A stretch of 64,000 bases of DNA, taken from contig CAWKAR010000028.1 of NCBI GenBank assembly GCA_963847625.1, positions 64,001 through 128,000 on the forward strand, written 5' to 3'. The stretch's first letter is position 1. Each line of letters opens with the position of its first letter. Both the position numbers and the translations under genes were made by a program. A model generated the notes under the pieces. It saw only the letters and a list, made by a program, of their open reading frames with translations. It did no database searches and had not been told where the DNA came from. The stretch comes from a candidate division FCPU426 bacterium. GTDB lineage: Bacteria > Oederibacteriota > Muellerivitia > Muellerivitales > Muellerivitaceae. Positions 1 through 64,000 of this stretch are shown piece after piece.

Positions 1-3000
1 TCGGTCAAGTCCCGCATACAAGCGACGATCATCTTTTCCGCGCCGAATTGGATGCCAAAACTGAGGGCCTCCACTTTGACAATGGAACCGTCCTTCCGGA
101 CTATCTTCCGCTCGGCCGGAGGATTGAACCCGCCAGATTCCAATGCGCTTTTTAGTCTGGAACGAACGGTAACTTTTTCATCCGGGTGAAGATGGAAATC
201 CCAAGGCCGGCCGACCACTTCCTCGCGGCTGGCGTACCCGGTGAGTTTCAGGAAGGAGGGATTGGCGTAGTAAATCACCTCTCCCCAGTGGATCAGGATG
301 GCTTCAGGGGAATTCTCCACAAGCGCTCGGAAGTTTTCCTCCGACCGCCGGAGTTCCGCTTCGGCTTTTTTCTTTTCCGTGAGGTCCTGAACCACCGCCA
401 GGACAGCAGGTTCCCCTTCGGATAGGACAGAAAGACTCATGATCTCAAGATAAACCGTCCTGCCGTCCTGCCTCAGAAACCGTCTTTCGACAGGAGGATT
501 ATGCACTCCCGGTTTCAACCGGGCGATTCTCTCCCGGGCCTTATCCCTTTCCTCGGGATGGACTAATTCCACGGATACTGTCCCGATTAATTCTCCGGCC
601 TTTTCATATCCCAATATCCTCAGGGCCGCCTCGTTGATATAGGTGATTTTCCCCAAGCGATGAACCCAAATCCCGTAGGGGATCTTTTCCAGAAGGGTCC
701 GGAATTTTTCCTCGGATTGCCTGATGGCGTCCTCGGCCAGGACCCTTTCAGTCATGTCACGATAGTTAAAAATGATTCCCCGGATGGCGGGATGGTTCAA
801 CAGGTTGGTGCAGGCCACCTCGAGGTGCTTCAAGGATCCGTCTTTGTGCCGCACCAGCAGGCGGGCTGTGCGGGTCCCATCGACATCCTGGACAAACCGC
901 TCGAATTCAAGTCGGATATCCTTGCGGTCCTCTTCGGACAGTAGTTCCATGAACGAGTGTCCAACCCGCTCTTCCGGATCGTAACCCAGGATTCTTTTGA
1001 TGGAGGAACTCAAATAGAGGAGTTTTCCATTCGCGTCCACCACATCGATTCCGTCATAGGACTTCTCGATGAGGCTCCGGAATTTCTCCTCGGATTTGGC
1101 CAGCGCTTCCTCGGCGAGTTTTTTTTCGGTCACATTCCGGGAGTTGACCACGATGCCGCCGACAGCGGGGTCGTGGAGAAGGTTCGTGGCGACAACCTCG
1201 AAATCAACCAAATGACCGTCCTTGTGGCGGGCCTTGATTTCCGTTCGGATAGGCATGCCGGGCGCGGCCAGGATGTGCTTCAGCAATTTATGCATTTTTT
1301 CATCGTCGGCCGTGACCCCCGAGTCCACAGCCGTTCCTTTTCTCTCGCCGGGAAGGTATCCCAGCAGCCTCTCCAACGCCGGGCTTTCATACAACCTTTC
1401 CCCATGGGGGCCCCAAATTTGGATCAAGTCGTGGGAATGCTCGATGAGACTCCGGAACCTTTTCTCCGATTTCACGACCTCTTCTTCGGATTTCCTTTTC
1501 TCGGTGACGTCCCGGAAAACGGCGCCAAAACCCATCACCGGGGCGTTATTCAACAGGTTCGTGATGGTTCCCTCCAACTTACGCCAGGAACCGTTCTTAT
1601 GCTTGCCCCGCAATTCAAACCCGATGGCTTTGCCGGGGTTGGCAGTGACGACCTCCACAATCTTTCCCAACACATCCAGGTCATCCGGGTGGACGAAACT
1701 CCCGTCCTGTCGCCCCATTAATTCCTCTGGAAAGTATCCCAAGACGTTCTTGACCGAAGGGCTCACATACTTCACATCGGATTGAAGATCCACAACGGCC
1801 AGGACATCATTGGAATTCTCGATGAGAGTCCTGAACTTTTCCTCGGATTGCTTGAGCGCCTCCCGGGTCTTCTTCTCCTCGGTAATGTCGCGGTAATTCA
1901 GGACCAAGCCGCCCACCATGGATTCCTGGAAATGGTTGGTGCCTGTTATTTCCAACGTCCGCCAGCTTCCGTCCTTGTGAAGAACCCGCAACTCATCCTG
2001 CTTCGTCACGCCGGGTAAGTGGGCCACTTCCTGGAAAAGGGCCATGGCCTTTTCCCGGTCCCCCGGATGGAGAATCTCGAAACAGCTCTTCCCCACCAAA
2101 TCCTCCGGCAGGTAGCCCAGGACGCCCTGCACCGAGGGGCTGACGTAGCGAATCAGGGTGTCGGGCCCGATGATCTTGATCCCTTCGTGGGATTTCTCGA
2201 TCAGTGTCCGGAACTTTTCCTCGGACGCCTTGATCGAGTCCAGGGCCAGCTTCCGCTCGGTGATGTCACGACAGGTGACAATGATGCCACGGACGGCGGG
2301 ATTTTTCAGGTGGTTGACGATCGTGGCTTCGACGGTTCGCCAGGAACCATCCTTGTGCTTGACACGCCCCTCCATCGTGGCGGTGGAGCCCTCCTTTTGG
2401 ACGATCCATCGGAAAACCTTGTGGAAGCCCTTCAAATCTTCCGGATGCACGAAAACATCCATTTTCTTTCCCAACAGCTCCTCGGTCTCATACCCCATCA
2501 TTTTTTTTTGCGAAGGGCTGAGGTACCGGACCAAGCCGTCGGCCCCCACCAGGGAAATGACGTCAAGGGAGTTCTCGGTGAGGCTCCGGAAGAGTTCTTC
2601 CGAGCCCCGCAGCGCCGCCTCAGCGCTTTTTTTCTCGGTGATGTCGTGGAAATTAAGGACCAAGCCCCTCACCCGGGGATCCTTGAAATGGTTGGCGCCC
2701 GTGATATCCAACGCTCTCCAGGTTCCGTCCTTGTGCCGGACGTTGAATTCTTCCCGGATGACGCAGCCGGGTGTTTCCGCGAGGACCTTAAAAAAAGAAC
2801 CAACTTTCTCGGCAATTTCAGGATGAAGCACTTTCAGGGGATTTTTACCGTCCAAGTTCTTGGGGGTATATCCCAGGACTCTTTCCAACGAGGGGCTGGC
2901 GTAGCGCACATGATTATCGACGCCGATAATCATGATCCCGTCGCTGTATTTTTCTACGAGGTTTCGGTATTGGTCCGATTGCCGGATCTTGATTTTTTTC

Positions 3001-3158
3001 CCGCGGGGTTTCTCCATGCGATTGGCCGCCGGTGAGAGTATTTCTGGAAGAATCCCCTTTTTTCCGGAGGGAAGACTTTTGGAGCCGGTCTTTTTTCGAC
3101 TATTCGGGGCCCTTTTAGAAAACAGCTTAGATGGGATTTTAGTTCTTTTTTGTTTCAT
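1..3158 (-). CDS. Multi-PAS-domain sensor protein, about 8 tandem PAS/PAC domains; 3' end runs off the window
   Basis: Absent from the ORF track because it has no stop in the window. Minus-strand translation from ATG 3158 gives MKQKRTK...QYRNLVEKYSDGIMII...YASPSLERVLGY...HPE...RHKDGTWRALDITG...FHDITEKK. This unit recurs about every 375 bp and ends ...MIVACMRDLT at base 1 in the same frame. Confidence 0.9.
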   Translation of the reverse strand, partial: MKQKRTKIPSKLFSKRAPNSRKKTGSKSLPSGKKGILPEILSPAANRMEKPRGKKIKIRQSDQYRNLVEKYSDGIMIIGVDNHVRYASPSLERVLGYTPKNLDGKNPLKVLHPEIAEKVGSFFKVLAETPGCVIREEFNVRHKDGTWRALDITGANHFKDPRVRGLVLNFHDITEKKSAEAALRGSEELFRSLTENSLDVISLVGADGLVRYLSPSQKKMMGYETEELLGKKMDVFVHPEDLKGFHKVFRWIVQKEGSTATMEGRVKHKDGSWRTVEATIVNHLKNPAVRGIIVTCRDITERKLALDSIKASEEKFRTLIEKSHEGIKIIGPDTLIRYVSPSVQGVLGYLPEDLVGKSCFEILHPGDREKAMALFQEVAHLPGVTKQDELRVLHKDGSWRTLEITGTNHFQESMVGGLVLNYRDITEEKKTREALKQSEEKFRTLIENSNDVLAVVDLQSDVKYVSPSVKNVLGYFPEELMGRQDGSFVHPDDLDVLGKIVEVVTANPGKAIGFELRGKHKNGSWRKLEGTITNLLNNAPVMGFGAVFRDVTEKRKSEEEVVKSEKRFRSLIEHSHDLIQIWGPHGERLYESPALERLLGYLPGERKGTAVDSGVTADDEKMHKLLKHILAAPGMPIRTEIKARHKDGHLVDFEVVATNLLHDPAVGGIVVNSRNVTEKKLAEEALAKSEEKFRSLIEKSYDGIDVVDANGKLLYLSSSIKRILGYDPEERVGHSFMELLSEEDRKDIRLEFERFVQDVDGTRTARLLVRHKDGSLKHLEVACTNLLNHPAIRGIIFNYRDMTERVLAEDAIRQSEEKFRTLLEKIPYGIWVHRLGKITYINEAALRILGYEKAGELIGTVSVELVHPEERDKARERIARLKPGVHNPPVERRFLRQDGRTVYLEIMSLSVLSEGEPAVLAVVQDLTEKKKAEAELRRSEENFRALVENSPEAILIHWGEVIYYANPSFLKLTGYASREEVVGRPWDFHLHPDEKVTVRSRLKSALESGGFNPPAERKIVRKDGSIVKVEALSFGIQFGAEKMIVACMRDLT

Positions 3159-3396
3159 ACCGCGCTCGAGGGGCCATCAAGAGGATGGTCGGAATGGAGT
3201 AATTGTTCCATCATCCTGGCAATGGGACAGGGACTTTGGATATTTTCTTGTTGTTTTGATAGTATAGCCCCCTTGATGGGGATTATTTCTTAATTTCCGG
3301 CGGGATCAGGTATTCCTTTCCCCGCAATCCCCAAAATGCCAGGATTTTTAACACTTTTTATTTAAGGCGAAAAAAACCATCTCGTGAAGGATTTTC

Positions 3397-4062
3397 ATGA
3401 AACAAATTCTAGTCTCCGCGTCCATCCTAGCCGCGAACCTGGGAAAACTCTCGGAAGAATGCCAAAGGGCCCTGAAAGCAGGCGCGGACATGCTGCACAT
3501 GGACGTGATGGACGGTCATTTTGTTCCCAACCTCACTTTCGGAGCGCCGGTTATCGCCGGGCTCAAGGGTCAGGTGAAGGCGCCTATTGAAGCGCATTTG
3601 ATGATCGAGAACGCCGAAAAGTTCATTCACGACTTCGCCAAGGCGGGTTCTACCGCGATTTTATTTCACGCTGAGACCGTGGAAGACCCGGTGACCCTCA
3701 TCCACCTCATCCGGGTTAACGGATGCAAGGCCGGTATGGTCCTTAATCCCGATACCCCGGAGGATATCCTGAAGCCTTTTGCCAAGGACCTGGACTCCGT
3801 GCTTTTCATGAGTGTTTATCCCGGTTACGCGGGCCAAGCCTTCATTCCCCGGGTCGTTCCCAAAATCAGCCGCTTTTCAAAGTGGTGCCGCGGGGAAGGC
3901 CTGGATCTGGATATTGCGGTGGATGGAGGAATCTCCCCCCAGACCGCGCCCGCGGCAGTCGAAGCGGGCGCCAACGTGTTGGTGGCCGCTACTTCCCTCT
4001 TCAAGGCTCCCAACATGGAACAAGCGATAAGAGCCCTGAAAACCGCGGGAGTAAAAACTTGA
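3397..4062 (+). CDS. rpe: Ribulose-phosphate 3-epimerase
   Basis: Motifs SILAAN, LHMDVMDGHFVPNLTFG, AHLMI, MSVYPGYAGQ, VDGGI. Confidence 0.97.
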   Translation: MKQILVSASILAANLGKLSEECQRALKAGADMLHMDVMDGHFVPNLTFGAPVIAGLKGQVKAPIEAHLMIENAEKFIHDFAKAGSTAILFHAETVEDPVTLIHLIRVNGCKAGMVLNPDTPEDILKPFAKDLDSVLFMSVYPGYAGQAFIPRVVPKISRFSKWCRGEGLDLDIAVDGGISPQTAPAAVEAGANVLVAATSLFKAPNMEQAIRALKTAGVKT

Positions 4063-4103
4063 TTATTTCAAACCGTTTGGTTGGGAATGGGATGGATCAT
4101 TAA

Positions 4104-6140
4104 ATGTCTAAAATTAATGGCTTAAAAACATTGTTCCTGGTTTTTGGGTGTCTGGGTAGCGTGTTTTTGCTATTAGTCATGACTTGCGGTTGCGCGACCT
4201 CCCCTCTCAATAAAAAACAGCCGGGTGAAATCTCAGAGGCCGAGCAGCTCCTGTCACAGGCCGTGACCCAATTCCAGGAACCCGATGCTCCCAAATTCCT
4301 GGTCGTTTTGGACCAAGCCCAGGTGGATTGGAATCATGACAAAAGCATGAAGATCACGGTCCACCGGATTTGGGCCGCGTCGGCTAAGCCGGACGCGGCC
4401 CTTCCTCCCCTGGCCACCCTGAACCAGAATTCCCAGACCCTGGCGGTACAAACCCTAAATTTATATGACTTGAACAAGGACGGAACCTTCAGCCGGGTGT
4501 CCTCACCCGTCTCGTTGGAATGGACGACCCCTGAGCCCAACCTCCCCGAGGGTCTTTCAAAAATCGTTACCGTCCACTTGCCCGTCCTCGCCGCCCACCA
4601 GGCTCTCGAGGTGGCTTATACCTTGGAAACTAAAATCTCCAGCCTCATGTCCGAACGTGACTTTAAAAAGGACTTCAAAAAACCCCATCCCGTGGCGGCG
4701 GAGGGCAGCTTCGCCTTTTGCTGGAACGATTACACACCTTCCCTCAAGCGGGATCTGACTGTGAAGATGCCCTCGGACCTTTCTCTTTACGCCGTCAGGT
4801 TGCGGATGCCCCAAAACCTGCTGGTATCCGAGGAAAAACATTCCAAGGAAAAAACCGTTCATTTTTCAATGGATGACCCAGCCGACCCCATCCCGGTGGA
4901 AAGCTACCAGCCCGCCCTCCAGGACCTGGCCCCGCTGGCCGCCTTCACGGTCAACAAAAGCTGGGAATCATCCCTGTCGACCTATCGCAAGAGGGTCAAG
5001 ATGTACTTGGACGCCGAACCGGGGCCGGTGTATGACCTGCTCGGGGACGCCGGCGGCAACACGACCCTCCCCCTGGCCGACCGCCTTTCCAAATTGAAGG
5101 AGGCTATCCACCAAAAAGTGGAATGGGTGGATACAGGCCTGCCGGTTTACCTGAATCCGGACCGCCCGGTGAGCGAGATCATCGACAGCGGCAAGGGCAC
5201 CTCCCACGATCTTGCCATGCTGTTCGTCATGGCCCTGAAAGCAATCAAATTGAACCCGCAGGTTTACCTCTACCGCCAATCCACGAGCGGCGACCTGTTG
5301 GGGGACCTGCCAGCCCTCTCCCAATTTGACGGGATTCTGGTAGCCGTCTCCAGCGGCAAAGACCTCATCTGGCTGGACCCCACCGAGCCTCTTGCCGCCC
5401 CCCGTTTTCTTCCCCTGTCCTCCCTGGGTCGGCAGGCTCTTTCGGTGTTCACTCCCCTGACCTGGAAAACCCTTCCCCCCTTCACCGCCAGGGAACACCG
5501 CAAACACCGGGACCTCACCATGAGCTTCGATGCATCGGGCAAGCTGAAATGCACGGTCGACATGCGCGCTTACGGCTCCTCTGAGCTGGCCCTCCGGCGG
5601 TTTTTCAGGGCCACCACGGGCGACAACCGCCGGCAAGCGGTCTTAAAGTCCCTTTCCAAGCGTTTTCCGGGCGTTCGCCTCCTGGATTACCATTTCGGGG
5701 ACTACCGCGATTTGTCCACTCCTCTGGATGTTCATTACACCTTCGAGATCCCCCGTTACTCCAAATTTGCCGCTGACGGCGGCATGACCTTTTACCCCCT
5801 GGTTTTCGAGGACATTGACGACTTTTTCGCCACCCTCAAGGAAAGCCGTCAAACTCCCGTGGTTATCCCTCAAAACTTCAATTCGGAAACTCAGGCCATC
5901 GTGAAACTGCCAGGCGGGTATAAGACGGGGGATCTGCCCAAAGCCGTGATGACAACCAACCAAGTCGCGGAGTTCTCGGCGGACTCGAAGGTCCAATTCG
6001 ACACGCTCGTCTACGAGCGTTATTTGGGCTTGAAGCAGCGCACTATCCTTCCCGGTAACGAATACAAGGATCTATTGGAATTCTATCAGACCGTCCTGAA
6101 ACAGGACCGAACTCCCTTTATAGCCGAGAAGGCAAAATAA
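4104..6140 (+). CDS. Exported DUF3857/transglutaminase-like/DUF3858 protein, probably catalytically inactive
   Basis: Hydrophobic N-terminus with Cys (possible lipoprotein). Transglutaminase-like core (SEIIDSGKGTSHDLAMLF...LSQFDGILV...WLDPT) and a C-terminus of the LPxGY...YERYL...EYKDLLEFY type. Confidence 0.7.
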   Translation: MSKINGLKTLFLVFGCLGSVFLLLVMTCGCATSPLNKKQPGEISEAEQLLSQAVTQFQEPDAPKFLVVLDQAQVDWNHDKSMKITVHRIWAASAKPDAALPPLATLNQNSQTLAVQTLNLYDLNKDGTFSRVSSPVSLEWTTPEPNLPEGLSKIVTVHLPVLAAHQALEVAYTLETKISSLMSERDFKKDFKKPHPVAAEGSFAFCWNDYTPSLKRDLTVKMPSDLSLYAVRLRMPQNLLVSEEKHSKEKTVHFSMDDPADPIPVESYQPALQDLAPLAAFTVNKSWESSLSTYRKRVKMYLDAEPGPVYDLLGDAGGNTTLPLADRLSKLKEAIHQKVEWVDTGLPVYLNPDRPVSEIIDSGKGTSHDLAMLFVMALKAIKLNPQVYLYRQSTSGDLLGDLPALSQFDGILVAVSSGKDLIWLDPTEPLAAPRFLPLSSLGRQALSVFTPLTWKTLPPFTAREHRKHRDLTMSFDASGKLKCTVDMRAYGSSELALRRFFRATTGDNRRQAVLKSLSKRFPGVRLLDYHFGDYRDLSTPLDVHYTFEIPRYSKFAADGGMTFYPLVFEDIDDFFATLKESRQTPVVIPQNFNSETQAIVKLPGGYKTGDLPKAVMTTNQVAEFSADSKVQFDTLVYERYLGLKQRTILPGNEYKDLLEFYQTVLKQDRTPFIAEKAK

Positions 6141-6193
6141 AGGTTTGAACCACCCCCATTGATTTAACTCCCTTTTCACTCCATAACCCGAAC

Positions 6194-8674
6194 ATGCCCG
6201 TGATAAACTCTCCTTACAAATCCAACCGAGGCCTTTCCATCCGAAAAACTCTTTTTCTCCTTCTCCCTTTTTTCTTTTGCGCCGGCCTGCAGGCAGCCAC
6301 GATCACTTTCACTGTGGATACGAGTGCTCCCGTATCGGTCATCCCTCCTTATTGTTATGGTTCCAACAATATCATCACCAACAATCCAACCACTCAGACA
6401 ACCCCGACAATCACCCTGGTTAATAACATTCCCCTCTATCGGCAGGGCGGCAACCGCCTCACAGCATACAACTGGGAAAATAACGCCTCCAACGCTGGCA
6501 TGGATTGGGGTCCCAACCATGAGGATTGGTATATGGTGCCAAACAATGTCTTGCCCCCGGGTATGCCGGCAACAACCTTGACTTCTTTCATCCTAAGCAA
6601 CAACGCCGTCCTGGCCGCTTCCCTGGTCACTCTGCAAATGGCCGGTTATGTCTCGGCCGACGGCAACTGCAACTGCGACGTGACTGTCACCGGGGCGGCG
6701 GACACTAGCGGCACCTATTGGAAGACGGTCAGCTTCACCGGAGGCCCTTCTTCGGGCACCCCGGTCACTACCGATAATGTGGTTTACATGGACGAAGCGA
6801 TGCACTATCTGGTGAACAGCGTCGGATCCGCCGGGAGGGGGGGAGCCCTCTTTTACGACTTGGACAACGAGCCGGGCATTTGGAACGGCACCCATCCTCT
6901 CGTCCATCCCGCCCAGGCCGCTTGTTCCGAAGTTGCCGGTAAAGGAGTCAGCCTGGCCACAGTGATTACCTCCATCGATCCGGGAGCCCAGGTCCTGGGA
7001 CCGGTTGCTTATGGCTGGGGAGAATACACCAATAACCAAGGTGCGCCGGATGCCGTTAATCTTTCTTCCTACGACAATGGCAACTATATTCCCTACTTGA
7101 ATTATTACCTGGCCACGATGAACACCGCGTCCAGTTCTGCTAGCCGGCGGCTTTTACATTACCTGGACCTGCATTGGTATCCTGAGGCGACTGGAAACGG
7201 AGTACGCATTACCAACGATGATACCAGCCAACTGGTCGCCATTGCCCGCATGCAGGCACCTCGGAGCCTTTGGGACCCCACTTATACTGAAACCAGTTGG
7301 ATCGCCCAAAACTCACTTCCAAACTCCCCCATCACTCTCATCCCCCGCCTCCAAGCCGCGGTCAGCCAATATTATCACGGGACAAAACTATTCTTTTCGG
7401 AGTACCAATACGGGTCCGGCGAGGACATATCCGGCGGGGTAGCCCAGGCGGACGCACTGGGAATTTTCGGAAAGTACGGGGTAGGAGCCTGCCGGTGGGA
7501 CGACGGCACCAACAACGCCTATGTCGGCGCGGCTTTCAACCTCTACTTGAACTATAACGGGGCCGGGGCTGGTTTTGGGGACCTTTCAATGCCCCTCTCG
7601 GTTCCCAGTGCCAGTATCGCCCTGGCTTCCGGCTACGCCTCGCGAAGCAATTCCCAACCCAACAAAATCTGGATCGTGGCCATCAGCCGGAATTATTCCT
7701 CGGCCTCCGTCACGGACACCGGAAGTTTCACACTTAACAACCTGTCGGGTGGCCAAGGCATTTCCTCGATCAAGTCTTACCGGTTTGACTCTACCCATTC
7801 CACCCTTTACAGTCCAGTCGCGCCCGTCACGACCTCGGCGACCAGTTTTACCGACAACCTCCCGGGACGTTCCGGCACCCTCTATGAAATCACCCTGAAC
7901 CAAACCTTTATCACCTTCACCCCTTCACCCACCGCCACTTCCATGGCAACACCCACCAAAACACCCACCCCCACCAATTCTCCAACGCTTACCCGGACCC
8001 ACACGTTCACGGCAACCCTGACCCCTAGCCAGACCAAAACTTCAACAATCACTCCTACTCTAACGATTACAGCGGTCATGCTTACACCGGCGATCACCTT
8101 GACTCCCACCGATACCATCAGTCCCACTCCATGGCCGACAGGTGTTCCCACATATACTTATACCGACACTCCGACTGCCACAGATACTTTGACGATAACG
8201 AGCACTCCGACGAGCACTCCGCCGCCGACCATCACCTGGACCCAAACCGACACTCCGACCTTTACAGACACCTTGACGGCGACGAACTCACCAACGAACA
8301 CCCCGTCGCCGACTTTCACCTGGACCCAAACCGAAACCTATTCCCCCACGGCGACGTCCTCGCCAACCCTCTCAATGACCCCCACCCCCAGTTGTTTTTA
8401 TGTCGGTATGAACGTGTTTCAACCCAGCCAGGCGCCCGTCACCATCAGTTTCTGCCATTCAAATTCGGGTCATTATTCCCTGAAAATTTACAATTCAGCC
8501 GGTGAGCATATTAAAACCTTTCTCGACGGGCACATCGGAGTCTCACCAGCCTCCCAGACTTATCTTTGGGACGGGACGAACAAAGACAACGACGAATGCG
8601 CCAGCGGGGTTTATTTACTTAAGCTTTCCAAACCCAATGGAACACAGTGGAAGAGGATCATCCTTATCAAATAG
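6194..8674 (+). CDS. Secreted GH44 endoglucanase/xyloglucanase with Thr/Pro linker and C-terminal FlgD-Ig/T9SS-like domain (subtype B)
   Basis: GH44 motifs RQGGNRLTAYNWENNASNAG, YDLDNEP, LDLHWYPE, MQAPRSLWDPTYTETSWI, FSEY. Signal peptide ending LQA. Tail SLKIYNSAGE...WDGTN...CASGVY. Confidence 0.9.
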   Translation: MPVINSPYKSNRGLSIRKTLFLLLPFFFCAGLQAATITFTVDTSAPVSVIPPYCYGSNNIITNNPTTQTTPTITLVNNIPLYRQGGNRLTAYNWENNASNAGMDWGPNHEDWYMVPNNVLPPGMPATTLTSFILSNNAVLAASLVTLQMAGYVSADGNCNCDVTVTGAADTSGTYWKTVSFTGGPSSGTPVTTDNVVYMDEAMHYLVNSVGSAGRGGALFYDLDNEPGIWNGTHPLVHPAQAACSEVAGKGVSLATVITSIDPGAQVLGPVAYGWGEYTNNQGAPDAVNLSSYDNGNYIPYLNYYLATMNTASSSASRRLLHYLDLHWYPEATGNGVRITNDDTSQLVAIARMQAPRSLWDPTYTETSWIAQNSLPNSPITLIPRLQAAVSQYYHGTKLFFSEYQYGSGEDISGGVAQADALGIFGKYGVGACRWDDGTNNAYVGAAFNLYLNYNGAGAGFGDLSMPLSVPSASIALASGYASRSNSQPNKIWIVAISRNYSSASVTDTGSFTLNNLSGGQGISSIKSYRFDSTHSTLYSPVAPVTTSATSFTDNLPGRSGTLYEITLNQTFITFTPSPTATSMATPTKTPTPTNSPTLTRTHTFTATLTPSQTKTSTITPTLTITAVMLTPAITLTPTDTISPTPWPTGVPTYTYTDTPTATDTLTITSTPTSTPPPTITWTQTDTPTFTDTLTATNSPTNTPSPTFTWTQTETYSPTATSSPTLSMTPTPSCFYVGMNVFQPSQAPVTISFCHSNSGHYSLKIYNSAGEHIKTFLDGHIGVSPASQTYLWDGTNKDNDECASGVYLLKLSKPNGTQWKRIILIK

Positions 8675-8847
8675 ACGGATTTCATCCGAAAGACCTCGGA
8701 GACCCCTCGTTGCTTCGGTCTAACCCTTCCCGGCAACAGTTGCCCTTTACCTGTGTGGCCTCCTAAACATGTCCCTTCGTGCTGCTTTTCTTTTTTTAGA
8801 AAGCCCCTTAAAATTACCTTTCTTTGATTCCAAGCGGTGGAGAGAAT

Positions 8848-10227
8848 ATGTTCGAGCAGTTAACCGAGAAAATCCAAAAGGTTTTCAAGAACCTCCGGGG
8901 GCAGGGAAAGCTGACCGAGGAGAACGTCCAAGAGGCCCTGAAAGAAGTCCGCCTCGCGCTTTTGGACGCCGATGTGAATGTCGAAACCGCCAGGCTTTTC
9001 CTGGAAAAAGTTGAGGAAAAGTCCCTGGGACGGGAAGTCGCCCTCAGCCTGACCCCCGGCCAGGTCATGATCAAGATCGTCCACGATGAGTTGATCCAAC
9101 TTCTGACCCCGAAGGACCGCAACGCGGTCAAATTGAAGTTCGCCCCAGCTCCCCCCACCTTGATCCTGTTGGCGGGTCTCCAGGGCACCGGCAAGACGAC
9201 CACTGCCGCCAAACTGGCCCTTTGGTTCAAGAAAGACGGCCGCAAACCCGGCCTCGTGGCGGCCGACCTGGTCCGTCCGGCCGCGGTGGACCAGTTGGCC
9301 GTGCTGGCCAAGGAAATCGGCGTCCCCCTCTTCCGACCGGAACCCGGCGAAAAGGCGCTGGATGTCTGCTTGAGGGCGGTCAAGACCTGCCTGCAGAACG
9401 ACGCCAACATCCTCGTCTTGGATACGGCGGGACGTCTTCAGATCGACCAGGAAATGATGGACGAGATCGCCGAGATCCATAAAAAGCTCAAGCCTACCAA
9501 TGTCATGCTGGTCGTGGACGCCATGACCGGCCAGAACGCGGTCAACGTGGCCAAGGCCTTCCACTCCCGCCTGGCCTTGACCGGCCTAGTGCTGACCAAA
9601 GCGGACGGGGACGCCCGCGGCGGCGCCGTTTTTTCCATCACCTCCGTCACGGGAATACCCATCCAGTTCGTGGGGGTGAGCGAAAAGATGGACGGCCTGG
9701 AACCCTTTTATCCGGACCGAATGGCCTCCCGGATCCTTGGATTGGGCGACATCCTGACCCTGGTGGAAAAAGTCGAGGAAGCTGCCCGCCAAACCGCTTT
9801 TGAGAAACAAAAACTTTCCAAACCATCGGATTTCAACATGGACGACCTACTTGAGCAAATCCGCCAATTGAAAAAAATGGGTTCGATGGACGAACTCATT
9901 TCCATGATGCCGGGTGATCCCGCGAAAAAAAAGCAAATGATGGCGGGCGCACCGGACGAAAAAAAGATCAAACGAATGGAAGCCATCCTGTTGTCCATGA
10001 CGCAAAAAGAAAGGAAGTTCCCTCAGTTGTTGGACGGTTCCCGAAAACGACGCATCGCTGCCGGAAGCGGAACCAGGCCCGACGAGATCAACCAGCTTCT
10101 GAAGCAATACGACCTCATGCATAAGATGATGAAAAAAGGGGGCCTGACGCAAAAAGTCCAAAACCTGATGGGAAGTCAGGGATTAGGTGGTTTCCCCACG
10201 GGAATGCCCCCCGGTTTTCCTCGTTAG
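8848..10227 (+). CDS. ffh: Signal recognition particle protein Ffh
   Basis: MFEQLTEK start, GLQGTGKTTT P-loop, DTAGR, TKADGDARGG, Met-rich M domain with SRKRRIAAGSG. Confidence 0.98.
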   Translation: MFEQLTEKIQKVFKNLRGQGKLTEENVQEALKEVRLALLDADVNVETARLFLEKVEEKSLGREVALSLTPGQVMIKIVHDELIQLLTPKDRNAVKLKFAPAPPTLILLAGLQGTGKTTTAAKLALWFKKDGRKPGLVAADLVRPAAVDQLAVLAKEIGVPLFRPEPGEKALDVCLRAVKTCLQNDANILVLDTAGRLQIDQEMMDEIAEIHKKLKPTNVMLVVDAMTGQNAVNVAKAFHSRLALTGLVLTKADGDARGGAVFSITSVTGIPIQFVGVSEKMDGLEPFYPDRMASRILGLGDILTLVEKVEEAARQTAFEKQKLSKPSDFNMDDLLEQIRQLKKMGSMDELISMMPGDPAKKKQMMAGAPDEKKIKRMEAILLSMTQKERKFPQLLDGSRKRRIAAGSGTRPDEINQLLKQYDLMHKMMKKGGLTQKVQNLMGSQGLGGFPTGMPPGFPR

Positions 10228-10332
10228 AAAAACCTATATTTAAAGGGTTTGCGTTGACCTTTGAAAAGCCAGGGCGATACAATGACGTCCCACTCGCGAT
10301 TTCACACTCTATCTCCAAGGTAAATTTTTTCC

Positions 10333-12303
10333 ATGGGACTTTTCACTAGCAAGGACGACAAGAAAAAAGAACATTTGGAATCTGCCCAAAAGTTCATCGA
10401 TCAGGGCGAAACGACAAAGGCTTTTAAGGAACTTCAAAAAGCCCTTGAAATCGACCCTGACTGTAAGGAAGCCCATACCGCCATGGCTTTCCTTTACTCG
10501 GACATGGGCCAGCAGGACAACGCCATCGAGATCTTCCGCAAGGTCATTTCCATCGATAACAACTCCAGCGAAGCTTGGAACAACTTGGGGCTTTTTCTGG
10601 CCCGAGCTGAAAGATACCAGGAGTCCATCAAAACCTTCGAGGATGCCATTTCCCGCCATCCAAAAGTGGCCACCTATTACAACAACTTGGGGAATGTTTA
10701 TTACGAATTGGGCCAGTATGCCCAAGCCATGCAGGTCTTCCAAATCGCCATGGACTTGGACCCCTCTTACGCCGACTCTTACAACCGTTTAGGCATCGAC
10801 AAGGACACCACCGGAAACATGGAAGTGGCCTTGAGACGTCTGGAGGAGGCGTCTAAAAGCGGAAAGAACAAAGCCAAGACCGCTTTTGACATGGGAACCC
10901 TTTACGCCAAGCAGGAGCTTTTGGACAAGGCCATCAAGTCCTTTCAGGAAGCCATCCGCTTGGATCCCCGTTTCGAGGGGGCGTTCATGGCCTTGGGATT
11001 CGCCTATGAGAAAAAGGGCGACCTGCAAAAAGCCCTGGAAACCTTTGGTACGGTCATCACCTTGAATCCGCAAAGCGCCAAGGTCCATAACACGGTGGGC
11101 TTGATCCTCGACAAGCTCCGGCTCTACAAGCAGGCCATCAATGAGTACCGGATCGCCATCAAGTTGGAGCCCAGTTATAACAACGCCCATTTCATCTTGG
11201 GGCAAGTCTATGAGAACAAGGGAATCACCCAAAAGGCCATCGGGGAATTCGAGAAGTATATCCGCATCCATGAGAAGGGCGCCATGGTGGAGGAGGCCAA
11301 GTCCCGTATCGCGCGGCTCAAGAATATTTCCATCGAGGAAGTGGATCGGATCCTGGACATGAAAAAGGACGATGCCCCGACCCTAGCACAAGGAACGGAA
11401 AAATCCGAAGCGGCTCCAAAACAGGAAAGCGGGGCAGCCACCACCGCCGAAATCCAGGAAAAGTTTGGGGTGAAACTGACTGACCCCAAGGAATACCTGA
11501 AACAAATGCTAGCTAAAGCCAAGGCGGCTAAGACCGCGCAGATGGATAAGACCAACGCTCCCGGCGATAAAAGCGTCACCGCTTCCCTTCCGGCCGGAAC
11601 CACTCCAAACGCCAAGGTGAGTTCGACCCCAACAGTTCCGGCAAAACTCGAAGCCCCTTCGGGACAAACCGCACAAGTCTCGCGGTCAGAAGCTTCCGAT
11701 TCCCCTGCACCAAGGATCGAAACAAAAGAAACGAACGAAGAAAAGATTGCGGATTTAACCCCTACTTCACAGCCTGCACCCTCCGCCCCCCCTTCGGAAG
11801 AGCCGATTTCAAAGGAAAATCAGGTTATTTCCCACTCTGCCCCCGTTTTTGCAGATATTCCCCTGGTTCAAGTAGAGAAAGATAAAGGCCATCATAAAGA
11901 TCACGGGGAACAGGTTCTTGATCAACCCCCTTCGAATACCATGCCCATTCATTTTGAAGGCGAGGATGATACTGCTTCTTCCATCCCGGTTTATTCCCCG
12001 GGCCAACCCATACCTGCCTCAGCCCTGGACGGTTACTTATTGGACGAGCATGAGGTATTGGAGGCCATTGTCCGAGTGGACACCCAGAATGTGGAACAAG
12101 AAGCCCAAGTATTGGAAGCCGTCGAGGCGATCCAAGTATCCAAGCATGCGAGCGAGGATGAACTTCTGGAGGATCCCATTCCCGAACCCATCCCACCCGT
12201 CCCTCTTCCTTCGGAGGAACAAAAATCTCCGCCCGCCGAGAAGGCTCCCCCGCCGCCACCCGATTTGCCGTCGAAAATTAACATCAAGCGTGGATTCTTT
12301 TGA
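10333..12303 (+). CDS. Tetratricopeptide repeat protein with long acidic/Pro-rich C-terminal region
   Basis: Repeated TPR units (AWNNLG, YYNNLGNVY, AHFILGQVY) in the N-terminal half; low-complexity tail ending INIKRGFF. Confidence 0.85.
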   Translation: MGLFTSKDDKKKEHLESAQKFIDQGETTKAFKELQKALEIDPDCKEAHTAMAFLYSDMGQQDNAIEIFRKVISIDNNSSEAWNNLGLFLARAERYQESIKTFEDAISRHPKVATYYNNLGNVYYELGQYAQAMQVFQIAMDLDPSYADSYNRLGIDKDTTGNMEVALRRLEEASKSGKNKAKTAFDMGTLYAKQELLDKAIKSFQEAIRLDPRFEGAFMALGFAYEKKGDLQKALETFGTVITLNPQSAKVHNTVGLILDKLRLYKQAINEYRIAIKLEPSYNNAHFILGQVYENKGITQKAIGEFEKYIRIHEKGAMVEEAKSRIARLKNISIEEVDRILDMKKDDAPTLAQGTEKSEAAPKQESGAATTAEIQEKFGVKLTDPKEYLKQMLAKAKAAKTAQMDKTNAPGDKSVTASLPAGTTPNAKVSSTPTVPAKLEAPSGQTAQVSRSEASDSPAPRIETKETNEEKIADLTPTSQPAPSAPPSEEPISKENQVISHSAPVFADIPLVQVEKDKGHHKDHGEQVLDQPPSNTMPIHFEGEDDTASSIPVYSPGQPIPASALDGYLLDEHEVLEAIVRVDTQNVEQEAQVLEAVEAIQVSKHASEDELLEDPIPEPIPPVPLPSEEQKSPPAEKAPPPPPDLPSKINIKRGFF

Positions 12304-12543
12304 GGGATGTTTTATTTTTTAAAAAACAGTGAATCCTGAAACAGTTGAAAAATTCCAATAGTTTTGCTTTCCAGCCGATCTCACGGCTTCGACTGTGGAA
12401 TTTAGGTTTAAGGATCCTTGGTTAAATCTCAGTAAGTGGTAATAGCAGGGCTTTGATGATTGTGACTCGTTTCGTTTTTTGTTGCGTCTTTGGAGAACAT
12501 TTCTAAAATTGGCTGGAGGTTTGGCCAACGCAAGGAGTTTCAA

Positions 12544-12999
12544 ATGCCTGATTTAAGTTATCTCACCAAATACGGCCCCTTTAAAACCTTCAATGGAAAC
12601 GACCTGGAAGCGCTGGGTTCCATCGGGGAGGAGATAAAGGTTAAAAAGGATGATCTGGTTTTCGACGAAGATTCCAGGGGTGACAGTATGTATATCCTGA
12701 AATCCGGGTCGGTCAAGATCATCAAAAAGGTCAAGAACCAGGAAAACACGATCGCGGTTTTGAACGCCGGTGAATTTTTCGGTGAGATGGCACTTTTGGA
12801 CGGACTTCCCCGTTCCGCCGCCGTCCGCGCCACGGGCGACTGCGAACTCTTTCAAATCACCCTGGAGGGGTACCAAGGTCTCCGGTTGGAAAAACCGCAG
12901 ACCGCCTTGAAATTAATGGATGTGATTATCAAGGTCCTTTCCAACCGACTTCGACAAGCCAATAAAAACCTTGAAGTCATCAGTTTTTGGATCGAGTAA
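12544..12999 (+). CDS. Stand-alone cyclic nucleotide-binding domain protein (no HTH)
   Basis: VFDEDSRGDSMYILKSGSV...GEFFGEMALLDGLPRSAAVRA; AAGGAG upstream of ATG 12544. Confidence 0.9.
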   Translation: MPDLSYLTKYGPFKTFNGNDLEALGSIGEEIKVKKDDLVFDEDSRGDSMYILKSGSVKIIKKVKNQENTIAVLNAGEFFGEMALLDGLPRSAAVRATGDCELFQITLEGYQGLRLEKPQTALKLMDVIIKVLSNRLRQANKNLEVISFWIE

Positions 13000-13050
13000 G
13001 AGTCGAGCTGAATTTTTAATCCAAAACTCGATTGATTTTTCCAGCGGAAT

Positions 13051-13078
13051 AAAAAAAGCCTCGGAATGAATCCGAGGC
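13051..13078 (-). terminator. Intrinsic terminator between convergent genes
   Basis: Perfect 8-bp stem GCCTCGGA/TCCGAGGC with 5-nt loop; A7 at 13051-13057 reads as a U-tract on the minus strand. Confidence 0.75.
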
Positions 13079-13130
13079 CTTCAAGAAAGATTCTTATTGT
13101 ATATGTCTCGCTACTTTAAGGTTTTGTCGT

Positions 13131-13418
13131 TTACACAGCGGGTTTTGATTCCTCTTTTTTAGTTTCCTGCTCCAACTTCCATTGCAACCGGCGGTTTTCA
13201 CGTTCTTCATCCTTCTGCATGGTCCCAACGATGTTGCCGATGCGAGCCTGGATATTCTTCAGGGCTTTTTCATTTCCCCCGCCAAAATCGGGAACAACCA
13301 CCTCCCCGAAATTGTTGATATGGGTTTTCGCGTAGGATTTCCCTTTTTCCACGTACAACTCCACTAGGTATTCCTTCTCATGGACAGTAACTTTTACTTT
13401 TTCGCCGGTTGGGGCCAT
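13131..13418 (-). CDS. Hypothetical protein (95 aa)
   Basis: ORF with AAGGTGG upstream, followed by a terminator; no family recognised. Confidence 0.7.
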   Translation of the reverse strand: MAPTGEKVKVTVHEKEYLVELYVEKGKSYAKTHINNFGEVVVPDFGGGNEKALKNIQARIGNIVGTMQKDEERENRRLQWKLEQETKKEESKPAV

Positions 13419-13605
13419 AAACCACCTTGATTTTATAGGATTTCAAGCGGGCCGTATATTAACCACCCCCTGGCAGTTTTTCAAGCCTTTGCGGGTTATG
13501 CCCGAAATAATTGTTGTATTTCAAGTGCATATTTTCTTGATTCTTTCAGAGGCTCTTGTTATCAATAAATCCATTCTCATATCCCCAGGTTCAGGATTCA
13601 AATAT

Positions 13606-15141
13606 ATGCTAGCGAATATCCGAAGCGCAGCCCTTCTGGGAATCGACGCTTATCCCATCGAATGCGAAGTAGATATCTGCCCGGGGCTTCCTACTTTTCA
13701 AACCGTGGGGCTCCCGGACGCTGCAGTCAAGGAATCCAAGGACCGGGTTAAAAGCGCCATTTCCAATTCCCAATTTTCCTTTCCCATCCAGCGCATTACG
13801 GTCAACCTGGCCCCCGCAGATACGAAAAAAGAAGGACCCTCCTTCGATCTTCCCATGGGGGTGGGCATCCTGGTGGCGTCAGGCAAGCTTCCCCAAAAGG
13901 CCGCTGACGGTTTTTGGATGGTAGGAGAATTGGCCTTGGATGGAAAAATCCGGTCCATCCGGGGAGCCCTTTCAATCTCCCTTGCGGCGAGGGATTCGAG
14001 AGTGAAGGGCCTGCTGGTTCCCGCCGAGAATGCGAAGGAAGCGGCTGTCGTGGGTGAGGTACCAGTTATCGCCGTCAAGAACCTGAGGGAAACATACGAG
14101 TTTTTATGTGGTGCCAAAATCCTCCCCCGCACCCAAGTGGACGTCGAGGCAGAATTTCGGCAGCATTCCAGTTACAAAGTGGACTTTTCCGACGTGAAGG
14201 GCCAGGAGAACGCCAAGCGCGGTTTGGAGATCGGGGCCGCTGGCGGCCATAATATCCTGCTGGTCGGCCCACCGGGCTCGGGCAAGACCATGCTGACCAA
14301 ACGCCTTCCCACTATCCTGCCTCCCTTGTCGCTGGAGGAGGCCATCCAAACCACCAAGATCCACTCCATCGCCGGCACCCTGGGCCGGAGAAAGGCCTTG
14401 ATGGGCACCCGGCCCTTTCGATCCCCCCACCACACGGTGTCCGACGCGGGCCTCATCGGAGGGGGAACTATTCCCAAGCCGGGGGAGGTCAGTCTCTCCC
14501 ATAACGGCGTCCTTTTCCTCGACGAGTTCCCCGAGTTCAACAAAAACGTCCTGGAAGTGCTCCGCCAGCCCCTGGAGGACGGCATGGTGACCATTTCCCG
14601 GGTCCAGTCCACGCTCACCTTTCCCGCCCAATTCATGCTGGCGGCGGCCATGAACCCTTGCCCATGCGGTTACTACACGGACCCATCCAAGGAATGCACC
14701 TGCACCCCGCACCAAATACAAAAATACCTCAGCAAGATTTCCGGCCCCCTTCTGGACCGCATCGATCTTCATATCGAGGTTCCTTCCCTGAAATGGAAGG
14801 AGATCGCCGGCGATCAATGCGGAGAGTCCTCAGCCGACATCCGGGAACGAGTCGGAAAGGCGCGCAAGATTCAGCAAGCAAGATTCTCCGGCGAGGGAAT
14901 CCATTGCAACGCGCAGATGACCACCCCGCACCTGAGGCGTTTCTGCCCCCTCGACGAACCATCCCAATCCCTTTTAAAAACCGCGATGGAGAAATTCGGC
15001 CTCTCGGCCAGGGCTTACGACCGGATCCTGAAGGTTGCCCGAACCATCGCGGACCTGGATGGCGAGGCTTCCATCAAACCCGCTTTTGTGGCCGAAGCCA
15101 TCCAATACCGAAACCTGGACCGCAGCGTCTGGCGGAACTAA
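13606..15141 (+). CDS. comM: YifB/ComM family Mg-chelatase-like AAA+ ATPase
   Basis: VGLPDAAVKES, ITVNLAPAD..KEGPSFDL, GPPGSGKTM, RPFRSPHH, GVLFLDE, AAMNPCPCG, SGPLLDRID. Confidence 0.95.
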   Translation: MLANIRSAALLGIDAYPIECEVDICPGLPTFQTVGLPDAAVKESKDRVKSAISNSQFSFPIQRITVNLAPADTKKEGPSFDLPMGVGILVASGKLPQKAADGFWMVGELALDGKIRSIRGALSISLAARDSRVKGLLVPAENAKEAAVVGEVPVIAVKNLRETYEFLCGAKILPRTQVDVEAEFRQHSSYKVDFSDVKGQENAKRGLEIGAAGGHNILLVGPPGSGKTMLTKRLPTILPPLSLEEAIQTTKIHSIAGTLGRRKALMGTRPFRSPHHTVSDAGLIGGGTIPKPGEVSLSHNGVLFLDEFPEFNKNVLEVLRQPLEDGMVTISRVQSTLTFPAQFMLAAAMNPCPCGYYTDPSKECTCTPHQIQKYLSKISGPLLDRIDLHIEVPSLKWKEIAGDQCGESSADIRERVGKARKIQQARFSGEGIHCNAQMTTPHLRRFCPLDEPSQSLLKTAMEKFGLSARAYDRILKVARTIADLDGEASIKPAFVAEAIQYRNLDRSVWRN

Positions 15142-15208
15142 CCGTTTATAGCGGGGATAAATTTGGTTTATTCTCCGAAAACAACAATTTTCAACGTAAA
15201 ATAAACCT

Positions 15209-15904
15209 GTGAAAAAATACCTTTTTACCATTCTCATTGTTTTTGTTTTCGGCACTTTGCGGACCGCGCAAGCATCGGAGGAACTGGAAATCCCCAACTT
15301 CAGCCTCTTGGGCCAGCTGGGAGGAAGCTTGTGCAAGGGGTTTTTGGGCAACGGGAACCCCTTTCCCGAGGGTGGGCTTTGGTTTGGGATAGGCCTCTCC
15401 AACCGCTGGGATGGGTATTGGGGTTTCGACTACAACTCCATGCCGAACCAGGTCATCACGATGCCCAACCATGACATCAACCTCAATATCGACAGGAACT
15501 CCAATCCTGTCACCACGGTCATTACCGTCCAACCGACGGATGATTTCGCCCTTACGGTCAATACCAGGTGGTATTTGAACGACAAGTACGATTTCACGCA
15601 TCAGCGATTCAATTCCGCTCCTTATGTTATCGGGGGAATTGGCATGGATATGGTGGTGGACCAGTATCCCAAACCCACCAATGGCAATTTTTACAGTAAT
15701 ACTTTGGACGTTTTATTATCGGCAAACGCCGGGGTGGGAATGGATTTTCCACTTAACGACGCCAAGCAATGGTTCCTCTACGCCGAAGGAATGGATCATT
15801 TCATTTTTTGGCAGGGTTTGACCCAGATCTACTCCATCCGTTTCGGTTTCAAGGTCATGCTGGACACGGCCCATGTGGACCCATTACGGGGAATGCTTCA
15901 ATGA
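15209..15904 (+). CDS. Exported protein, probable small outer-membrane beta-barrel
   Basis: Signal peptide (AQA); alternating aromatic strands TRWYL, PYVIGGIG, ANAGVGMDF, YSIRFGFKV. Confidence 0.55.
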   Translation: MKKYLFTILIVFVFGTLRTAQASEELEIPNFSLLGQLGGSLCKGFLGNGNPFPEGGLWFGIGLSNRWDGYWGFDYNSMPNQVITMPNHDINLNIDRNSNPVTTVITVQPTDDFALTVNTRWYLNDKYDFTHQRFNSAPYVIGGIGMDMVVDQYPKPTNGNFYSNTLDVLLSANAGVGMDFPLNDAKQWFLYAEGMDHFIFWQGLTQIYSIRFGFKVMLDTAHVDPLRGMLQ

Positions 15905-16380
15905 TGGAATGGATCCCTCAAGGCGTTATCCAGGGCCATGCGGACCCATATTCCGATCTCCGGTGCCTGGCTTAGCCTAGGCCCAGCCACATTCAGGATT
16001 TTGGGCCGGTGAAAATCCAAGAATTCCCGGAACAGCCTTATGCCGTCCCCACCCCAGGGTAAGTGAATCCATGCCTTTCGGTGCTTGGCGGCGAGCTGGG
16101 CCGTGAGGAGCGATCCGCCGGTCATGTTTGGAAAAACGGTGAAGAGAGCCGTGGCGTCCGAATCCCGGACGTTCATTTCGGTCCTCTCGGCGTAATCGGC
16201 CGAGGGGGTTTCCTGAAGCAGGTACTTGTCCGGAATCCGCCCGTCCTCGGCCTTGCGTCCCTTGGGACACCATCCCCCGCGCGGCAGATGGTGGCGGATG
16301 GCCCAATCTAATGCCTCCCGGTCCGCGCCGGTTTGCCCCCCGGAAATGATTTTTTCAATCGGATACGCACCCATTTTCAT
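15898..16380 (-). CDS. 'Putative molybdenum carrier' (circularly permuted YpsA/SLOG) family protein
   Basis: KIISGGQTGADREALD, GGWCPKGRKAEDG, RTEMNVRDSDAT, LNVAGPR. Confidence 0.88.
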   Translation of the reverse strand: MKMGAYPIEKIISGGQTGADREALDWAIRHHLPRGGWCPKGRKAEDGRIPDKYLLQETPSADYAERTEMNVRDSDATALFTVFPNMTGGSLLTAQLAAKHRKAWIHLPWGGDGIRLFREFLDFHRPKILNVAGPRLSQAPEIGIWVRMALDNALRDPFHH

Positions 16381-16403
16381 CCAAAACTTTCCGAACCGCT
16401 TGA

Positions 16404-17132
16404 CTATCCGTTTCCCTCAACTTCATTACCGGAAACAGCCATGTTTGCATTTTCCATCTGTGCCTTGGCGACAAGCATCATGTCTCGGATCATGCTGGCG
16501 ATGCGGGGATAATTTCGGATCTCCCGGCTGGCCAACGCCCTCTCGAAAAAGCGCCTGGCTTCCTTGAATAAACCCTGGCGGCGGTGCAACTCCCCAATCA
16601 AGTAAAGGATGCCGGGTTCTCCAAGTCGTTCTGGCAAGTCGCCGCCGTTTTCGTGGAAATCCTGGTATGCCTCGGCCATGACGGCCATTTCCCTTTCATG
16701 GTCCTTGCTCAAACGGTAGATCCAGACCAGGTGCATGTAGAGGCCCGCCAGGGCACCCCGGTCCAGGAAATTCCGCCGCTTTAAAAAAGCGATGGCCAGT
16801 TCATGGCGCTTGGCGGCCACTTCCGGAGTGCTGGAACCCAGCTGGAAAATATCCGGTTTTTTCTTGCCGGAATTCCTGATCTTCTTGGTGGCTTCCATGA
16901 TCTTGGGCTCGTATTCAACGCGGACTTTCTCGAATTCCTCGTTGCGGGCGGCATAGGTGCAATTCGGGCAAACCGTGACGGCGTATAAATAAGCGCACTC
17001 ATCCTCGTAAATATTCCCGAAGTCGCTTTCTTTCTCCTTGATCTTGATGACCGAGGCGCGCATCCGGGTGGTTTCAAATTCCGTGCGGCAAAAGGGGCAC
17101 TTCAATTTTTTATTCCACAGGGGGGTGTTCAT
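16404..17132 (-). CDS. DUF2225 domain protein (Zn ribbon plus TPR-like helices)
   Basis: CPFC...ESDF...VCPNCTYA and YLIGELHRRQG. Confidence 0.8.
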   Translation of the reverse strand: MNTPLWNKKLKCPFCRTEFETTRMRASVIKIKEKESDFGNIYEDECAYLYAVTVCPNCTYAARNEEFEKVRVEYEPKIMEATKKIRNSGKKKPDIFQLGSSTPEVAAKRHELAIAFLKRRNFLDRGALAGLYMHLVWIYRLSKDHEREMAVMAEAYQDFHENGGDLPERLGEPGILYLIGELHRRQGLFKEARRFFERALASREIRNYPRIASMIRDMMLVAKAQMENANMAVSGNEVEGNG

Positions 17133-17319
17133 TCATATTTCTCCGTTAAGAATAGTTATGGTTCAAACCCCGGCGATAATGGCGCGTTTTTTATATCATG
17201 CTTGAAGCCGCTTGGGAATGGCCGCGTTTATTTCAAAATCCACTTCCAGCTTATCACCAGCGTCCTAATCCTCCGGGATTAAAAATCAGCGGCGATTTGC
17301 ACGAATAGGACCGGATATT

Positions 17320-19926
17320 TCACCTCAAGATTAGCCATTTTCCTTTGCGTCGGTCCCCCAGGGACGTCGTAACGACCACGTAATAAAGCCCATCGGCCAA
17401 AGATTTTCCCCATTGGTCAATCGGGTCCAGCTTCACGCTTACGCCCGGCGAAACGGCCGGAAACTTTTTATCTAGGACCTTCCTAAAAGACGTGGTAAAG
17501 ACTTCCACTTTCACATCCGCGGTGCTTTTAAAAGGCACGAAAATCCTCAAGGGGCCTTGGTCCTTCAAGGGGTTGGGGTAGATCAAGGGAAGGCCAGGAC
17601 CCGGCACAGGCAGAAAAGTGTTCGTGGGGGTGGGGGTGGCCGTGGGAGTGCAGGTATTTCCAGGATAGCCACAGGGGGTAGGGGTATCAGTCGGGGTGGG
17701 CGTCGGGGAAGGCACCACGCCATAGATGTAGCCCCTTCCGCCCGTGGTTAAATAAACCCGGCTGAAGACGATTTCGTCGCCAGCGATATAGTTGTTCTGG
17801 AGCCATCCGTATTGGTGCTGGTCGTCGTTGATCCGGACCCAGGTGGTACCCACCCCGTCGTCACAGCGGTAAAAACCGTATTGCCCGTTGACCGAGCCAA
17901 TGATGAAAACGGCCGGGTGGGTCTTGCCTGGCGCTGGCATACCGAATCCCACTCCCCAAGCGTTTGAAACGCTGGATATGGTGTTTTGGGCTGTCCCGGC
18001 CCCGGTGAACTGGTAGAGGTTTCCCCCGTTGGCCGCCACCCAAACTTCACCGGGTTCCCCAAAGCAAGCCCGGGGGACCCCGCTTCCGTAAAAGGAATTG
18101 ACTGCGGCAAAATTAGTTGCGCTGTTACTGCTGACGTACAGGGTTCCTCCACTCGTGGCGTAAAAAGTGGAAGGGCTAGAACGGTCCGAGGCAAGCATGG
18201 CATTGCTGGGCAAGCCGCTGGAGGTGGTCCAGCTGGAACCATTGTTGGTTGAAAAATAAACACCGCTGTTGGTGGAGAGGACGATAACACTTCCATCCGC
18301 GGCCACCGCGACCGACTCGGACCGCGAAGCATCCGGGGCTTGGGAGGAAAAGGGCGTCCAGGTCTGCCCATTGTCAGTGGAGTAAGCGCCGTATTGTCCC
18401 GTATTGCCGCTCCCCCTGGTCCCGATACGGGCCACGAGATTGGGGTTGTTCTCGGCAAAATCCAGGCCCACAGTGTTGCTGAAAACGGGATTGGTATACA
18501 TGCCACCCGTAGCGGGCGCCGTGAGGCTGTCATTCCTCATTCCGCCGATGTCCCCCACGGCGCTGAGAAAGGCCCCCTTGACGGAGCCGGGCAGGAAAAG
18601 AGGTACTGTTTCCTCAAGTCCCCGGTCCAGGAAAGACCAGGTCACCGACTGGGGAACATTCGAGGCTTGGATGTCGGTGCTCACGAAAATGCCCTCGCCC
18701 GTGCCGTAAAAAGCCCGGTTGGAGTTGAAGGGGTCCAGGCACACCGCCTCCACCCAGTTGGTAGCATTGGTTCCTACAAAGTTTCCTCCGAAATAAAGCC
18801 ATTGGATCCCGTTCACGAGGTATTGTGAGGGATTGCTGGTGTAGCCGGTGGGGGGTAGGGCGATGACAGTCCAATCGGTCCCTCCATCCGCGGTGGATAA
18901 AATCCTATCCGGAGCGTACCAATCCAATGTGGAAACAATGGCGTGCTGGGGGTTTCGGGCGTCCACGCTGATCCCTCCCGCCATTCCGCCCCAATTGGAG
19001 GAAGGCGTGACGTTGGTCCAGGAACCGGACGGCACATTGTATTTCCATACCTGGCCCTGCAGGGTTACACCTGTCACGTTATAAGGACCATAATCGTTGG
19101 AATAGGCCATCCAAAGGTTCCCGTCGCTTCCCAATGAAGCGTGGTGGGCCATCAGGCCGGAAGGCCCTCCGGGGACTTCCACCCAACTGCCCCCCCCGTC
19201 CGTGGATTCGTACAAGTTACTTCCCGCGCTGGTGCCGGATGCGGCTACAAATAGGGTTGAAGAGGCAGAACCGACAACCCCGCCCTGCCCGTCAATGACC
19301 ACCACCGGCAATCCTAGATAGGTAGTTACGCCATTAATAGTTATAGCGGCTCCTTGAGTGGGAAAGCCTGTCACCACATTCCAACTGGTGCCAGAATCAA
19401 CGCTTTTAAAAAGGCCGTATTCCCGGGAGCCAAAATAAAGAATGTTGTCGAGGTTGGGATCTACCGCCAACCGTTCCCCCATTCCCCGTCCCACATCATT
19501 ACCGCCCATGGGCGCATTAATATTATTCACGGTCCAACTGTTTCCCTGGTCGGCGGATCTGAGAATGACCCCATAGCCCGCGGTTTCATACATTCCACCC
19601 GCGACGTAAACAATATTGGGATCGACCGGATCCGGCGCGATGCTCTCAATGCCCAAGTAATTCCCTTGGCTCATGGAAAACATATCGGTCAAGGGGAGCC
19701 AAGTGGAGGTGGAATCATCCCAGCGGTAGGCCCCGCCCACATCCGTGCGGGCATAAAATAACCCCTGGGAAACCGGACTGGCCACGATACCGTCCACGAA
19801 ACCACTGCCCATGATGGCTACGTTGTTCCAGGAATAGCTTTGGCCTAGGGCATTGGAGCATACCAAGCCCATCGGCAAAAGAAGGAGGACACAGAGCTTA
19901 ATGTTTAGTAATTTGGCAGTTTTCAA
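17320..19926 (-). CDS. Secreted GH74 xyloglucanase/endoglucanase with Thr/Pro linker and C-terminal T9SS-like domain (subtype A)
   Basis: GSGFVDGIV, YARTDVGGAYRW, GGNDVGRGMGERLAVDPN, SAVGDIGG, BNR repeats (STDGG.SW), W.RINDDQHQYG. Tail YPNP...FTTSFRKV...GLYY...KWLILR. Confidence 0.92.
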   Translation of the reverse strand: MKTAKLLNIKLCVLLLLPMGLVCSNALGQSYSWNNVAIMGSGFVDGIVASPVSQGLFYARTDVGGAYRWDDSTSTWLPLTDMFSMSQGNYLGIESIAPDPVDPNIVYVAGGMYETAGYGVILRSADQGNSWTVNNINAPMGGNDVGRGMGERLAVDPNLDNILYFGSREYGLFKSVDSGTSWNVVTGFPTQGAAITINGVTTYLGLPVVVIDGQGGVVGSASSTLFVAASGTSAGSNLYESTDGGGSWVEVPGGPSGLMAHHASLGSDGNLWMAYSNDYGPYNVTGVTLQGQVWKYNVPSGSWTNVTPSSNWGGMAGGISVDARNPQHAIVSTLDWYAPDRILSTADGGTDWTVIALPPTGYTSNPSQYLVNGIQWLYFGGNFVGTNATNWVEAVCLDPFNSNRAFYGTGEGIFVSTDIQASNVPQSVTWSFLDRGLEETVPLFLPGSVKGAFLSAVGDIGGMRNDSLTAPATGGMYTNPVFSNTVGLDFAENNPNLVARIGTRGSGNTGQYGAYSTDNGQTWTPFSSQAPDASRSESVAVAADGSVIVLSTNSGVYFSTNNGSSWTTSSGLPSNAMLASDRSSPSTFYATSGGTLYVSSNSATNFAAVNSFYGSGVPRACFGEPGEVWVAANGGNLYQFTGAGTAQNTISSVSNAWGVGFGMPAPGKTHPAVFIIGSVNGQYGFYRCDDGVGTTWVRINDDQHQYGWLQNNYIAGDEIVFSRVYLTTGGRGYIYGVVPSPTPTPTDTPTPCGYPGNTCTPTATPTPTNTFLPVPGPGLPLIYPNPLKDQGPLRIFVPFKSTADVKVEVFTTSFRKVLDKKFPAVSPGVSVKLDPIDQWGKSLADGLYYVVVTTSLGDRRKGKWLILR

Positions 19927-20352
19927 TGCAATTAAACCTTTGAGGTACTTTCATCATTAATTAACAGGGATAGTCTTTCATTGGATAAGAATGATTTATA
20001 ACCGCGGGATTATACCCGCGAACCCGATGAAATTCATATTTCGGATGGTGATATACCTCTTTTCAAGAATAAATTATCGACAAAAGTCCTGGATATTCTT
20101 TGAAAGCTCAAGTAAAGCAATAATTCAGTTGGAAACTCCGTTGATAAATTGTCCCGCGATGAAAGTACTGGGAGTAACCGTGGAAACGGTTTCATACGGA
20201 CACCACCCCAAGAAGAATTTTTTGAATGGTATAATGATGTAAGAATCGGATGGATTACTTATAATCCGTTTCAATTATTCCCCACCGAGGACTCAGTCCC
20301 GACCGGCCCGACCTGGAATAAAATTGAAAATTTCGGAAAATTTTAGACGCCC

Positions 20353-21900
20353 ATGAAAAAACAACAAAATGATTTACCTGAAAAACAACCTGTAATATCA
20401 AGAAAAGGTTTCATGGGATTTTTTTTAATGATGGGTCTTATTGTGGTTTCTTTTAAACCAATCCAAGCTCAAACTATTAATTATTGTAATACACAAGGTA
20501 GCCAATACTTTTGGTACACCACAAATTCCCCTTCGTATGCAGTGGAATTCAATTATTGGAATGGAAGCTGCCCTGGCACTCAATGCATGAATGTAAACAC
20601 CGCAACCGGGGATTTTTCCGTGACGGAATTTACAGCCAGTTGCGGTAACAATGTTGCCACTTATCCAGCTATCTACTATGGCAATCATTTTACGAACCTT
20701 AGCAACAATGCAAATATACCAATGCTACTTAGCGCTGTTACCTGCGCCACAAGCAGTTGGAATTATACCGTCAACATGGGAAACTATGACGTGGCCTACG
20801 ACATCTGGTTCAGCACTAGCGCCACTAATATAACCACTAGCGGTTATCCCGGCGGGGCCGAGTTGATGATTTGGTTGAATTCCAACAACGCCTATCCCTC
20901 CGGTGGTACTCCGAAGGCCACCGTCACTCTTGACGGGTATACCTTTTATGTTTATGAAACAATCAGTGGATCAGCGCCCAATACTTGGACCTATATCGCC
21001 TATGATCCCATTGGCCCCATCAACGGGGGTGTCACCAACTTGAATCTCTTGGCATTTTTTAACGATGCCGAATCCCGCATAGATAGCACATCAGGCAAGC
21101 CATACATCAGTACATCCTGGTACCTCGCTGATATCGAGGCAGGGATTGAAATCCACTCGGGCGGATCTACCTTCAATTACACCAGTTCCGGTTTTTCGGC
21201 TTATGTCAACAGCGGCTGCGGCACCGGGCCTACCTACACCTTTACTCACACTGGGACGATGACCAATTCCCCGACACGCACACCTTCACCAACCATAACC
21301 CGCACCTCGACCCCGACCCCAACACGCACTTTCACAGGAACATCCACCCCCACCCCAACAACCACAGTCACTCCAACTGTCACCAATAGTCCCACACCAT
21401 GGCCGACCAATGTTCCCACCTTCACTCCCACGAACACTGCAACAGATACCCTAACCATGACACCCACTGCTACACCAACCATTACCAATAGTCCCACACC
21501 ATGGCCCACCGGTATACCTACATTCACTCCCACGGACAGCCCAACCATGACACCCACTGGAACGAACACTCCAATTCCCCTCCCAACCTCCACATCCACC
21601 AACAACGGTCCAGCCCCTCCTTGCGTCAACCTATTCCCCAACCCCTTGAAAGGGGATGGATATACAAATATTAGTATTTGCCCATCGGGTCACCCGTACG
21701 TCGGAAGAGTTACAGTTTCTGTATTTACAGTCGCCTTCAGAAGAGTGGCAGGATGGGATATCCCTGCATGGACACCGGGAAATGATATCCAGCTTCCTTC
21801 CTTGGACCTGGGGGGAGTTCCCCTCGCCAATGGACTTTACTATGTCGTAGTAGATATGTCCGGCAACAAAACTGTCCTGAAGTGGCTCATTTTCCGTTGA
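20353..21900 (+). CDS. Secreted GH12 endoglucanase with Thr/Pro linker and C-terminal T9SS-like domain (subtype A)
   Basis: [35 protein letters not shown] (both catalytic Glu positions); signal peptide ending IQA. Confidence 0.9.
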
Positions 21901-21987
21901 TACCCGAATGAATTCAGGCAAAAAAGTGTTTGGACAAGCAAAGAGCCTTTGGATGATCCGGTTATAAAACGGTAAACTATATGCCTC

Positions 21988-24042
21988 ATGAACCAAATAA
22001 CTCCCGATCCCGCCAGTAACATTCCCACCGCACCAGCTTTGGAACCAGAGGCGGTGAAAAGTCCTGTCCCTTGGATTTACGCCCTGATACCGGTCCTCGC
22101 CACGGTTTTGTTTTATCTCCCCGTCATCAACAACGGCCTTGTGAATTGGGACGACTCGGAATCCATCCTCAGCAATACCCATATCCGGGCCCTCAGTCTT
22201 CAAAACCTCAAATGGATGTTGACGACCTACTACACAGGCAATTGGCTGCCCCTGATTTGGTTGTCTTTCGCCTTCGATTTTAGGATGGGCGGGCTCAATC
22301 CGAAAGTCTTCCATCTCACGAATCTCGCTTTTCACGCTTGCAATACCTTTTTGGTTTTCTTGGTTTGTCATAGGTTCCTGAAGATGATCGGGGGGAAATC
22401 CGAAGAGAGGGAAAACACGGGGCCGGGATCATTTGAAACCCATGTTTCCTTGTTGACCGCCCTGCTGTTCGGCCTTCACCCCTTGCACGTGGAATCCGTC
22501 GCCTGGGCCACGGAAAGAAAGGACGTGCTTTACTCCGTCTTCTACCTCCTGGGGATTTACCTTTATCTGGATTACGCCCCAGCCCCAACCCGGAAGCGCC
22601 CCCTTTTATGGGCCTGCCTGGGCTTATACGTTTTATCCCTCATGGCCAAACCCATGGCCGTGACCCTTCCGCTGGTTTTTCTGGTCCTGGACGGCTGGCC
22701 CCTGGGCCGGTTTCAAACCGAACGGTACAAGGTGTTGATCGAGAAAATACCTTTTTTCATCCTTTCCATGCCAGCCGGCCTGGTGACGTTGATTTCCCAC
22801 GCAAAAGGCCGGGCACCGGAATATATACCCGAGCATTTTTGGCTGATGAACTGCTGCCGTTCAATCATTTTTTACCTTAGTAAAATGATCGCGCCGCTGA
22901 ACCTGGTGCCTTTTTATCCTTTCCCGAAAAATATAGACGCTTTTTATTTCGTGGAGGACTCCCTGGCAATCCTGGCGGTAGCGTTGATTACTTTCGCCTG
23001 CTATCGCTACCTAAAAAAATTCCCCTATTTCGCGGCGGCTTGGGCGTACTACCTGGTGACCCTTTTCCCGGTTTTGGGTTTGGTCCAAGTTGGCAGCCAG
23101 ACCGCCGCCGACCGTTATACCTATCTTCCCTGTTTGAGTCTTTTTCTCCTTTTTTCCGCGGGAATGCGGAAGTGGTTTTCAACCCGGCGCTTTTATTTCA
23201 TGTCCTGCGTGGTAGTTTTGGCCTGTTTGCTTGGCCTTGGGACGATCAACCAAATCGGCGTATGGAAGGATTCACTCGCCTTGTGGAAAAGCGTGGTTCG
23301 TGTTTATCCGGATGACTCCGGGCTGGCCCGAACGAATTTGGGCCTCATCGATGTCAAAAGCGGAAGGATGGATGATGCCTTGGTGGAATTTAACCGGGCC
23401 GCGGCCATTCCGCCGCCCTTGGCCCTGACGCACAATGGGATTGGGACAGTTCTTTTTTACAAGGGTCGGACGGACGAGGCGATACGGGAATTCAAATACG
23501 CTCTGACCCTGGATCCCGAATATGTTCCCTCCTACCGCAACCTCTGGTATGTCTTCCAGAATAAGGGCCTGTACGCGGAGGCCTTGAAGGAAATCCAGGC
23601 GGTGGTCAAGTTCGACCCGGACTCGCCGGAAAACTATAACAGTTTGGGAGCGACCTACTGGTCTTTGAAAAAGTGGGAGGAAGCCAAAACCGCCTTCAAA
23701 ACGTCTTTCACTATGGAGCCCCATAATACGGATTACTTGGGCAATCTCGCGACCGTATGCGACCAGGAAGGGAGACCGGAAGAGGCGATCGAATGGTTTC
23801 AAAAGGGCGTATCGCTCAATCCCGGAGAACCAGTTTATTACATGAAGTTGGGAGAGATTTACATGGAAAAGGGGGTGAAATCCAAAGCCCTGGAATTGCT
23901 GAAAACCGCGTCGAATTTAAATCCTGTCAAACCCAAAATAATCGAAGAGTTGGCCGAAGATTTTCAAAAAGTGGGCGAACCCAAGTTAGCCAAACAATTT
24001 TTCAGCAAAGCCAAGGCTCTTAGCGGCGTCACAAAGAAATAG
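21988..24042 (+). CDS. TMTC-like GT-C membrane glycosyltransferase (putative protein O-mannosyltransferase) with C-terminal TPRs
   Basis: TM1 followed by VNWDD; FHLTNL..H; HPLHVESVAWATERKDVL; SKP-like AKPMAV; ADRYTYLP; WKDSLALW; about 11 TM helices, then TPRs. Confidence 0.8.
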   Translation: MNQITPDPASNIPTAPALEPEAVKSPVPWIYALIPVLATVLFYLPVINNGLVNWDDSESILSNTHIRALSLQNLKWMLTTYYTGNWLPLIWLSFAFDFRMGGLNPKVFHLTNLAFHACNTFLVFLVCHRFLKMIGGKSEERENTGPGSFETHVSLLTALLFGLHPLHVESVAWATERKDVLYSVFYLLGIYLYLDYAPAPTRKRPLLWACLGLYVLSLMAKPMAVTLPLVFLVLDGWPLGRFQTERYKVLIEKIPFFILSMPAGLVTLISHAKGRAPEYIPEHFWLMNCCRSIIFYLSKMIAPLNLVPFYPFPKNIDAFYFVEDSLAILAVALITFACYRYLKKFPYFAAAWAYYLVTLFPVLGLVQVGSQTAADRYTYLPCLSLFLLFSAGMRKWFSTRRFYFMSCVVVLACLLGLGTINQIGVWKDSLALWKSVVRVYPDDSGLARTNLGLIDVKSGRMDDALVEFNRAAAIPPPLALTHNGIGTVLFYKGRTDEAIREFKYALTLDPEYVPSYRNLWYVFQNKGLYAEALKEIQAVVKFDPDSPENYNSLGATYWSLKKWEEAKTAFKTSFTMEPHNTDYLGNLATVCDQEGRPEEAIEWFQKGVSLNPGEPVYYMKLGEIYMEKGVKSKALELLKTASNLNPVKPKIIEELAEDFQKVGEPKLAKQFFSKAKALSGVTKK

Positions 24043-24341
24043 TCTGGCTCTCGCCTTATGGTTTCCCTTTAAATGGTTTAATGTGAAATACGGCGTGTCG
24101 CTTTGGATTTATCGCTTTAATTAAATACAAAATTCATCGCATGAGAGCGGTTTCAAGTTGTCACGCTGGATTTTAATTTCCTTTTATATCAGGGCAGAAT
24201 AAATGTAAGTTTGATTTGATGGTATAATTCTATTAAAGATCCATCAGATTAGCCTTGAAAATCGGGTGATGATTCGCTATCGGCTATGAAATAGGCGGAT
24301 TTAAATCGTTTTTCCAAAATTATTAAAAAAGTGAATAATCT

Positions 24342-27300
24342 TTGAGACATTCTTTCCTCCAATCGTTTACCTTCAAATTTCTCCTCATTTCCGCTTTATT
24401 GGCGGGCTTCCTTCATGTTTCAATCCAGCCGGCGGAAGGCCAAGCCGCAGCCAGTTGCTCCCAGTACGCAAGTTGGACCTGCGGGTCCTACATCATGCAA
24501 ACCGATTTTTGGAACTTGACTACTTGCGGTGGCACCCAGTGCGTTACTCTGGATACCTCAACGGGAAACTTCGGAGTCACGGAAGGCCCCGTTACATGCG
24601 ACCCCAACGTGGCTTCCTGGCCTGACATTTACTATGGAAGTCATTATGGAACCGCCAGTCCCGGCACCAACCTGCCCATGTTGGTCAGCGCAGTTACCTG
24701 TGTAACCACAAGCTTTAGTTATACACCCACCTACACCGGAAGCTGGGACGCTGGCTACGATATTTGGTTCAGCACCACTACCAACACGACTAACGGATAC
24801 GCCGGCGGTGCCGAGATAATGCTTTGGTTGGGTTATATGGGGGATACGCCTCTACCCGCGAATTCCGTGACGGTGGTTACAGGATTATCCCTCGCCGGTT
24901 ATTACTGGAATCTTTATGAAACCCCATCCGCGACTCTCGGTTGGACTTATATGTCCTACCAAGCGGCCACTTCCTCGGGGGCCCCTGCCACCATCACTTC
25001 CATCACTAATTTGGACCTTCTCGCGTTCATCAATGATTCCGTCTCCCGCGGCTATGTCAAAACCACCTGGTATCTGGCCGCGATCGAGGCGGGAATCGAA
25101 TTGAGGAGCCTAGGGATTCCATTCACCGCCAGCGGTTTTAATGCCCATGTCAACAGCGGCTGCGGCAGTGGTCCCACGCCGACCTTCACGGGTTCCATTA
25201 CCCGCACGCCAACGAATACGTCAACCATGACACGCACCAATACGGCAACACCAACCCCCACCTCAACCGTAACAAGGACGAATACGCCGACCAATACCTT
25301 TACGACTACCCCTTCGCAAACGGCAACTCCTACGTCAACGGCAACCAGGACAAACACGCCGATCAATACAGCCACGAACACCTCGACTTTGACAACGACG
25401 CCTACGTCAACTGCAACAAGGACGAACTCGCCCACCAATACCGCCACGACTACGGCAACCAGGACAAATTCGCCGACCAATACGGTCACGGCTACGGGGA
25501 CCCCGACCTCAACAGCAACCAGGACGAATTCACCTACTAATACAGTCACCCCTACGTCAACGAACACGTCCGTGAACACGCCAACGAATACCTCTACGTC
25601 CACATCCACCCCGACCAGGACAAACACACCAACCAGCACACTTACAAATACATTGACGAATACGCCCACGAATTCGACGACCTCCACATCAACCCCAACC
25701 AGGACTAACACACTGACCAGTACACCTACAAATACATCGACGAATACACTCACGAATACGGCAACTTCCACACTAACCCCGACCCGGACGAATTCGCCGA
25801 CTGTTACGATTACAAGTACGTCGACGAATACGTCTGTGTACACACCAACGAACACCTCTACGCCCACGAATACGGCGACCTCCACATCCACCCCGACCAG
25901 GACGAATTCGCCGACGAATACACCCACGAACACGGCAACTTCCACATCCACCCCGACCCGAACGAATTCTCCGACTGTTACGATTACAAGTACGTCGACG
26001 AATACGTCTGTGTACACACCAACGAACACCTCTACGCCCACGAATACGGCGACCTCCACATCCACCTCGACCAGAACGAATTCGCCGACTGTTACGATTA
26101 CAAGTACGTCGACGAATACGTCTGTGTACACACCAACGAACACCTCTACGCCCACGAATACGGCGACCTCCACATCCACCCCGACCAGGACGAATTCACC
26201 GACGAATACACCTACGAACACGGCAACTTCCACATCCACCCCGACCAGGACGAACACGCCGACCGTTACGATCACAAGCACGTCGACGAATACGTCCGTG
26301 TACACGTCCACGAACACCAATACGCCCACGAACACAGCGACCCCCACGTCAACCCCGACCAGGACAAACACGCCGACCGTTACGATCACAAGTACGTCGA
26401 CGAATACGTCCGTGTACACGTCCACGAACACCAATACACCCACGAACACGGCAACCCTCACGTCAACCCCGACCAGGACGAACACGCCGACTGTTACGAT
26501 CACGAGTACGTCGACGAATACGTCCGTGTACACGTCCACGAACACCAATACGCCTACGAACACGGCAACCCTCACGTCAACCCCGACCAGGACGAACACG
26601 CCGACCAGCACGCCCACGAATACGACGACCTCAACGAACACTCTGACCCGGACATCCACACCAACGCTGACGAATACACCTACGCCGACGATAACGTCCA
26701 CGGCGACCAATACCAGTACAGGGACTCAGTCGCCCACGTCCACGGCGACTAATACGCCTACTGTCACCAATACGCCTACAAATACTAATACTCTAACCCC
26801 GACGAACACACCGACGCGGACCTCCACGCCCACAGCCACACCCACGCCAACGAGTACACCCACGAATACTCCTACGAACACCTCGACGCGGACATTCACG
26901 TCCACGGCCACAAATACGCCGACGAATACCCCCATTAACACACCAACTTTCACGCCAACACCCACCCCGACTACCACACCTACTCCCACTTCGACGAACA
27001 CACCCACGAGGACGCCTACGTCCACTCCGACCCCCACACCGACGCCAACCAATACGCCCACCAACACGCTTACTCCCACCCCCAGCCCGACTGGGACGAC
27101 ATCGCCCACTGCCACCCCGACCAACACTCCCACGCGCACAAACACACCAACTTCGACTTCCACGCCCACGATCACATTTACGCCAACCCCAACCAATACC
27201 CCAACCAACACACCGACTTCCACACCAACCCCCACGACCTGCGTCACCCCGACGCCGACACCTACGAACACCCCCACGAACACGCCGACAAGGACCTCCA

Positions 27301-29024
27301 CAGTCACACCCACGCCAACAAGTACACCCACGAACACGCCAACGAATACTTTAACCAGCACCAGGACGAATACGCCCACAGACACACCGACAATGACGAT
27401 CACCAATACGCCGACGGTAACGTTCACGGTAACCAATACCAGCACAGGGACTCAGTCGCCCACGCCCACGGCGACCAATACACCCACGGTCACCAATACG
27501 CCGACCCATACCGCGACACCCACACTGACGAACACATCGACTTCTACGCTAACCCCGACGATGACGCCCACATCGACTCGGACACCGACATCCACGTCCA
27601 CAAACACACCGACCAACACGCCAACGAATACGCCAACGTCGACCGGAACAAGCACAGCAACGAGGACGCCGACTTCCACATCGACTCCGACGATAACGCC
27701 GACGCCGACCCCGACGGTGACAATTACGCCGACGAACACACTGACACGGACATCCACGTCCACAGCCACAAACACGCCGACGAATACACCCACCAACACA
27801 CCCACACTAACGAATACTTTAACCAGTACCAGGACAAGTACGCCGACCAATACACCTACGCCGACGATAACATCCACGGTCACCAATACCAGCACAGGGA
27901 CTCAGTCGCCCACGCCCACGGCGACCAATACACTCACGGTCACCAATACGCCGACCTGTACAGCGACACCCACGACGACTAATACGCCCACAGTCACCAA
28001 TACGCCGACCCGAACACTTACCAACACACCCACGAACACACCCACGCCCACAGACACCAATACTCCGACCCCGACTTACACCTCCACGCCGACGCCCACC
28101 CCAACGCCGACCAACACACTTATTTCCACCCCGACGCCCACGAGCACATCCACGAATGTTCCCACGAACACGTCTACTGCGACATCAACCCCCACCAACA
28201 CCCCGACTGTCACGTTAACCCCGACTCCAACACCTATGACCTTGCAAGTTTCACAGGGTGCTTCACCCCCTTCAAATTCGATCCAAGCACCCGGCGCATC
28301 CGGTGTGACGGTGCAACAGATCCAAGTGACGAACCCAAGCAACAACCCGGTGACACTCACCAGCCTCGTTTTGTCGGATACGGGGAATGCTTCCACGGAC
28401 GTCACGTCGGTAACGCTGTGGGAGAATGGTGTGTCGATTACCAGCGCGACGTTTAGCGGGACAACAGCGACGCTCAACTTGAACAATATCGTTGTACCGG
28501 GAAATGGGAGCGTGACATTTGAGATTACGGCCGCGATTTCATCCGCGGCCATTGGGACAGACACGGACTCATTCAGCGTAACGGGCATATCGGGAAACAA
28601 CGGGCAGTCCACCCATGCCAACGGATTACCAGTCCAAGGGGCGATCATTACGATCATGGCTCCAACTGACACCGCGACTCCGACCAGCACGCCGACGGCC
28701 ACCTCGACTAATGTTTCTTCCCGAACTTCGACACCCACGCCCACGGCTCCGGCCACCCTGGTGGTCTATCCCAATCCCCATTCAGGGCCCGGGTCCATCT
28801 TGGTCCTACCGCCCTACCGGGGCTCCTCCAACGTCAGGGTCGAGATTTTCACGACCGCTTTCCGAAAGGTCCAGGACAAGCAATACAATGACATTCCATC
28901 GGGACAACCTGTTTCACTGGATCCCACGGACAGGTGGGGCAAACCCTTGGCCAACGGCATTTACTATGTCTACGTGCAAACCGGCCAGGCCCACTGGATC
29001 GCCAAACTTCTCATCATGAACTGA
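24342..29024 (+). CDS. Giant secreted GH12 endoglucanase with ~1000-aa Thr-rich linker, Ig-like domain and C-terminal T9SS-like domain (subtype A)
   Basis: [37 protein letters not shown]; clear paralog of 20353..21900. Tail VYPNP...FTTAFRKV...LANGIYY. Confidence 0.9.
25170..28240 (+). repeat. Coding low-complexity/tandem-repeat region (Thr/Pro/Ser/Asn linker)
   Basis: Near-identical ~120-bp units encoding TPTRTN(S/T)[16 protein letters not shown]... at about 25770-26600; the block [11 protein letters not shown] occurs three times. Confidence 0.9.
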
Positions 29025-29058
29025 CCAATATCCCCTGAACAACTAAAAGCCTATTCCA

Positions 29059-30213
29059 TTATTTCCAAATTCCAGGGATCTTTTCCCCGCATCGGGGGCA
29101 GTGGCCGTCCTTCAAGATGTTCCTCTCCACGAGAAATCCGTTGCGTTGGATAAGAAGCGAGCCGCATTGGGGGCAATAGGTGTTTTCCCCGTCGCTTCCT
29201 GGCACGTTGCCCAGGTACACGTACCTCAGGCCTTCCCTGCGGGCGATGGCCCGGGCTTTCTCCAGGGTTTCCACCGGCGTGGGCGGCAGGTACTGGAGCC
29301 GGTAGTCGGGATGGAACCTCGAGAAAAAGAGGGGCGTATCCGGCCCCAGATTGTCCTTCACCCAACGGCTTAACCGGACAAAATCCTCCTCCCGGTCGTT
29401 TCGCTGGGGCACGACCAGGTTCACGACCTCCGTGAGAACACCCTGCTCCTTTAAAATCAGCAGGGTAGCCAGGACATTGGAGAGTTCCCCGCCGACCTCC
29501 TTCCGGTAAAATTCCGGGTCCATCCCTTTCAGATCCACCTTCACCACATCCAGGTAGGGCGCCAGCTTCCTCAGGGGTTCGGGATTGATGTAACCCGACG
29601 TCACCACGACGTTGCGAAGCCCCTTTTCCTTGGCCAACTTGGCGGTCTCCAGCATGTACTCGTAGAAAATGGCCGGTTCGGAATAGGTAAAAGCAATGGA
29701 AGGAATCCTGCTTTCCACCGCCTGCTCCACCAACTTCTCCGGCGGCAACCATTGCGCCTCCCCGGCCGATTCTGGATCAGCCTGGGAAAGGGTCCAGTTC
29801 TGGCAGAAAGTGCATTTCAAGGGGCAGCCGGTGGACGCGACGGAAAGGATGGGGGATCCCGGCAGCATATGGAACACGGGTTTTTTCTCGATGGGGTCCA
29901 CCGCCAGGGCCGCAGCTTGGCCGTAGACTTCAGTATAGAGAACTCCATCCTGGTTCATCCGGACGCGGCACCTGCCCTTGGCGCCCTCGGGAATGTAACA
30001 CCGGAAAGGGCAAAGGCCGCATTTCACCCCCAGGTCGGCCTTGTCCCAATAAAGAGCTTCCCGGACAAAGGAATCGCCCGGAACCCGGCCGCCGAACAGG
30101 CGCGGGGTTCCCTGGAGGAAGAACTGGGCCGTGAAAAACAGGGAAAACACTAATGAGACCCAGAGGGGCATGGCTGAAAATCCCAGGAAAGAAAATCGAT
30201 TCTTAGGCCCCAT
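29059..30213 (-). CDS. amrS: AmmeMemoRadiSam system radical SAM enzyme with hydrophobic N-terminal leader
   Basis: CGLCPFRC...GRCRVR, VDPIEKKPVFH, GCPLKCTFCQNW (CxxxCxxC), AFTYSEP, YVYLGNV, NTYCPQCG...CPRCG. Confidence 0.93.
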   Translation of the reverse strand: MGPKNRFSFLGFSAMPLWVSLVFSLFFTAQFFLQGTPRLFGGRVPGDSFVREALYWDKADLGVKCGLCPFRCYIPEGAKGRCRVRMNQDGVLYTEVYGQAAALAVDPIEKKPVFHMLPGSPILSVASTGCPLKCTFCQNWTLSQADPESAGEAQWLPPEKLVEQAVESRIPSIAFTYSEPAIFYEYMLETAKLAKEKGLRNVVVTSGYINPEPLRKLAPYLDVVKVDLKGMDPEFYRKEVGGELSNVLATLLILKEQGVLTEVVNLVVPQRNDREEDFVRLSRWVKDNLGPDTPLFFSRFHPDYRLQYLPPTPVETLEKARAIARREGLRYVYLGNVPGSDGENTYCPQCGSLLIQRNGFLVERNILKDGHCPRCGEKIPGIWK

Positions 30214-32374
30214 GGCTTCGCCTCCATTCCCAAAGGGACAATCCCGCGGCCACCGTCGCGCCTACGGTTTGGGCCAAGGATGTGCCTCCCAAGGGAATAA
30301 GAACAAAGGGCACAAGCAGGGCTGCCAGCCCCGAGCCGAAAAGGTCGAAAGCGTAAAGGCTGGTACCCGCTTCCGAAGCCGGGATTTGGCCCCCTGATTC
30401 ACGGACCACCAGGGTGAAGAAAACTCCCGAAAACGCGCCGCCCAAGAGGTTCAAGGAAATGGCCAAGGCATCCACCCATAAGAAGGAAATTTCCTGGTTC
30501 ATTCCCCGAAGCAAGCCCGAGCAGGCTCCCCAGAGTACCAATCCCAGCAGGGACAGCGCGAAACCTTTGGACCAACGATTCACTTCCTCCATACCGCTCA
30601 GGTAACGAAGAACAGCCCAGGCTCCAAGGGCCGTGCCTAACATAAAGGCGCCTGTCAAAACGGAAAATCTTTCAAACAGGTATCCGCACAATCCTTGGTA
30701 ATCCTCCAAAAGTGGAACCTCGATGGCTATGACCGCAAATCCCGCGAGAAAAAGCGCCATTGACCTCTTCCCCGCCTTGAATGCTCCCAAAAGGCCCTGC
30801 CAGCGGCGGAGCAGGAGAAAAAGGAGAATCACGGATAAAAATAACGGAATCACCCATGCGGAGCCGCTATCCTTCCGGATCCATCGGCTGAACGAAGCCC
30901 GGTATAAAGCGGACCCGGAGGCGTTATTGAGGGGGTCCTGAATCGAAGGCTTGGTCCAATCGTCGAATCGTTTTATCCGGCTAGGGTCCAGATAATGGGT
31001 GATCCAAGCGCTGTTGATTTCCCCGGTATTGATTTGGAGGCCCTCCCATCGCCGAATTGCTTTCTGCGGGTCAAAGTTGAAAGGCTTGCCGGAAGCTAAC
31101 AGGTAAAACCTCTCGCCCGGGACAAAGGCCACGTAAGGATAGGCGCTCTCCAACGTGCGCCGGAGGATCCTCAGGCCCCTTAAAGTACCGGAGTCCGGTA
31201 AATTTTCCTCGTAAGGCAGGGAAAGGGCCACCATGCCCCCGGGCGCCAGGCGGTCTCTCAAGTTCTCCAGGAAGCGGTACGAGAAAAACCGGTTCTCGGA
31301 TACGGACCTGGGAAAATCCTTCGACAACAGGATCAGGTCGAAGGGCCCTCCCGCCGTCTGGAGATTCCGGAAGGGGTCCGTTAAAACCGTCTCTAGCCGC
31401 GTTGGGGGGACCGCGCCGATCATTTTTCGGATGGATTCCATGAGGAATTTATAAAGGTTTCTATCCGGAAAAATCGAGGTGACGACCGCGGGGTTTAACC
31501 GGAACAGCTCTTGGATGAGTGGCGGTGGTGGAAACCCGGGGATCAGGATTTTTTCGGTTTTCTCCCGCAACAGCGCCGGAAGAAACGCCTCTTCCTCCCA
31601 GGAAACCGTCCTAGGATCGAACATCACTTCCCCGTTGTAATAGGCCAAGGTCTGGCCCGCGTCCGCGACCCGCTCCAAGGCGCCGTAGCGGGATTGGGAG
31701 ACTTCCATCAGTTTGGAACCCCGGAATTGTTCCATCCGGCTGTACAGGACCGCGATTCCGCTTCCGAAATAAACCAATACGAGCCAAAGGGCCAGGATCA
31801 CCAGAGACTTGTATTCCCCGCTATTTCTCTTAGAGATCATGATGAAAGCCAGGGGGACGAAAGTAATCCAGAGGCCAATTTCCAATCCATCCACCCGGCC
31901 TACTAAAGCGAAGGCATATAAAATCCCACCTCCAAAAGCACCCGCCGCCTCGTATAGGTACGCCAGGGCCATGTCACCTTTTTCGGAGGGGAAAGCCTTT
32001 TGGGCCAGGAAAGAGAAGGTGAAACCCGCAGTTGCGCCCACCGGCGCCGTCAGGAGGATGGCCAGGATGGAAATCCCCGGTAAGCCGGGAAGGGCTTGGA
32101 ACCGGAACACGGAAAAAACAACGCGCGTGGCAAAAACCGCAAGCGGCAGGGTCAAACTTGAAAAAAAGAGGGCCGCGGCGGGTCCCCGGGGGTTCTCCAT
32201 CCATCGCCGGGGCATGCGGGTAAAGAGCCAGGTTCCGATTCCCCCTCCGCAAAACCAAGCCGTAAGCAGTAATCCCAGCACCGCTTCGTTGCCCTTGAAC
32301 AGGTCCCCCCATTCCCTCAAAAGAACGGCCTGGGCCATCACGCAATAGGCGCCATGAAGGAGGGTTAAAACCAT
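30203..32374 (-). CDS. Membrane protein with central spermidine-synthase-like (SAM-binding fold) domain
   Basis: AQAVLLRE...GNE, YLYEAAGAFGGG, SRYG, ENRFFS..F, LYAFDLFGSGLAA; TM block - soluble domain - TM block. ATG 32374 overlaps the upstream gene. Confidence 0.75.
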   Translation of the reverse strand: MVLTLLHGAYCVMAQAVLLREWGDLFKGNEAVLGLLLTAWFCGGGIGTWLFTRMPRRWMENPRGPAAALFFSSLTLPLAVFATRVVFSVFRFQALPGLPGISILAILLTAPVGATAGFTFSFLAQKAFPSEKGDMALAYLYEAAGAFGGGILYAFALVGRVDGLEIGLWITFVPLAFIMISKRNSGEYKSLVILALWLVLVYFGSGIAVLYSRMEQFRGSKLMEVSQSRYGALERVADAGQTLAYYNGEVMFDPRTVSWEEEAFLPALLREKTEKILIPGFPPPPLIQELFRLNPAVVTSIFPDRNLYKFLMESIRKMIGAVPPTRLETVLTDPFRNLQTAGGPFDLILLSKDFPRSVSENRFFSYRFLENLRDRLAPGGMVALSLPYEENLPDSGTLRGLRILRRTLESAYPYVAFVPGERFYLLASGKPFNFDPQKAIRRWEGLQINTGEINSAWITHYLDPSRIKRFDDWTKPSIQDPLNNASGSALYRASFSRWIRKDSGSAWVIPLFLSVILLFLLLRRWQGLLGAFKAGKRSMALFLAGFAVIAIEVPLLEDYQGLCGYLFERFSVLTGAFMLGTALGAWAVLRYLSGMEEVNRWSKGFALSLLGLVLWGACSGLLRGMNQEISFLWVDALAISLNLLGGAFSGVFFTLVVRESGGQIPASEAGTSLYAFDLFGSGLAALLVPFVLIPLGGTSLAQTVGATVAAGLSLWEWRRSHGA

Positions 32375-32982
32375 GTGGCCGCCCCCTCCAGGAGAAACCA
32401 GATCCCCGCCGCGATTCCAAAGAAACAACCCAGCCGCCTGAAAAAAGGCGTCCGCATCCTTGACGCGATGAAAGGCGCGGGCAGAAGAATGAGGGTCGTG
32501 CCCAGGAAAAGAAAGAGGAAGAAAAGGGTGCCGCCGATGGGGTTGGCTATCGAGGCCGCCTTGGCCAGGCCGGCCGCGAATGGCGCGCACGGATAAAATC
32601 CCAGGACCAAGCCCGTGAGAAAAGGCCAGCCCTTAAGGGGCTTCAAAGAAGCGCCCGGACAGAAACCCGCGGATGTCTTTTTCAAATCCCTCCATGAAAA
32701 AACCAAAAGCAGGATGGCGCCGGTGCAAAGAAGCCCGCCCCTCAGGCCCATGCCGGAGGGTCCCTTCAACAAAAGATTTCCCATTTCCCCCGCCAGGGCT
32801 CCCACAGCCAGGTAGGCTATCAATCGTCCCGATAAGAAAGCCCCGAAAGCCCAGGCCCTTCCCTTGAGGCTCGGGACATCCCCGCCCAGAAGATAGGGCA
32901 CCAGAAAAGGCAGACAGGTGACCAGGCAGGAGCCGCCCATGGCCAATCCCAGGACAAAACCTTCCGCCGATTCCCGGATCAT
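32365..32982 (-). CDS. TauE/SafE- or DsbD_2-like membrane protein
   Basis: GFVLGLAMGGSCLVTCLP, FLSGRLIAY, GLVLGFYPCAP, FLFLGTT; ATG overlaps the stop of the upstream gene. Confidence 0.75.
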   Translation of the reverse strand: MIRESAEGFVLGLAMGGSCLVTCLPFLVPYLLGGDVPSLKGRAWAFGAFLSGRLIAYLAVGALAGEMGNLLLKGPSGMGLRGGLLCTGAILLLVFSWRDLKKTSAGFCPGASLKPLKGWPFLTGLVLGFYPCAPFAAGLAKAASIANPIGGTLFFLFLFLGTTLILLPAPFIASRMRTPFFRRLGCFFGIAAGIWFLLEGAATWF

Positions 32983-34118
32983 TTGATCAACCCCTGGACC
33001 AGGTTGACGACCGCCAGGATTCCCTGGGGCGCGTAAAACAGGGAGAGCGCCCCGCCAAACCCCAGTGAGATAAAATCCATCCAGGCCGATCCTTTTTGAC
33101 CCGCCGTGACGACCGAAATCCCCCCCTTGGGACAAGCCGGTACGCACTTTAGACAAAGCGTGCAGTAGCGGGTGATCTTGGTTTCATAGATGTCTTTCCG
33201 TTTTAAGGCCGTCTGGGAGGATACGGTTTCTTCCACCTTGTTACCCGCTGAGGAGGTTCTCTTTTTTACTGTCTCAATGGCGAAACTGGGGCATTCGGCC
33301 TCGCACAACCCGCAGGAGGTGCAGGAATCTGGGTCGACTTTTACCTGGTAAGGGGACCACTTTTGAACCAGGGGGGTCAGGGCCCCAAAGGGGCATAGGG
33401 TGCTGCAGAAGGTCCTTTTGCGGGTCAGAATCGGCAGGATGACGACGAAAACAGCGGCGACCAGCGCGTAAGCAGCCATTTGCGCGGCATAAATCCTCGA
33501 GGAAGGGTCCAGGATTTCTCCCTGGGTTTTAAAGGGGCAGAGCCAAAGGCAAAACTCGCTTTCCTGCCTCGAAAAAGACATGAAAGCCAGGAACAAAAAC
33601 AAGGCCAGTTGGAATTCGCGGGGCCTGGTCTTTAGGGGCAGGCGCAGGAAAGGTTTTTTTAGGATTCTGGAAAAAGCATCGTCCCAACCGCCGAAAAAAC
33701 ACACGCGGCTGCAGAACCCTCCACCGCAAATAAACAACACGAGAAGCCAAAAGATTCCCAACCCCAGAAACCCGTAACGGCCGTAAGTGCTGTTAAGAAA
33801 GGCTTCCACCTGCTGGTAGCCGATGGACAGGATGTTGCCGGACAAGCTCAAATGGCAGTAAGGCTGTATATCCGTCTTCCCTCCTGCCTGAAAACCTCTC
33901 ATGTGCAAACCGCTAAGAAAGAAAAACGCGAGGGATAGAAAGTAAAAGGTCCGGACTTTTTCAGGCCTGTCGGAACGTTCAAGGCGCCAGTAAAAACAAC
34001 CTAGGACGAAGCACCAGAGAAGGGCGATTATTAAAAAGGGGGCTGAAGCGTGGTAAATCCGGACTCCCAGGGCCGCCCAAAGGAGGAATAAGGCGAAAGG
34101 CCTCCAAGATTGCTTCAT
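32979..34118 (-). CDS. Membrane polyferredoxin, 4Fe-4S binding protein (NapH/MauN/YccM-like)
   Basis: TM helices with GFCSRVCFFG, FCLWLCPF, FCSTLCPFG, and two CxxCxxCxxxCP motifs. Confidence 0.88.
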   Translation of the reverse strand: MKQSWRPFALFLLWAALGVRIYHASAPFLIIALLWCFVLGCFYWRLERSDRPEKVRTFYFLSLAFFFLSGLHMRGFQAGGKTDIQPYCHLSLSGNILSIGYQQVEAFLNSTYGRYGFLGLGIFWLLVLFICGGGFCSRVCFFGGWDDAFSRILKKPFLRLPLKTRPREFQLALFLFLAFMSFSRQESEFCLWLCPFKTQGEILDPSSRIYAAQMAAYALVAAVFVVILPILTRKRTFCSTLCPFGALTPLVQKWSPYQVKVDPDSCTSCGLCEAECPSFAIETVKKRTSSAGNKVEETVSSQTALKRKDIYETKITRYCTLCLKCVPACPKGGISVVTAGQKGSAWMDFISLGFGGALSLFYAPQGILAVVNLVQGLIK

Positions 34119-35635
34119 TTTTCAGGAAATACTTGGGCCGTGAATTTCCAAAGTTCCGCGTCCTTGCGTTTGTAGGCGTTCGAGTCCAGGCCGGCCTTGT
34201 GCCCAAGCTGTTCGAGGTATTCCTTTTTGTCCCACTTCCATTCGACCGGCACCTGGGGGAGGAAGACCCCGGAGTTCCATCCCGCGCGGAGGATCAGCCC
34301 GTCCCGGCCCACCACGATGTCGTCAAGTGAGTTAACCTTAACCAAGGGCGACATCACCGAGATCTCGATTTCGATGCCCTTCAACTCTTCCTTCCGGACG
34401 GGGTTGAAGCGGGGGTCGTGGGCGGCGGCGTTCATGGCGTTGGCAATGACTCCCTGGTAGAGGGGGTCCTGGGGTTGGATGCTTCCGATGCAGCCCCTGA
34501 GCTGGCCTCCCTCGTTGAGGGTCACGAACACTCCCGAGGGTTTTTTCAGGTTCTCCGTCAGGTTGAAATCCCCCAGGTCCTTTTCCGGATACCGGCTCAC
34601 TCCGTCCCGCACGAACTTCTCCAGCACATGGCGGGCGAGCTTTAAAAGCGTCTTTTCCTCCCCCTCCGTCAGGTATTTTTCCTGTTGCAGCATGACGCCC
34701 TCCTTGCGGGACCCCAGCGCGATGGCCGTGTAGCTCACGCTGTTTTCCCAATTGCCAGTGACTTCCCCGCTCGTCGTGTAAGCCAGGAGCTTTCCTTCCG
34801 CCTTCCAACCCATCGCCTTGAACAATTCCAGGACCAGGCGGATGGGGTTGCGGCCGCAAATGGTGGCGCCGGTTCGCTCCACGTATCCGGTGAAACCCTC
34901 CCCGTCGCCCTTGAGGATAAAGTCCGCGGCCCCCATGTCCAGGTCATGGAGTCCTTGTTTCAGTTTCTTCTTGAACTTGGGCAGGTAACCGTAATTCGAG
35001 CCGCAATGGGTGAAATCAGAGCTCACCACGATCGCCGTGGAATCGTCCACGATCAAAGCCAGGGCCTTGGCCGCGTCCTGGTATTCCATCAGGCTCATAT
35101 CCCCCACGATCAGGGGGACCAGCTTGGCCTCCGGAAGTGTTTTTTGCAGGAACGGCACCTCCACCTCGTCGGCGTGCTCCTGGGTGGAGGCGGTTTCGTT
35201 CTTCGTCCAGGTAAAACCGGAAGCCTTGAGTGTCTTAATGGCCGCCTGGTCCAAGGGATAAACCCCCAAAGGTGTTTGGTAGGGAAGCTCGTTTAAAACC
35301 ACCCCCTCGAAGCCGGCGTAATGGCTGGGGGCCAGGAGAATGACGCGTTTAATGATGGGGCTTTCAGCCTGGAGTGCCTTAAAGGAGTAGGCGGCGGTGG
35401 CGCCGCTGAATTCGTAACCGGCATGGGGGGAAATCACGGCTCGCGGCCTTAAATCGGGGGGTATGGATGCCTGATTGAGGGCGCCGTCCAGGAAATTTCC
35501 GAGTTCCTTAGCGTCGGCGGGATAAAACCGGCCCGCTTGGGCCGGAAGCCGGACAGCTTGATTGCCGGAGGATGAACAAGCGGGGACCAACAAGAGAACG
35601 GCAGATATCAGGACGGCGGTCAAAGTTGGTCGCAT
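34115..35635 (-). CDS. amrB: AmmeMemoRadiSam protein B (MEMO) - protein A (AMMECR1) fusion with predicted lipoprotein signal
   Basis: AGRFYP, PHAGYEFSG, PSH, EHADEV..PFLQ, SSDFTH, TICG, VSY (MEMO), then GVFVTL...LRGCIG, DPRF, VFLPQV, KAG (AMMECR1). N-terminus MRPTLTAVLISAVLLLVPAC. Confidence 0.93.
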   Translation of the reverse strand: MRPTLTAVLISAVLLLVPACSSSGNQAVRLPAQAGRFYPADAKELGNFLDGALNQASIPPDLRPRAVISPHAGYEFSGATAAYSFKALQAESPIIKRVILLAPSHYAGFEGVVLNELPYQTPLGVYPLDQAAIKTLKASGFTWTKNETASTQEHADEVEVPFLQKTLPEAKLVPLIVGDMSLMEYQDAAKALALIVDDSTAIVVSSDFTHCGSNYGYLPKFKKKLKQGLHDLDMGAADFILKGDGEGFTGYVERTGATICGRNPIRLVLELFKAMGWKAEGKLLAYTTSGEVTGNWENSVSYTAIALGSRKEGVMLQQEKYLTEGEEKTLLKLARHVLEKFVRDGVSRYPEKDLGDFNLTENLKKPSGVFVTLNEGGQLRGCIGSIQPQDPLYQGVIANAMNAAAHDPRFNPVRKEELKGIEIEISVMSPLVKVNSLDDIVVGRDGLILRAGWNSGVFLPQVPVEWKWDKKEYLEQLGHKAGLDSNAYKRKDAELWKFTAQVFPEK

Positions 35636-35866
35636 CAGCCCACCTCGAGGAAATTGGAATGGAACCGGGTCTATTTTATCAGGCCCGTCTCTCAACAGTA
35701 TGCATGTATTGAAATCTTCAAAACAGCTTTGGATGGGTTGGGAACCGAATCCCCAACCGTGGCGGGAAGTGACGAGTTTGGGCCCCGGATAGCCGTATGA
35801 CGTCCCTCTTTCGGCCTTTTTCCTTAATTTTCAGAGTGTATTTGCTTTTATAATTAATCCTGGCAG

Positions 35867-35899
35867 GCTGAAAAAATCCCAAAACCGGATTTTTTCAGC
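35867..35899. repeat. Perfect 13-bp inverted repeat (hairpin)
   Basis: GCTGAAAAAATCC-N7-GGATTTTTTCAGC. Confidence 0.8.
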
Positions 35900-36027
35900 A
35901 TTTTGTGAGATATTTTATTAGGTGATTATCCCTTTGAAGTCCGTACCCTAAAAAGCTATCATTTTTCCTATGAAAAAGCCCTCAAAGCAGTTTCCTATAT
36001 TGGGCGAAAATTTGAGAAAATTCTACT

Positions 36028-36840
36028 ATGCCAAAAAGTAAAATTCCTGAATTCGATCACTTTGATTTTATTATTAATTCGTCCCTGTTTTGCATTTGGG
36101 GACTTTTTATGAGCCTAGATCATTATGACGGCCAAATCATTATGTGTGTTTTAATTTTGATTGCTGGATACATTTTTACTCTTTGTTATTTCAAAATTTG
36201 GGTTGATTTTAAAAAAAGATGGAAAATATTTCTCACAGCAACTATTGTTTTCGCGGTATTCATTTCTAGTACTGTATTTTTTCAAATAAAAAAAATAAAT
36301 CAAGAATTAGTTAAGCTGGAAAAAAATTCGGTTGATAATTTATCCCTTGAAATGGAAATGGAAAACCCCAAGGATGCAAATACTTCTTGTGTTTCTATTA
36401 TAAATAATGGTGAAAGTGTTCTTTCCAACTATTCAATAGTTTATTTTTTCTTTATTTGTGATTGTAATCGTATTTTTATACAGAATCGCCCAATTAGTAG
36501 GCCTTTTGATGGTGATTTAGATGTTCATAAAGGATTTCGAGATTGTTTTATAAAGGAAATTTTTTCCAAAGAATTTGTAGAAAATCATAAATCTTCTTTA
36601 GGCCATGATATTTATCACGTAGTCAATTCAGGGAAATTTTGTTTTATGGATGTAATGGTTACGTTTGAATATGTTTTAAAAGGCCACAATAAACAATTAA
36701 TGCAAAGCAAAAGATATAAATTGGATTTTGATGGTAAAAAATATTGCTGGAATACTCCTCAGAATGAACCAAAAGAGACGAAACTATATTCTTTGGAAGA
36801 AATGTTACACATCTCGGCAACGCCGTCAAAAAATAGGTGA
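36028..36840 (+). CDS. IS passenger gene: AT-rich hypothetical membrane protein (about 3 N-terminal TM helices)
   Basis: 270-aa ORF inside the TIRs, visibly more AT-rich than the flanks. Confidence 0.7.
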   Translation: MPKSKIPEFDHFDFIINSSLFCIWGLFMSLDHYDGQIIMCVLILIAGYIFTLCYFKIWVDFKKRWKIFLTATIVFAVFISSTVFFQIKKINQELVKLEKNSVDNLSLEMEMENPKDANTSCVSIINNGESVLSNYSIVYFFFICDCNRIFIQNRPISRPFDGDLDVHKGFRDCFIKEIFSKEFVENHKSSLGHDIYHVVNSGKFCFMDVMVTFEYVLKGHNKQLMQSKRYKLDFDGKKYCWNTPQNEPKETKLYSLEEMLHISATPSKNR

Positions 36841-36846
36841 ATAAAT

Positions 36847-37029
36847 ATGTCCATAGGCAAATACATTTCACTTCAAGAAGCTAGGAAACATAAGAAACTA
36901 GACCGCTTTATAAAAGAGCATCCTTCTAAGGGAAATGCCCGACAATTCGAGGATTTACTTGATCGAATGGCTCATAACAAGCCCGTTAAAAAGATGCCAA
37001 AAGGCGGGAAAACATCAGCCAAGGCGTAG
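36847..37029 (+). CDS. Small basic hypothetical protein convergent with the transposase
   Basis: 60-aa ORF with AGGTGA upstream, overlapping the transposase 3' end. Confidence 0.55.
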   Translation: MSIGKYISLQEARKHKKLDRFIKEHPSKGNARQFEDLLDRMAHNKPVKKMPKGGKTSAKA

Positions 37030-37858
37030 AGCGCATATTGTAACGGAATTCAAATTCTCCGAGATACTTCGGAAGATGCTTTTGGGAGACATGAACGTGA
37101 GTACCTTTGATGCTTCTCTTGATGTGGCTCCAAAACCCTTCAGTGGAATTAACATGATGGGTTCCATTGACGTATTGTTTATGCCCGTGATTGCAAACCC
37201 CGTGCTTAAAACCTTCTTGAGGAAGAATGTTGTAGGTTTGGAATTCGTCGGTTTCAACCAAGCTTCCCCTCTTAACGTGTTCTTTAATAATCGGGATGAG
37301 GGTTTCTCTTTTAACATTAGGAACAACGTGCGTCATGACATCCCCACCACGCTCAACCATTCCAAAAACGATAGTCTTACCTTCTGCACCACGCCCACGC
37401 TTGCCGGAATGCTTCCCACCAATAAGGGTTTCATCGGCTTCGACTTGGCCCGAAAGTTCGTCATCCCCATCAACCTTTGCCATATATTTGCGGATTTCAT
37501 GCGCCATTCTCCAAGCGGTTTTATAAGTCAAGGAAAGCTGTCTTTGAAGTTCCTTGGCAGGAACACCATGCCGGGAAGTGGTAAAGAGGTACATAGCGTA
37601 AAACCACTTTTGAAGGGGAGTGTGGGAGTCTTGAAACGGAGTGCCAACCATTGGGTGAATATGATCGCCGCACCATTGACAGCTATAAGCCGGGATGCCT
37701 GTAAGTTTGTGAAACTTGCTTTCCTTCTTACCGCAAGGGCATTGAGTGGGATTTCCAAAACGAATCTGCATAAGGTGTTCCAGGCAGGAATCATCGTCTG
37801 GAAAGGTTTTGAAGAACTCTTGAACCGTCATTATTTTATTCATGGTTTCTACCTCCAT
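36986..37858 (-). CDS. IS1595 family transposase
   Basis: Zn ribbon (CPC...CQWC), [39 protein letters not shown]. Confidence 0.95.
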
Positions 37859-37952
37859 GAATAATAGTATATCAAGTACATACGGATGTCAAGGGGATAA
37901 TCGCCTTTTATTATATCGTTTATATGTTTGGCTGTTGAACGGGGATTTACCT

Positions 37953-39989
37953 ATGCCGATAAATCAAAACCGACACCTCACCAGGTATATTCTTCTTATA
38001 TTTCTAGCCTTTTCAGTAAAACCTTGCTGGGCTTTAACGGCCGGTAACCAGGGTATGGATTTCTGGCTGGCCTTTCCGGACAGCTACAACAACACGATTA
38101 ATGCCACCGCAAAACAATTGTTGGTCACCAGCTTGAACTCGGCTGCCGGAACGGCCCAGATTCCCGGCCTTTCCATTTCCGTTCCCTTTTCGGTGCCGGC
38201 AGGGGGCATGACCGTTGTGACTCTCCCTCTCACCGCCAGTGTCACGCAGCTGGACGGCGTATCCCAACAGGGAATCCATCTGACGGCGACCAATAACGTC
38301 GCGGTTTTCGGTTTGAATTACATTCCCGCCGCCACCGACGGCTACCTGGCCCTTCCCACGGACGCCCTGGGCGTTACTTACATGGTTTCGACATACCAGG
38401 TGGATGACCTCGACACCTCTCCCACCGTCGACAACGGTTATTCCCTCTTCACGATCGTGGGGGCGGTGGACTCCACTTCGGTGACCATCACCCCCTCGGT
38501 GACCGTCGGTTCCAGGACCGCCGGTATCCCTTATGTTATTACTTTGAACTCAGGGGATACTTACCAGCTGGCGGCCACGAATATGGGGGACGACTTGAGC
38601 GGCAGCACGATCGCCTCAAGTAATCCGGTCGCGGTGTACGGGGCCAATGTGGCCGCCTATATGCCAACCAGCGTCTACCAGGCGGCCAACAGCCTGGTGG
38701 AACAACTCTGGCCCCTTTGCGATTGGGGTTTGACTTTTTTCACCGCGCCTTTGGCCACAAGATCGAACGGGGACACGATCAAGATCACGGCCTCCGCGAA
38801 CAACACGAATGTCTTCCTCAACGGCACCCAAGTGGCGGTCCTGAACCAGGGCCAGGTTTACCAGCAGGAAGTAATCGTGGCCTCGCAAATCACATCCAAC
38901 AACCCGATTTACGTGGTGCAGTATTCCAACAGTTCCACCTTTGACAACAACACGAACGCCGACCCCAGCATGATGTCCATTCCGCCCGTAAACGATTTTG
39001 ACACGGGATACCTGGTGGCCGCGCCCGTCACCGGAGGGGCCATTACAACCCCCTTCTCCAGCTACGAGAATATCGTCGCTCCCTCGGCGGTCGTGGGTTC
39101 CATTTACCTGGACGGAACCCTCATTCCCACTACGGTTTTTTCTGCCATCGGCTCCAGCGGTTACTACAGCGCCGTTGTGCCCGTGCCACCCGGCCCCCAT
39201 CAGTTGACCGGGGACGGAGTGACCCGGTTCGGGGTGGTCGCCTATGGTTTCGGCTTATATAACCCCCCCGCCAATCCCGGCTATGACGCCTACAGTTATC
39301 CCGGCGGGCTTGTCCTCTGCTCCAACCTTCCCACTCCGACCCCCACGCCCACGAGGACCCCCACTTCCACGCCGACGGTGACTGTGACCCCGACTATCAC
39401 GCTCACTCCCACGCCTACGAACTCGCCAACCATTACATCGACGTCCACCGCGACGCCGACCCCGACGGACACCCCGACCCCCACGATCACCGACACCCCA
39501 TGCGGATATCCCGGCCTCACCTGCACCCCGACGATCACCTCGACCTCCACCTCCACCCCCACCGGCACTCCAACGCCGACCGTAACCGACACCCCGACAT
39601 TCACTTCCACTCCGGCCTCCACGGACACTTCCACCCCGACTTCCACCTCTTCGGCCACTTCCACCCCAACGAACACTCCGACTGCGACAAACACTCCCAT
39701 CCCCGAATGCTTTTACGTCGACAAGAACGTGTTTCAATCCGGCCAGGCGTCCGTTACCATCACTTTCTGCCTGCCCAATGCGGGTAATTATTCCTTGAGA
39801 ATTTACAACTCGGCCGGGGAGCATATTAAAACCCTGGCCGACGGTTACTTCACGCCCTCCTCCTCCTCCCAGGCCTATCCCTGGGACGGAAAGAACAAGT
39901 ACGGCGATACTTGCGCGAGCGGGGTTTATCTCATTTACCTGGTCACACCCGTCGAGAAAAAACTCGCCCGCGTACTCTGGATGCATTGA
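37953..39989 (+). CDS. Secreted IgGFc-binding-protein N-terminal-like domain protein with Thr/Pro linker and C-terminal FlgD-Ig/T9SS-like domain (subtype B)
   Basis: [37 protein letters not shown]...WG, ADPSM, YSYPGG. Tail [10 protein letters not shown]...WDGKN...CASGVY. Confidence 0.85.
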
Positions 39990-40059
39990 ACCTTTTTTCT
40001 TTTCGTTTTTACCGCCTCACAGCCGAAAATTTTCGTAAATCCAGACTGGAAAGATCATC

Positions 40060-41019
40060 TTGATCCCTCCGGCTATTTTTTTAATCATCCTATGCGTCAC
40101 CCTCGCCCTGATGTTATGGCTGGGAAAACCCAAGGCCCCGCCTCCCAAGGAAAGCATCGTCGGCCCCTTTCAGGACGCCGATTTTTCAGGCCTTCCTCCC
40201 GTGCGGAATTTCCAAGCCCGGGACGGAACCCAGCTGGCCTACCACCATTACCCCGTACAAACCGGGAAAACCCGTGGAACCGTCGTGCTCCTGCACGGCT
40301 CCTCCTCCAGGAGCCATAGCATGCATCCCCTGGCCTCAGGCTTTTCTGCCGCCGGATGGGAAGCCTACGCCTTGGACGTCAGAGGACATGGCGACTCGGG
40401 AACGAGGGGGAAGATTTCTTATATCGGCCAGTTGGAGGATGATCTCCAGGATTTCACCGCCGCGACCCCTTCTCAGGGACCTAAAGTGTTGGTTGGATTT
40501 TCATCGGGCGGGGGTTTCGCCTTGCGGTTTGCCGGAAGCCCCCGGCAAGACCTTTTCGATGGTTATCTATTGCTTTCCCCGTTCCTCCACCAAAGCTCGG
40601 CTGCCTACCGGAAAAACAGCGGGGGCTGGGTCGGTCTCGGCCTTCCCCGCCTGATCGCGCTGATCCTCTTGAACCGTTTTGGATTTAAAGCCCTCAATGA
40701 TCTTCCCGTGCTGGCTTTCGCCTTGCCGGAAAAGGACCTGAAATTCATGACCCCGGAATATTCCTTCGCCCTTTGGTCCAATTTCCGGCCGCACGACGAT
40801 TACCGGAGAGATATCCGCAACACGAAACGCCCCATGGCGGTCCTGGCCGGGGAAGAGGACGAAGTGTTCAAATCTAATATGTTCGCCCAGGAATTCAAAA
40901 ACGCCGAGGGCCACGCCCAAGTCACCCTCGTCCCGAGGCTGAGCCATGTGGGCCTGATCCTTGACCCCAGGGGAATCCAGGCCATCGTCAACTCCCTGGA
41001 CCGTTTTCAAACCTCATAA
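40060..41019 (+). CDS. Alpha/beta hydrolase, N-terminally anchored
   Basis: LLHGSS, DVRGHGDS, GFSSGG nucleophile elbow, EDE, SH. Confidence 0.9.
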   Translation: MIPPAIFLIILCVTLALMLWLGKPKAPPPKESIVGPFQDADFSGLPPVRNFQARDGTQLAYHHYPVQTGKTRGTVVLLHGSSSRSHSMHPLASGFSAAGWEAYALDVRGHGDSGTRGKISYIGQLEDDLQDFTAATPSQGPKVLVGFSSGGGFALRFAGSPRQDLFDGYLLLSPFLHQSSAAYRKNSGGWVGLGLPRLIALILLNRFGFKALNDLPVLAFALPEKDLKFMTPEYSFALWSNFRPHDDYRRDIRNTKRPMAVLAGEEDEVFKSNMFAQEFKNAEGHAQVTLVPRLSHVGLILDPRGIQAIVNSLDRFQTS

Positions 41020-41168
41020 CCACATCAGAATAATCCACGGAAAATCGCATAAAACATCAGCTTAACCCCATCGAAGAAATTCCCTAAAAATAAACTAAAA
41101 AACAAATGGGCTGAAACATTCTTCTTCGGTTGTAAAATATCCCTTCTTAAAACCGCCCTGAGGGAACC

Positions 41169-41969
41169 ATGAAAAAAATCCTTATCATCGCCTTCCTGCT
41201 CGTGCCCGGCTTCGCCTTTTGCGCCGCGGCGGAGGATTATTTTTCCGGCGGATTGGCGATGCTTAAAAAGGGGGATTACGACAAGGCCATCCGTTACTTC
41301 AGCTCTGCTTTGAAAGTGAAGCCCGACTATTGGCAGGCCTATGAATACCTGGGCAAGACCTACTTCTTGGATTCCAACCGCACCGAGGCCCTGGTAGCCA
41401 TGAAAGAAAGCCTCGCGCTCCATCCCGACAATCCCGAACTCAAGAAATTCGTCAAGCGCATCGAGGCATCCAGCCCCTGGCTCCCGGCTGGCTCCACCTC
41501 TCTCCGGGACAAATTGGCGGTTCTTTCCATCATTGTTTCCCTCCTGACCCTGGGTTGGACCCTCTTTTGGACCTACCGGCATCGGTCCCGGTCCGTCGTT
41601 ACTTTCCTGTTGAGACAGCAGAATCTGTCCAATTCCAATTTGGTCACGAGCGTCTTCCTGGATTTCACGCTTTACAACACCGGGAATAAGGCGGTCCAGG
41701 TGGCCGCCTACCGCATCAGGTGGGGCGAGAAAAAGGAATGGGAGAAGTGGACTTTCCTGGAGAACCCCCAGGTCTTGAGCGCGCCAGACCATAAGCAGGT
41801 TCTCCACCTGACCTATACCTCCCCCGGATTGAAGGTCGGCGCGATGGAATTCGGCGATGGCGTGAGGGAAAGGTGGCCCCTGCCCCCCAAACACTTGGCG
41901 GTCATGAACGAAGCCCTGGATATGGTCGGCAAGCCGAGAAGGGACCTGCCGGAAGCTGTGTTAGGTTAA
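41169..41969 (+). CDS. Signal peptide plus TPR plus single-TM membrane protein
   Basis: MKKILII signal, TPR-like helices, central hydrophobic helix. Confidence 0.75.
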   Translation: MKKILIIAFLLVPGFAFCAAAEDYFSGGLAMLKKGDYDKAIRYFSSALKVKPDYWQAYEYLGKTYFLDSNRTEALVAMKESLALHPDNPELKKFVKRIEASSPWLPAGSTSLRDKLAVLSIIVSLLTLGWTLFWTYRHRSRSVVTFLLRQQNLSNSNLVTSVFLDFTLYNTGNKAVQVAAYRIRWGEKKEWEKWTFLENPQVLSAPDHKQVLHLTYTSPGLKVGAMEFGDGVRERWPLPPKHLAVMNEALDMVGKPRRDLPEAVLG

Positions 41970-41987
41970 TAAGTAAGGAGAATGAAT

Positions 41988-42176
41988 ATGGAATGCACTC
42001 AAAAGGCAAACATGAAAAACTGCCCCTGCACTTACGATTGCGAGCGGAGGGGAAAGTGCTGCGACTGCGTCACCTACCACCGCCGCCGGGGTGAGCTTCC
42101 GGGCTGTTTCTTCGACGCCAAGGCTGAAGCCACCCATGACCGGTCCATCGGGAATTTCGTGCGGCTCAATTCTTGA
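41988..42176 (+). CDS. Small Cys-rich protein (DUF6485-like)
   Basis: CPCTYDCERRGKCCDCVTYH...LPGCFF...EATHDRS; TAAGGAG upstream. Confidence 0.8.
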   Translation: MECTQKANMKNCPCTYDCERRGKCCDCVTYHRRRGELPGCFFDAKAEATHDRSIGNFVRLNS

Positions 42177-42252
42177 TGGCGGTATCTCAAGCCTTGTCTT
42201 GAAATGTCATTTCGTTTTATTGAACCCCGTTCACCGGTTGGAACCCCCGTTT

Positions 42253-43428
42253 TTAATGGACGTTTCCGCATTTCCGGCATCGGATCTTCCGAAAAATCCA
42301 ATCAGCAGGCCACACCTTGACCGAGCCGCATTTCAAACAGGCCAGGTTGAAAAAACTCCTTGCCGAAGAAAACCCCAAGGCCAGAAATACCACCACCAGA
42401 ACCGTGACATGGGCGAACAAAAGTTGAATCGCGTCCGGAATATTCCCCGTGCCCCTCACTATCGGCATAAGGATTTGAAAAGAGATCAATCCCCCCGTCA
42501 ACAAGCACAATAGGCGGTTGACTAACCACGCGGCCCGGTTTCCCCTGAGAGTTCCAATCAACAATACTAGCCAAAGCGCGACCGGGATCAGTCCGGAAAA
42601 AGGTATAGGAGGCGAACCTTCCGGGTTAGCTAAAAAAGGCCAAACCTGCATGGCCAGAATCCAGGCCGTTCCCAAAACGGCGATCCGCGCGCTCCAGGGC
42701 ATGGGTAGCGGGCCTGCGGTCCCTGCCGGTACCCGGCGCGGGAAAACCAAAGGGATGAGAAATAACATTGCGGCCAGGAAAAAAACCAGGATCAGACACC
42801 TGCCCCATGAAAAGGCCTGGGGATTTTTCAAGTATCCGTCCAGGACCGTCTGTTCCACCAAGGCGTCCCAATCGGGCGATTCCAGGTCGAACCTGAAGGA
42901 AGACGCGACAAAGGTGACCAGGACGCAAAAATTTTTACCCCCCGGAAGGAAATATCTCAAGCATTTATCGGTTTTAAAACTTCCTTTTGGCAGGCCCAGG
43001 ACCAACCGCAGGGCCGCCTCCCCTCCCAGGGTGGCAGGAGCGCAATCCAAGAGTTTCAAACCTTCGGGCGCGCCCGAAGAAGCGGTAGGCAGGTCATTGG
43101 CGAGTTGGAGTAGGAAATCCGGGTAACTCACGTCCTTGGGTATGGGAAAAAGGGCCACATCCATGTATTCCACGACCTTGTTGCGGATCGTGCGGGGATT
43201 AACGGCGATCACCGGGTAGGTCTCTCTTTTGCGCATATCGGCCAAAAAAGTAGGTAATTTAAGGCTGACGGACTGGGAACCGGGGGAAAGGTCGGTCCAG
43301 CCCTCGGGAATGCGGAACCGGTAGAACTCCTGGCCATACGCGGGCAAGAAAAGAAAACCCAGGAAGCAGGCTAAAAGTGCTGATCTTAATAAATTCAAAT
43401 GAATCCTTCCAAAATAAAATTTAGCCAC
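42253..43428 (-). CDS. Hypothetical membrane protein: exported N-terminal domain, about 5 TM helices, C-terminal Zn ribbon
   Basis: Signal-like N-terminus, hydrophobic helices, CLKCG...CRKCG. Confidence 0.7.
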   Translation of the reverse strand: MAKFYFGRIHLNLLRSALLACFLGFLFLPAYGQEFYRFRIPEGWTDLSPGSQSVSLKLPTFLADMRKRETYPVIAVNPRTIRNKVVEYMDVALFPIPKDVSYPDFLLQLANDLPTASSGAPEGLKLLDCAPATLGGEAALRLVLGLPKGSFKTDKCLRYFLPGGKNFCVLVTFVASSFRFDLESPDWDALVEQTVLDGYLKNPQAFSWGRCLILVFFLAAMLFLIPLVFPRRVPAGTAGPLPMPWSARIAVLGTAWILAMQVWPFLANPEGSPPIPFSGLIPVALWLVLLIGTLRGNRAAWLVNRLLCLLTGGLISFQILMPIVRGTGNIPDAIQLLFAHVTVLVVVFLALGFSSARSFFNLACLKCGSVKVWPADWIFRKIRCRKCGNVH

Positions 43429-43626
43429 GGATTCAGGGGATACACTCAGATGGCCAAAGAAAAAGGCTTAAAATTTTTGTTTTTTAAAATCCCATGAATC
43501 CCATGCATCCGTGGCTAAGATGTTGTTTTGGCTTTTGTTTTTTCTGGTTTCTTACTCTTTCGGGTAGCTTTATGGACTATATTAACAAAATTGTGGAAGC
43601 CGCGATACGAGAGGAGATCTGGCTAA

Positions 43627-44364
43627 ATGCGCATTGCGTTGGAAATTGTGCCGAGAAACCCGGAATTTTTATCCACCGCCATCCAAGAAGTTAAATCCCG
43701 CTTGCGGCGCGTCACCACCCTGACCCTGCCGGATTTGAAAGATTCCAAGCTGAGTAGCCTGGATGCTTCCCTTTTCACTCGCTGGCATTTCCCCGACGTC
43801 ATTCCCTGCTTTCGGGCCTTGGAGATCGACCTGGAAAAACCCTGGCCCGAGGCTTCCCTCATCCTGGAGAAGGGTTTCAAGGAAATTGCCTTGGTAACGG
43901 GTGATCCGCCCAAGAATTCCCCTGCGTCCCCAAAGGACGAGGTTCTACTGGAAGCCATCCGGAAGTTGAAACGAGAAATCTCCGGTCTCAAGATTTATGT
44001 TGGGCTGGACCCCTACCGGAAAGCGCCCGATAAGGAAATGGAATACGCGCGGGCCAAGTTGGAAGCCGGGGCCGACGGATTCATCACCCAGGCTTTCTTC
44101 GACCTCCGGTTATTCGAGACCTACTCGAACCTTTTAAAACCCCATGATGTTTTCTGGGGCGTGTCTCCCGTGCTGGATGAATTCGCCTGGAATTTCTGGA
44201 ATGACAAGATCAAGGCTGTCTTTCCGTCGGATTTCAGCCCCACCCCTGATTGGAACCGGGCCTTCGCCAAGAAAATGATGGATCTAGTCGGGGAACGGGG
44301 CGGGAACCTTTTATTCATGCCCATCCGTGCCCCGATTTTGGATTGCTATGAGGGAATACTTTAA
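43627..44364 (+). CDS. Methylenetetrahydrofolate reductase-like protein (short form)
   Basis: IALEIVPR, LVTGDPP, GLDPYR, KLEAGADGFITQAFFD. Confidence 0.8.
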   Translation: MRIALEIVPRNPEFLSTAIQEVKSRLRRVTTLTLPDLKDSKLSSLDASLFTRWHFPDVIPCFRALEIDLEKPWPEASLILEKGFKEIALVTGDPPKNSPASPKDEVLLEAIRKLKREISGLKIYVGLDPYRKAPDKEMEYARAKLEAGADGFITQAFFDLRLFETYSNLLKPHDVFWGVSPVLDEFAWNFWNDKIKAVFPSDFSPTPDWNRAFAKKMMDLVGERGGNLLFMPIRAPILDCYEGIL

Positions 44365-47300
44365 AAATTAATGACCTCAGCGTTCTTAAGAAGCCCCTTC
44401 AACTCGGACTCCCATTTCTCGCCCCCGGCGAGGCGCGCCAGTTCCACGGCCATATGGCGGGGCTTGACCCCCATAGCCGAGATTCTTCCCAGGCCCTGCA
44501 GGCAGCTGGGGCAGTTGGTCAGCATGATCCCGTCGTTTTCCCTTCCCTCCATGGCCTTTTTCACGGCCTCCGTCTTTTTATCCAGCATGTTGAAGGCGAT
44601 GTCGGGCCGGCTCATGGCAAGGGTCCCGGCCTCCGAACAGCAATGGGGCACCAGGGTCAGCTTGAACCCTGAGTTTTTCTTGAAAAATTCCAGGGCGGTT
44701 TCTTTCAGGGAGTCGTGGCAGGGCCGGTGGTAGAGGTAGTCCCCGCCCGTGCCGGTCTTCAAGCCGGCCTGCACGGCGAAACGGCTCACATCCTCCAGGG
44801 GGGCGGAGAATAGGCCTTCGACGCCCATGGTCTGCAGGGCCTCGCGGCAGGTGCCGCAGGAAACCACGATCGCGTTGAAAGAAAGGTGCCTCAGCATCTC
44901 GCGGATCTGGCTGAAGATGATGGTGTCCCCCAGGACCCTCCGGTTGTTGTCCGCCACCTGGGCGTTCACGTTGATGGGAAACCCGCAGCACAGGAAGGGC
45001 GGCGGCAGGACGACCCTGACCCCCGCCTTGAGCATCAGGAAAAGCGAGGCCTTGCCCACGTCCGAGAAAAGCCTTTCGGACCCGCACCCGGGGAAATAAA
45101 AAACCGTCTTGGCCGCTTCCACGGCGGGGGAAAGGATCAGGGCCTGGTGGAGTTCCAGTTTGGGAAGAATCCGGTGCAGGGTGCCCCGCCCCGAGGGAGG
45201 CATGGGCGTCCGGAGCATATTGAAGGGCCATATTGCCTTCCAGTCGCTGAAATTGGGCACATAGGCCAGGACCCTGGCTCCCAGGCGCTGGAAAAAGAGG
45301 CCCCACACCAGCACCGCCTGCCGGAACAGGGCGTTATAGGCCCTCGACCGGCTCTTCAGGTACCCCAGGGACATGCGGGTGGCGATGGCCGTGTGCTTGT
45401 ACTTTCGGGCCGCCAGGATGCGCCTCTCCAGGATGGAGATTTCTCCCGTGTCGATATCCACCGGGCAGGGTTTCAGGCACTTATGGCAGATGGTGCAGTG
45501 GTCGGCGATCTCTTCCAATTCCTTCAGGAACTCGAACCGGGTCGAGCGGGCCCGCTGGGCGTCGTAAAGCAGGGCCTCGATGACCGCCGCGATGGCCAGG
45601 TTCTTGTTGCGGGGGTGGTAGAACATGTTCTTTCCCGGGTGGAACACACAGCAGTCGGGCTTGCACCGGCCGCAGCGGATGCACTTGGAAATCTTGTCGG
45701 CCAGCTCGAAAAGCGAGTCGTTCTGCAGGATACGGGCTTCCAACTCCAGTAAATTGAAGGAGGGCGTGAAGACCTTGTCGGGCACGGTCATGTCGGAGAG
45801 CTTGCCGGGATTCATCAACCCGCCCGGGTCCACCTGGTGGCGGTATTGCGCCAGGGCCTCGAGGCGGCCGTTCTCCAGGTGTTTGAGCTTGGTGACGCCG
45901 ATGCCGTGCTCGCCCGACACAACGCCGCCCAGGGTCACCACGTGGCGCATGACGGTGTCCGCGGTCGTGAAGGCCCGCCTCAGCATTTCCTGGTCGTTGG
46001 AGAAGGTGGGGATGTTCACGTGCACGTTGCCGTCGCCCGCGTGCATGTGGGTGGCGATGACGATCAGGCGCGAACGGGTTTCCTTGAAGATGCGCTCCAC
46101 CTCCCGGCAGGCGGCCGCGTAACCGCGGAAAAGTTCCAGCAGGCCCTTGAGCAGGTCTTGGGCGGGTTTCCCCTCCCTCAAGGGTTTCTTGGCCTCGGTT
46201 TTGATTTCTTCCAGGGCCTTCCGGCAAAGTTTCTCGGCGGCGGGACGCTTGGCGGCCAGCCATTCGGTATCCTCGGCTTCCTGCGCCCTCTCGAGGAATT
46301 TGAGCGCCTCCTCCACGAAACGGGACTGGTTGTGTCGTTCTTCCTTGATGTTGTATTCGCCGATATAGGTGGCGAAGCCCGCCAGGGATTCCAGGGGCAG
46401 GACGATATCCTCGTTGAGCTTGAAGGCGTTGGTGTGCTTGGCGATGGCGCCGAGCCGCTTGCGGTCGGCCCAGAATTTAACCCCCTCCTGGGCATCCCTG
46501 GCCAGGAAAAGATCGGTGTTGGGGTAACGGTCCACCAGGGCCTTGAGCCGCTTTTCCCCTTGGGCCAGGTCCTCGGGGGTGTGGGCCACAATGTCGATTA
46601 AAAGCACCGCCTTGGGGCGGTCGCCGCGGGCGGCCTTGGTCTTGTAGCCGATGGCCCTCACGTATTCCTCGTCGAAATGCTCCAGGGCCATGAGGGTTTC
46701 CCGACCCTTGTTTACGAACTCTTTGGAAAGGTCCAGGATGACCTTGCCCGCCTCGTCCATGCTCTCCCCGAAAAACTCCAGGCAGGCGGTGCGCAGGTGC
46801 TCGTAGGCCGGGTACAGCACGAACCGGGCCGAGGTGATGACCCCGTCGGTTCCCTCTTTCTGGAGGCCGGGCAGGCCGCCCAGGGCCTTGTTGGTGATGT
46901 CCTTCCAGACGTTCTTCTTGCGGATATCCAAACCGCCCAGTTCCACCGTCCTCAGGATGGCGTTGGTTTCCCCGTCCCGGACCAGGAAGGCCACCTTGTC
47001 CGAATGGAGGATCTTCCTTAATGGATGCCCCTTTCGCTTGACCACCACCGTTTTCCCGCCTGGAAGCGCCATTCGGAAGGAAAGCACGTTGTCGATGGCC
47101 GTGCCCCATAGAACGGCGGTCTTGCCCCCGGCGTTTTCGGAAAGGTTGCCGCCAATGGTGGAGGCCCAAGAGCTGGTGGGGTCGGTGGCGAAGACCCACC
47201 CTGCTTTGGCGGCGTAGTTAATGGCGTCCTCCGTCACGACGCCCGCTTCCACCTCCAGGACCTTGGTCTTGCGGCTGGTGCCGTCATCCAGCGTGAATCT

Positions 47301-47981
47301 CTTCTCGGAGAAGCCGCGGATTCGGTCCAGCTTTTCCAGGTTCACCATGACGCAGTCGCCCGTCACCGGAATGGCCCCCCCGGTGAGGCCCGTGCCGGCG
47401 CCCCGGGGGATGGCCTTGAGGCCCAGGTTCTCAATGGCTACTAGGAGGGGGGCTACCTGCGCTTCCTCGGAGGGAAAAACCACCGCCACCGGCATGAAGA
47501 GGCGCCAGTCGGTTCCGTCCGTGACGTGGCTGATGAGCGCGAAGGGATCGAAAAGAACGTTGGCCTCGCCCACCACCGCGCCCAGTTCCCGCCGGATGCG
47601 TGCCCTTTGGCCCAGGGCCGAGACCAGCTCGGATTGCAGGCGGTCCAGGTAGTCCTGGCATTGGCCCAGGACCCAAAGCACGTCGGGGTCGCTCCCGGAA
47701 TTCTTGTTCAGGATATCCAGGTCTTCCTGGTAGGCGGCCAGGAACTGCCGCCGGGAAGAGGGGGAGTCGACCATCTCTTGGTAGAGAAAGGGATTGCGGC
47801 GCAGGATGAAGATGTCGCCGATGAACCGCATGAGAAGGCGGGCCGAGCGCCCGGTTTTTCTGCGGGCGCGGAGTTTTTCGAGGGTTTCCCAGACCTGGGC
47901 CCCGAATAGGATGCGGACGACTTGCTCGTCATCCGCCGATGTGTAGTTGTAGGGAATTTCTCTTCTTGTTTGGGTTTCCAT
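44361..47981 (-). CDS. FAD-binding/Fe-S oxidoreductase (DUF3683 type, GlcD+GlcF-like fusion)
   Basis: REIPYNYTS, PRGAGTGLTGG, FATDPTS..ASTIGGN, HMHAGDGNVH, SGEHGIG, CxxCxxC motifs, CCG domains. Its stop overlaps the convergent gene's stop in TTAA. Confidence 0.92.
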   Translation of the reverse strand: METQTRREIPYNYTSADDEQVVRILFGAQVWETLEKLRARRKTGRSARLLMRFIGDIFILRRNPFLYQEMVDSPSSRRQFLAAYQEDLDILNKNSGSDPDVLWVLGQCQDYLDRLQSELVSALGQRARIRRELGAVVGEANVLFDPFALISHVTDGTDWRLFMPVAVVFPSEEAQVAPLLVAIENLGLKAIPRGAGTGLTGGAIPVTGDCVMVNLEKLDRIRGFSEKRFTLDDGTSRKTKVLEVEAGVVTEDAINYAAKAGWVFATDPTSSWASTIGGNLSENAGGKTAVLWGTAIDNVLSFRMALPGGKTVVVKRKGHPLRKILHSDKVAFLVRDGETNAILRTVELGGLDIRKKNVWKDITNKALGGLPGLQKEGTDGVITSARFVLYPAYEHLRTACLEFFGESMDEAGKVILDLSKEFVNKGRETLMALEHFDEEYVRAIGYKTKAARGDRPKAVLLIDIVAHTPEDLAQGEKRLKALVDRYPNTDLFLARDAQEGVKFWADRKRLGAIAKHTNAFKLNEDIVLPLESLAGFATYIGEYNIKEERHNQSRFVEEALKFLERAQEAEDTEWLAAKRPAAEKLCRKALEEIKTEAKKPLREGKPAQDLLKGLLELFRGYAAACREVERIFKETRSRLIVIATHMHAGDGNVHVNIPTFSNDQEMLRRAFTTADTVMRHVVTLGGVVSGEHGIGVTKLKHLENGRLEALAQYRHQVDPGGLMNPGKLSDMTVPDKVFTPSFNLLELEARILQNDSLFELADKISKCIRCGRCKPDCCVFHPGKNMFYHPRNKNLAIAAVIEALLYDAQRARSTRFEFLKELEEIADHCTICHKCLKPCPVDIDTGEISILERRILAARKYKHTAIATRMSLGYLKSRSRAYNALFRQAVLVWGLFFQRLGARVLAYVPNFSDWKAIWPFNMLRTPMPPSGRGTLHRILPKLELHQALILSPAVEAAKTVFYFPGCGSERLFSDVGKASLFLMLKAGVRVVLPPPFLCCGFPINVNAQVADNNRRVLGDTIIFSQIREMLRHLSFNAIVVSCGTCREALQTMGVEGLFSAPLEDVSRFAVQAGLKTGTGGDYLYHRPCHDSLKETALEFFKKNSGFKLTLVPHCCSEAGTLAMSRPDIAFNMLDKKTEAVKKAMEGRENDGIMLTNCPSCLQGLGRISAMGVKPRHMAVELARLAGGEKWESELKGLLKNAEVINF

Positions 47982-48134
47982 GGGCCTCACCCCGGTCCAG
48001 TGTTGGCGTATGATGGGTTAAAAATAGTGAATTTTGTATGACTGCTGTCATGTAATAACGTTTATCAGCCGTCAGTTGTCGGTTGTTTGTTGATTGCGAC
48101 GGAGAGGAAAAACGATGGGAAAATATTTTTCATC

Positions 48135-48827
48135 TTATTTATTCACTGGTGGCGCTTTTATAAAAGAAACAAATCTAGAACCATGAGTAGTAGTTTTCTT
48201 TGAAAGTGTGTCAGCACCCATTACATGGAGACTTTCCTGACCAACTAATCCCTTTGCGTACAAATCTTTCCAAATTATTCTATAAAAGTCTTCCCGATTC
48301 TGAAGTTCCGGAAAAGCTTTTTCAATCATATCGGCAAGTCCACCAATCTGATAATTACGATCCCCCGGCTGACGCCCAAACCATCCCTGGGGGTCATCGG
48401 CCAAGTCTAATATTTTTAAATGCCAAACACTAAAAGTATCCACATAACTTAAAAATATTTGTTGTAGTGACCTATCAAGGTTATGAGAGATTCCCGAATT
48501 TATTATTGCGTTTTTAAGAGCGTCAATTTTTTCATGTTGGTTATTCGATACCGCAATTCGAGATGCCTGAATCACTGAATCAATGAACGCCTCATTGCTT
48601 TGCAATTCTTCTAACCGGCCAACATGTGCTTTTAATACCTGAAACGCTTGAGCTAATTGTTCCATCCATTCAGCGCGTCTTCTTTCCAGGGGTGGGGCAA
48701 TAATAGCGTTGAATATTTCTAAAGCGGGGCCACCTATTCCAGGTATTGCGCTCACTACCGCTCACGCAATTAGATGCACTGTGTCCCCCGGAGTACCGCT
48801 AGGCGCTTTAAGATTTGATTCTGTCAA
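48135..48827 (-). pseudogene. Hypothetical protein gene with an in-frame TGA near its 5' end
   Basis: The frame opens at TTG 48827 right after the upstream gene: LTESNLKAPSGTPGDTVHLIA*AVVSAIPGIGG. TGA at 48762-48764; 206-aa ORF downstream. Confidence 0.6.
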
Positions 48828-48828
48828 A

Positions 48829-49914
48829 TTAGCCTTCTTTACTTTTATTTGTTTTCAAATCCTTTTCCTTTATCTTTTTTATCATTTCCACTATATCTGC
48901 CGGAACATCGATTTTACGGCCAAAAGCATCCCGGGATATAAATGAACCATCTTCAAATCCGACAGTTGTTTGGCCTCCGTAGTTCCAAATTTCATTTTCA
49001 GGCGGAATCAAAACCTTGGCTATCTCTTTCCAAGTAAAAATCTCCGGATTAAGCCAATCTTTATCTGCCGCCGCTAAAAATTTTGAAGCTTGGGTTTTGA
49101 AAAAATAATTAATTGCCATTACTTGCTCTGTTTTTAATTTACGGACTTGGATTGTATTGTTTGTCATAAATATCGTTTCGCCGGAAAATCTTGCATTCGT
49201 TCTGGGGATTAAGGGATCAACCCCAGTTGGATCCTTTCCATATTCCAGGTTAGTCAGAATTAAACATTTATTCATATCCAAAGGAAATACCGTTTGGGAG
49301 CCCTTAAAAGCTATTGATGGTTCATCTGGATTCGTGTTGAAAGGATGATTTGGTGGGCAAGCAATATTAAAAATAGTTACCGGATGATCCGAAAGGATAA
49401 ATTTGACTGATGAATTTTCAGCGGATACGACTTCCCTAATTGCCTCAGACCACATTACACAATGGCTGTTTCTAAGGGAAAGCATTTCAGACATTAACTT
49501 GTTTTGGTTCAAATTCGGGAAATGGTTCTTAATCCATTGAAGGCCTTTTGGTGTACGAAGTTTTTGGGCATCTAAATATTCAAAAAGTTGCTTGAAGTGG
49601 TGGTGAAGGGTTGGATAATCATTTTGGGCCATTGCCCTAACAGCCAATGCACCCCTGTTGTCAATTTCCCCGAAAAGAAATTTTTCTATACTATCGTCGA
49701 GCTGAGAAAAAATATGTGTCGTGTACAAATCCCTTTTCTTAAAGCACTGTGTTGGGACACTAGTTGTGTATTCGCCGATTTTAATTTTTTCATGACTTGG
49801 CAATTCTTTTATAAGAGGGTCCAGATTGCGGCAATGATACGACTGTTCTCCAGGGAGGATAAAACCCTTTTGGTGCCATTTTGGAACGTAATGGTTTTCG
49901 TGGCTTTGTTGCAT
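48829..49914 (-). CDS. DUF4238-like domain protein (AT-rich)
   Basis: N-terminal NHYVPKWHQKGF, DLY, IEKFLFGEID, QKLRTP, FILSDHPV, FPL. Confidence 0.72.
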   Translation of the reverse strand: MQQSHENHYVPKWHQKGFILPGEQSYHCRNLDPLIKELPSHEKIKIGEYTTSVPTQCFKKRDLYTTHIFSQLDDSIEKFLFGEIDNRGALAVRAMAQNDYPTLHHHFKQLFEYLDAQKLRTPKGLQWIKNHFPNLNQNKLMSEMLSLRNSHCVMWSEAIREVVSAENSSVKFILSDHPVTIFNIACPPNHPFNTNPDEPSIAFKGSQTVFPLDMNKCLILTNLEYGKDPTGVDPLIPRTNARFSGETIFMTNNTIQVRKLKTEQVMAINYFFKTQASKFLAAADKDWLNPEIFTWKEIAKVLIPPENEIWNYGGQTTVGFEDGSFISRDAFGRKIDVPADIVEMIKKIKEKDLKTNKSKEG

Positions 49915-50173
49915 TAGTTGTCTCGAATAAATTCGTTAAAACATTATTTTTCAAAAACATATATGCGTGTTCGGAATTAGGTCTGAAAAAAGAAAAATCA
50001 TCATCAGACCAAAACCAAATCATATTATGCCACCATTCATACCAGTTAGGACTGAGGTACCCGAAGTAAGAAACTAAAACTTGAGATTATGGATAAACCG
50101 ATTCCGATTTTGTGCTATTTTTGGCGTATAAAAAATTGGATATTATCTTTATAGATAGGTAAACAAATGAAAT

Positions 50174-51225
50174 GCTGAATTCAACCAGTAAGTGCAACAC
50201 CTTGACTAAAGACCTGCTCCGGCGTTTTGAAACGAAGGCACTTGCGAGGACGATGGTTTAGGATCCGTTCCACGCGTCGTACATTCGCTGGGGTTATAGT
50301 AGCAAAATCCGTTTTCTTGGGATAGAAGCGACGAACAAGACCTGCAGTATTTTCAACACAACCTTTCTCCCAACTGTGGAAGGGCAAACAAAAGAATGAA
50401 CGAGTGCCTGAAACACGATTCACCTGGAGATGTTCGACGTTTTCGGAGCCATTGTCGTATGTGATGGTACGGCGGAGGCCTTTTGAAATCCGAACCAACC
50501 GACGGTTGATTGCGGCTCTAGTGTGGAAAGCTGATTTTTGAGGTAGCCAAGCCAGTTTCACCAGACGACTTTTGCGCTCGACCATAACCAGAAGTGAGGG
50601 TTTGCTTTTCCGGGAGATGATGGTGTCGGCCTCCCAGTGCCCGAATTGCTGTCTTGTTTCAACGATAGCTGGTCGTTGGGTAATGGGAGTACGTTGAGGA
50701 ATATGGCTTTTGCGATGTTTTTGAGTGTGCCAACGTCGCAAACGTTTTCGATGGGCCCGGGCTAGATGAGGAATGAGGTTTCGAGCTTCGCAGTAGATGA
50801 ATTGATAGATGGCTTCATGGGAAACGGAAAGTTTTGGTTTCTCCCGGCGAAGAAAACCGGCAATTTGCTCGGGCGAGAGTCCACGAGGTATTTCTCGCAG
50901 TACTAAACGGCGAATCTCAGGATTTTTAAGCCTTAAATGAGTACGTGAAAGACGGTTTCGGTGTTCTGCACGCATGTGAGCTCTGGCGGGCAGGTAGCGG
51001 CAAGATCGTATAGGAGGGGCGTTGCGCTTCAGTTCTCGGGAAATGCTGGATACATCACGGCCCAGACGGCGTGCGATTTCCCGAAGGGAGAGGCCTTCAG
51101 CATTCCAAACTGAAATTTCTTCACGTTCGGCTAACGACAGATGCTTGTAGGATGATTTCATAGCACTTAGGATAACCCCCGGGTTCTGCCGGGTCTAAGT
51201 GTTGCACTTCGTTATTGAACTGGGG
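50174..51225 (-). mobile_element. IS30-family element, copy A
   Basis: ~27-bp imperfect TIRs with core AAGTGCAACAC; 3-bp direct repeat AAT at 50171-50173 and 51226-51228. Confidence 0.88.
50181..51161 (-). CDS. IS30 family transposase
   Basis: YKHLSLAERE HTH, SPEQI, GHWEADT, TITYDNGSE, WEKGCVEN, LNHRPRKCL. Confidence 0.96.
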   Translation of the reverse strand: MKSSYKHLSLAEREEISVWNAEGLSLREIARRLGRDVSSISRELKRNAPPIRSCRYLPARAHMRAEHRNRLSRTHLRLKNPEIRRLVLREIPRGLSPEQIAGFLRREKPKLSVSHEAIYQFIYCEARNLIPHLARAHRKRLRRWHTQKHRKSHIPQRTPITQRPAIVETRQQFGHWEADTIISRKSKPSLLVMVERKSRLVKLAWLPQKSAFHTRAAINRRLVRISKGLRRTITYDNGSENVEHLQVNRVSGTRSFFCLPFHSWEKGCVENTAGLVRRFYPKKTDFATITPANVRRVERILNHRPRKCLRFKTPEQVFSQGVALTG

Positions 51226-51227
51226 AA

Positions 51228-52049
51228 TTGATATTAACTTTACTGTTCTTTTTATTGACTCTTATGAGACCCAACTGGATCAAGGCGGACAGCTTTGATT
51301 CGGAAAACTATTGGAATTTTAATGGTGCATTAGGAGACCATCAAGATATTGGTCTATCTTTATATCTTTTTAAAGATGGAACTTTAAAGGGGGACTATTT
51401 TTTTGATGAAAATGAAAAACCTATCAAATTAGAGGGAAAATGGAGTCCCATAATTAAATCGAATAAGGATTCGAGTTATCATTCATCTGATTTTAATTTT
51501 GTATCTCAGGAATTATCTGATACAGGCAAAGCACAGGCCACTTTTGAAGGCCAATTTAATTCGAACGATGATCGTGATGGGCTTAAAGGGGTTCGAATTG
51601 ATCTAAAAAGCGGTCAGAAAATATCTTTTAAATTAGAACTTGAATCAATCACTCCTCAAGATTTCGGCAAACGATATGAAGCGGCAGACTCCAAAAACGA
51701 TTCAGAATTCGATAATTTCGCGAAAGAATTAAAGGGTGAAATACTTACCGGTAAAAAAGAAGAAGTGGCACAAAAAATTGTTTATCCGTTAACCGTTTGT
51801 ATAAGAGATAAGGAAATCGAAATAAAAAACAAAAAAATATTTGTCAGAAAATATGATCAAATCATTACACCGGATTTTATTAAACTTATTAATAAAGCAC
51901 ATCCTTATCACATGTTTTGCAGGAATGAGGAGGTCATGTTTGGGGAGACTGGTGCCATCTGGCTTGCTTATAACAGCGGATTGAAAGTTGTAGCAATCAA
52001 TAACTGTTATCCTGATGCTCAATTAAAAATATTGGACCATGGAAAATAA
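51228..52049 (+). pseudogene. Exported hypothetical protein whose start codon was separated by IS30 copy A
   Basis: Removing the IS and one AAT joins ATG 50167 in frame, giving the signal peptide MKLILTLLFFLL.... Confidence 0.7.
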
Positions 52050-52053
52050 ATTT

Positions 52054-53108
52054 CCCGAGTTCCATAAGTAAGTGCAACACTTAGTGTCTGAAGAAGGCCG
52101 CATGAATAGGATATGCGGCTATGAAAAAGAAATACAAGCATTTAAGCGTTGAAGAAAGAGATCATTTATCCGTCTTGAAAGGAAAGGGTCTTAGCCTTCG
52201 AGCCATTTCCCGCGCCTTGAAGAGGTCTCCTTCCACCCTCTCCAGGGAACTCAAGCGCAATGCTCCCCCTATCCGTTCTGGTTATTATCTTTCTCATCGA
52301 GCCCATCAACGGTATGTTGACCGCAACCAACAACGAGCACGCCGTTTACGCCTGAAAACAAAACGAATTCGTGCCTACGTCCGTCGTCAATTGAAACGAG
52401 GCTGGTCACCAGAACTCATTTCAGGTCGATTAGGTCACCTACGGCCTAAGCAAACCATTGGTCCTGAAGCTATCTATCAGTGGGTTTACGCTGAAGCCAC
52501 TGAGCTGATTCCTTGCCTAGTTCGACACCACCGGCGACGATTCTCATTTGGCCACAGCCGTAAGCACGCCAAAAACCATATCCCAGGCCGTGTTTCCATC
52601 GATAAGCGCTCCGAGATCGCCAATCAACGCAAGCAATTCGGCCATTGGGAAACCGACACCATGGTCTCTCGTCAGAGTAAAGTGGCTATGCGGGCTCTCG
52701 TCGAGCGTCAAAGCCGTTTTTCCAAGTTGGGAAAGCTCAAACGAAAGACCGCTCGCCAAATGAGTCATAGCCTCAACCGCGCTTTATGCCGCTTCCCTCA
52801 AGACGCCCGCTTGAGTCTGACCTATGACAACGGAACCGAAAACACCAACCACTTGGAAACCAACCACGTGCTTGGTACAAAATCCTTTTTCTGCGCCCCT
52901 TTCCACAGTTGGGAAAAAGGTACTGTGGAAAATACTATCGGTCTTGTCCGCCGCCATTTGCCTAAAAAGACTGATCTTGCTAAAGTGTCCTTCAAAAAAT
53001 TCAGGGCCATAGAAAGATGGCTCAATAACAGACCCAGGAAATGTTTGGGCTTTAAAACTCCGGCGGAAGTCTTCCGGCGAAGTGTTGCACTTACTCCGTG
53101 AATTCGGC
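52054..53108 (+). mobile_element. IS30-family element, copy B
   Basis: TIRs CCCGAGTTCCATAAGTAAGTGCAACAC and (reverse complement) GCCGAATTCACGGAGTAAGTGCAACAC; TTT on both flanks. Confidence 0.88.
52121..53101 (+). CDS. IS30 family transposase
   Basis: YKHLSVEER, WSPELI, GHWETDT, LTYDNGTE, WEKGTVEN, LNNRPRKCLG. Confidence 0.96.
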   Translation: MKKKYKHLSVEERDHLSVLKGKGLSLRAISRALKRSPSTLSRELKRNAPPIRSGYYLSHRAHQRYVDRNQQRARRLRLKTKRIRAYVRRQLKRGWSPELISGRLGHLRPKQTIGPEAIYQWVYAEATELIPCLVRHHRRRFSFGHSRKHAKNHIPGRVSIDKRSEIANQRKQFGHWETDTMVSRQSKVAMRALVERQSRFSKLGKLKRKTARQMSHSLNRALCRFPQDARLSLTYDNGTENTNHLETNHVLGTKSFFCAPFHSWEKGTVENTIGLVRRHLPKKTDLAKVSFKKFRAIERWLNNRPRKCLGFKTPAEVFRRSVALTP

Positions 53109-53219
53109 TTTTAATAAATAAGGTGTCTCATTCATCACTTTGTTAATTTTTCCGAGAACTTCTTATCGGATGCCAATCTTTTTTTCAGGGCAATTAAAAA
53201 TAAGAAATCGGTCCAGAAT

Positions 53220-53469
53220 TTAATCGGCCCAATAGGTAACAGGTTTATCCAAAAACTCCTTCAAACCAATTCCCTGCCCGCCCACGCTTAAGCAGTGTTT
53301 GGGTTTAAAGGCTTTTGAAAAGGCTTGTAACCCGGGCAAAACGGTTTCCCCCAAGAGCCGCCTTTCACCTCGATCGCGGTCAATTCCTTCCCTTTTTTCA
53401 ATAAAAAATCCACCTCCTGGTTTCGCTCCCGCCAATAATAAACTTCCATAGCCGTCCCCAGGCATCCAT
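53220..53469 (-). pseudogene. Frameshifted C-terminal fragment of an AAA ATPase/DUF4143 protein (copy 1)
   Basis: VYYWRERNQEVDF...AIEVK, then a frame change (2 extra nt relative to copy 2). Confidence 0.75.
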
Positions 53470-53782
53470 GGGGCGGGGTCAGTCCTGAAAATAGAAAATT
53501 CGGGACCATCTCCCATGCACAAAACCAACTCACATTATGCACCAATAGCACAAGTCCGGGTTGTTTTAAGGAACCACCAATTCCAACTTCTTCCTTGGAG
53601 TTTGCGGTGATCCGTTCTTGTCCTACAGCGTCCTTCCCTTCACCATGTTCCAGGCCGCTAGAATGGCCGAGAGGAAAAACCCGATTTTTTAAAAAAAGGT
53701 ATAATGGCCTTACTTTTTCACCCGCCCGGAGAATTCAAAAGGGCGGCTTTAAAAAAATGATTACTATTAGGGGAGGAATATA

Positions 53783-54835
53783 ATGCGCCGATTCTCTATT
53801 AACCAAATATCTAAAAAGGAAATCGGTGCCATACCGATCACTTTAAAAGCTTCATGGAAGATAGGCATGCGCCATTCGTTATTAACCCTGGGTTCCGGCT
53901 TCATCCTCCTGGTTTTACTGTTGGTATTCCCCCTGGCGTGCAGTAATAAATCCACTGTCGCCATCATTCGTTTCACGCCCCAAACACCAACGCCGACGGC
54001 CACCACCACCCCCACGGTCACCACCACCCCCGCGGTGACCATGCCCTCTTATGTCAACCAATGGTCCTTTGGCAGTGGATTCCCGATGGATATGGCCGTC
54101 AACGGGTCAACGCTTTATTTAGCCGCTTGTAGTTATGATTTCGAATTGTTCAACCTGGGCAACCTGTCCACGCCCGTCAACACCTGGAGCGGATACGGAT
54201 CCACGGTCTTTGCTTGGGTCCAGGGGGTCGCGGTGAATCCGTTAAACGGCAATGTTTATGTTTTGGATTACGGAGCCGATACGGTTTATCAATTTACCTC
54301 CGCGGGGGCGGCGGTGAACGCCTCGACCTACCCGTTTAATAACCCCTATGATATCGCGACGGATTCCAGCGGTAATTACTATGTCCCTGATATGGCCAAC
54401 GCCGCGGTATATGAATTTAACCCGAGTAACACGCTTCTCAAAACCTGGACTACCGCGGGGCCCAACGCGTTTGTATGGCCCTCGGCGGTGGCTTTTGATT
54501 CTTTGAACAACATTTACATCGCCGATGCCAGCGCCGAAAAACTTTATGAGCTGCAGGCAGGGACGAACACCTTGTTGAACACCTGGTCGTTACCTAATTA
54601 CGCCTTGTTTTATCAAATGGCGATCAACGGCAGTGGCCTCGTCTATGCCCCGGATTTCAATAACCAAATTGTGGAGGAATTTATCCCGGGGACCTCGGGC
54701 CCTGTCACCACCTGGAACGGTTCGCAGGGCGGAGGCACGGCGTTCACGGGGCCTGTGGGCATTGTCATCCTCCCGAACGGAAACATCCTGGTGTCTGATT
54801 ACTATTCCGACCTCCTGGAGGAATACTCCCCCTGA
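53783..54835 (+). CDS. NHL-repeat beta-propeller lipoprotein with short Thr/Pro linker
   Basis: Lipobox PLAC; repeats FNNPYDIATDSSGNYYV, F.WPSAVAFD..NNIYIAD. Alternative start at 53867. Confidence 0.85.
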   Translation: MRRFSINQISKKEIGAIPITLKASWKIGMRHSLLTLGSGFILLVLLLVFPLACSNKSTVAIIRFTPQTPTPTATTTPTVTTTPAVTMPSYVNQWSFGSGFPMDMAVNGSTLYLAACSYDFELFNLGNLSTPVNTWSGYGSTVFAWVQGVAVNPLNGNVYVLDYGADTVYQFTSAGAAVNASTYPFNNPYDIATDSSGNYYVPDMANAAVYEFNPSNTLLKTWTTAGPNAFVWPSAVAFDSLNNIYIADASAEKLYELQAGTNTLLNTWSLPNYALFYQMAINGSGLVYAPDFNNQIVEEFIPGTSGPVTTWNGSQGGGTAFTGPVGIVILPNGNILVSDYYSDLLEEYSP

Positions 54836-54977
54836 CCCAGGCCGCTTGGTTTCCCGTGGTTGAGCCCGATTCCCCAAAAAACGTTCCTCGGAGGTAAAAT
54901 GTCCCCACCATGGTTTTTATGGGTTTACATCAAGGGGCTGTTTTTAAAATAAAATTTAGTCTCAGTGGTGGTTGTTC

Positions 54978-56285
54978 ATGAAATTCAGGATTTTAGGGAT
55001 TCTTTTTCTTGCCACCACCGTTTCAACGGCGATCACTAGTTGCTCCAACACCAACAACCCCGCCTGTCCCATCGCGCAGGCACCGACCCAAACCGCCGCT
55101 ACCACCCTGATGCCAACGGCCACGCCCACCAATACCATGTCCCCCACCATCACCCATTCCCCTACTGTGACCAATTCCCCCACCGTGACGATGACCCCGA
55201 CCTCCACCCCCACGGACACCTCCTCGCCCACCCCCTCGATTACCCTGACGCCCACGGACAGCCCCACCGTTACAAACTCTCCCACCTTCACCAATTCCCC
55301 TACCATTACCAACACCCCCACGGAAACCCTGACGCCCACCGACAGCCCCACCGCTACAAACTCTCCTACCATCACCAATACTCCTACGGTGACCATGACC
55401 CCGACCCAAACATCAACCCCGACGGCCACAAGCGCCACCACGGAAACTTCGACCCAAACATCAACACCAACATCCACCGCCACCTTTATTCCCACACCCT
55501 CTTACGTCAATCAATGGGCCTTTACCGATTTATATCCGAGCGCGATGGCCCTTAACGGTTCAACGCTTTATGTTCCCGATGGATCTGGTGTCGACTTGTT
55601 CAACCTGAGCGATCTCTCCACAGTCACCGCCCCCTGGACCGGGTATGGGACAACAACCTTCGTCAATACCTACACGGCGGCTGTGAACCCGGTGAACGGC
55701 AACGTTTATATTTTGGATTTTGGCGCCGGTATTGTCTATCAGTTCACTTCCGCCGGGGCAACGGTGAACGCCTCCACCTATGCGTTCAGTAACCCCGAGG
55801 ACATCGCGACGGATTCCAGCGGCAATTACTATGTCGCGGATATAAATAATAACGAGGTGGAGGAATTTGACTCGAATAACACATTGCTAAACACTTGGAC
55901 TTCCGCGGGGAGTAACCCCCTTTATCTCCCGATGGCGGTGGCTTTGGACACCTCAAACAACCTTTACATCGCCGATTACGACAACGGGAACGTTTATGAA
56001 TTACAGGCGGGAACGAACACCTTGTTAAATACCTGGACGTTGCCCAGCGGCGCCATTGTTTTCCAAATGGCGGTCAACGGCAGTGGCTTGGTTTACGCCG
56101 CGGATTATCAAAACATGCTTGTGGAGGAACTCAGCCCCGGAATGACAGCCCCGGCCGTCACCTGGAACGGCTCCCAAGGCGGAGGCACGGCGTTTTCGGA
56201 ACCTGACGGGATTATCATCCTTCCGGGCGGGAATATCCTGGTGGCCGATTACCTCCTTAGCATCCTGGAGGAATATTCCCCCTGA
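54978..56285 (+). CDS. NHL-repeat beta-propeller lipoprotein with long Thr/Pro linker (paralog of the preceding gene)
   Basis: Lipobox ITSC; ~140-aa linker; propeller colinear with 53783..54835; both end LEEYSP. Confidence 0.85.
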   Translation: MKFRILGILFLATTVSTAITSCSNTNNPACPIAQAPTQTAATTLMPTATPTNTMSPTITHSPTVTNSPTVTMTPTSTPTDTSSPTPSITLTPTDSPTVTNSPTFTNSPTITNTPTETLTPTDSPTATNSPTITNTPTVTMTPTQTSTPTATSATTETSTQTSTPTSTATFIPTPSYVNQWAFTDLYPSAMALNGSTLYVPDGSGVDLFNLSDLSTVTAPWTGYGTTTFVNTYTAAVNPVNGNVYILDFGAGIVYQFTSAGATVNASTYAFSNPEDIATDSSGNYYVADINNNEVEEFDSNNTLLNTWTSAGSNPLYLPMAVALDTSNNLYIADYDNGNVYELQAGTNTLLNTWTLPSGAIVFQMAVNGSGLVYAADYQNMLVEELSPGMTAPAVTWNGSQGGGTAFSEPDGIIILPGGNILVADYLLSILEEYSP

Positions 56286-56323
56286 CCCAAATCGCAAGGA
56301 TTTAGGCGGAATCGGCCCAGAAT

Positions 56324-56590
56324 TTAATCGGCCCAATAGGAAACAGGTTTATCCAAAAATTCCTCCAAACCGATTCCCTGCCCTCCCACGCTTAAGCAGT
56401 GTTTGGGTTTAAAGGCTTTTGAAAAGGCCTGTAAACCGGGCAGGACGGTTTTTCCCAAGCCGCCTTTCACCTCGATCGCAGTCAATTCCTTCCCTTTTTT
56501 CAATATGAAGTCCACCTCCTGGTTTCTCTCCCGCCAATAATAAACTTCCATGGCCGTCCCCAGGCATCCATTGACCAAGTGGGCCCCCAA
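56324..56590 (-). pseudogene. C-terminal fragment of an AAA ATPase/DUF4143 protein (copy 2)
   Basis: GAHLVN...VYYWRERNQEVDFILKKG..LTAIEVK; no ATPase domain upstream. Confidence 0.75.
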
Positions 56591-56605
56591 GGGAGCCTTT
56601 ACAAT

Positions 56606-56636
56606 TTACTCAATGTGTTGAGTAATATTACTCAAC
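56606..56636. promoter_or_regulatory. Operator-like triple half-site TTACTCAA / TTGAGTAA / TTACTCAA
   Basis: Perfect 20-bp palindrome GTTGAGTAATATTACTCAAC at 56617-56636 plus a third half-site. Confidence 0.5.
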
Positions 56637-56699
56637 GTTTCGAGGGATTGTTAAGGTAAGGAATGTCTTTGGGATAATTTCCCTCGAATAGGGGATGCC

Positions 56700-57230
56700 C
56701 GTGCGGGCAGTGGATCCCAAAATGCGGGCAGGACCCCCGGCACCTGCGGGCAGGGATGTGGGCAGTTAAACCTCCCTTCCGGCAGGTTTACCGCCTTTCC
56801 GGCAGGTTCGCCGAAGTCCTTTCCGGCAGGTTCACCGCCTTTCCGGCAGGTTCCGACGGAAATGTGGGCGGTTTATCCTCCCCTGCTGGCAAATGCCACC
56901 AGGAATGTGGGCAGTTTATCTCCCTTGCCGGCAGATGTTACCGGGAATGTGGGCAGTTTATCCCCCTTTCCGGCAAATGCCACCAGGAATGTGGGCAGTT
57001 TATCCCCCCTGCCGACAAATGCCACCAGGAATGTGGGCAGTTTATCCGCCATGCCCGCAAATGCCACCAGGAATGTGGGCAATTTATCCCCCTTTCCGAC
57101 AGATGCCACCGGAAATGTGGGCAGTTTATCCCCCCCAATACTGGGTTATCTCCTCCAATACTGGGTTACCCAGTTCCGCATACTGGGTTCATGGCTCCGC
57201 GTACTGGGTTCATGGCCGGGACTGGGTTCG
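56700..57230 (+). repeat. Compound tandem-repeat array (21/42-bp periodicity)
   Basis: Four G(C/T)GGGCAG units, four TTCCGGCAGGTT units, seven AATGTGGGCAGTTTATC-like units at 42-bp spacing (56861-57130), five ACTGGGTT units at about 21 bp. Confidence 0.9.
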
Positions 57231-57531
57231 TGGCACAGATTTCATTTAAATCTGCGCTGGCAATCATTGCCCTCGGCTTGTAGCCTCGGGCAGCCAGCCT
57301 TGTGCACTGGGTTCCCGGCAAATGCGGGCAGGACAAGCCACTGCGGGTAGGATCCTCGCCTCATGACCATAAGAGGCCCGGCCATGTTCATAGGCCCCCG
57401 GCCTTATGACTAATAGGGGACCCGCCCATGACATTAGGCGCGTCTTTCTTCCGTTTTCTGGTTGGCTGATAAGTTTACTGATGGTTGTCTGATTGGTTGA
57501 CTTATGGTTGTCTTATAATTAAACTTGATTC

Positions 57532-58548
57532 ATGGCTTACGAACCCCTTTTTACGGTCACCCCACACCTGCTCAAACTCCTGGAGGAAATAGCGTCTTTC
57601 CGGGAGAAAATCCTGGCCGCCACGATCCAGGTCCCCTGGATACCCGTCCTGCAAAGGGACGCCCGTGTGCGCAACAGCCACAGTTCCACCGCCATCGAGG
57701 GTAACCCCCTCACCCTAGCGGAAGTCCGCTTATTGGAGGAAGGAAAGGAAATTTCTACCTCCACCGAACGCGCTTCGAGGGAAATCCTGAATTATTTCGC
57801 CGGCCTACGATACATCGAAAAACACGCCAGCAAAAAGTCCATTACACACGAGGATCTTTTCGAGCTGCATGCCATCCTGTCCACCGGCGTCATGGACCAG
57901 GGGGAAGCGGGGAAATACAGGACTTTCCAGGTTCGGGTCGGTAACCACCTGCCTCCGTCCGCCGCCCAGGTAAGCGGCCTCATGCGCGAGCTTTTGGACT
58001 GGTGGGACAAGAAAGCCCATGCTTGGCCTCCGGTGATCACCTCCGGGGTCATCCATTACCGCTTCGAAGCCATCCATCCCTTCGGCGACGGCAACGGCCG
58101 GTCCGGAAGGATGTTGGCCCTCTGGGAACTGTACCGCCGGGGCTTCGATACCTACCACATCTTTTCCGTGGACGAGGTTTTCTGGGAAAAGAGGCCCCTG
58201 TACTACCAGAACTTTGATCTTGTCCGAAGGGAAGGGGAAAACCTGACGGGCTGGCTGGAATTCACCGCCGAAGCCGTGCACCTGACCCTGGAGCGGGTAT
58301 GGGAAAGGATCCAGCGTTTAAGGGGGGAAAAGGGGGACGGAAAAATCGTCCTGAGCCCGAAACAGGAAAGGCTTCTCGGTCTGTTGCGGGACCAGCAAAG
58401 TCTGTCACCCCAGGAAATATGGAAAGCCTTGGGCATTACGCGGCAGGGCGCGATCAAACTGATGAATCCCTTGATTCAGGCTGGATTGATCAAGCGAATC
58501 GGCACCAAAAAGACGGGCAAATATATCTTTACTAATTCCGAAGGTTAA
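57532..58548 (+). CDS. Fic family protein with N-terminal inhibitory motif and C-terminal HTH
   Basis: HPFGDGNGRSGR catalytic motif, SSTAIEGN inhibitory motif, winged-helix-like tail ending KRIGTKKTGKY. Confidence 0.93.
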   Translation: MAYEPLFTVTPHLLKLLEEIASFREKILAATIQVPWIPVLQRDARVRNSHSSTAIEGNPLTLAEVRLLEEGKEISTSTERASREILNYFAGLRYIEKHASKKSITHEDLFELHAILSTGVMDQGEAGKYRTFQVRVGNHLPPSAAQVSGLMRELLDWWDKKAHAWPPVITSGVIHYRFEAIHPFGDGNGRSGRMLALWELYRRGFDTYHIFSVDEVFWEKRPLYYQNFDLVRREGENLTGWLEFTAEAVHLTLERVWERIQRLRGEKGDGKIVLSPKQERLLGLLRDQQSLSPQEIWKALGITRQGAIKLMNPLIQAGLIKRIGTKKTGKYIFTNSEG

Positions 58549-58691
58549 AAGATTTAAAAACTTAAACTAAATTCAAGTTTTGAACTAGGGATTCTAGAAC
58601 TAAACCGTTTGGCAAAAGAACGTCAGTGGAGAACGAGGACTTTGAGGATTTTTATTGTTTTGGCGCCCCCCAACCACGGACAAAAACCTGG

Positions 58692-61600
58692 TTACTTGAT
58701 GAGGATTATTTTCTTCCACCTGGTTTGATGGGGTTCGGTTAGCGCAAATATATAAACCCCGCTGGCACAGGGGTCGCCATTTTGGTTGGTTCCGTCCCAA
58801 AGATAGGAATGGGTATAGGTGGACTTGAGGTAATGGTCATCCAATGTTTTGACCAGTTCACCGGCCGAGTTGTAAATTTTCAGTGAAAAGGGGCCGGGGG
58901 GGAGGATATTGCCGGCAAATAGTGAAATAGGACCCTGCGCCGGTTGAAACAAGTTCTTGCCGACGTAAAAAACGTCAAAAGCAGGGTTAGGGGTGATGGT
59001 GGCCGTCGGAGTAAAGGTCATCGTGGGGGAGGGCGTCATCGTGTAAATCCTCAGCGACACACAACCCGTCAAGGGGCTGGACCCCGCATGGTTCATCACA
59101 GCGCAATTCACGATAGAAGCCGCCGTCGTGGAACTGTCGATACTCACAACATAGGTCAGCAGGTAGTTCCCTGGAGTCAGGACAGGAAGGGTCCAGGACA
59201 TCGTTGTCACGCCGCCCGCCACGTTCAACGAGGTGACAGTTCCCGCCGGAGAAACCCCGAACATCATGAAACTGCAGTTGGCCGGAAGAAGATCCTGCAC
59301 CACCACCCCTGCCGCGGTGTTGTTCGTCACGCTCAGGGTCAAGGTATAGGTCACTTGGTCCCCCGGCGAGCCTATCACCTCCGACTCCTGCTTTTGGAAT
59401 GCCATCGTCACCGCGAGCGTGGGAGTGCCCGTCGGGGTAATAGTCGGGGTATTGGTGATAGTGGAAGTATTGGTGACCGTCGGTGTAGGCGTTATCGTTG
59501 GAGTTTTAGTGGCCGTCGCGGTGTTGGTCGGAGTGGGGGTGAAAGTGGGGGTGGGGGTGTAGCTGGGGCATGGGATCCCCGGACAGGGACAAAATTTCAA
59601 TACCTCCCCGTCGCTCGGGACGCACAAGTACCAGGCTCCCGCTCCGATGGCGATTCCCTCGGTGTCGGTGGCGTCGAGCATCTTGGTGGAGAACCAAACC
59701 CCGGTGGAAGGGTTCAAGACCCCGATGTCGCCGTACGCGTCGGAAACGTATATATTCCCCGTGGAATCCACCTCCAGGTAATTGGCGGCCCAAAGGTCCG
59801 TGCCCTGCGTGACATCCCACTGGGTGATCGGACCGCCGTTCCAGGTGAATTCCTGGATCAACCCCGTGTAAAAATCCGCGGCATAAACGTTCCCGGACGA
59901 GTCCAAAGCCACGCCCATGGGCTCCTCCAAGGTTCCTCCCCAGCCGAACCCGGCGGAACCCCACTGGGTCTGGGGATTCCCGGCGGAATCGAATACCGCC
60001 ACCCGGCTGTTGTAGCAATCCGTGACGTAAACGCTGGTCCCGGCCGAGTTGACCGCCACACCCTGGGGGAAGTTGAAGGTCACGCCCCCGTAACCCGACC
60101 ATTGGGTGACGAAACTCCCGTTCGCGTTCAATACCTGCAACAGGTTGTTCCCGGAATCCGTGACGTAAACCCTCCCGCTGCCGTCCACCGCGATCCCGGT
60201 GGGCGTGTTGAATGTCCCGTGACCTGTCCCCGCCCCGCCCCAATGCGTGACGGCATGGCCCAGGGTGTCGTAAACATAAACCAAATTATCGTTGGCGTCG
60301 GTGACGTAAAAATTCCCCGCGCCGTCCAGCGCGACGTCCAGGGGCGAATTGACATTATAGGAAACCACGGGGCTGCAAAGAGACGGCGAGGACGGGGTCG
60401 CGGTGGGGATGGGGGCGACCGGCGTCGGAATCGCGGCCTTGAGGTCCACCAGGTCGTTGATCAGATTCTGCCCGGCCGGGCTTCCCCAGCCTGTGGCGAG
60501 GTCATAGCCTTTCACGGCCAGGAAAAACACCGTGTTGCGTCCGTCCCAGTTGTTGTTGCTTCCATCCGCGATGTCGTGGAAGTCGGCGAGGTAATTCGGG
60601 CCCAGGCCCGCGGCGTAAAGGGAGGGATTGGCGAACCCCACCGTCACGCCCGCCGTGGCCGAGGCTTGCTGATTGACGAGAGCCATGAAACCCGCCCATA
60701 ACGGGGCCGCGGCGCTCGTTCCGCCCGTAAAGGAGGACTGGCCGGCGCAATAAATGAAGATGTTGTCGGCGACCATGGAAACATCCGGGATATTCCGCCA
60801 CAGGATCGAACCGCCGTTCAAGCCCATGGGAACGGCGGCCTGGTAATTGGGGATCCCGAGTAGGCCCGCGCAAATCCCCCCCGCGCTCGACCCGAAAGCC
60901 GAGTTCCAGGACGATTCCGTGGAATAGGAAACCGCGGGGGGGGAACCCGACGCTGAAATCCACAATTGGGTACCGCCCGCGCACGTGATATAGGGACTCA
61001 TGGATCCAGGTGGGCTCATAGCCGGCCATACATCCCCTCCCCCGAACGCGCCGTAATCCCCCGATGCCAGGAAAAAAGACTGGCCCTGCGCCGCGAACTG
61101 CGCCAGCAGGTTCACGGTTGTGGAATCCCCGAACCCGCCCCAGGAACAACTGATCTCCGGGCAGAGGGGGGAGCGGCCATCGCGGCCAGGATGTCATTGG
61201 AGTAGGCGTCGAAGGTCCCCGGTGTGTCAGGCGCCTCGTAAACCTTGACCTGGGCCCCCGGCGCCATGGAAATCACCATGTCGATATCCAGGGTCACCTC
61301 GTTTTGATCGCCCTGATCGGTCGGAATCCCGTTAAAACCGTGCAACAGGACGGTCACGGGAACAGGCGCCGAGAAGGAAGGGGTGGAGGTGCTTTCGTAT
61401 AGAAGGACATCGGAAAGGGAAAATCCATTGATTTCGAACAACCCGACCGTTTGCCCCGCGCCGTTGAGGGCCGCCGGCACATCCGAAGCATAGGCATTCC
61501 GGAAGTCCATCCCCTGGTAATTCCCCAAGGGCCCCGTGCCCAGGCTTTTCCCCGGATCGGCGGCCCTTTTCGCGGCGATGTTTGGCGGATAAATGACGAG

Positions 61601-62212
61601 GTTATGCCGGGGCCGGTTGAAATTGTCCAGGCCCGACGCGTGAAGGATCGGGATGCCCGGGCCCGCCGTCGGTTCCCGGTCCGGGGCATAGAAAAGGGTT
61701 CCATCCGGCCGGAAATGGGTGACAAAGTTGACGTGAAACGCCCTTCCGACGTCCCCCACGGTTCCTTCCACGTCCACCAGCATCCGGGAAGGATAGGTTT
61801 TCACCACGCGCAGGCCGTTGGCTTGGGCGAAGTCCTGAACGGCTTTGTACTCGCTTTCGGCCGGGCCGAACTTTTCGGTGAATTCCCCGGGGGACAAGAA
61901 ATGCCGGTATTGGGGGCTCTGGGGATCGTAGAGTTTCTTTAAAACCTGCTGGAGGGCGGCGGTATTTTTCAGTGGAAGCCCAAGTGCTAATTTTAAACGC
62001 CGGGAGGAAGGCAATGTCCCCTGAACAGGCATAGAGGCCCATTCCTTTTTCAAATGGACATCCATGGGCCCTTGACCATAAGCCGGGGCTGGGCCGCTGA
62101 GCGCTGACAATAGCGGGATCACCGCAAGGGGAACCGCGATGGCGCGGCGCAAATAGGGACAAATGCTGTTTGAATTCATATTACCTTTATCCAATAAAAG
62201 AACCGGCGCCAA
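58692..62212 (-). pseudogene. Secreted S53 (sedolisin/kumamolisin) peptidase with NHL propeller, Thr/Pro linker, DUF11-like domain and subtype-B C-terminal domain, split by one frameshift
   Basis: ORF 61112..62212 has the signal, pro-domain (LYDPQSPQYRHFLS..EF..KFGP) and EVTLD. ORF 58692..61115 has ASGD, GGT, PDVS, GGTSAAAP, GYDLATGWGSP. The frames join at the G6 tract 61166-61171. Confidence 0.85.
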
Positions 62213-62340
62213 CCCATTGATAAAATCATACCCGGAAAGAAGACTTTTTAGGCGGTTTTTTCCCTGAAGGGTCGTTCTTTGAATCCGCGTTTAGAAATGT
62301 ATATTTTCGGGTTGCCGTGGTTGAAAGATTTGGGCCAAAA

Positions 62341-64000
62341 TCAGCGGAGAACGAGGACTTTCAATATGGTTGTCCCCATGACCGGGCCGTCAACTTGGAC
62401 CCGTATATAGTAAAGCCCATCAGCCACCGGCTGGCCCCAGCAATCTTCCAAGTTCCAAACTAGGGTGGCATCTTTGCCGGTAACGGGATTGGAAACATCC
62501 AGGATCTTGCGGAAAGCCGTGGTAAAGACGCTCCATTCGACCGTGGAAAAGGTTGGGAACCGCAGCCGGATAGAAACGGGCCCCGCGCCCTGGACGGGGT
62601 TGGGATAGGGCGGCCCGATTACAACACCCGCCACAGTCGAGGTTGGGGTAAGAGTGGAAGTGAAAATTGGAGTTGAAGACAGTGTCGGTGTCGGGCTTGG
62701 GGTGGCGGTCGGACTTGCGGTGAGGGTGACTGTGTCGGTCACAGTGGCCGTCCCAGTCTGTGTTGCAGTGGCTGTTGGGATCTGGGAGGCTGTCGCGCTA
62801 GGAGTCATCGAATCCGTCGAGGTGTTCGTAGGCGTGCTGGTGGATGTGGAAGTCGGCGTATTGGTGATGGTGGGAGTGGGGGTTGGTGTGGGTGTGATCG
62901 TCATCTTCGGCGTAAGCGTAGGTGTGTGAGTGGGTGTGGATGTCATCGTTGACGTGGGCGTACTGGTGGGGGTCCGGGTAATGGTCCACATCATAGTAAA
63001 TGAGTTTGTAGGGGTCATCATCCAATTCGTGGGCGTCATTGTAGCCGTTAGCGTGTTCATGAACGTGTTCGTCGGCGTGAATGTGTTGGTCGGTATAGAA
63101 GAAGTGGAGGTGGGTGTCGGGGTCGCTGTGGGCGTCAGAGTGGGTGTATAGGTATAGGTAAAGGTATAGGTGAAAGTTTCGCTGAATGTCGGCGTGAATG
63201 TATCCGTTGGCGTCGACGTGAGCGTAAGCGTCGGTGTATTCGTAGAAGTAGCTGTCGGAGTGTTGATAAGGGTAATCGTACCGGTAGGTGTTCTCGTCGA
63301 TGTGGGGGTGTTCGTCGGGGTCGGGGTCTTCGTGGGCGTTTGGGTCCAGGTCGGCGTGCGTGTATTGGTCAGCGTGCGCGTAAGCGTCGGCGTGAGTGTC
63401 GGGGTCAAAGTGCGGGTGTCAGTAGGGGTTCGGGTTAACGTCCAGGTCAGGGTGGGGGTTGGGGTTTCCGTCTGAGTTCGGGTCAATGTCAGCGTGATCG
63501 TCGAAGTGGACGTACCCGTACTGGTTGCAGTCAACGTACTCGTAGAAGTGGGCGACGCGCAAAAGGGGCCGCAAGGCGAGAAAGTAAACGTTGGGGTTGG
63601 TGTAAACGGAACATGGGTCGCGTTGGGATTGCAGTAATTCGAACGGGTGAAAATCCCATTGCTTCCATAACCCCCATATTCATCGCCTTGGCCCCCGGCA
63701 CCACCAGAAATCAAAGCGGAACCGGTAAAATTATAGCTGCTCAAAATGCAAAAAGTAATGAATCCCCCGCTGCCGCCGCCGCCGCCAAAAGCGTCAAAAT
63801 CATCGTCAATTCCCGATTTTCCTCCATTCCCACCTATCACACTGATTACACCAGTACCCACAATTCTACTTGCGCTGATATTAACCGTTCCACCTGAACC
63901 GCCTCCGGCGCCGTTTGAAGAATCCCCAGATCCGCTAATAGTACAAGAAGCACCGGCCGTACCGCTAAAATCCAATGTTCCATTCAAGACTACTGTGCCG
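62341..64000 (-). CDS. Gly-rich protein with Thr/Pro linker and C-terminal T9SS-like domain (subtype A); 5' end outside the window
   Basis: Frame is open to base 64000; [16 protein letters not shown] motifs, long Thr linker, tail PYPNP...FTTAFRKI...VADGLYY...KVLVLR. Confidence 0.85.

Follow-up and report, generated by a model that had tools for sequence, protein, structure and literature searches.

Divergent C-terminal domains as probable export signals of a reduced T9SS-like pathway in a candidate division FCPU426 bacterium

Seven otherwise unrelated proteins, encoded in a 64,000-nucleotide stretch of a candidate division FCPU426 genome (the window), end in a common C-terminal domain of two subtypes, A and B, which raises the question of what these tails do and by what route the proteins bearing them are exported. 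An earlier note had proposed that they are sorting signals of a system resembling type IX secretion (T9SS) in the Bacteroidota. All seven tails are present as described, reach a stop codon, and show the stated subtype motifs, and each is preceded by a Thr/Pro-rich linker (43–63% Thr+Pro in the 35 residues before the tail). We favor the interpretation that they are export signals of a reduced T9SS-like outer-membrane pathway, with a probability of roughly 0.78.

The subtype B tails are found in a GH44 glycoside hydrolase (6194-8674, + strand; Thr/Pro stalk, tail at about 8396-8674), in an IgGFc-binding-domain protein (37842-39989, + strand; stalk, tail at about 39711-39989) whose true start is probably an internal methionine at about residue 38, and in an S53 protease with an NHL propeller. 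This last gene is frameshifted as assembled, with a change of frame near 61165-61170 within a run of C residues, so that the signal peptide, pro-kumamolisin domain and protease start lie in one ORF (61112-62212, − strand), and the remaining protease half, NHL propeller, DUF11 domain and tail (about 58692-58970) in another (58692-61115, − strand); its closest homologue in a genome of the same genus (77% identical) is an uninterrupted 1071-amino acid frame. Subtype A tails terminate a GH74 xyloglucanase-like protein (17320-19926, − strand; Thr/Pro linker, tail at about 17320-17598), two GH12 glycoside hydrolases, GH12a (20353-21900, + strand; stalk, tail at about 21622-21900) and GH12b (24342-29024, + strand; a very long Thr/Pro stalk, an Fn3-like domain, and a tail at about 28746-29024), and a secreted beta-propeller protein (62341-64000, − strand; Gly-rich domain, stalk, tail at about 62341-62619). 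What had been read as a separate Gly-rich protein is thus the last third of a 1515-amino acid propeller protein that begins outside the window, and its N-terminal cluster is represented by a protein combining DUF7948 with an SBBP propeller; its subtype A assignment stands. Domain-family searches assigned the GH44, GH12a, IgGFc-binding and NHL proteins, GH12b matched its family only once the stalk was removed from the query, and GH74 was assigned through solved xyloglucanases (best E-value 6e-141). Two NHL lipoproteins, at 53783-54835 (+ strand; short Thr/Pro linker) and 54972-56285 (+ strand; Thr/Pro stalk), provide an internal contrast, with no tail match in either, as had been noted. The six genes thought to be complete had also been credited with signal peptides; these were judged by eye, the split S53-NHL gene is not complete, and a crude hydrophobicity test discriminates poorly (55% background).

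Structure prediction places both tails close to T9SS sorting domains. AlphaFold models are seven-stranded sandwiches (pLDDT 94.3 for B and 89.5 for A), with top PDB fold matches to PorZ (5m11) for subtype B, and to PorU (6za2) and then PorZ for subtype A; the E-values are modest (about 1e-4), with other Ig-like domains following closely. The nearest Atlas clusters are Por_Secre_tail/FlgD_ig, with a score of 0.96. Comparison with the family models, as suggested previously, shows that most tails lie at or below the cut-offs for canonical C-terminal domains: the GH44 tail alone scores 26.6 against a TIGR04183 cut-off of 23 and 27.2 against a PF13860 (FlgD Ig-like) cut-off of 27, the GH74 tail scores 22.8 on TIGR04183, the subtype B tails range from 26.7 to 34 on PF13860, none of the seven window tails reaches the PF18962 cut-off, and the GH12a tail alone has no Pfam match at an E-value of 0.01. 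Scores on CHU_C are 17.5–23.9 against a cut-off of 27, and no carbohydrate-binding module (CBM) family matches any window tail. Judged by predicted structure, subtypes A and B are both type-A-like C-terminal domains of the T9SS kind, in divergent form.

The window samples a much larger set. HMMs seeded with only the four A and three B window tails recover 44 and 51 domains genome-wide, all within 10 residues of a C-terminus, and after iteration the same holds for 122 of 125 matches and for 120 of 140, respectively. The total is 126 tailed ORFs, of which 32 belong to subtype A, 40 to subtype B and 54 to other types (an HMM of this last class has no matches among reversed decoys), and about 9% of the assembly codes for tailed proteins, including GH5, 8, 9, 12, 30, 44 and 74 enzymes, proteases, propellers and lectins. 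There is a lysine at position −6 in all 32 A tails, and an arginine in 38 and a lysine in two of the 40 B tails; the subtype B cysteine is present in 37 of 40 and is thus not invariant. Both subtypes are found in all 30 family genomes, and the motifs extend across genera: among top-scoring matches, a biased sample, FT..FR is seen in 18 of 20 and PNP in 20 of 20 A tails, and YN[ST]AGE in 17, C[AS][ST]G in 19 and PNP in none of 20 B tails. A tail and a lipoprotein anchor hardly ever occur together, with only one of 89 tailed Thr/Pro-rich ORFs resembling a lipoprotein by our own lipobox rule, compared with 30 of 44 untailed ones (p = 5e-18). The same fold also terminates three predicted anti-sigma factors and is internal in two PorV-OmpA fusions, and the fold alone is therefore not an export signal. 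A linkage of membrane glycosyltransferase-TPR genes to stalk genes is unconvincing (three of 17 within 1 kb, against a background of 34 of 546).

As had been stated, no secretion machinery is recognizable in the window itself; a SprA homologue and PorV-family barrels are encoded elsewhere in the genome. The SprA homologue (2013 amino acids) scores 236 bits against a TIGR04189 cut-off of 200, and a homologue search starting from it arrives at named SprA proteins; phmmer finds no match to it in the PDB. Of 99 genomes from the phylum, which lies outside the Bacteroidota, 92 have SprA, as do 58 of the 60 of high quality, and at 14 of 21 sprA loci the very next gene is a tailed one. There are 16 confident PorV-family barrels, many of the carriers being fused to TPR, Fn3 or FlgD-OmpA domains; 11 of the 13 scanned exceed the NF033709 cut-off, and not one reaches the equivalog cut-off for either PorV or PorQ. 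All 10 genomes searched contain PorV-family matches, 8–52 in each, and the profile of the conserved orphan PorV finds Flavobacterium johnsoniae PorV (6h3i_F) at 2.7e-21 and FadL at 0.0012. Together with the PorU/PorZ fold matches and the exclusion of lipoprotein anchors, these homologues support the proposal that the tails are T9SS-type sorting signals.

The arrangement of carrier and cargo genes links the two. Eleven of the 16 barrels lie directly downstream of a gene with a tail of the other class, and none follows an A or B gene; counted by tails, 10 of 54 other tails are followed directly by a carrier, compared with none of the 72 A and B tails (p = 1.2e-4). In other genomes 17 of 31 carriers are paired with a tailed gene, and none of 40 A or B tails from other family genomes is followed by one. 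As no barrel follows an A or B gene, these subtypes are probably served by shared orphan carriers. Modelled in complex with the orphan PorV that is best conserved, tail B scores 0.81, the best of three controls scoring 0.00, against a mark that is reached by 116 of 157 solved pairs and two of 215 mismatched pairs; the runs share at least 92% of their contacts, with a partner pLDDT of at least 84. The predicted contact loops include those that, on our reading, bear Asn87 and Phe115 of F. johnsoniae PorV (PMC10994853). Close cousins also pass, so that the model does not name the cognate carrier, and the pass possibly reproduces solved complexes of like kind (PorV in 8GL6 and others). Across 33 pairs, carrier and tail distances show no significant correlation, either in the full set (rho 0.10, p = 0.07) or after removal of close orthologues (rho 0.06, p = 0.20), and the agreement of nearest neighbors in 15 of 33 pairs can be explained by orthologous pairs.

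Why should there be two subtypes? One explanation is that A and B each select their own orphan PorV paralogue, possibly leading to different destinations. The co-occurrence of the subtypes throughout the family genomes and the persistence of both motif sets across genera fit such a code, as do the synteny that three short orphan PorV genes retain across genomes of the family and order, the location of the B invariants (34-39, 70-73 and Arg89) in the predicted PorV interface, and the cognate shuttles reported for type B cargo in Flavobacterium (PMC12618676). Against this, the code has a single modelled pair behind it, there is no significant carrier-tail covariation, a sister-family genome (G043) has all three orphan PorV genes yet one weak B match only, and in the Bacteroidota a single PorV is reported to accept varied tails, whose conserved motifs mainly set the fold (PMC10994853). 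Moreover, the same cargo families bear either subtype, 21 of 60 best homologues differing in class. Two adaptors are plausible, and we place the full code at somewhat below even odds. The alternative offered earlier, that A and B mark anchored and released fates, is not borne out: no PorU-type protease was found, and paralogues 63–69% identical carry different subtypes. For example, a GH44 paralogue elsewhere in the genome (67% identical) ends in subtype A, and paralogues of the 1515-amino acid propeller protein (about 64% over about 780 amino acids) end in subtype B. Such swaps between close paralogues also lead us to reject sorting by cargo class, and a disulfide role for the subtype B cysteine is not indicated, as this residue is found in 37 rather than all 40 B tails and the modelled PorV has no cysteine.

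A genome search for the known components, which the earlier note had recommended, was thus successful for SprA and PorV and did not detect PorU, GldK, GldL, GldM or GldN, and the question arises as to whether this is a conventional and complete T9SS, with ordinary type A signals and with a motor, hub and sortase that have diverged beyond recognition or are absent from the assemblies. Divergence is evident in the SprA homologue, which is less than 30% identical to a Bacteroidota SprA over a local alignment only, and which a PF14349 search of the genome missed; diverged motor genes could be missed likewise, and the genome is 94% complete. There is also a Skp homologue about 7 kb upstream of sprA, a 1013-amino acid TPR protein that scores 162 against a cut-off of 250 on the SprE/PorW model, and matches to TIGR04183 at an E-value of 0.01 by eight of 14 A and four of 13 B tails. 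However, the TPR candidate scores higher on generic TPR models, and the GldK model, which picks up unrelated FGE proteins at an E-value of 1e-20, detects no FGE-fold protein at all in 13 of 25 phylum genomes, several of them 99–100% complete; no protein in 26 genomes exceeds its cut-off, the best scoring 72.5 against 350 bits, on generic FGE proteins. The C25 search for a PorU-type protease is positive in four of 26 genomes and in none of the nine of this order. GldL (27 genomes), GldM (27 genomes) and GldN (46 genomes) were found in none, in searches that had no positive control (a Bacteroidota record containing sprA gave no GldM match and was unusable for this purpose), and PF11751 (PorP/SprF), likewise searched without a positive control, has no match in the genome. 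As judged by these profile searches, with hub, motor and sortase undetected, this is not a standard T9SS, and we consider a complete conventional system unlikely.

Less likely still is a passive role for the tails, as Ig-like or carbohydrate-binding modules of cargo that is periplasmic or exported by other means, with SprA and PorV acting in outer-membrane biogenesis or lipid transport. At 13 of 21 loci sprA has lptF/lptG-like genes nearby (labels assigned by our own reading), which is consistent with such a role, FlgD-Ig domains do occur here in non-exported settings, and the genome has two secretins. Passive modules would not readily account, however, for tails that are strictly terminal and not confined to glycosidases, being found also on proteases, propellers and lectins, for PorV genes directly following tailed genes far above chance, for the exclusion of lipoprotein anchors, or for a carrier-tail model that passes. 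Both secretins lie in pilus clusters, as we read their neighbors, and type II secretion is rejected as the route.

In the reduced T9SS-like pathway that we prefer, Sec would carry the cargo across the inner membrane by means of its N-terminal signal peptide, and the C-terminal seven-stranded sandwich would dock on the outer loops of a PorV-family barrel, as modelled for one pair and by analogy with the Bacteroidota for the others, the carrier presumably being seated in a SprA-like pore as in the Bacteroidota. The gene order indicates a dedicated carrier gene immediately downstream for rare tails, while the mass-produced A and B proteins would be orphans served by at least one conserved stand-alone carrier. 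Since no PorU-type protease was found, the tail is probably neither cut nor joined to LPS, and the cargo may either remain bound to the carrier, the Thr/Pro stalk extending the catalytic domain outward, or dissociate intact. As a substitute for the undetected motor we tentatively prefer a proton-driven ExbB/ExbD/TonB-type complex, at less than even odds; no link connects SprA with the TPR-barrel-ExbB-ExbD-TonB operon, whose barrel a single query finds in only 19 of 60 genomes. Energy-free release and a GldLM diverged beyond recognition rank equally behind it, each being rather unlikely. A broader proposal, that the lineage as a whole has a SprA pore, carriers and tails without GldKLMN, with an expanded PorV family forming an A/B address code, a Ton-type motor or none, and a pore and carrier older than Bacteroidota gliding if the SprA tree is vertical, is doubtful when taken in its entirety.

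The closest known relative is the Bacteroidota type A system (TIGR04189, NF033710, TIGR04183/PF18962; PDB 6H3I, 8GL6, 8GLK), with which this one shares Sec-dependent cargo, a terminal seven-stranded sandwich, a basic residue at position −6, a SprA homologue above the family cut-off, and PorV-family barrels. It differs in its non-Bacteroidota host, in having 16 carriers where the type A system has one, in the undetected GldK/L/M/N and PorU, and in subtype B tails that lack YPNP and have an arginine at −6. The gene order of cargo followed by its carrier, and orphan cargo sharing a stand-alone carrier, are both reported for type B domains and PorP/SprF shuttles in F. johnsoniae (PMC12618676), but the carriers here are of the PorV/PorQ family and the tails are type-A/FlgD-like. 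FlgD Ig-like domains share the fold family, and FlgD structures appear in the fold search; here, in contrast, the domains are terminal modules behind Thr/Pro stalks on secreted enzymes and not parts of hook-cap proteins. The Goldbacteria/FCPU426 cellulose degraders of Doud et al. (PMC7031533) are similarly a cellulolytic rare-biosphere lineage, and the main text of that report does not use the term T9SS, with type IX secretion appearing only in a reference title. In an Ffh tree (35 of 81 rows used), the window protein groups with two genomes only (100/100), and with no named phylum.

The T9SS is still described as confined to one phylum in a 2026 review (PMC13721041), and our literature searches found no published description of a motor-less SprA-PorV-tail system. 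Release from the carrier is reported to be the energy-requiring step (PMC10994853), and the machinery for gliding has been proposed as the origin of the T9SS (PMC12635249). Both ideas are put to the test by a SprA-PorV-tail system that spans a phylum and in which no hub, motor or sortase can be detected, as it bears on how release is powered and on whether secretion or gliding is the older. Should vertical descent underlie the SprA tree, the pore and carrier would predate Bacteroidota gliding, contrary to the published view of a gliding origin. The natural carrier-tail pairs constitute a ready panel for signal specificity, and for this little-known cellulolytic lineage the tails offer a possible route of enzyme export.

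All seven window proteins singled out in the earlier note (GH44, GH74, two GH12 enzymes, IgGFc-binding, S53-NHL and 'Gly-rich') share a C-terminal domain, about 92 residues long, that carries the motifs described there and comes in two subtypes, A and B, and the stretch preceding each tail is 43–63% Thr+Pro, in agreement with the proposed linker. The cargo labels also stand, through family matches for GH44, GH12a, IgGFc-binding and NHL, a match after stalk removal for GH12b, and one to solved xyloglucanases for GH74; the 'Gly-rich protein', however, is the C-terminal part of a propeller protein of 1515 aa. Five of the genes, rather than the six first counted, are complete in the window, because a change of frame near 61165–61170 breaks the S53-NHL gene, as assembled, into two ORFs (61112–62212 and 58692–61115); a same-genus homologue (77%) has an open frame of 1071 aa, and relatives carry several intact paralogues of the S53 protease gene.

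Between its two GH12 genes the window also encodes a TPR-containing multi-pass membrane protein (21988–24042), which resembles GT-C glycosyltransferases; it has 17 homologues in the genome, with no clear linkage to stalk genes. Three putative transposase-like ORFs, one IS1595-like and two IS30-like (36986–37858, 50181–51161 and 52121–53101), lie around a low-GC stretch (48001–52000), and a 231-aa secreted protein (15209–15904) with no significant family match has an end resembling a small outer-membrane barrel.

HMMs seeded with the window tails alone detect 44 A and 51 B domains in the genome, every one C-terminal. Iterated searching identifies 126 tailed ORFs, of which 32 belong to core A, 40 to core B and 54 to 'other' (the last taking in fragments and three predicted anti-sigma factors); together they cover 411,549 bases, 9.3% of the assembly. 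Internal domain copies are tandem repeats directly ahead of the C-terminus in nine proteins, plus one PorV fusion; nine proteins whose near-identical ends are tandem Ig/FlgD-like domains make up a third tail class (G000:C37:10864–15915, C37:17334–22922, C49:83183–96881 and others). Cargo is varied, including GH5, 8, 9, 12 and 30, an esterase, S8 and M12 proteases, propellers and lectins among 20 scanned representatives, which come from the first 28 of the 55 N-terminal clusters, and by our own lipobox rule only 1 of 89 tailed Thr/Pro-rich ORFs is lipoprotein-like, versus 30 of 44 untailed ones. Because one terminal module is common to diverse cargo and absent from lipid-anchored proteins, we infer that the tail acts like a sorting signal rather than a CBM. 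Some long Thr/Pro-stalk ORFs are tail-less (G000:C25:593–3400, C33:137512–143760, C39:246295–250770, C41:776–6073 and C50:134899–139170), and several run into out-of-frame repeats, with likely breaks within the repeats.

Both subtypes are predicted to fold as a 7-strand sandwich (pLDDT 94.3 for B, 89.5 for A). In the PDB, B matches PorZ best, and A matches PorU first and PorZ second (E ~1e-4), other Ig-like domains ranking shortly after. Against TIGR04183 the GH44 tail exceeds the cut-off and the GH74 tail falls 0.2 bits short, and a Pfam search returned no match whatever for two window tails; by these scores the tails sit at the margin of the curated CTD models.

All 32 A tails carry P[ND]P and have a Lys residue at −6, and among 40 B tails Arg at −6 occurs in 38, C[AS][SN]G in 37 and PNP in one. 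Both subtypes are found in 30/30 family genomes (with up to 52 candidates scored in each), and strong B matches are limited to the family, while A-like tails shade into other families; the two are therefore old, stable classes. Sorting by cargo does not explain them, as an A-tailed paralogue is 67% identical to the window GH44, a B protein; the best cargo homologue lies in a different tail class for 21 of 60 core proteins. The suggested 'anchored vs released' fates are unsupported, because no sortase was found. It is plausible, though somewhat less likely than not, that A and B each have their own PorV carrier, although carrier and tail distances show no significant covariation.

The genome encodes 16 confident PorV-family barrels, the candidate carriers, and 11 of 13 scanned exceed the NF033709 cut-off, with none above the PorV or PorQ equivalog cut-offs. 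A PorV gene lies directly 3′ of ten genes with 'other' tails versus none of 72 A/B genes (p 1.2e-4), an eleventh 'other' pair being recovered later, and many paired barrels have TPR, Fn3 or FlgD-OmpA extensions. Among relatives, 17 of 31 carriers are paired (from the 30 best-scoring of 274 matches), and no carrier was seen near 40 A/B tail genes within about 1.5 kb, some of these being near contig ends. The gene neighbourhoods of three short carriers without a paired tail gene are preserved across family and order genomes, and the most conserved of the three is a much stronger match to F. johnsoniae PorV than to FadL. Its predicted complex with the GH44 B tail scores 0.81 (best control 0.00), past a mark reached by 116/157 solved complexes and 2/215 mismatched pairs; contacts agree at least 92% between runs, with partner pLDDT at least 84. 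The predicted interface takes in B invariants 34–39, 70–73 and Arg89, and on our reading of the alignment its PorV loops correspond to those bearing residues Asn87 and Phe115 of the F. johnsoniae protein. Since similar complexes are already solved, the model indicates likeness to these, not proof of binding by this pair.

Elsewhere, a tailed gene with two PorV genes in tandem directly after it lies downstream of putative flagellar hook-like genes, an arrangement kept in three relatives (L214–L216: G043, a sister-family genome, G053 and G068). Three putative ECF-sigma and anti-sigma gene pairs, in which a FlgD-Ig domain closes the anti-sigma protein, each adjoin a cargo-PorV pair (L104:6365–7880, G000:C27:62664–64179; L105:3178–4814, C22:65177–66813; L106:2123–3339, C22:77122–78338), and signalling is possibly coupled to export there.

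As the earlier note held, no secretion machinery is recognisable in the window; all that we found lies elsewhere, and its proposed search recovered SprA and PorV-family homologues but not GldK, GldL, GldM, GldN or PorU. The SprA homologue, 2013 aa long and encoded on contig C45, reaches 236 bits against a TIGR04189 cut-off of 200, and the next gene encodes a tailed protein of 1580 aa; phylum-wide, a tailed gene is directly 3′ of sprA in 14 of 21 loci and lptF/lptG-like genes are nearby in 13 of 21. SprA matches occur in 92/99 genomes of the phylum, which forms a single clade (support 99) in a FastTree phylogeny of 32 proteins, neighbouring Elusimicrobia-, Spirochaetota- and Nitrospirota-labelled proteins and separate from Bacteroidota/Chlorobi. 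Because the tree is midpoint-rooted with long branches, vertical descent is suggested rather than established; an Ffh tree gave no placement of the organism. One genome of the phylum, as the genome tool delimits it, has a SprA identical to a protein labelled Ca. Firestonebacteria, and PMC7031533 treats FCPU426 and Goldbacteria as equal names.

GldK exceeded the cut-off in none of 26 genomes; its model does pick up generic FGE proteins, yet 13/25 phylum genomes give none. C25/PorU was found in none of nine genomes of the order in a search positive in 4/26 overall. Searches for GldL (0/27), GldM (0/27) and GldN (0/46 genomes) had no positive control, and a diverged gene may escape a profile, as Pfam PF14349 overlooked the genome's real SprA. 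Two genomes found via other loci, G099 and G100, likewise gave no match to GldL or GldM; a C25 protein is present in G099. Because sprA without gldKLMN has been reported in relatives of Bacteroidota, the motor-less state may not be unique to the phylum. One of the genome's two ExbB/TolQ genes lies in an operon (L223, G000:C45:23402–31073) that also encodes a TPR protein of 1013 aa, a barrel of 627 aa outside any NCBIfam family, ExbD/TolR and TonB; a single barrel query matched 16/16 family genomes and 19/60 overall, and the operon is no more than a candidate energiser.

Tails, fold models, gene content and gene order are established directly. Cargo would cross by Sec export, its tail would dock on a PorV-family carrier within the SprA-like pore, and it would then be displayed uncleaved or released, with a presumed energy source driving export. 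We put the probability that the system works like a T9SS at roughly 0.78, and because neither GldK nor PorU was detected it should not be classed as a canonical one. The main texts of the openly available papers yielded no earlier description of the system. What the window newly provides is a family-wide orphan subtype pair, kept out of carrier pairing and interchanged on paralogous cargo.
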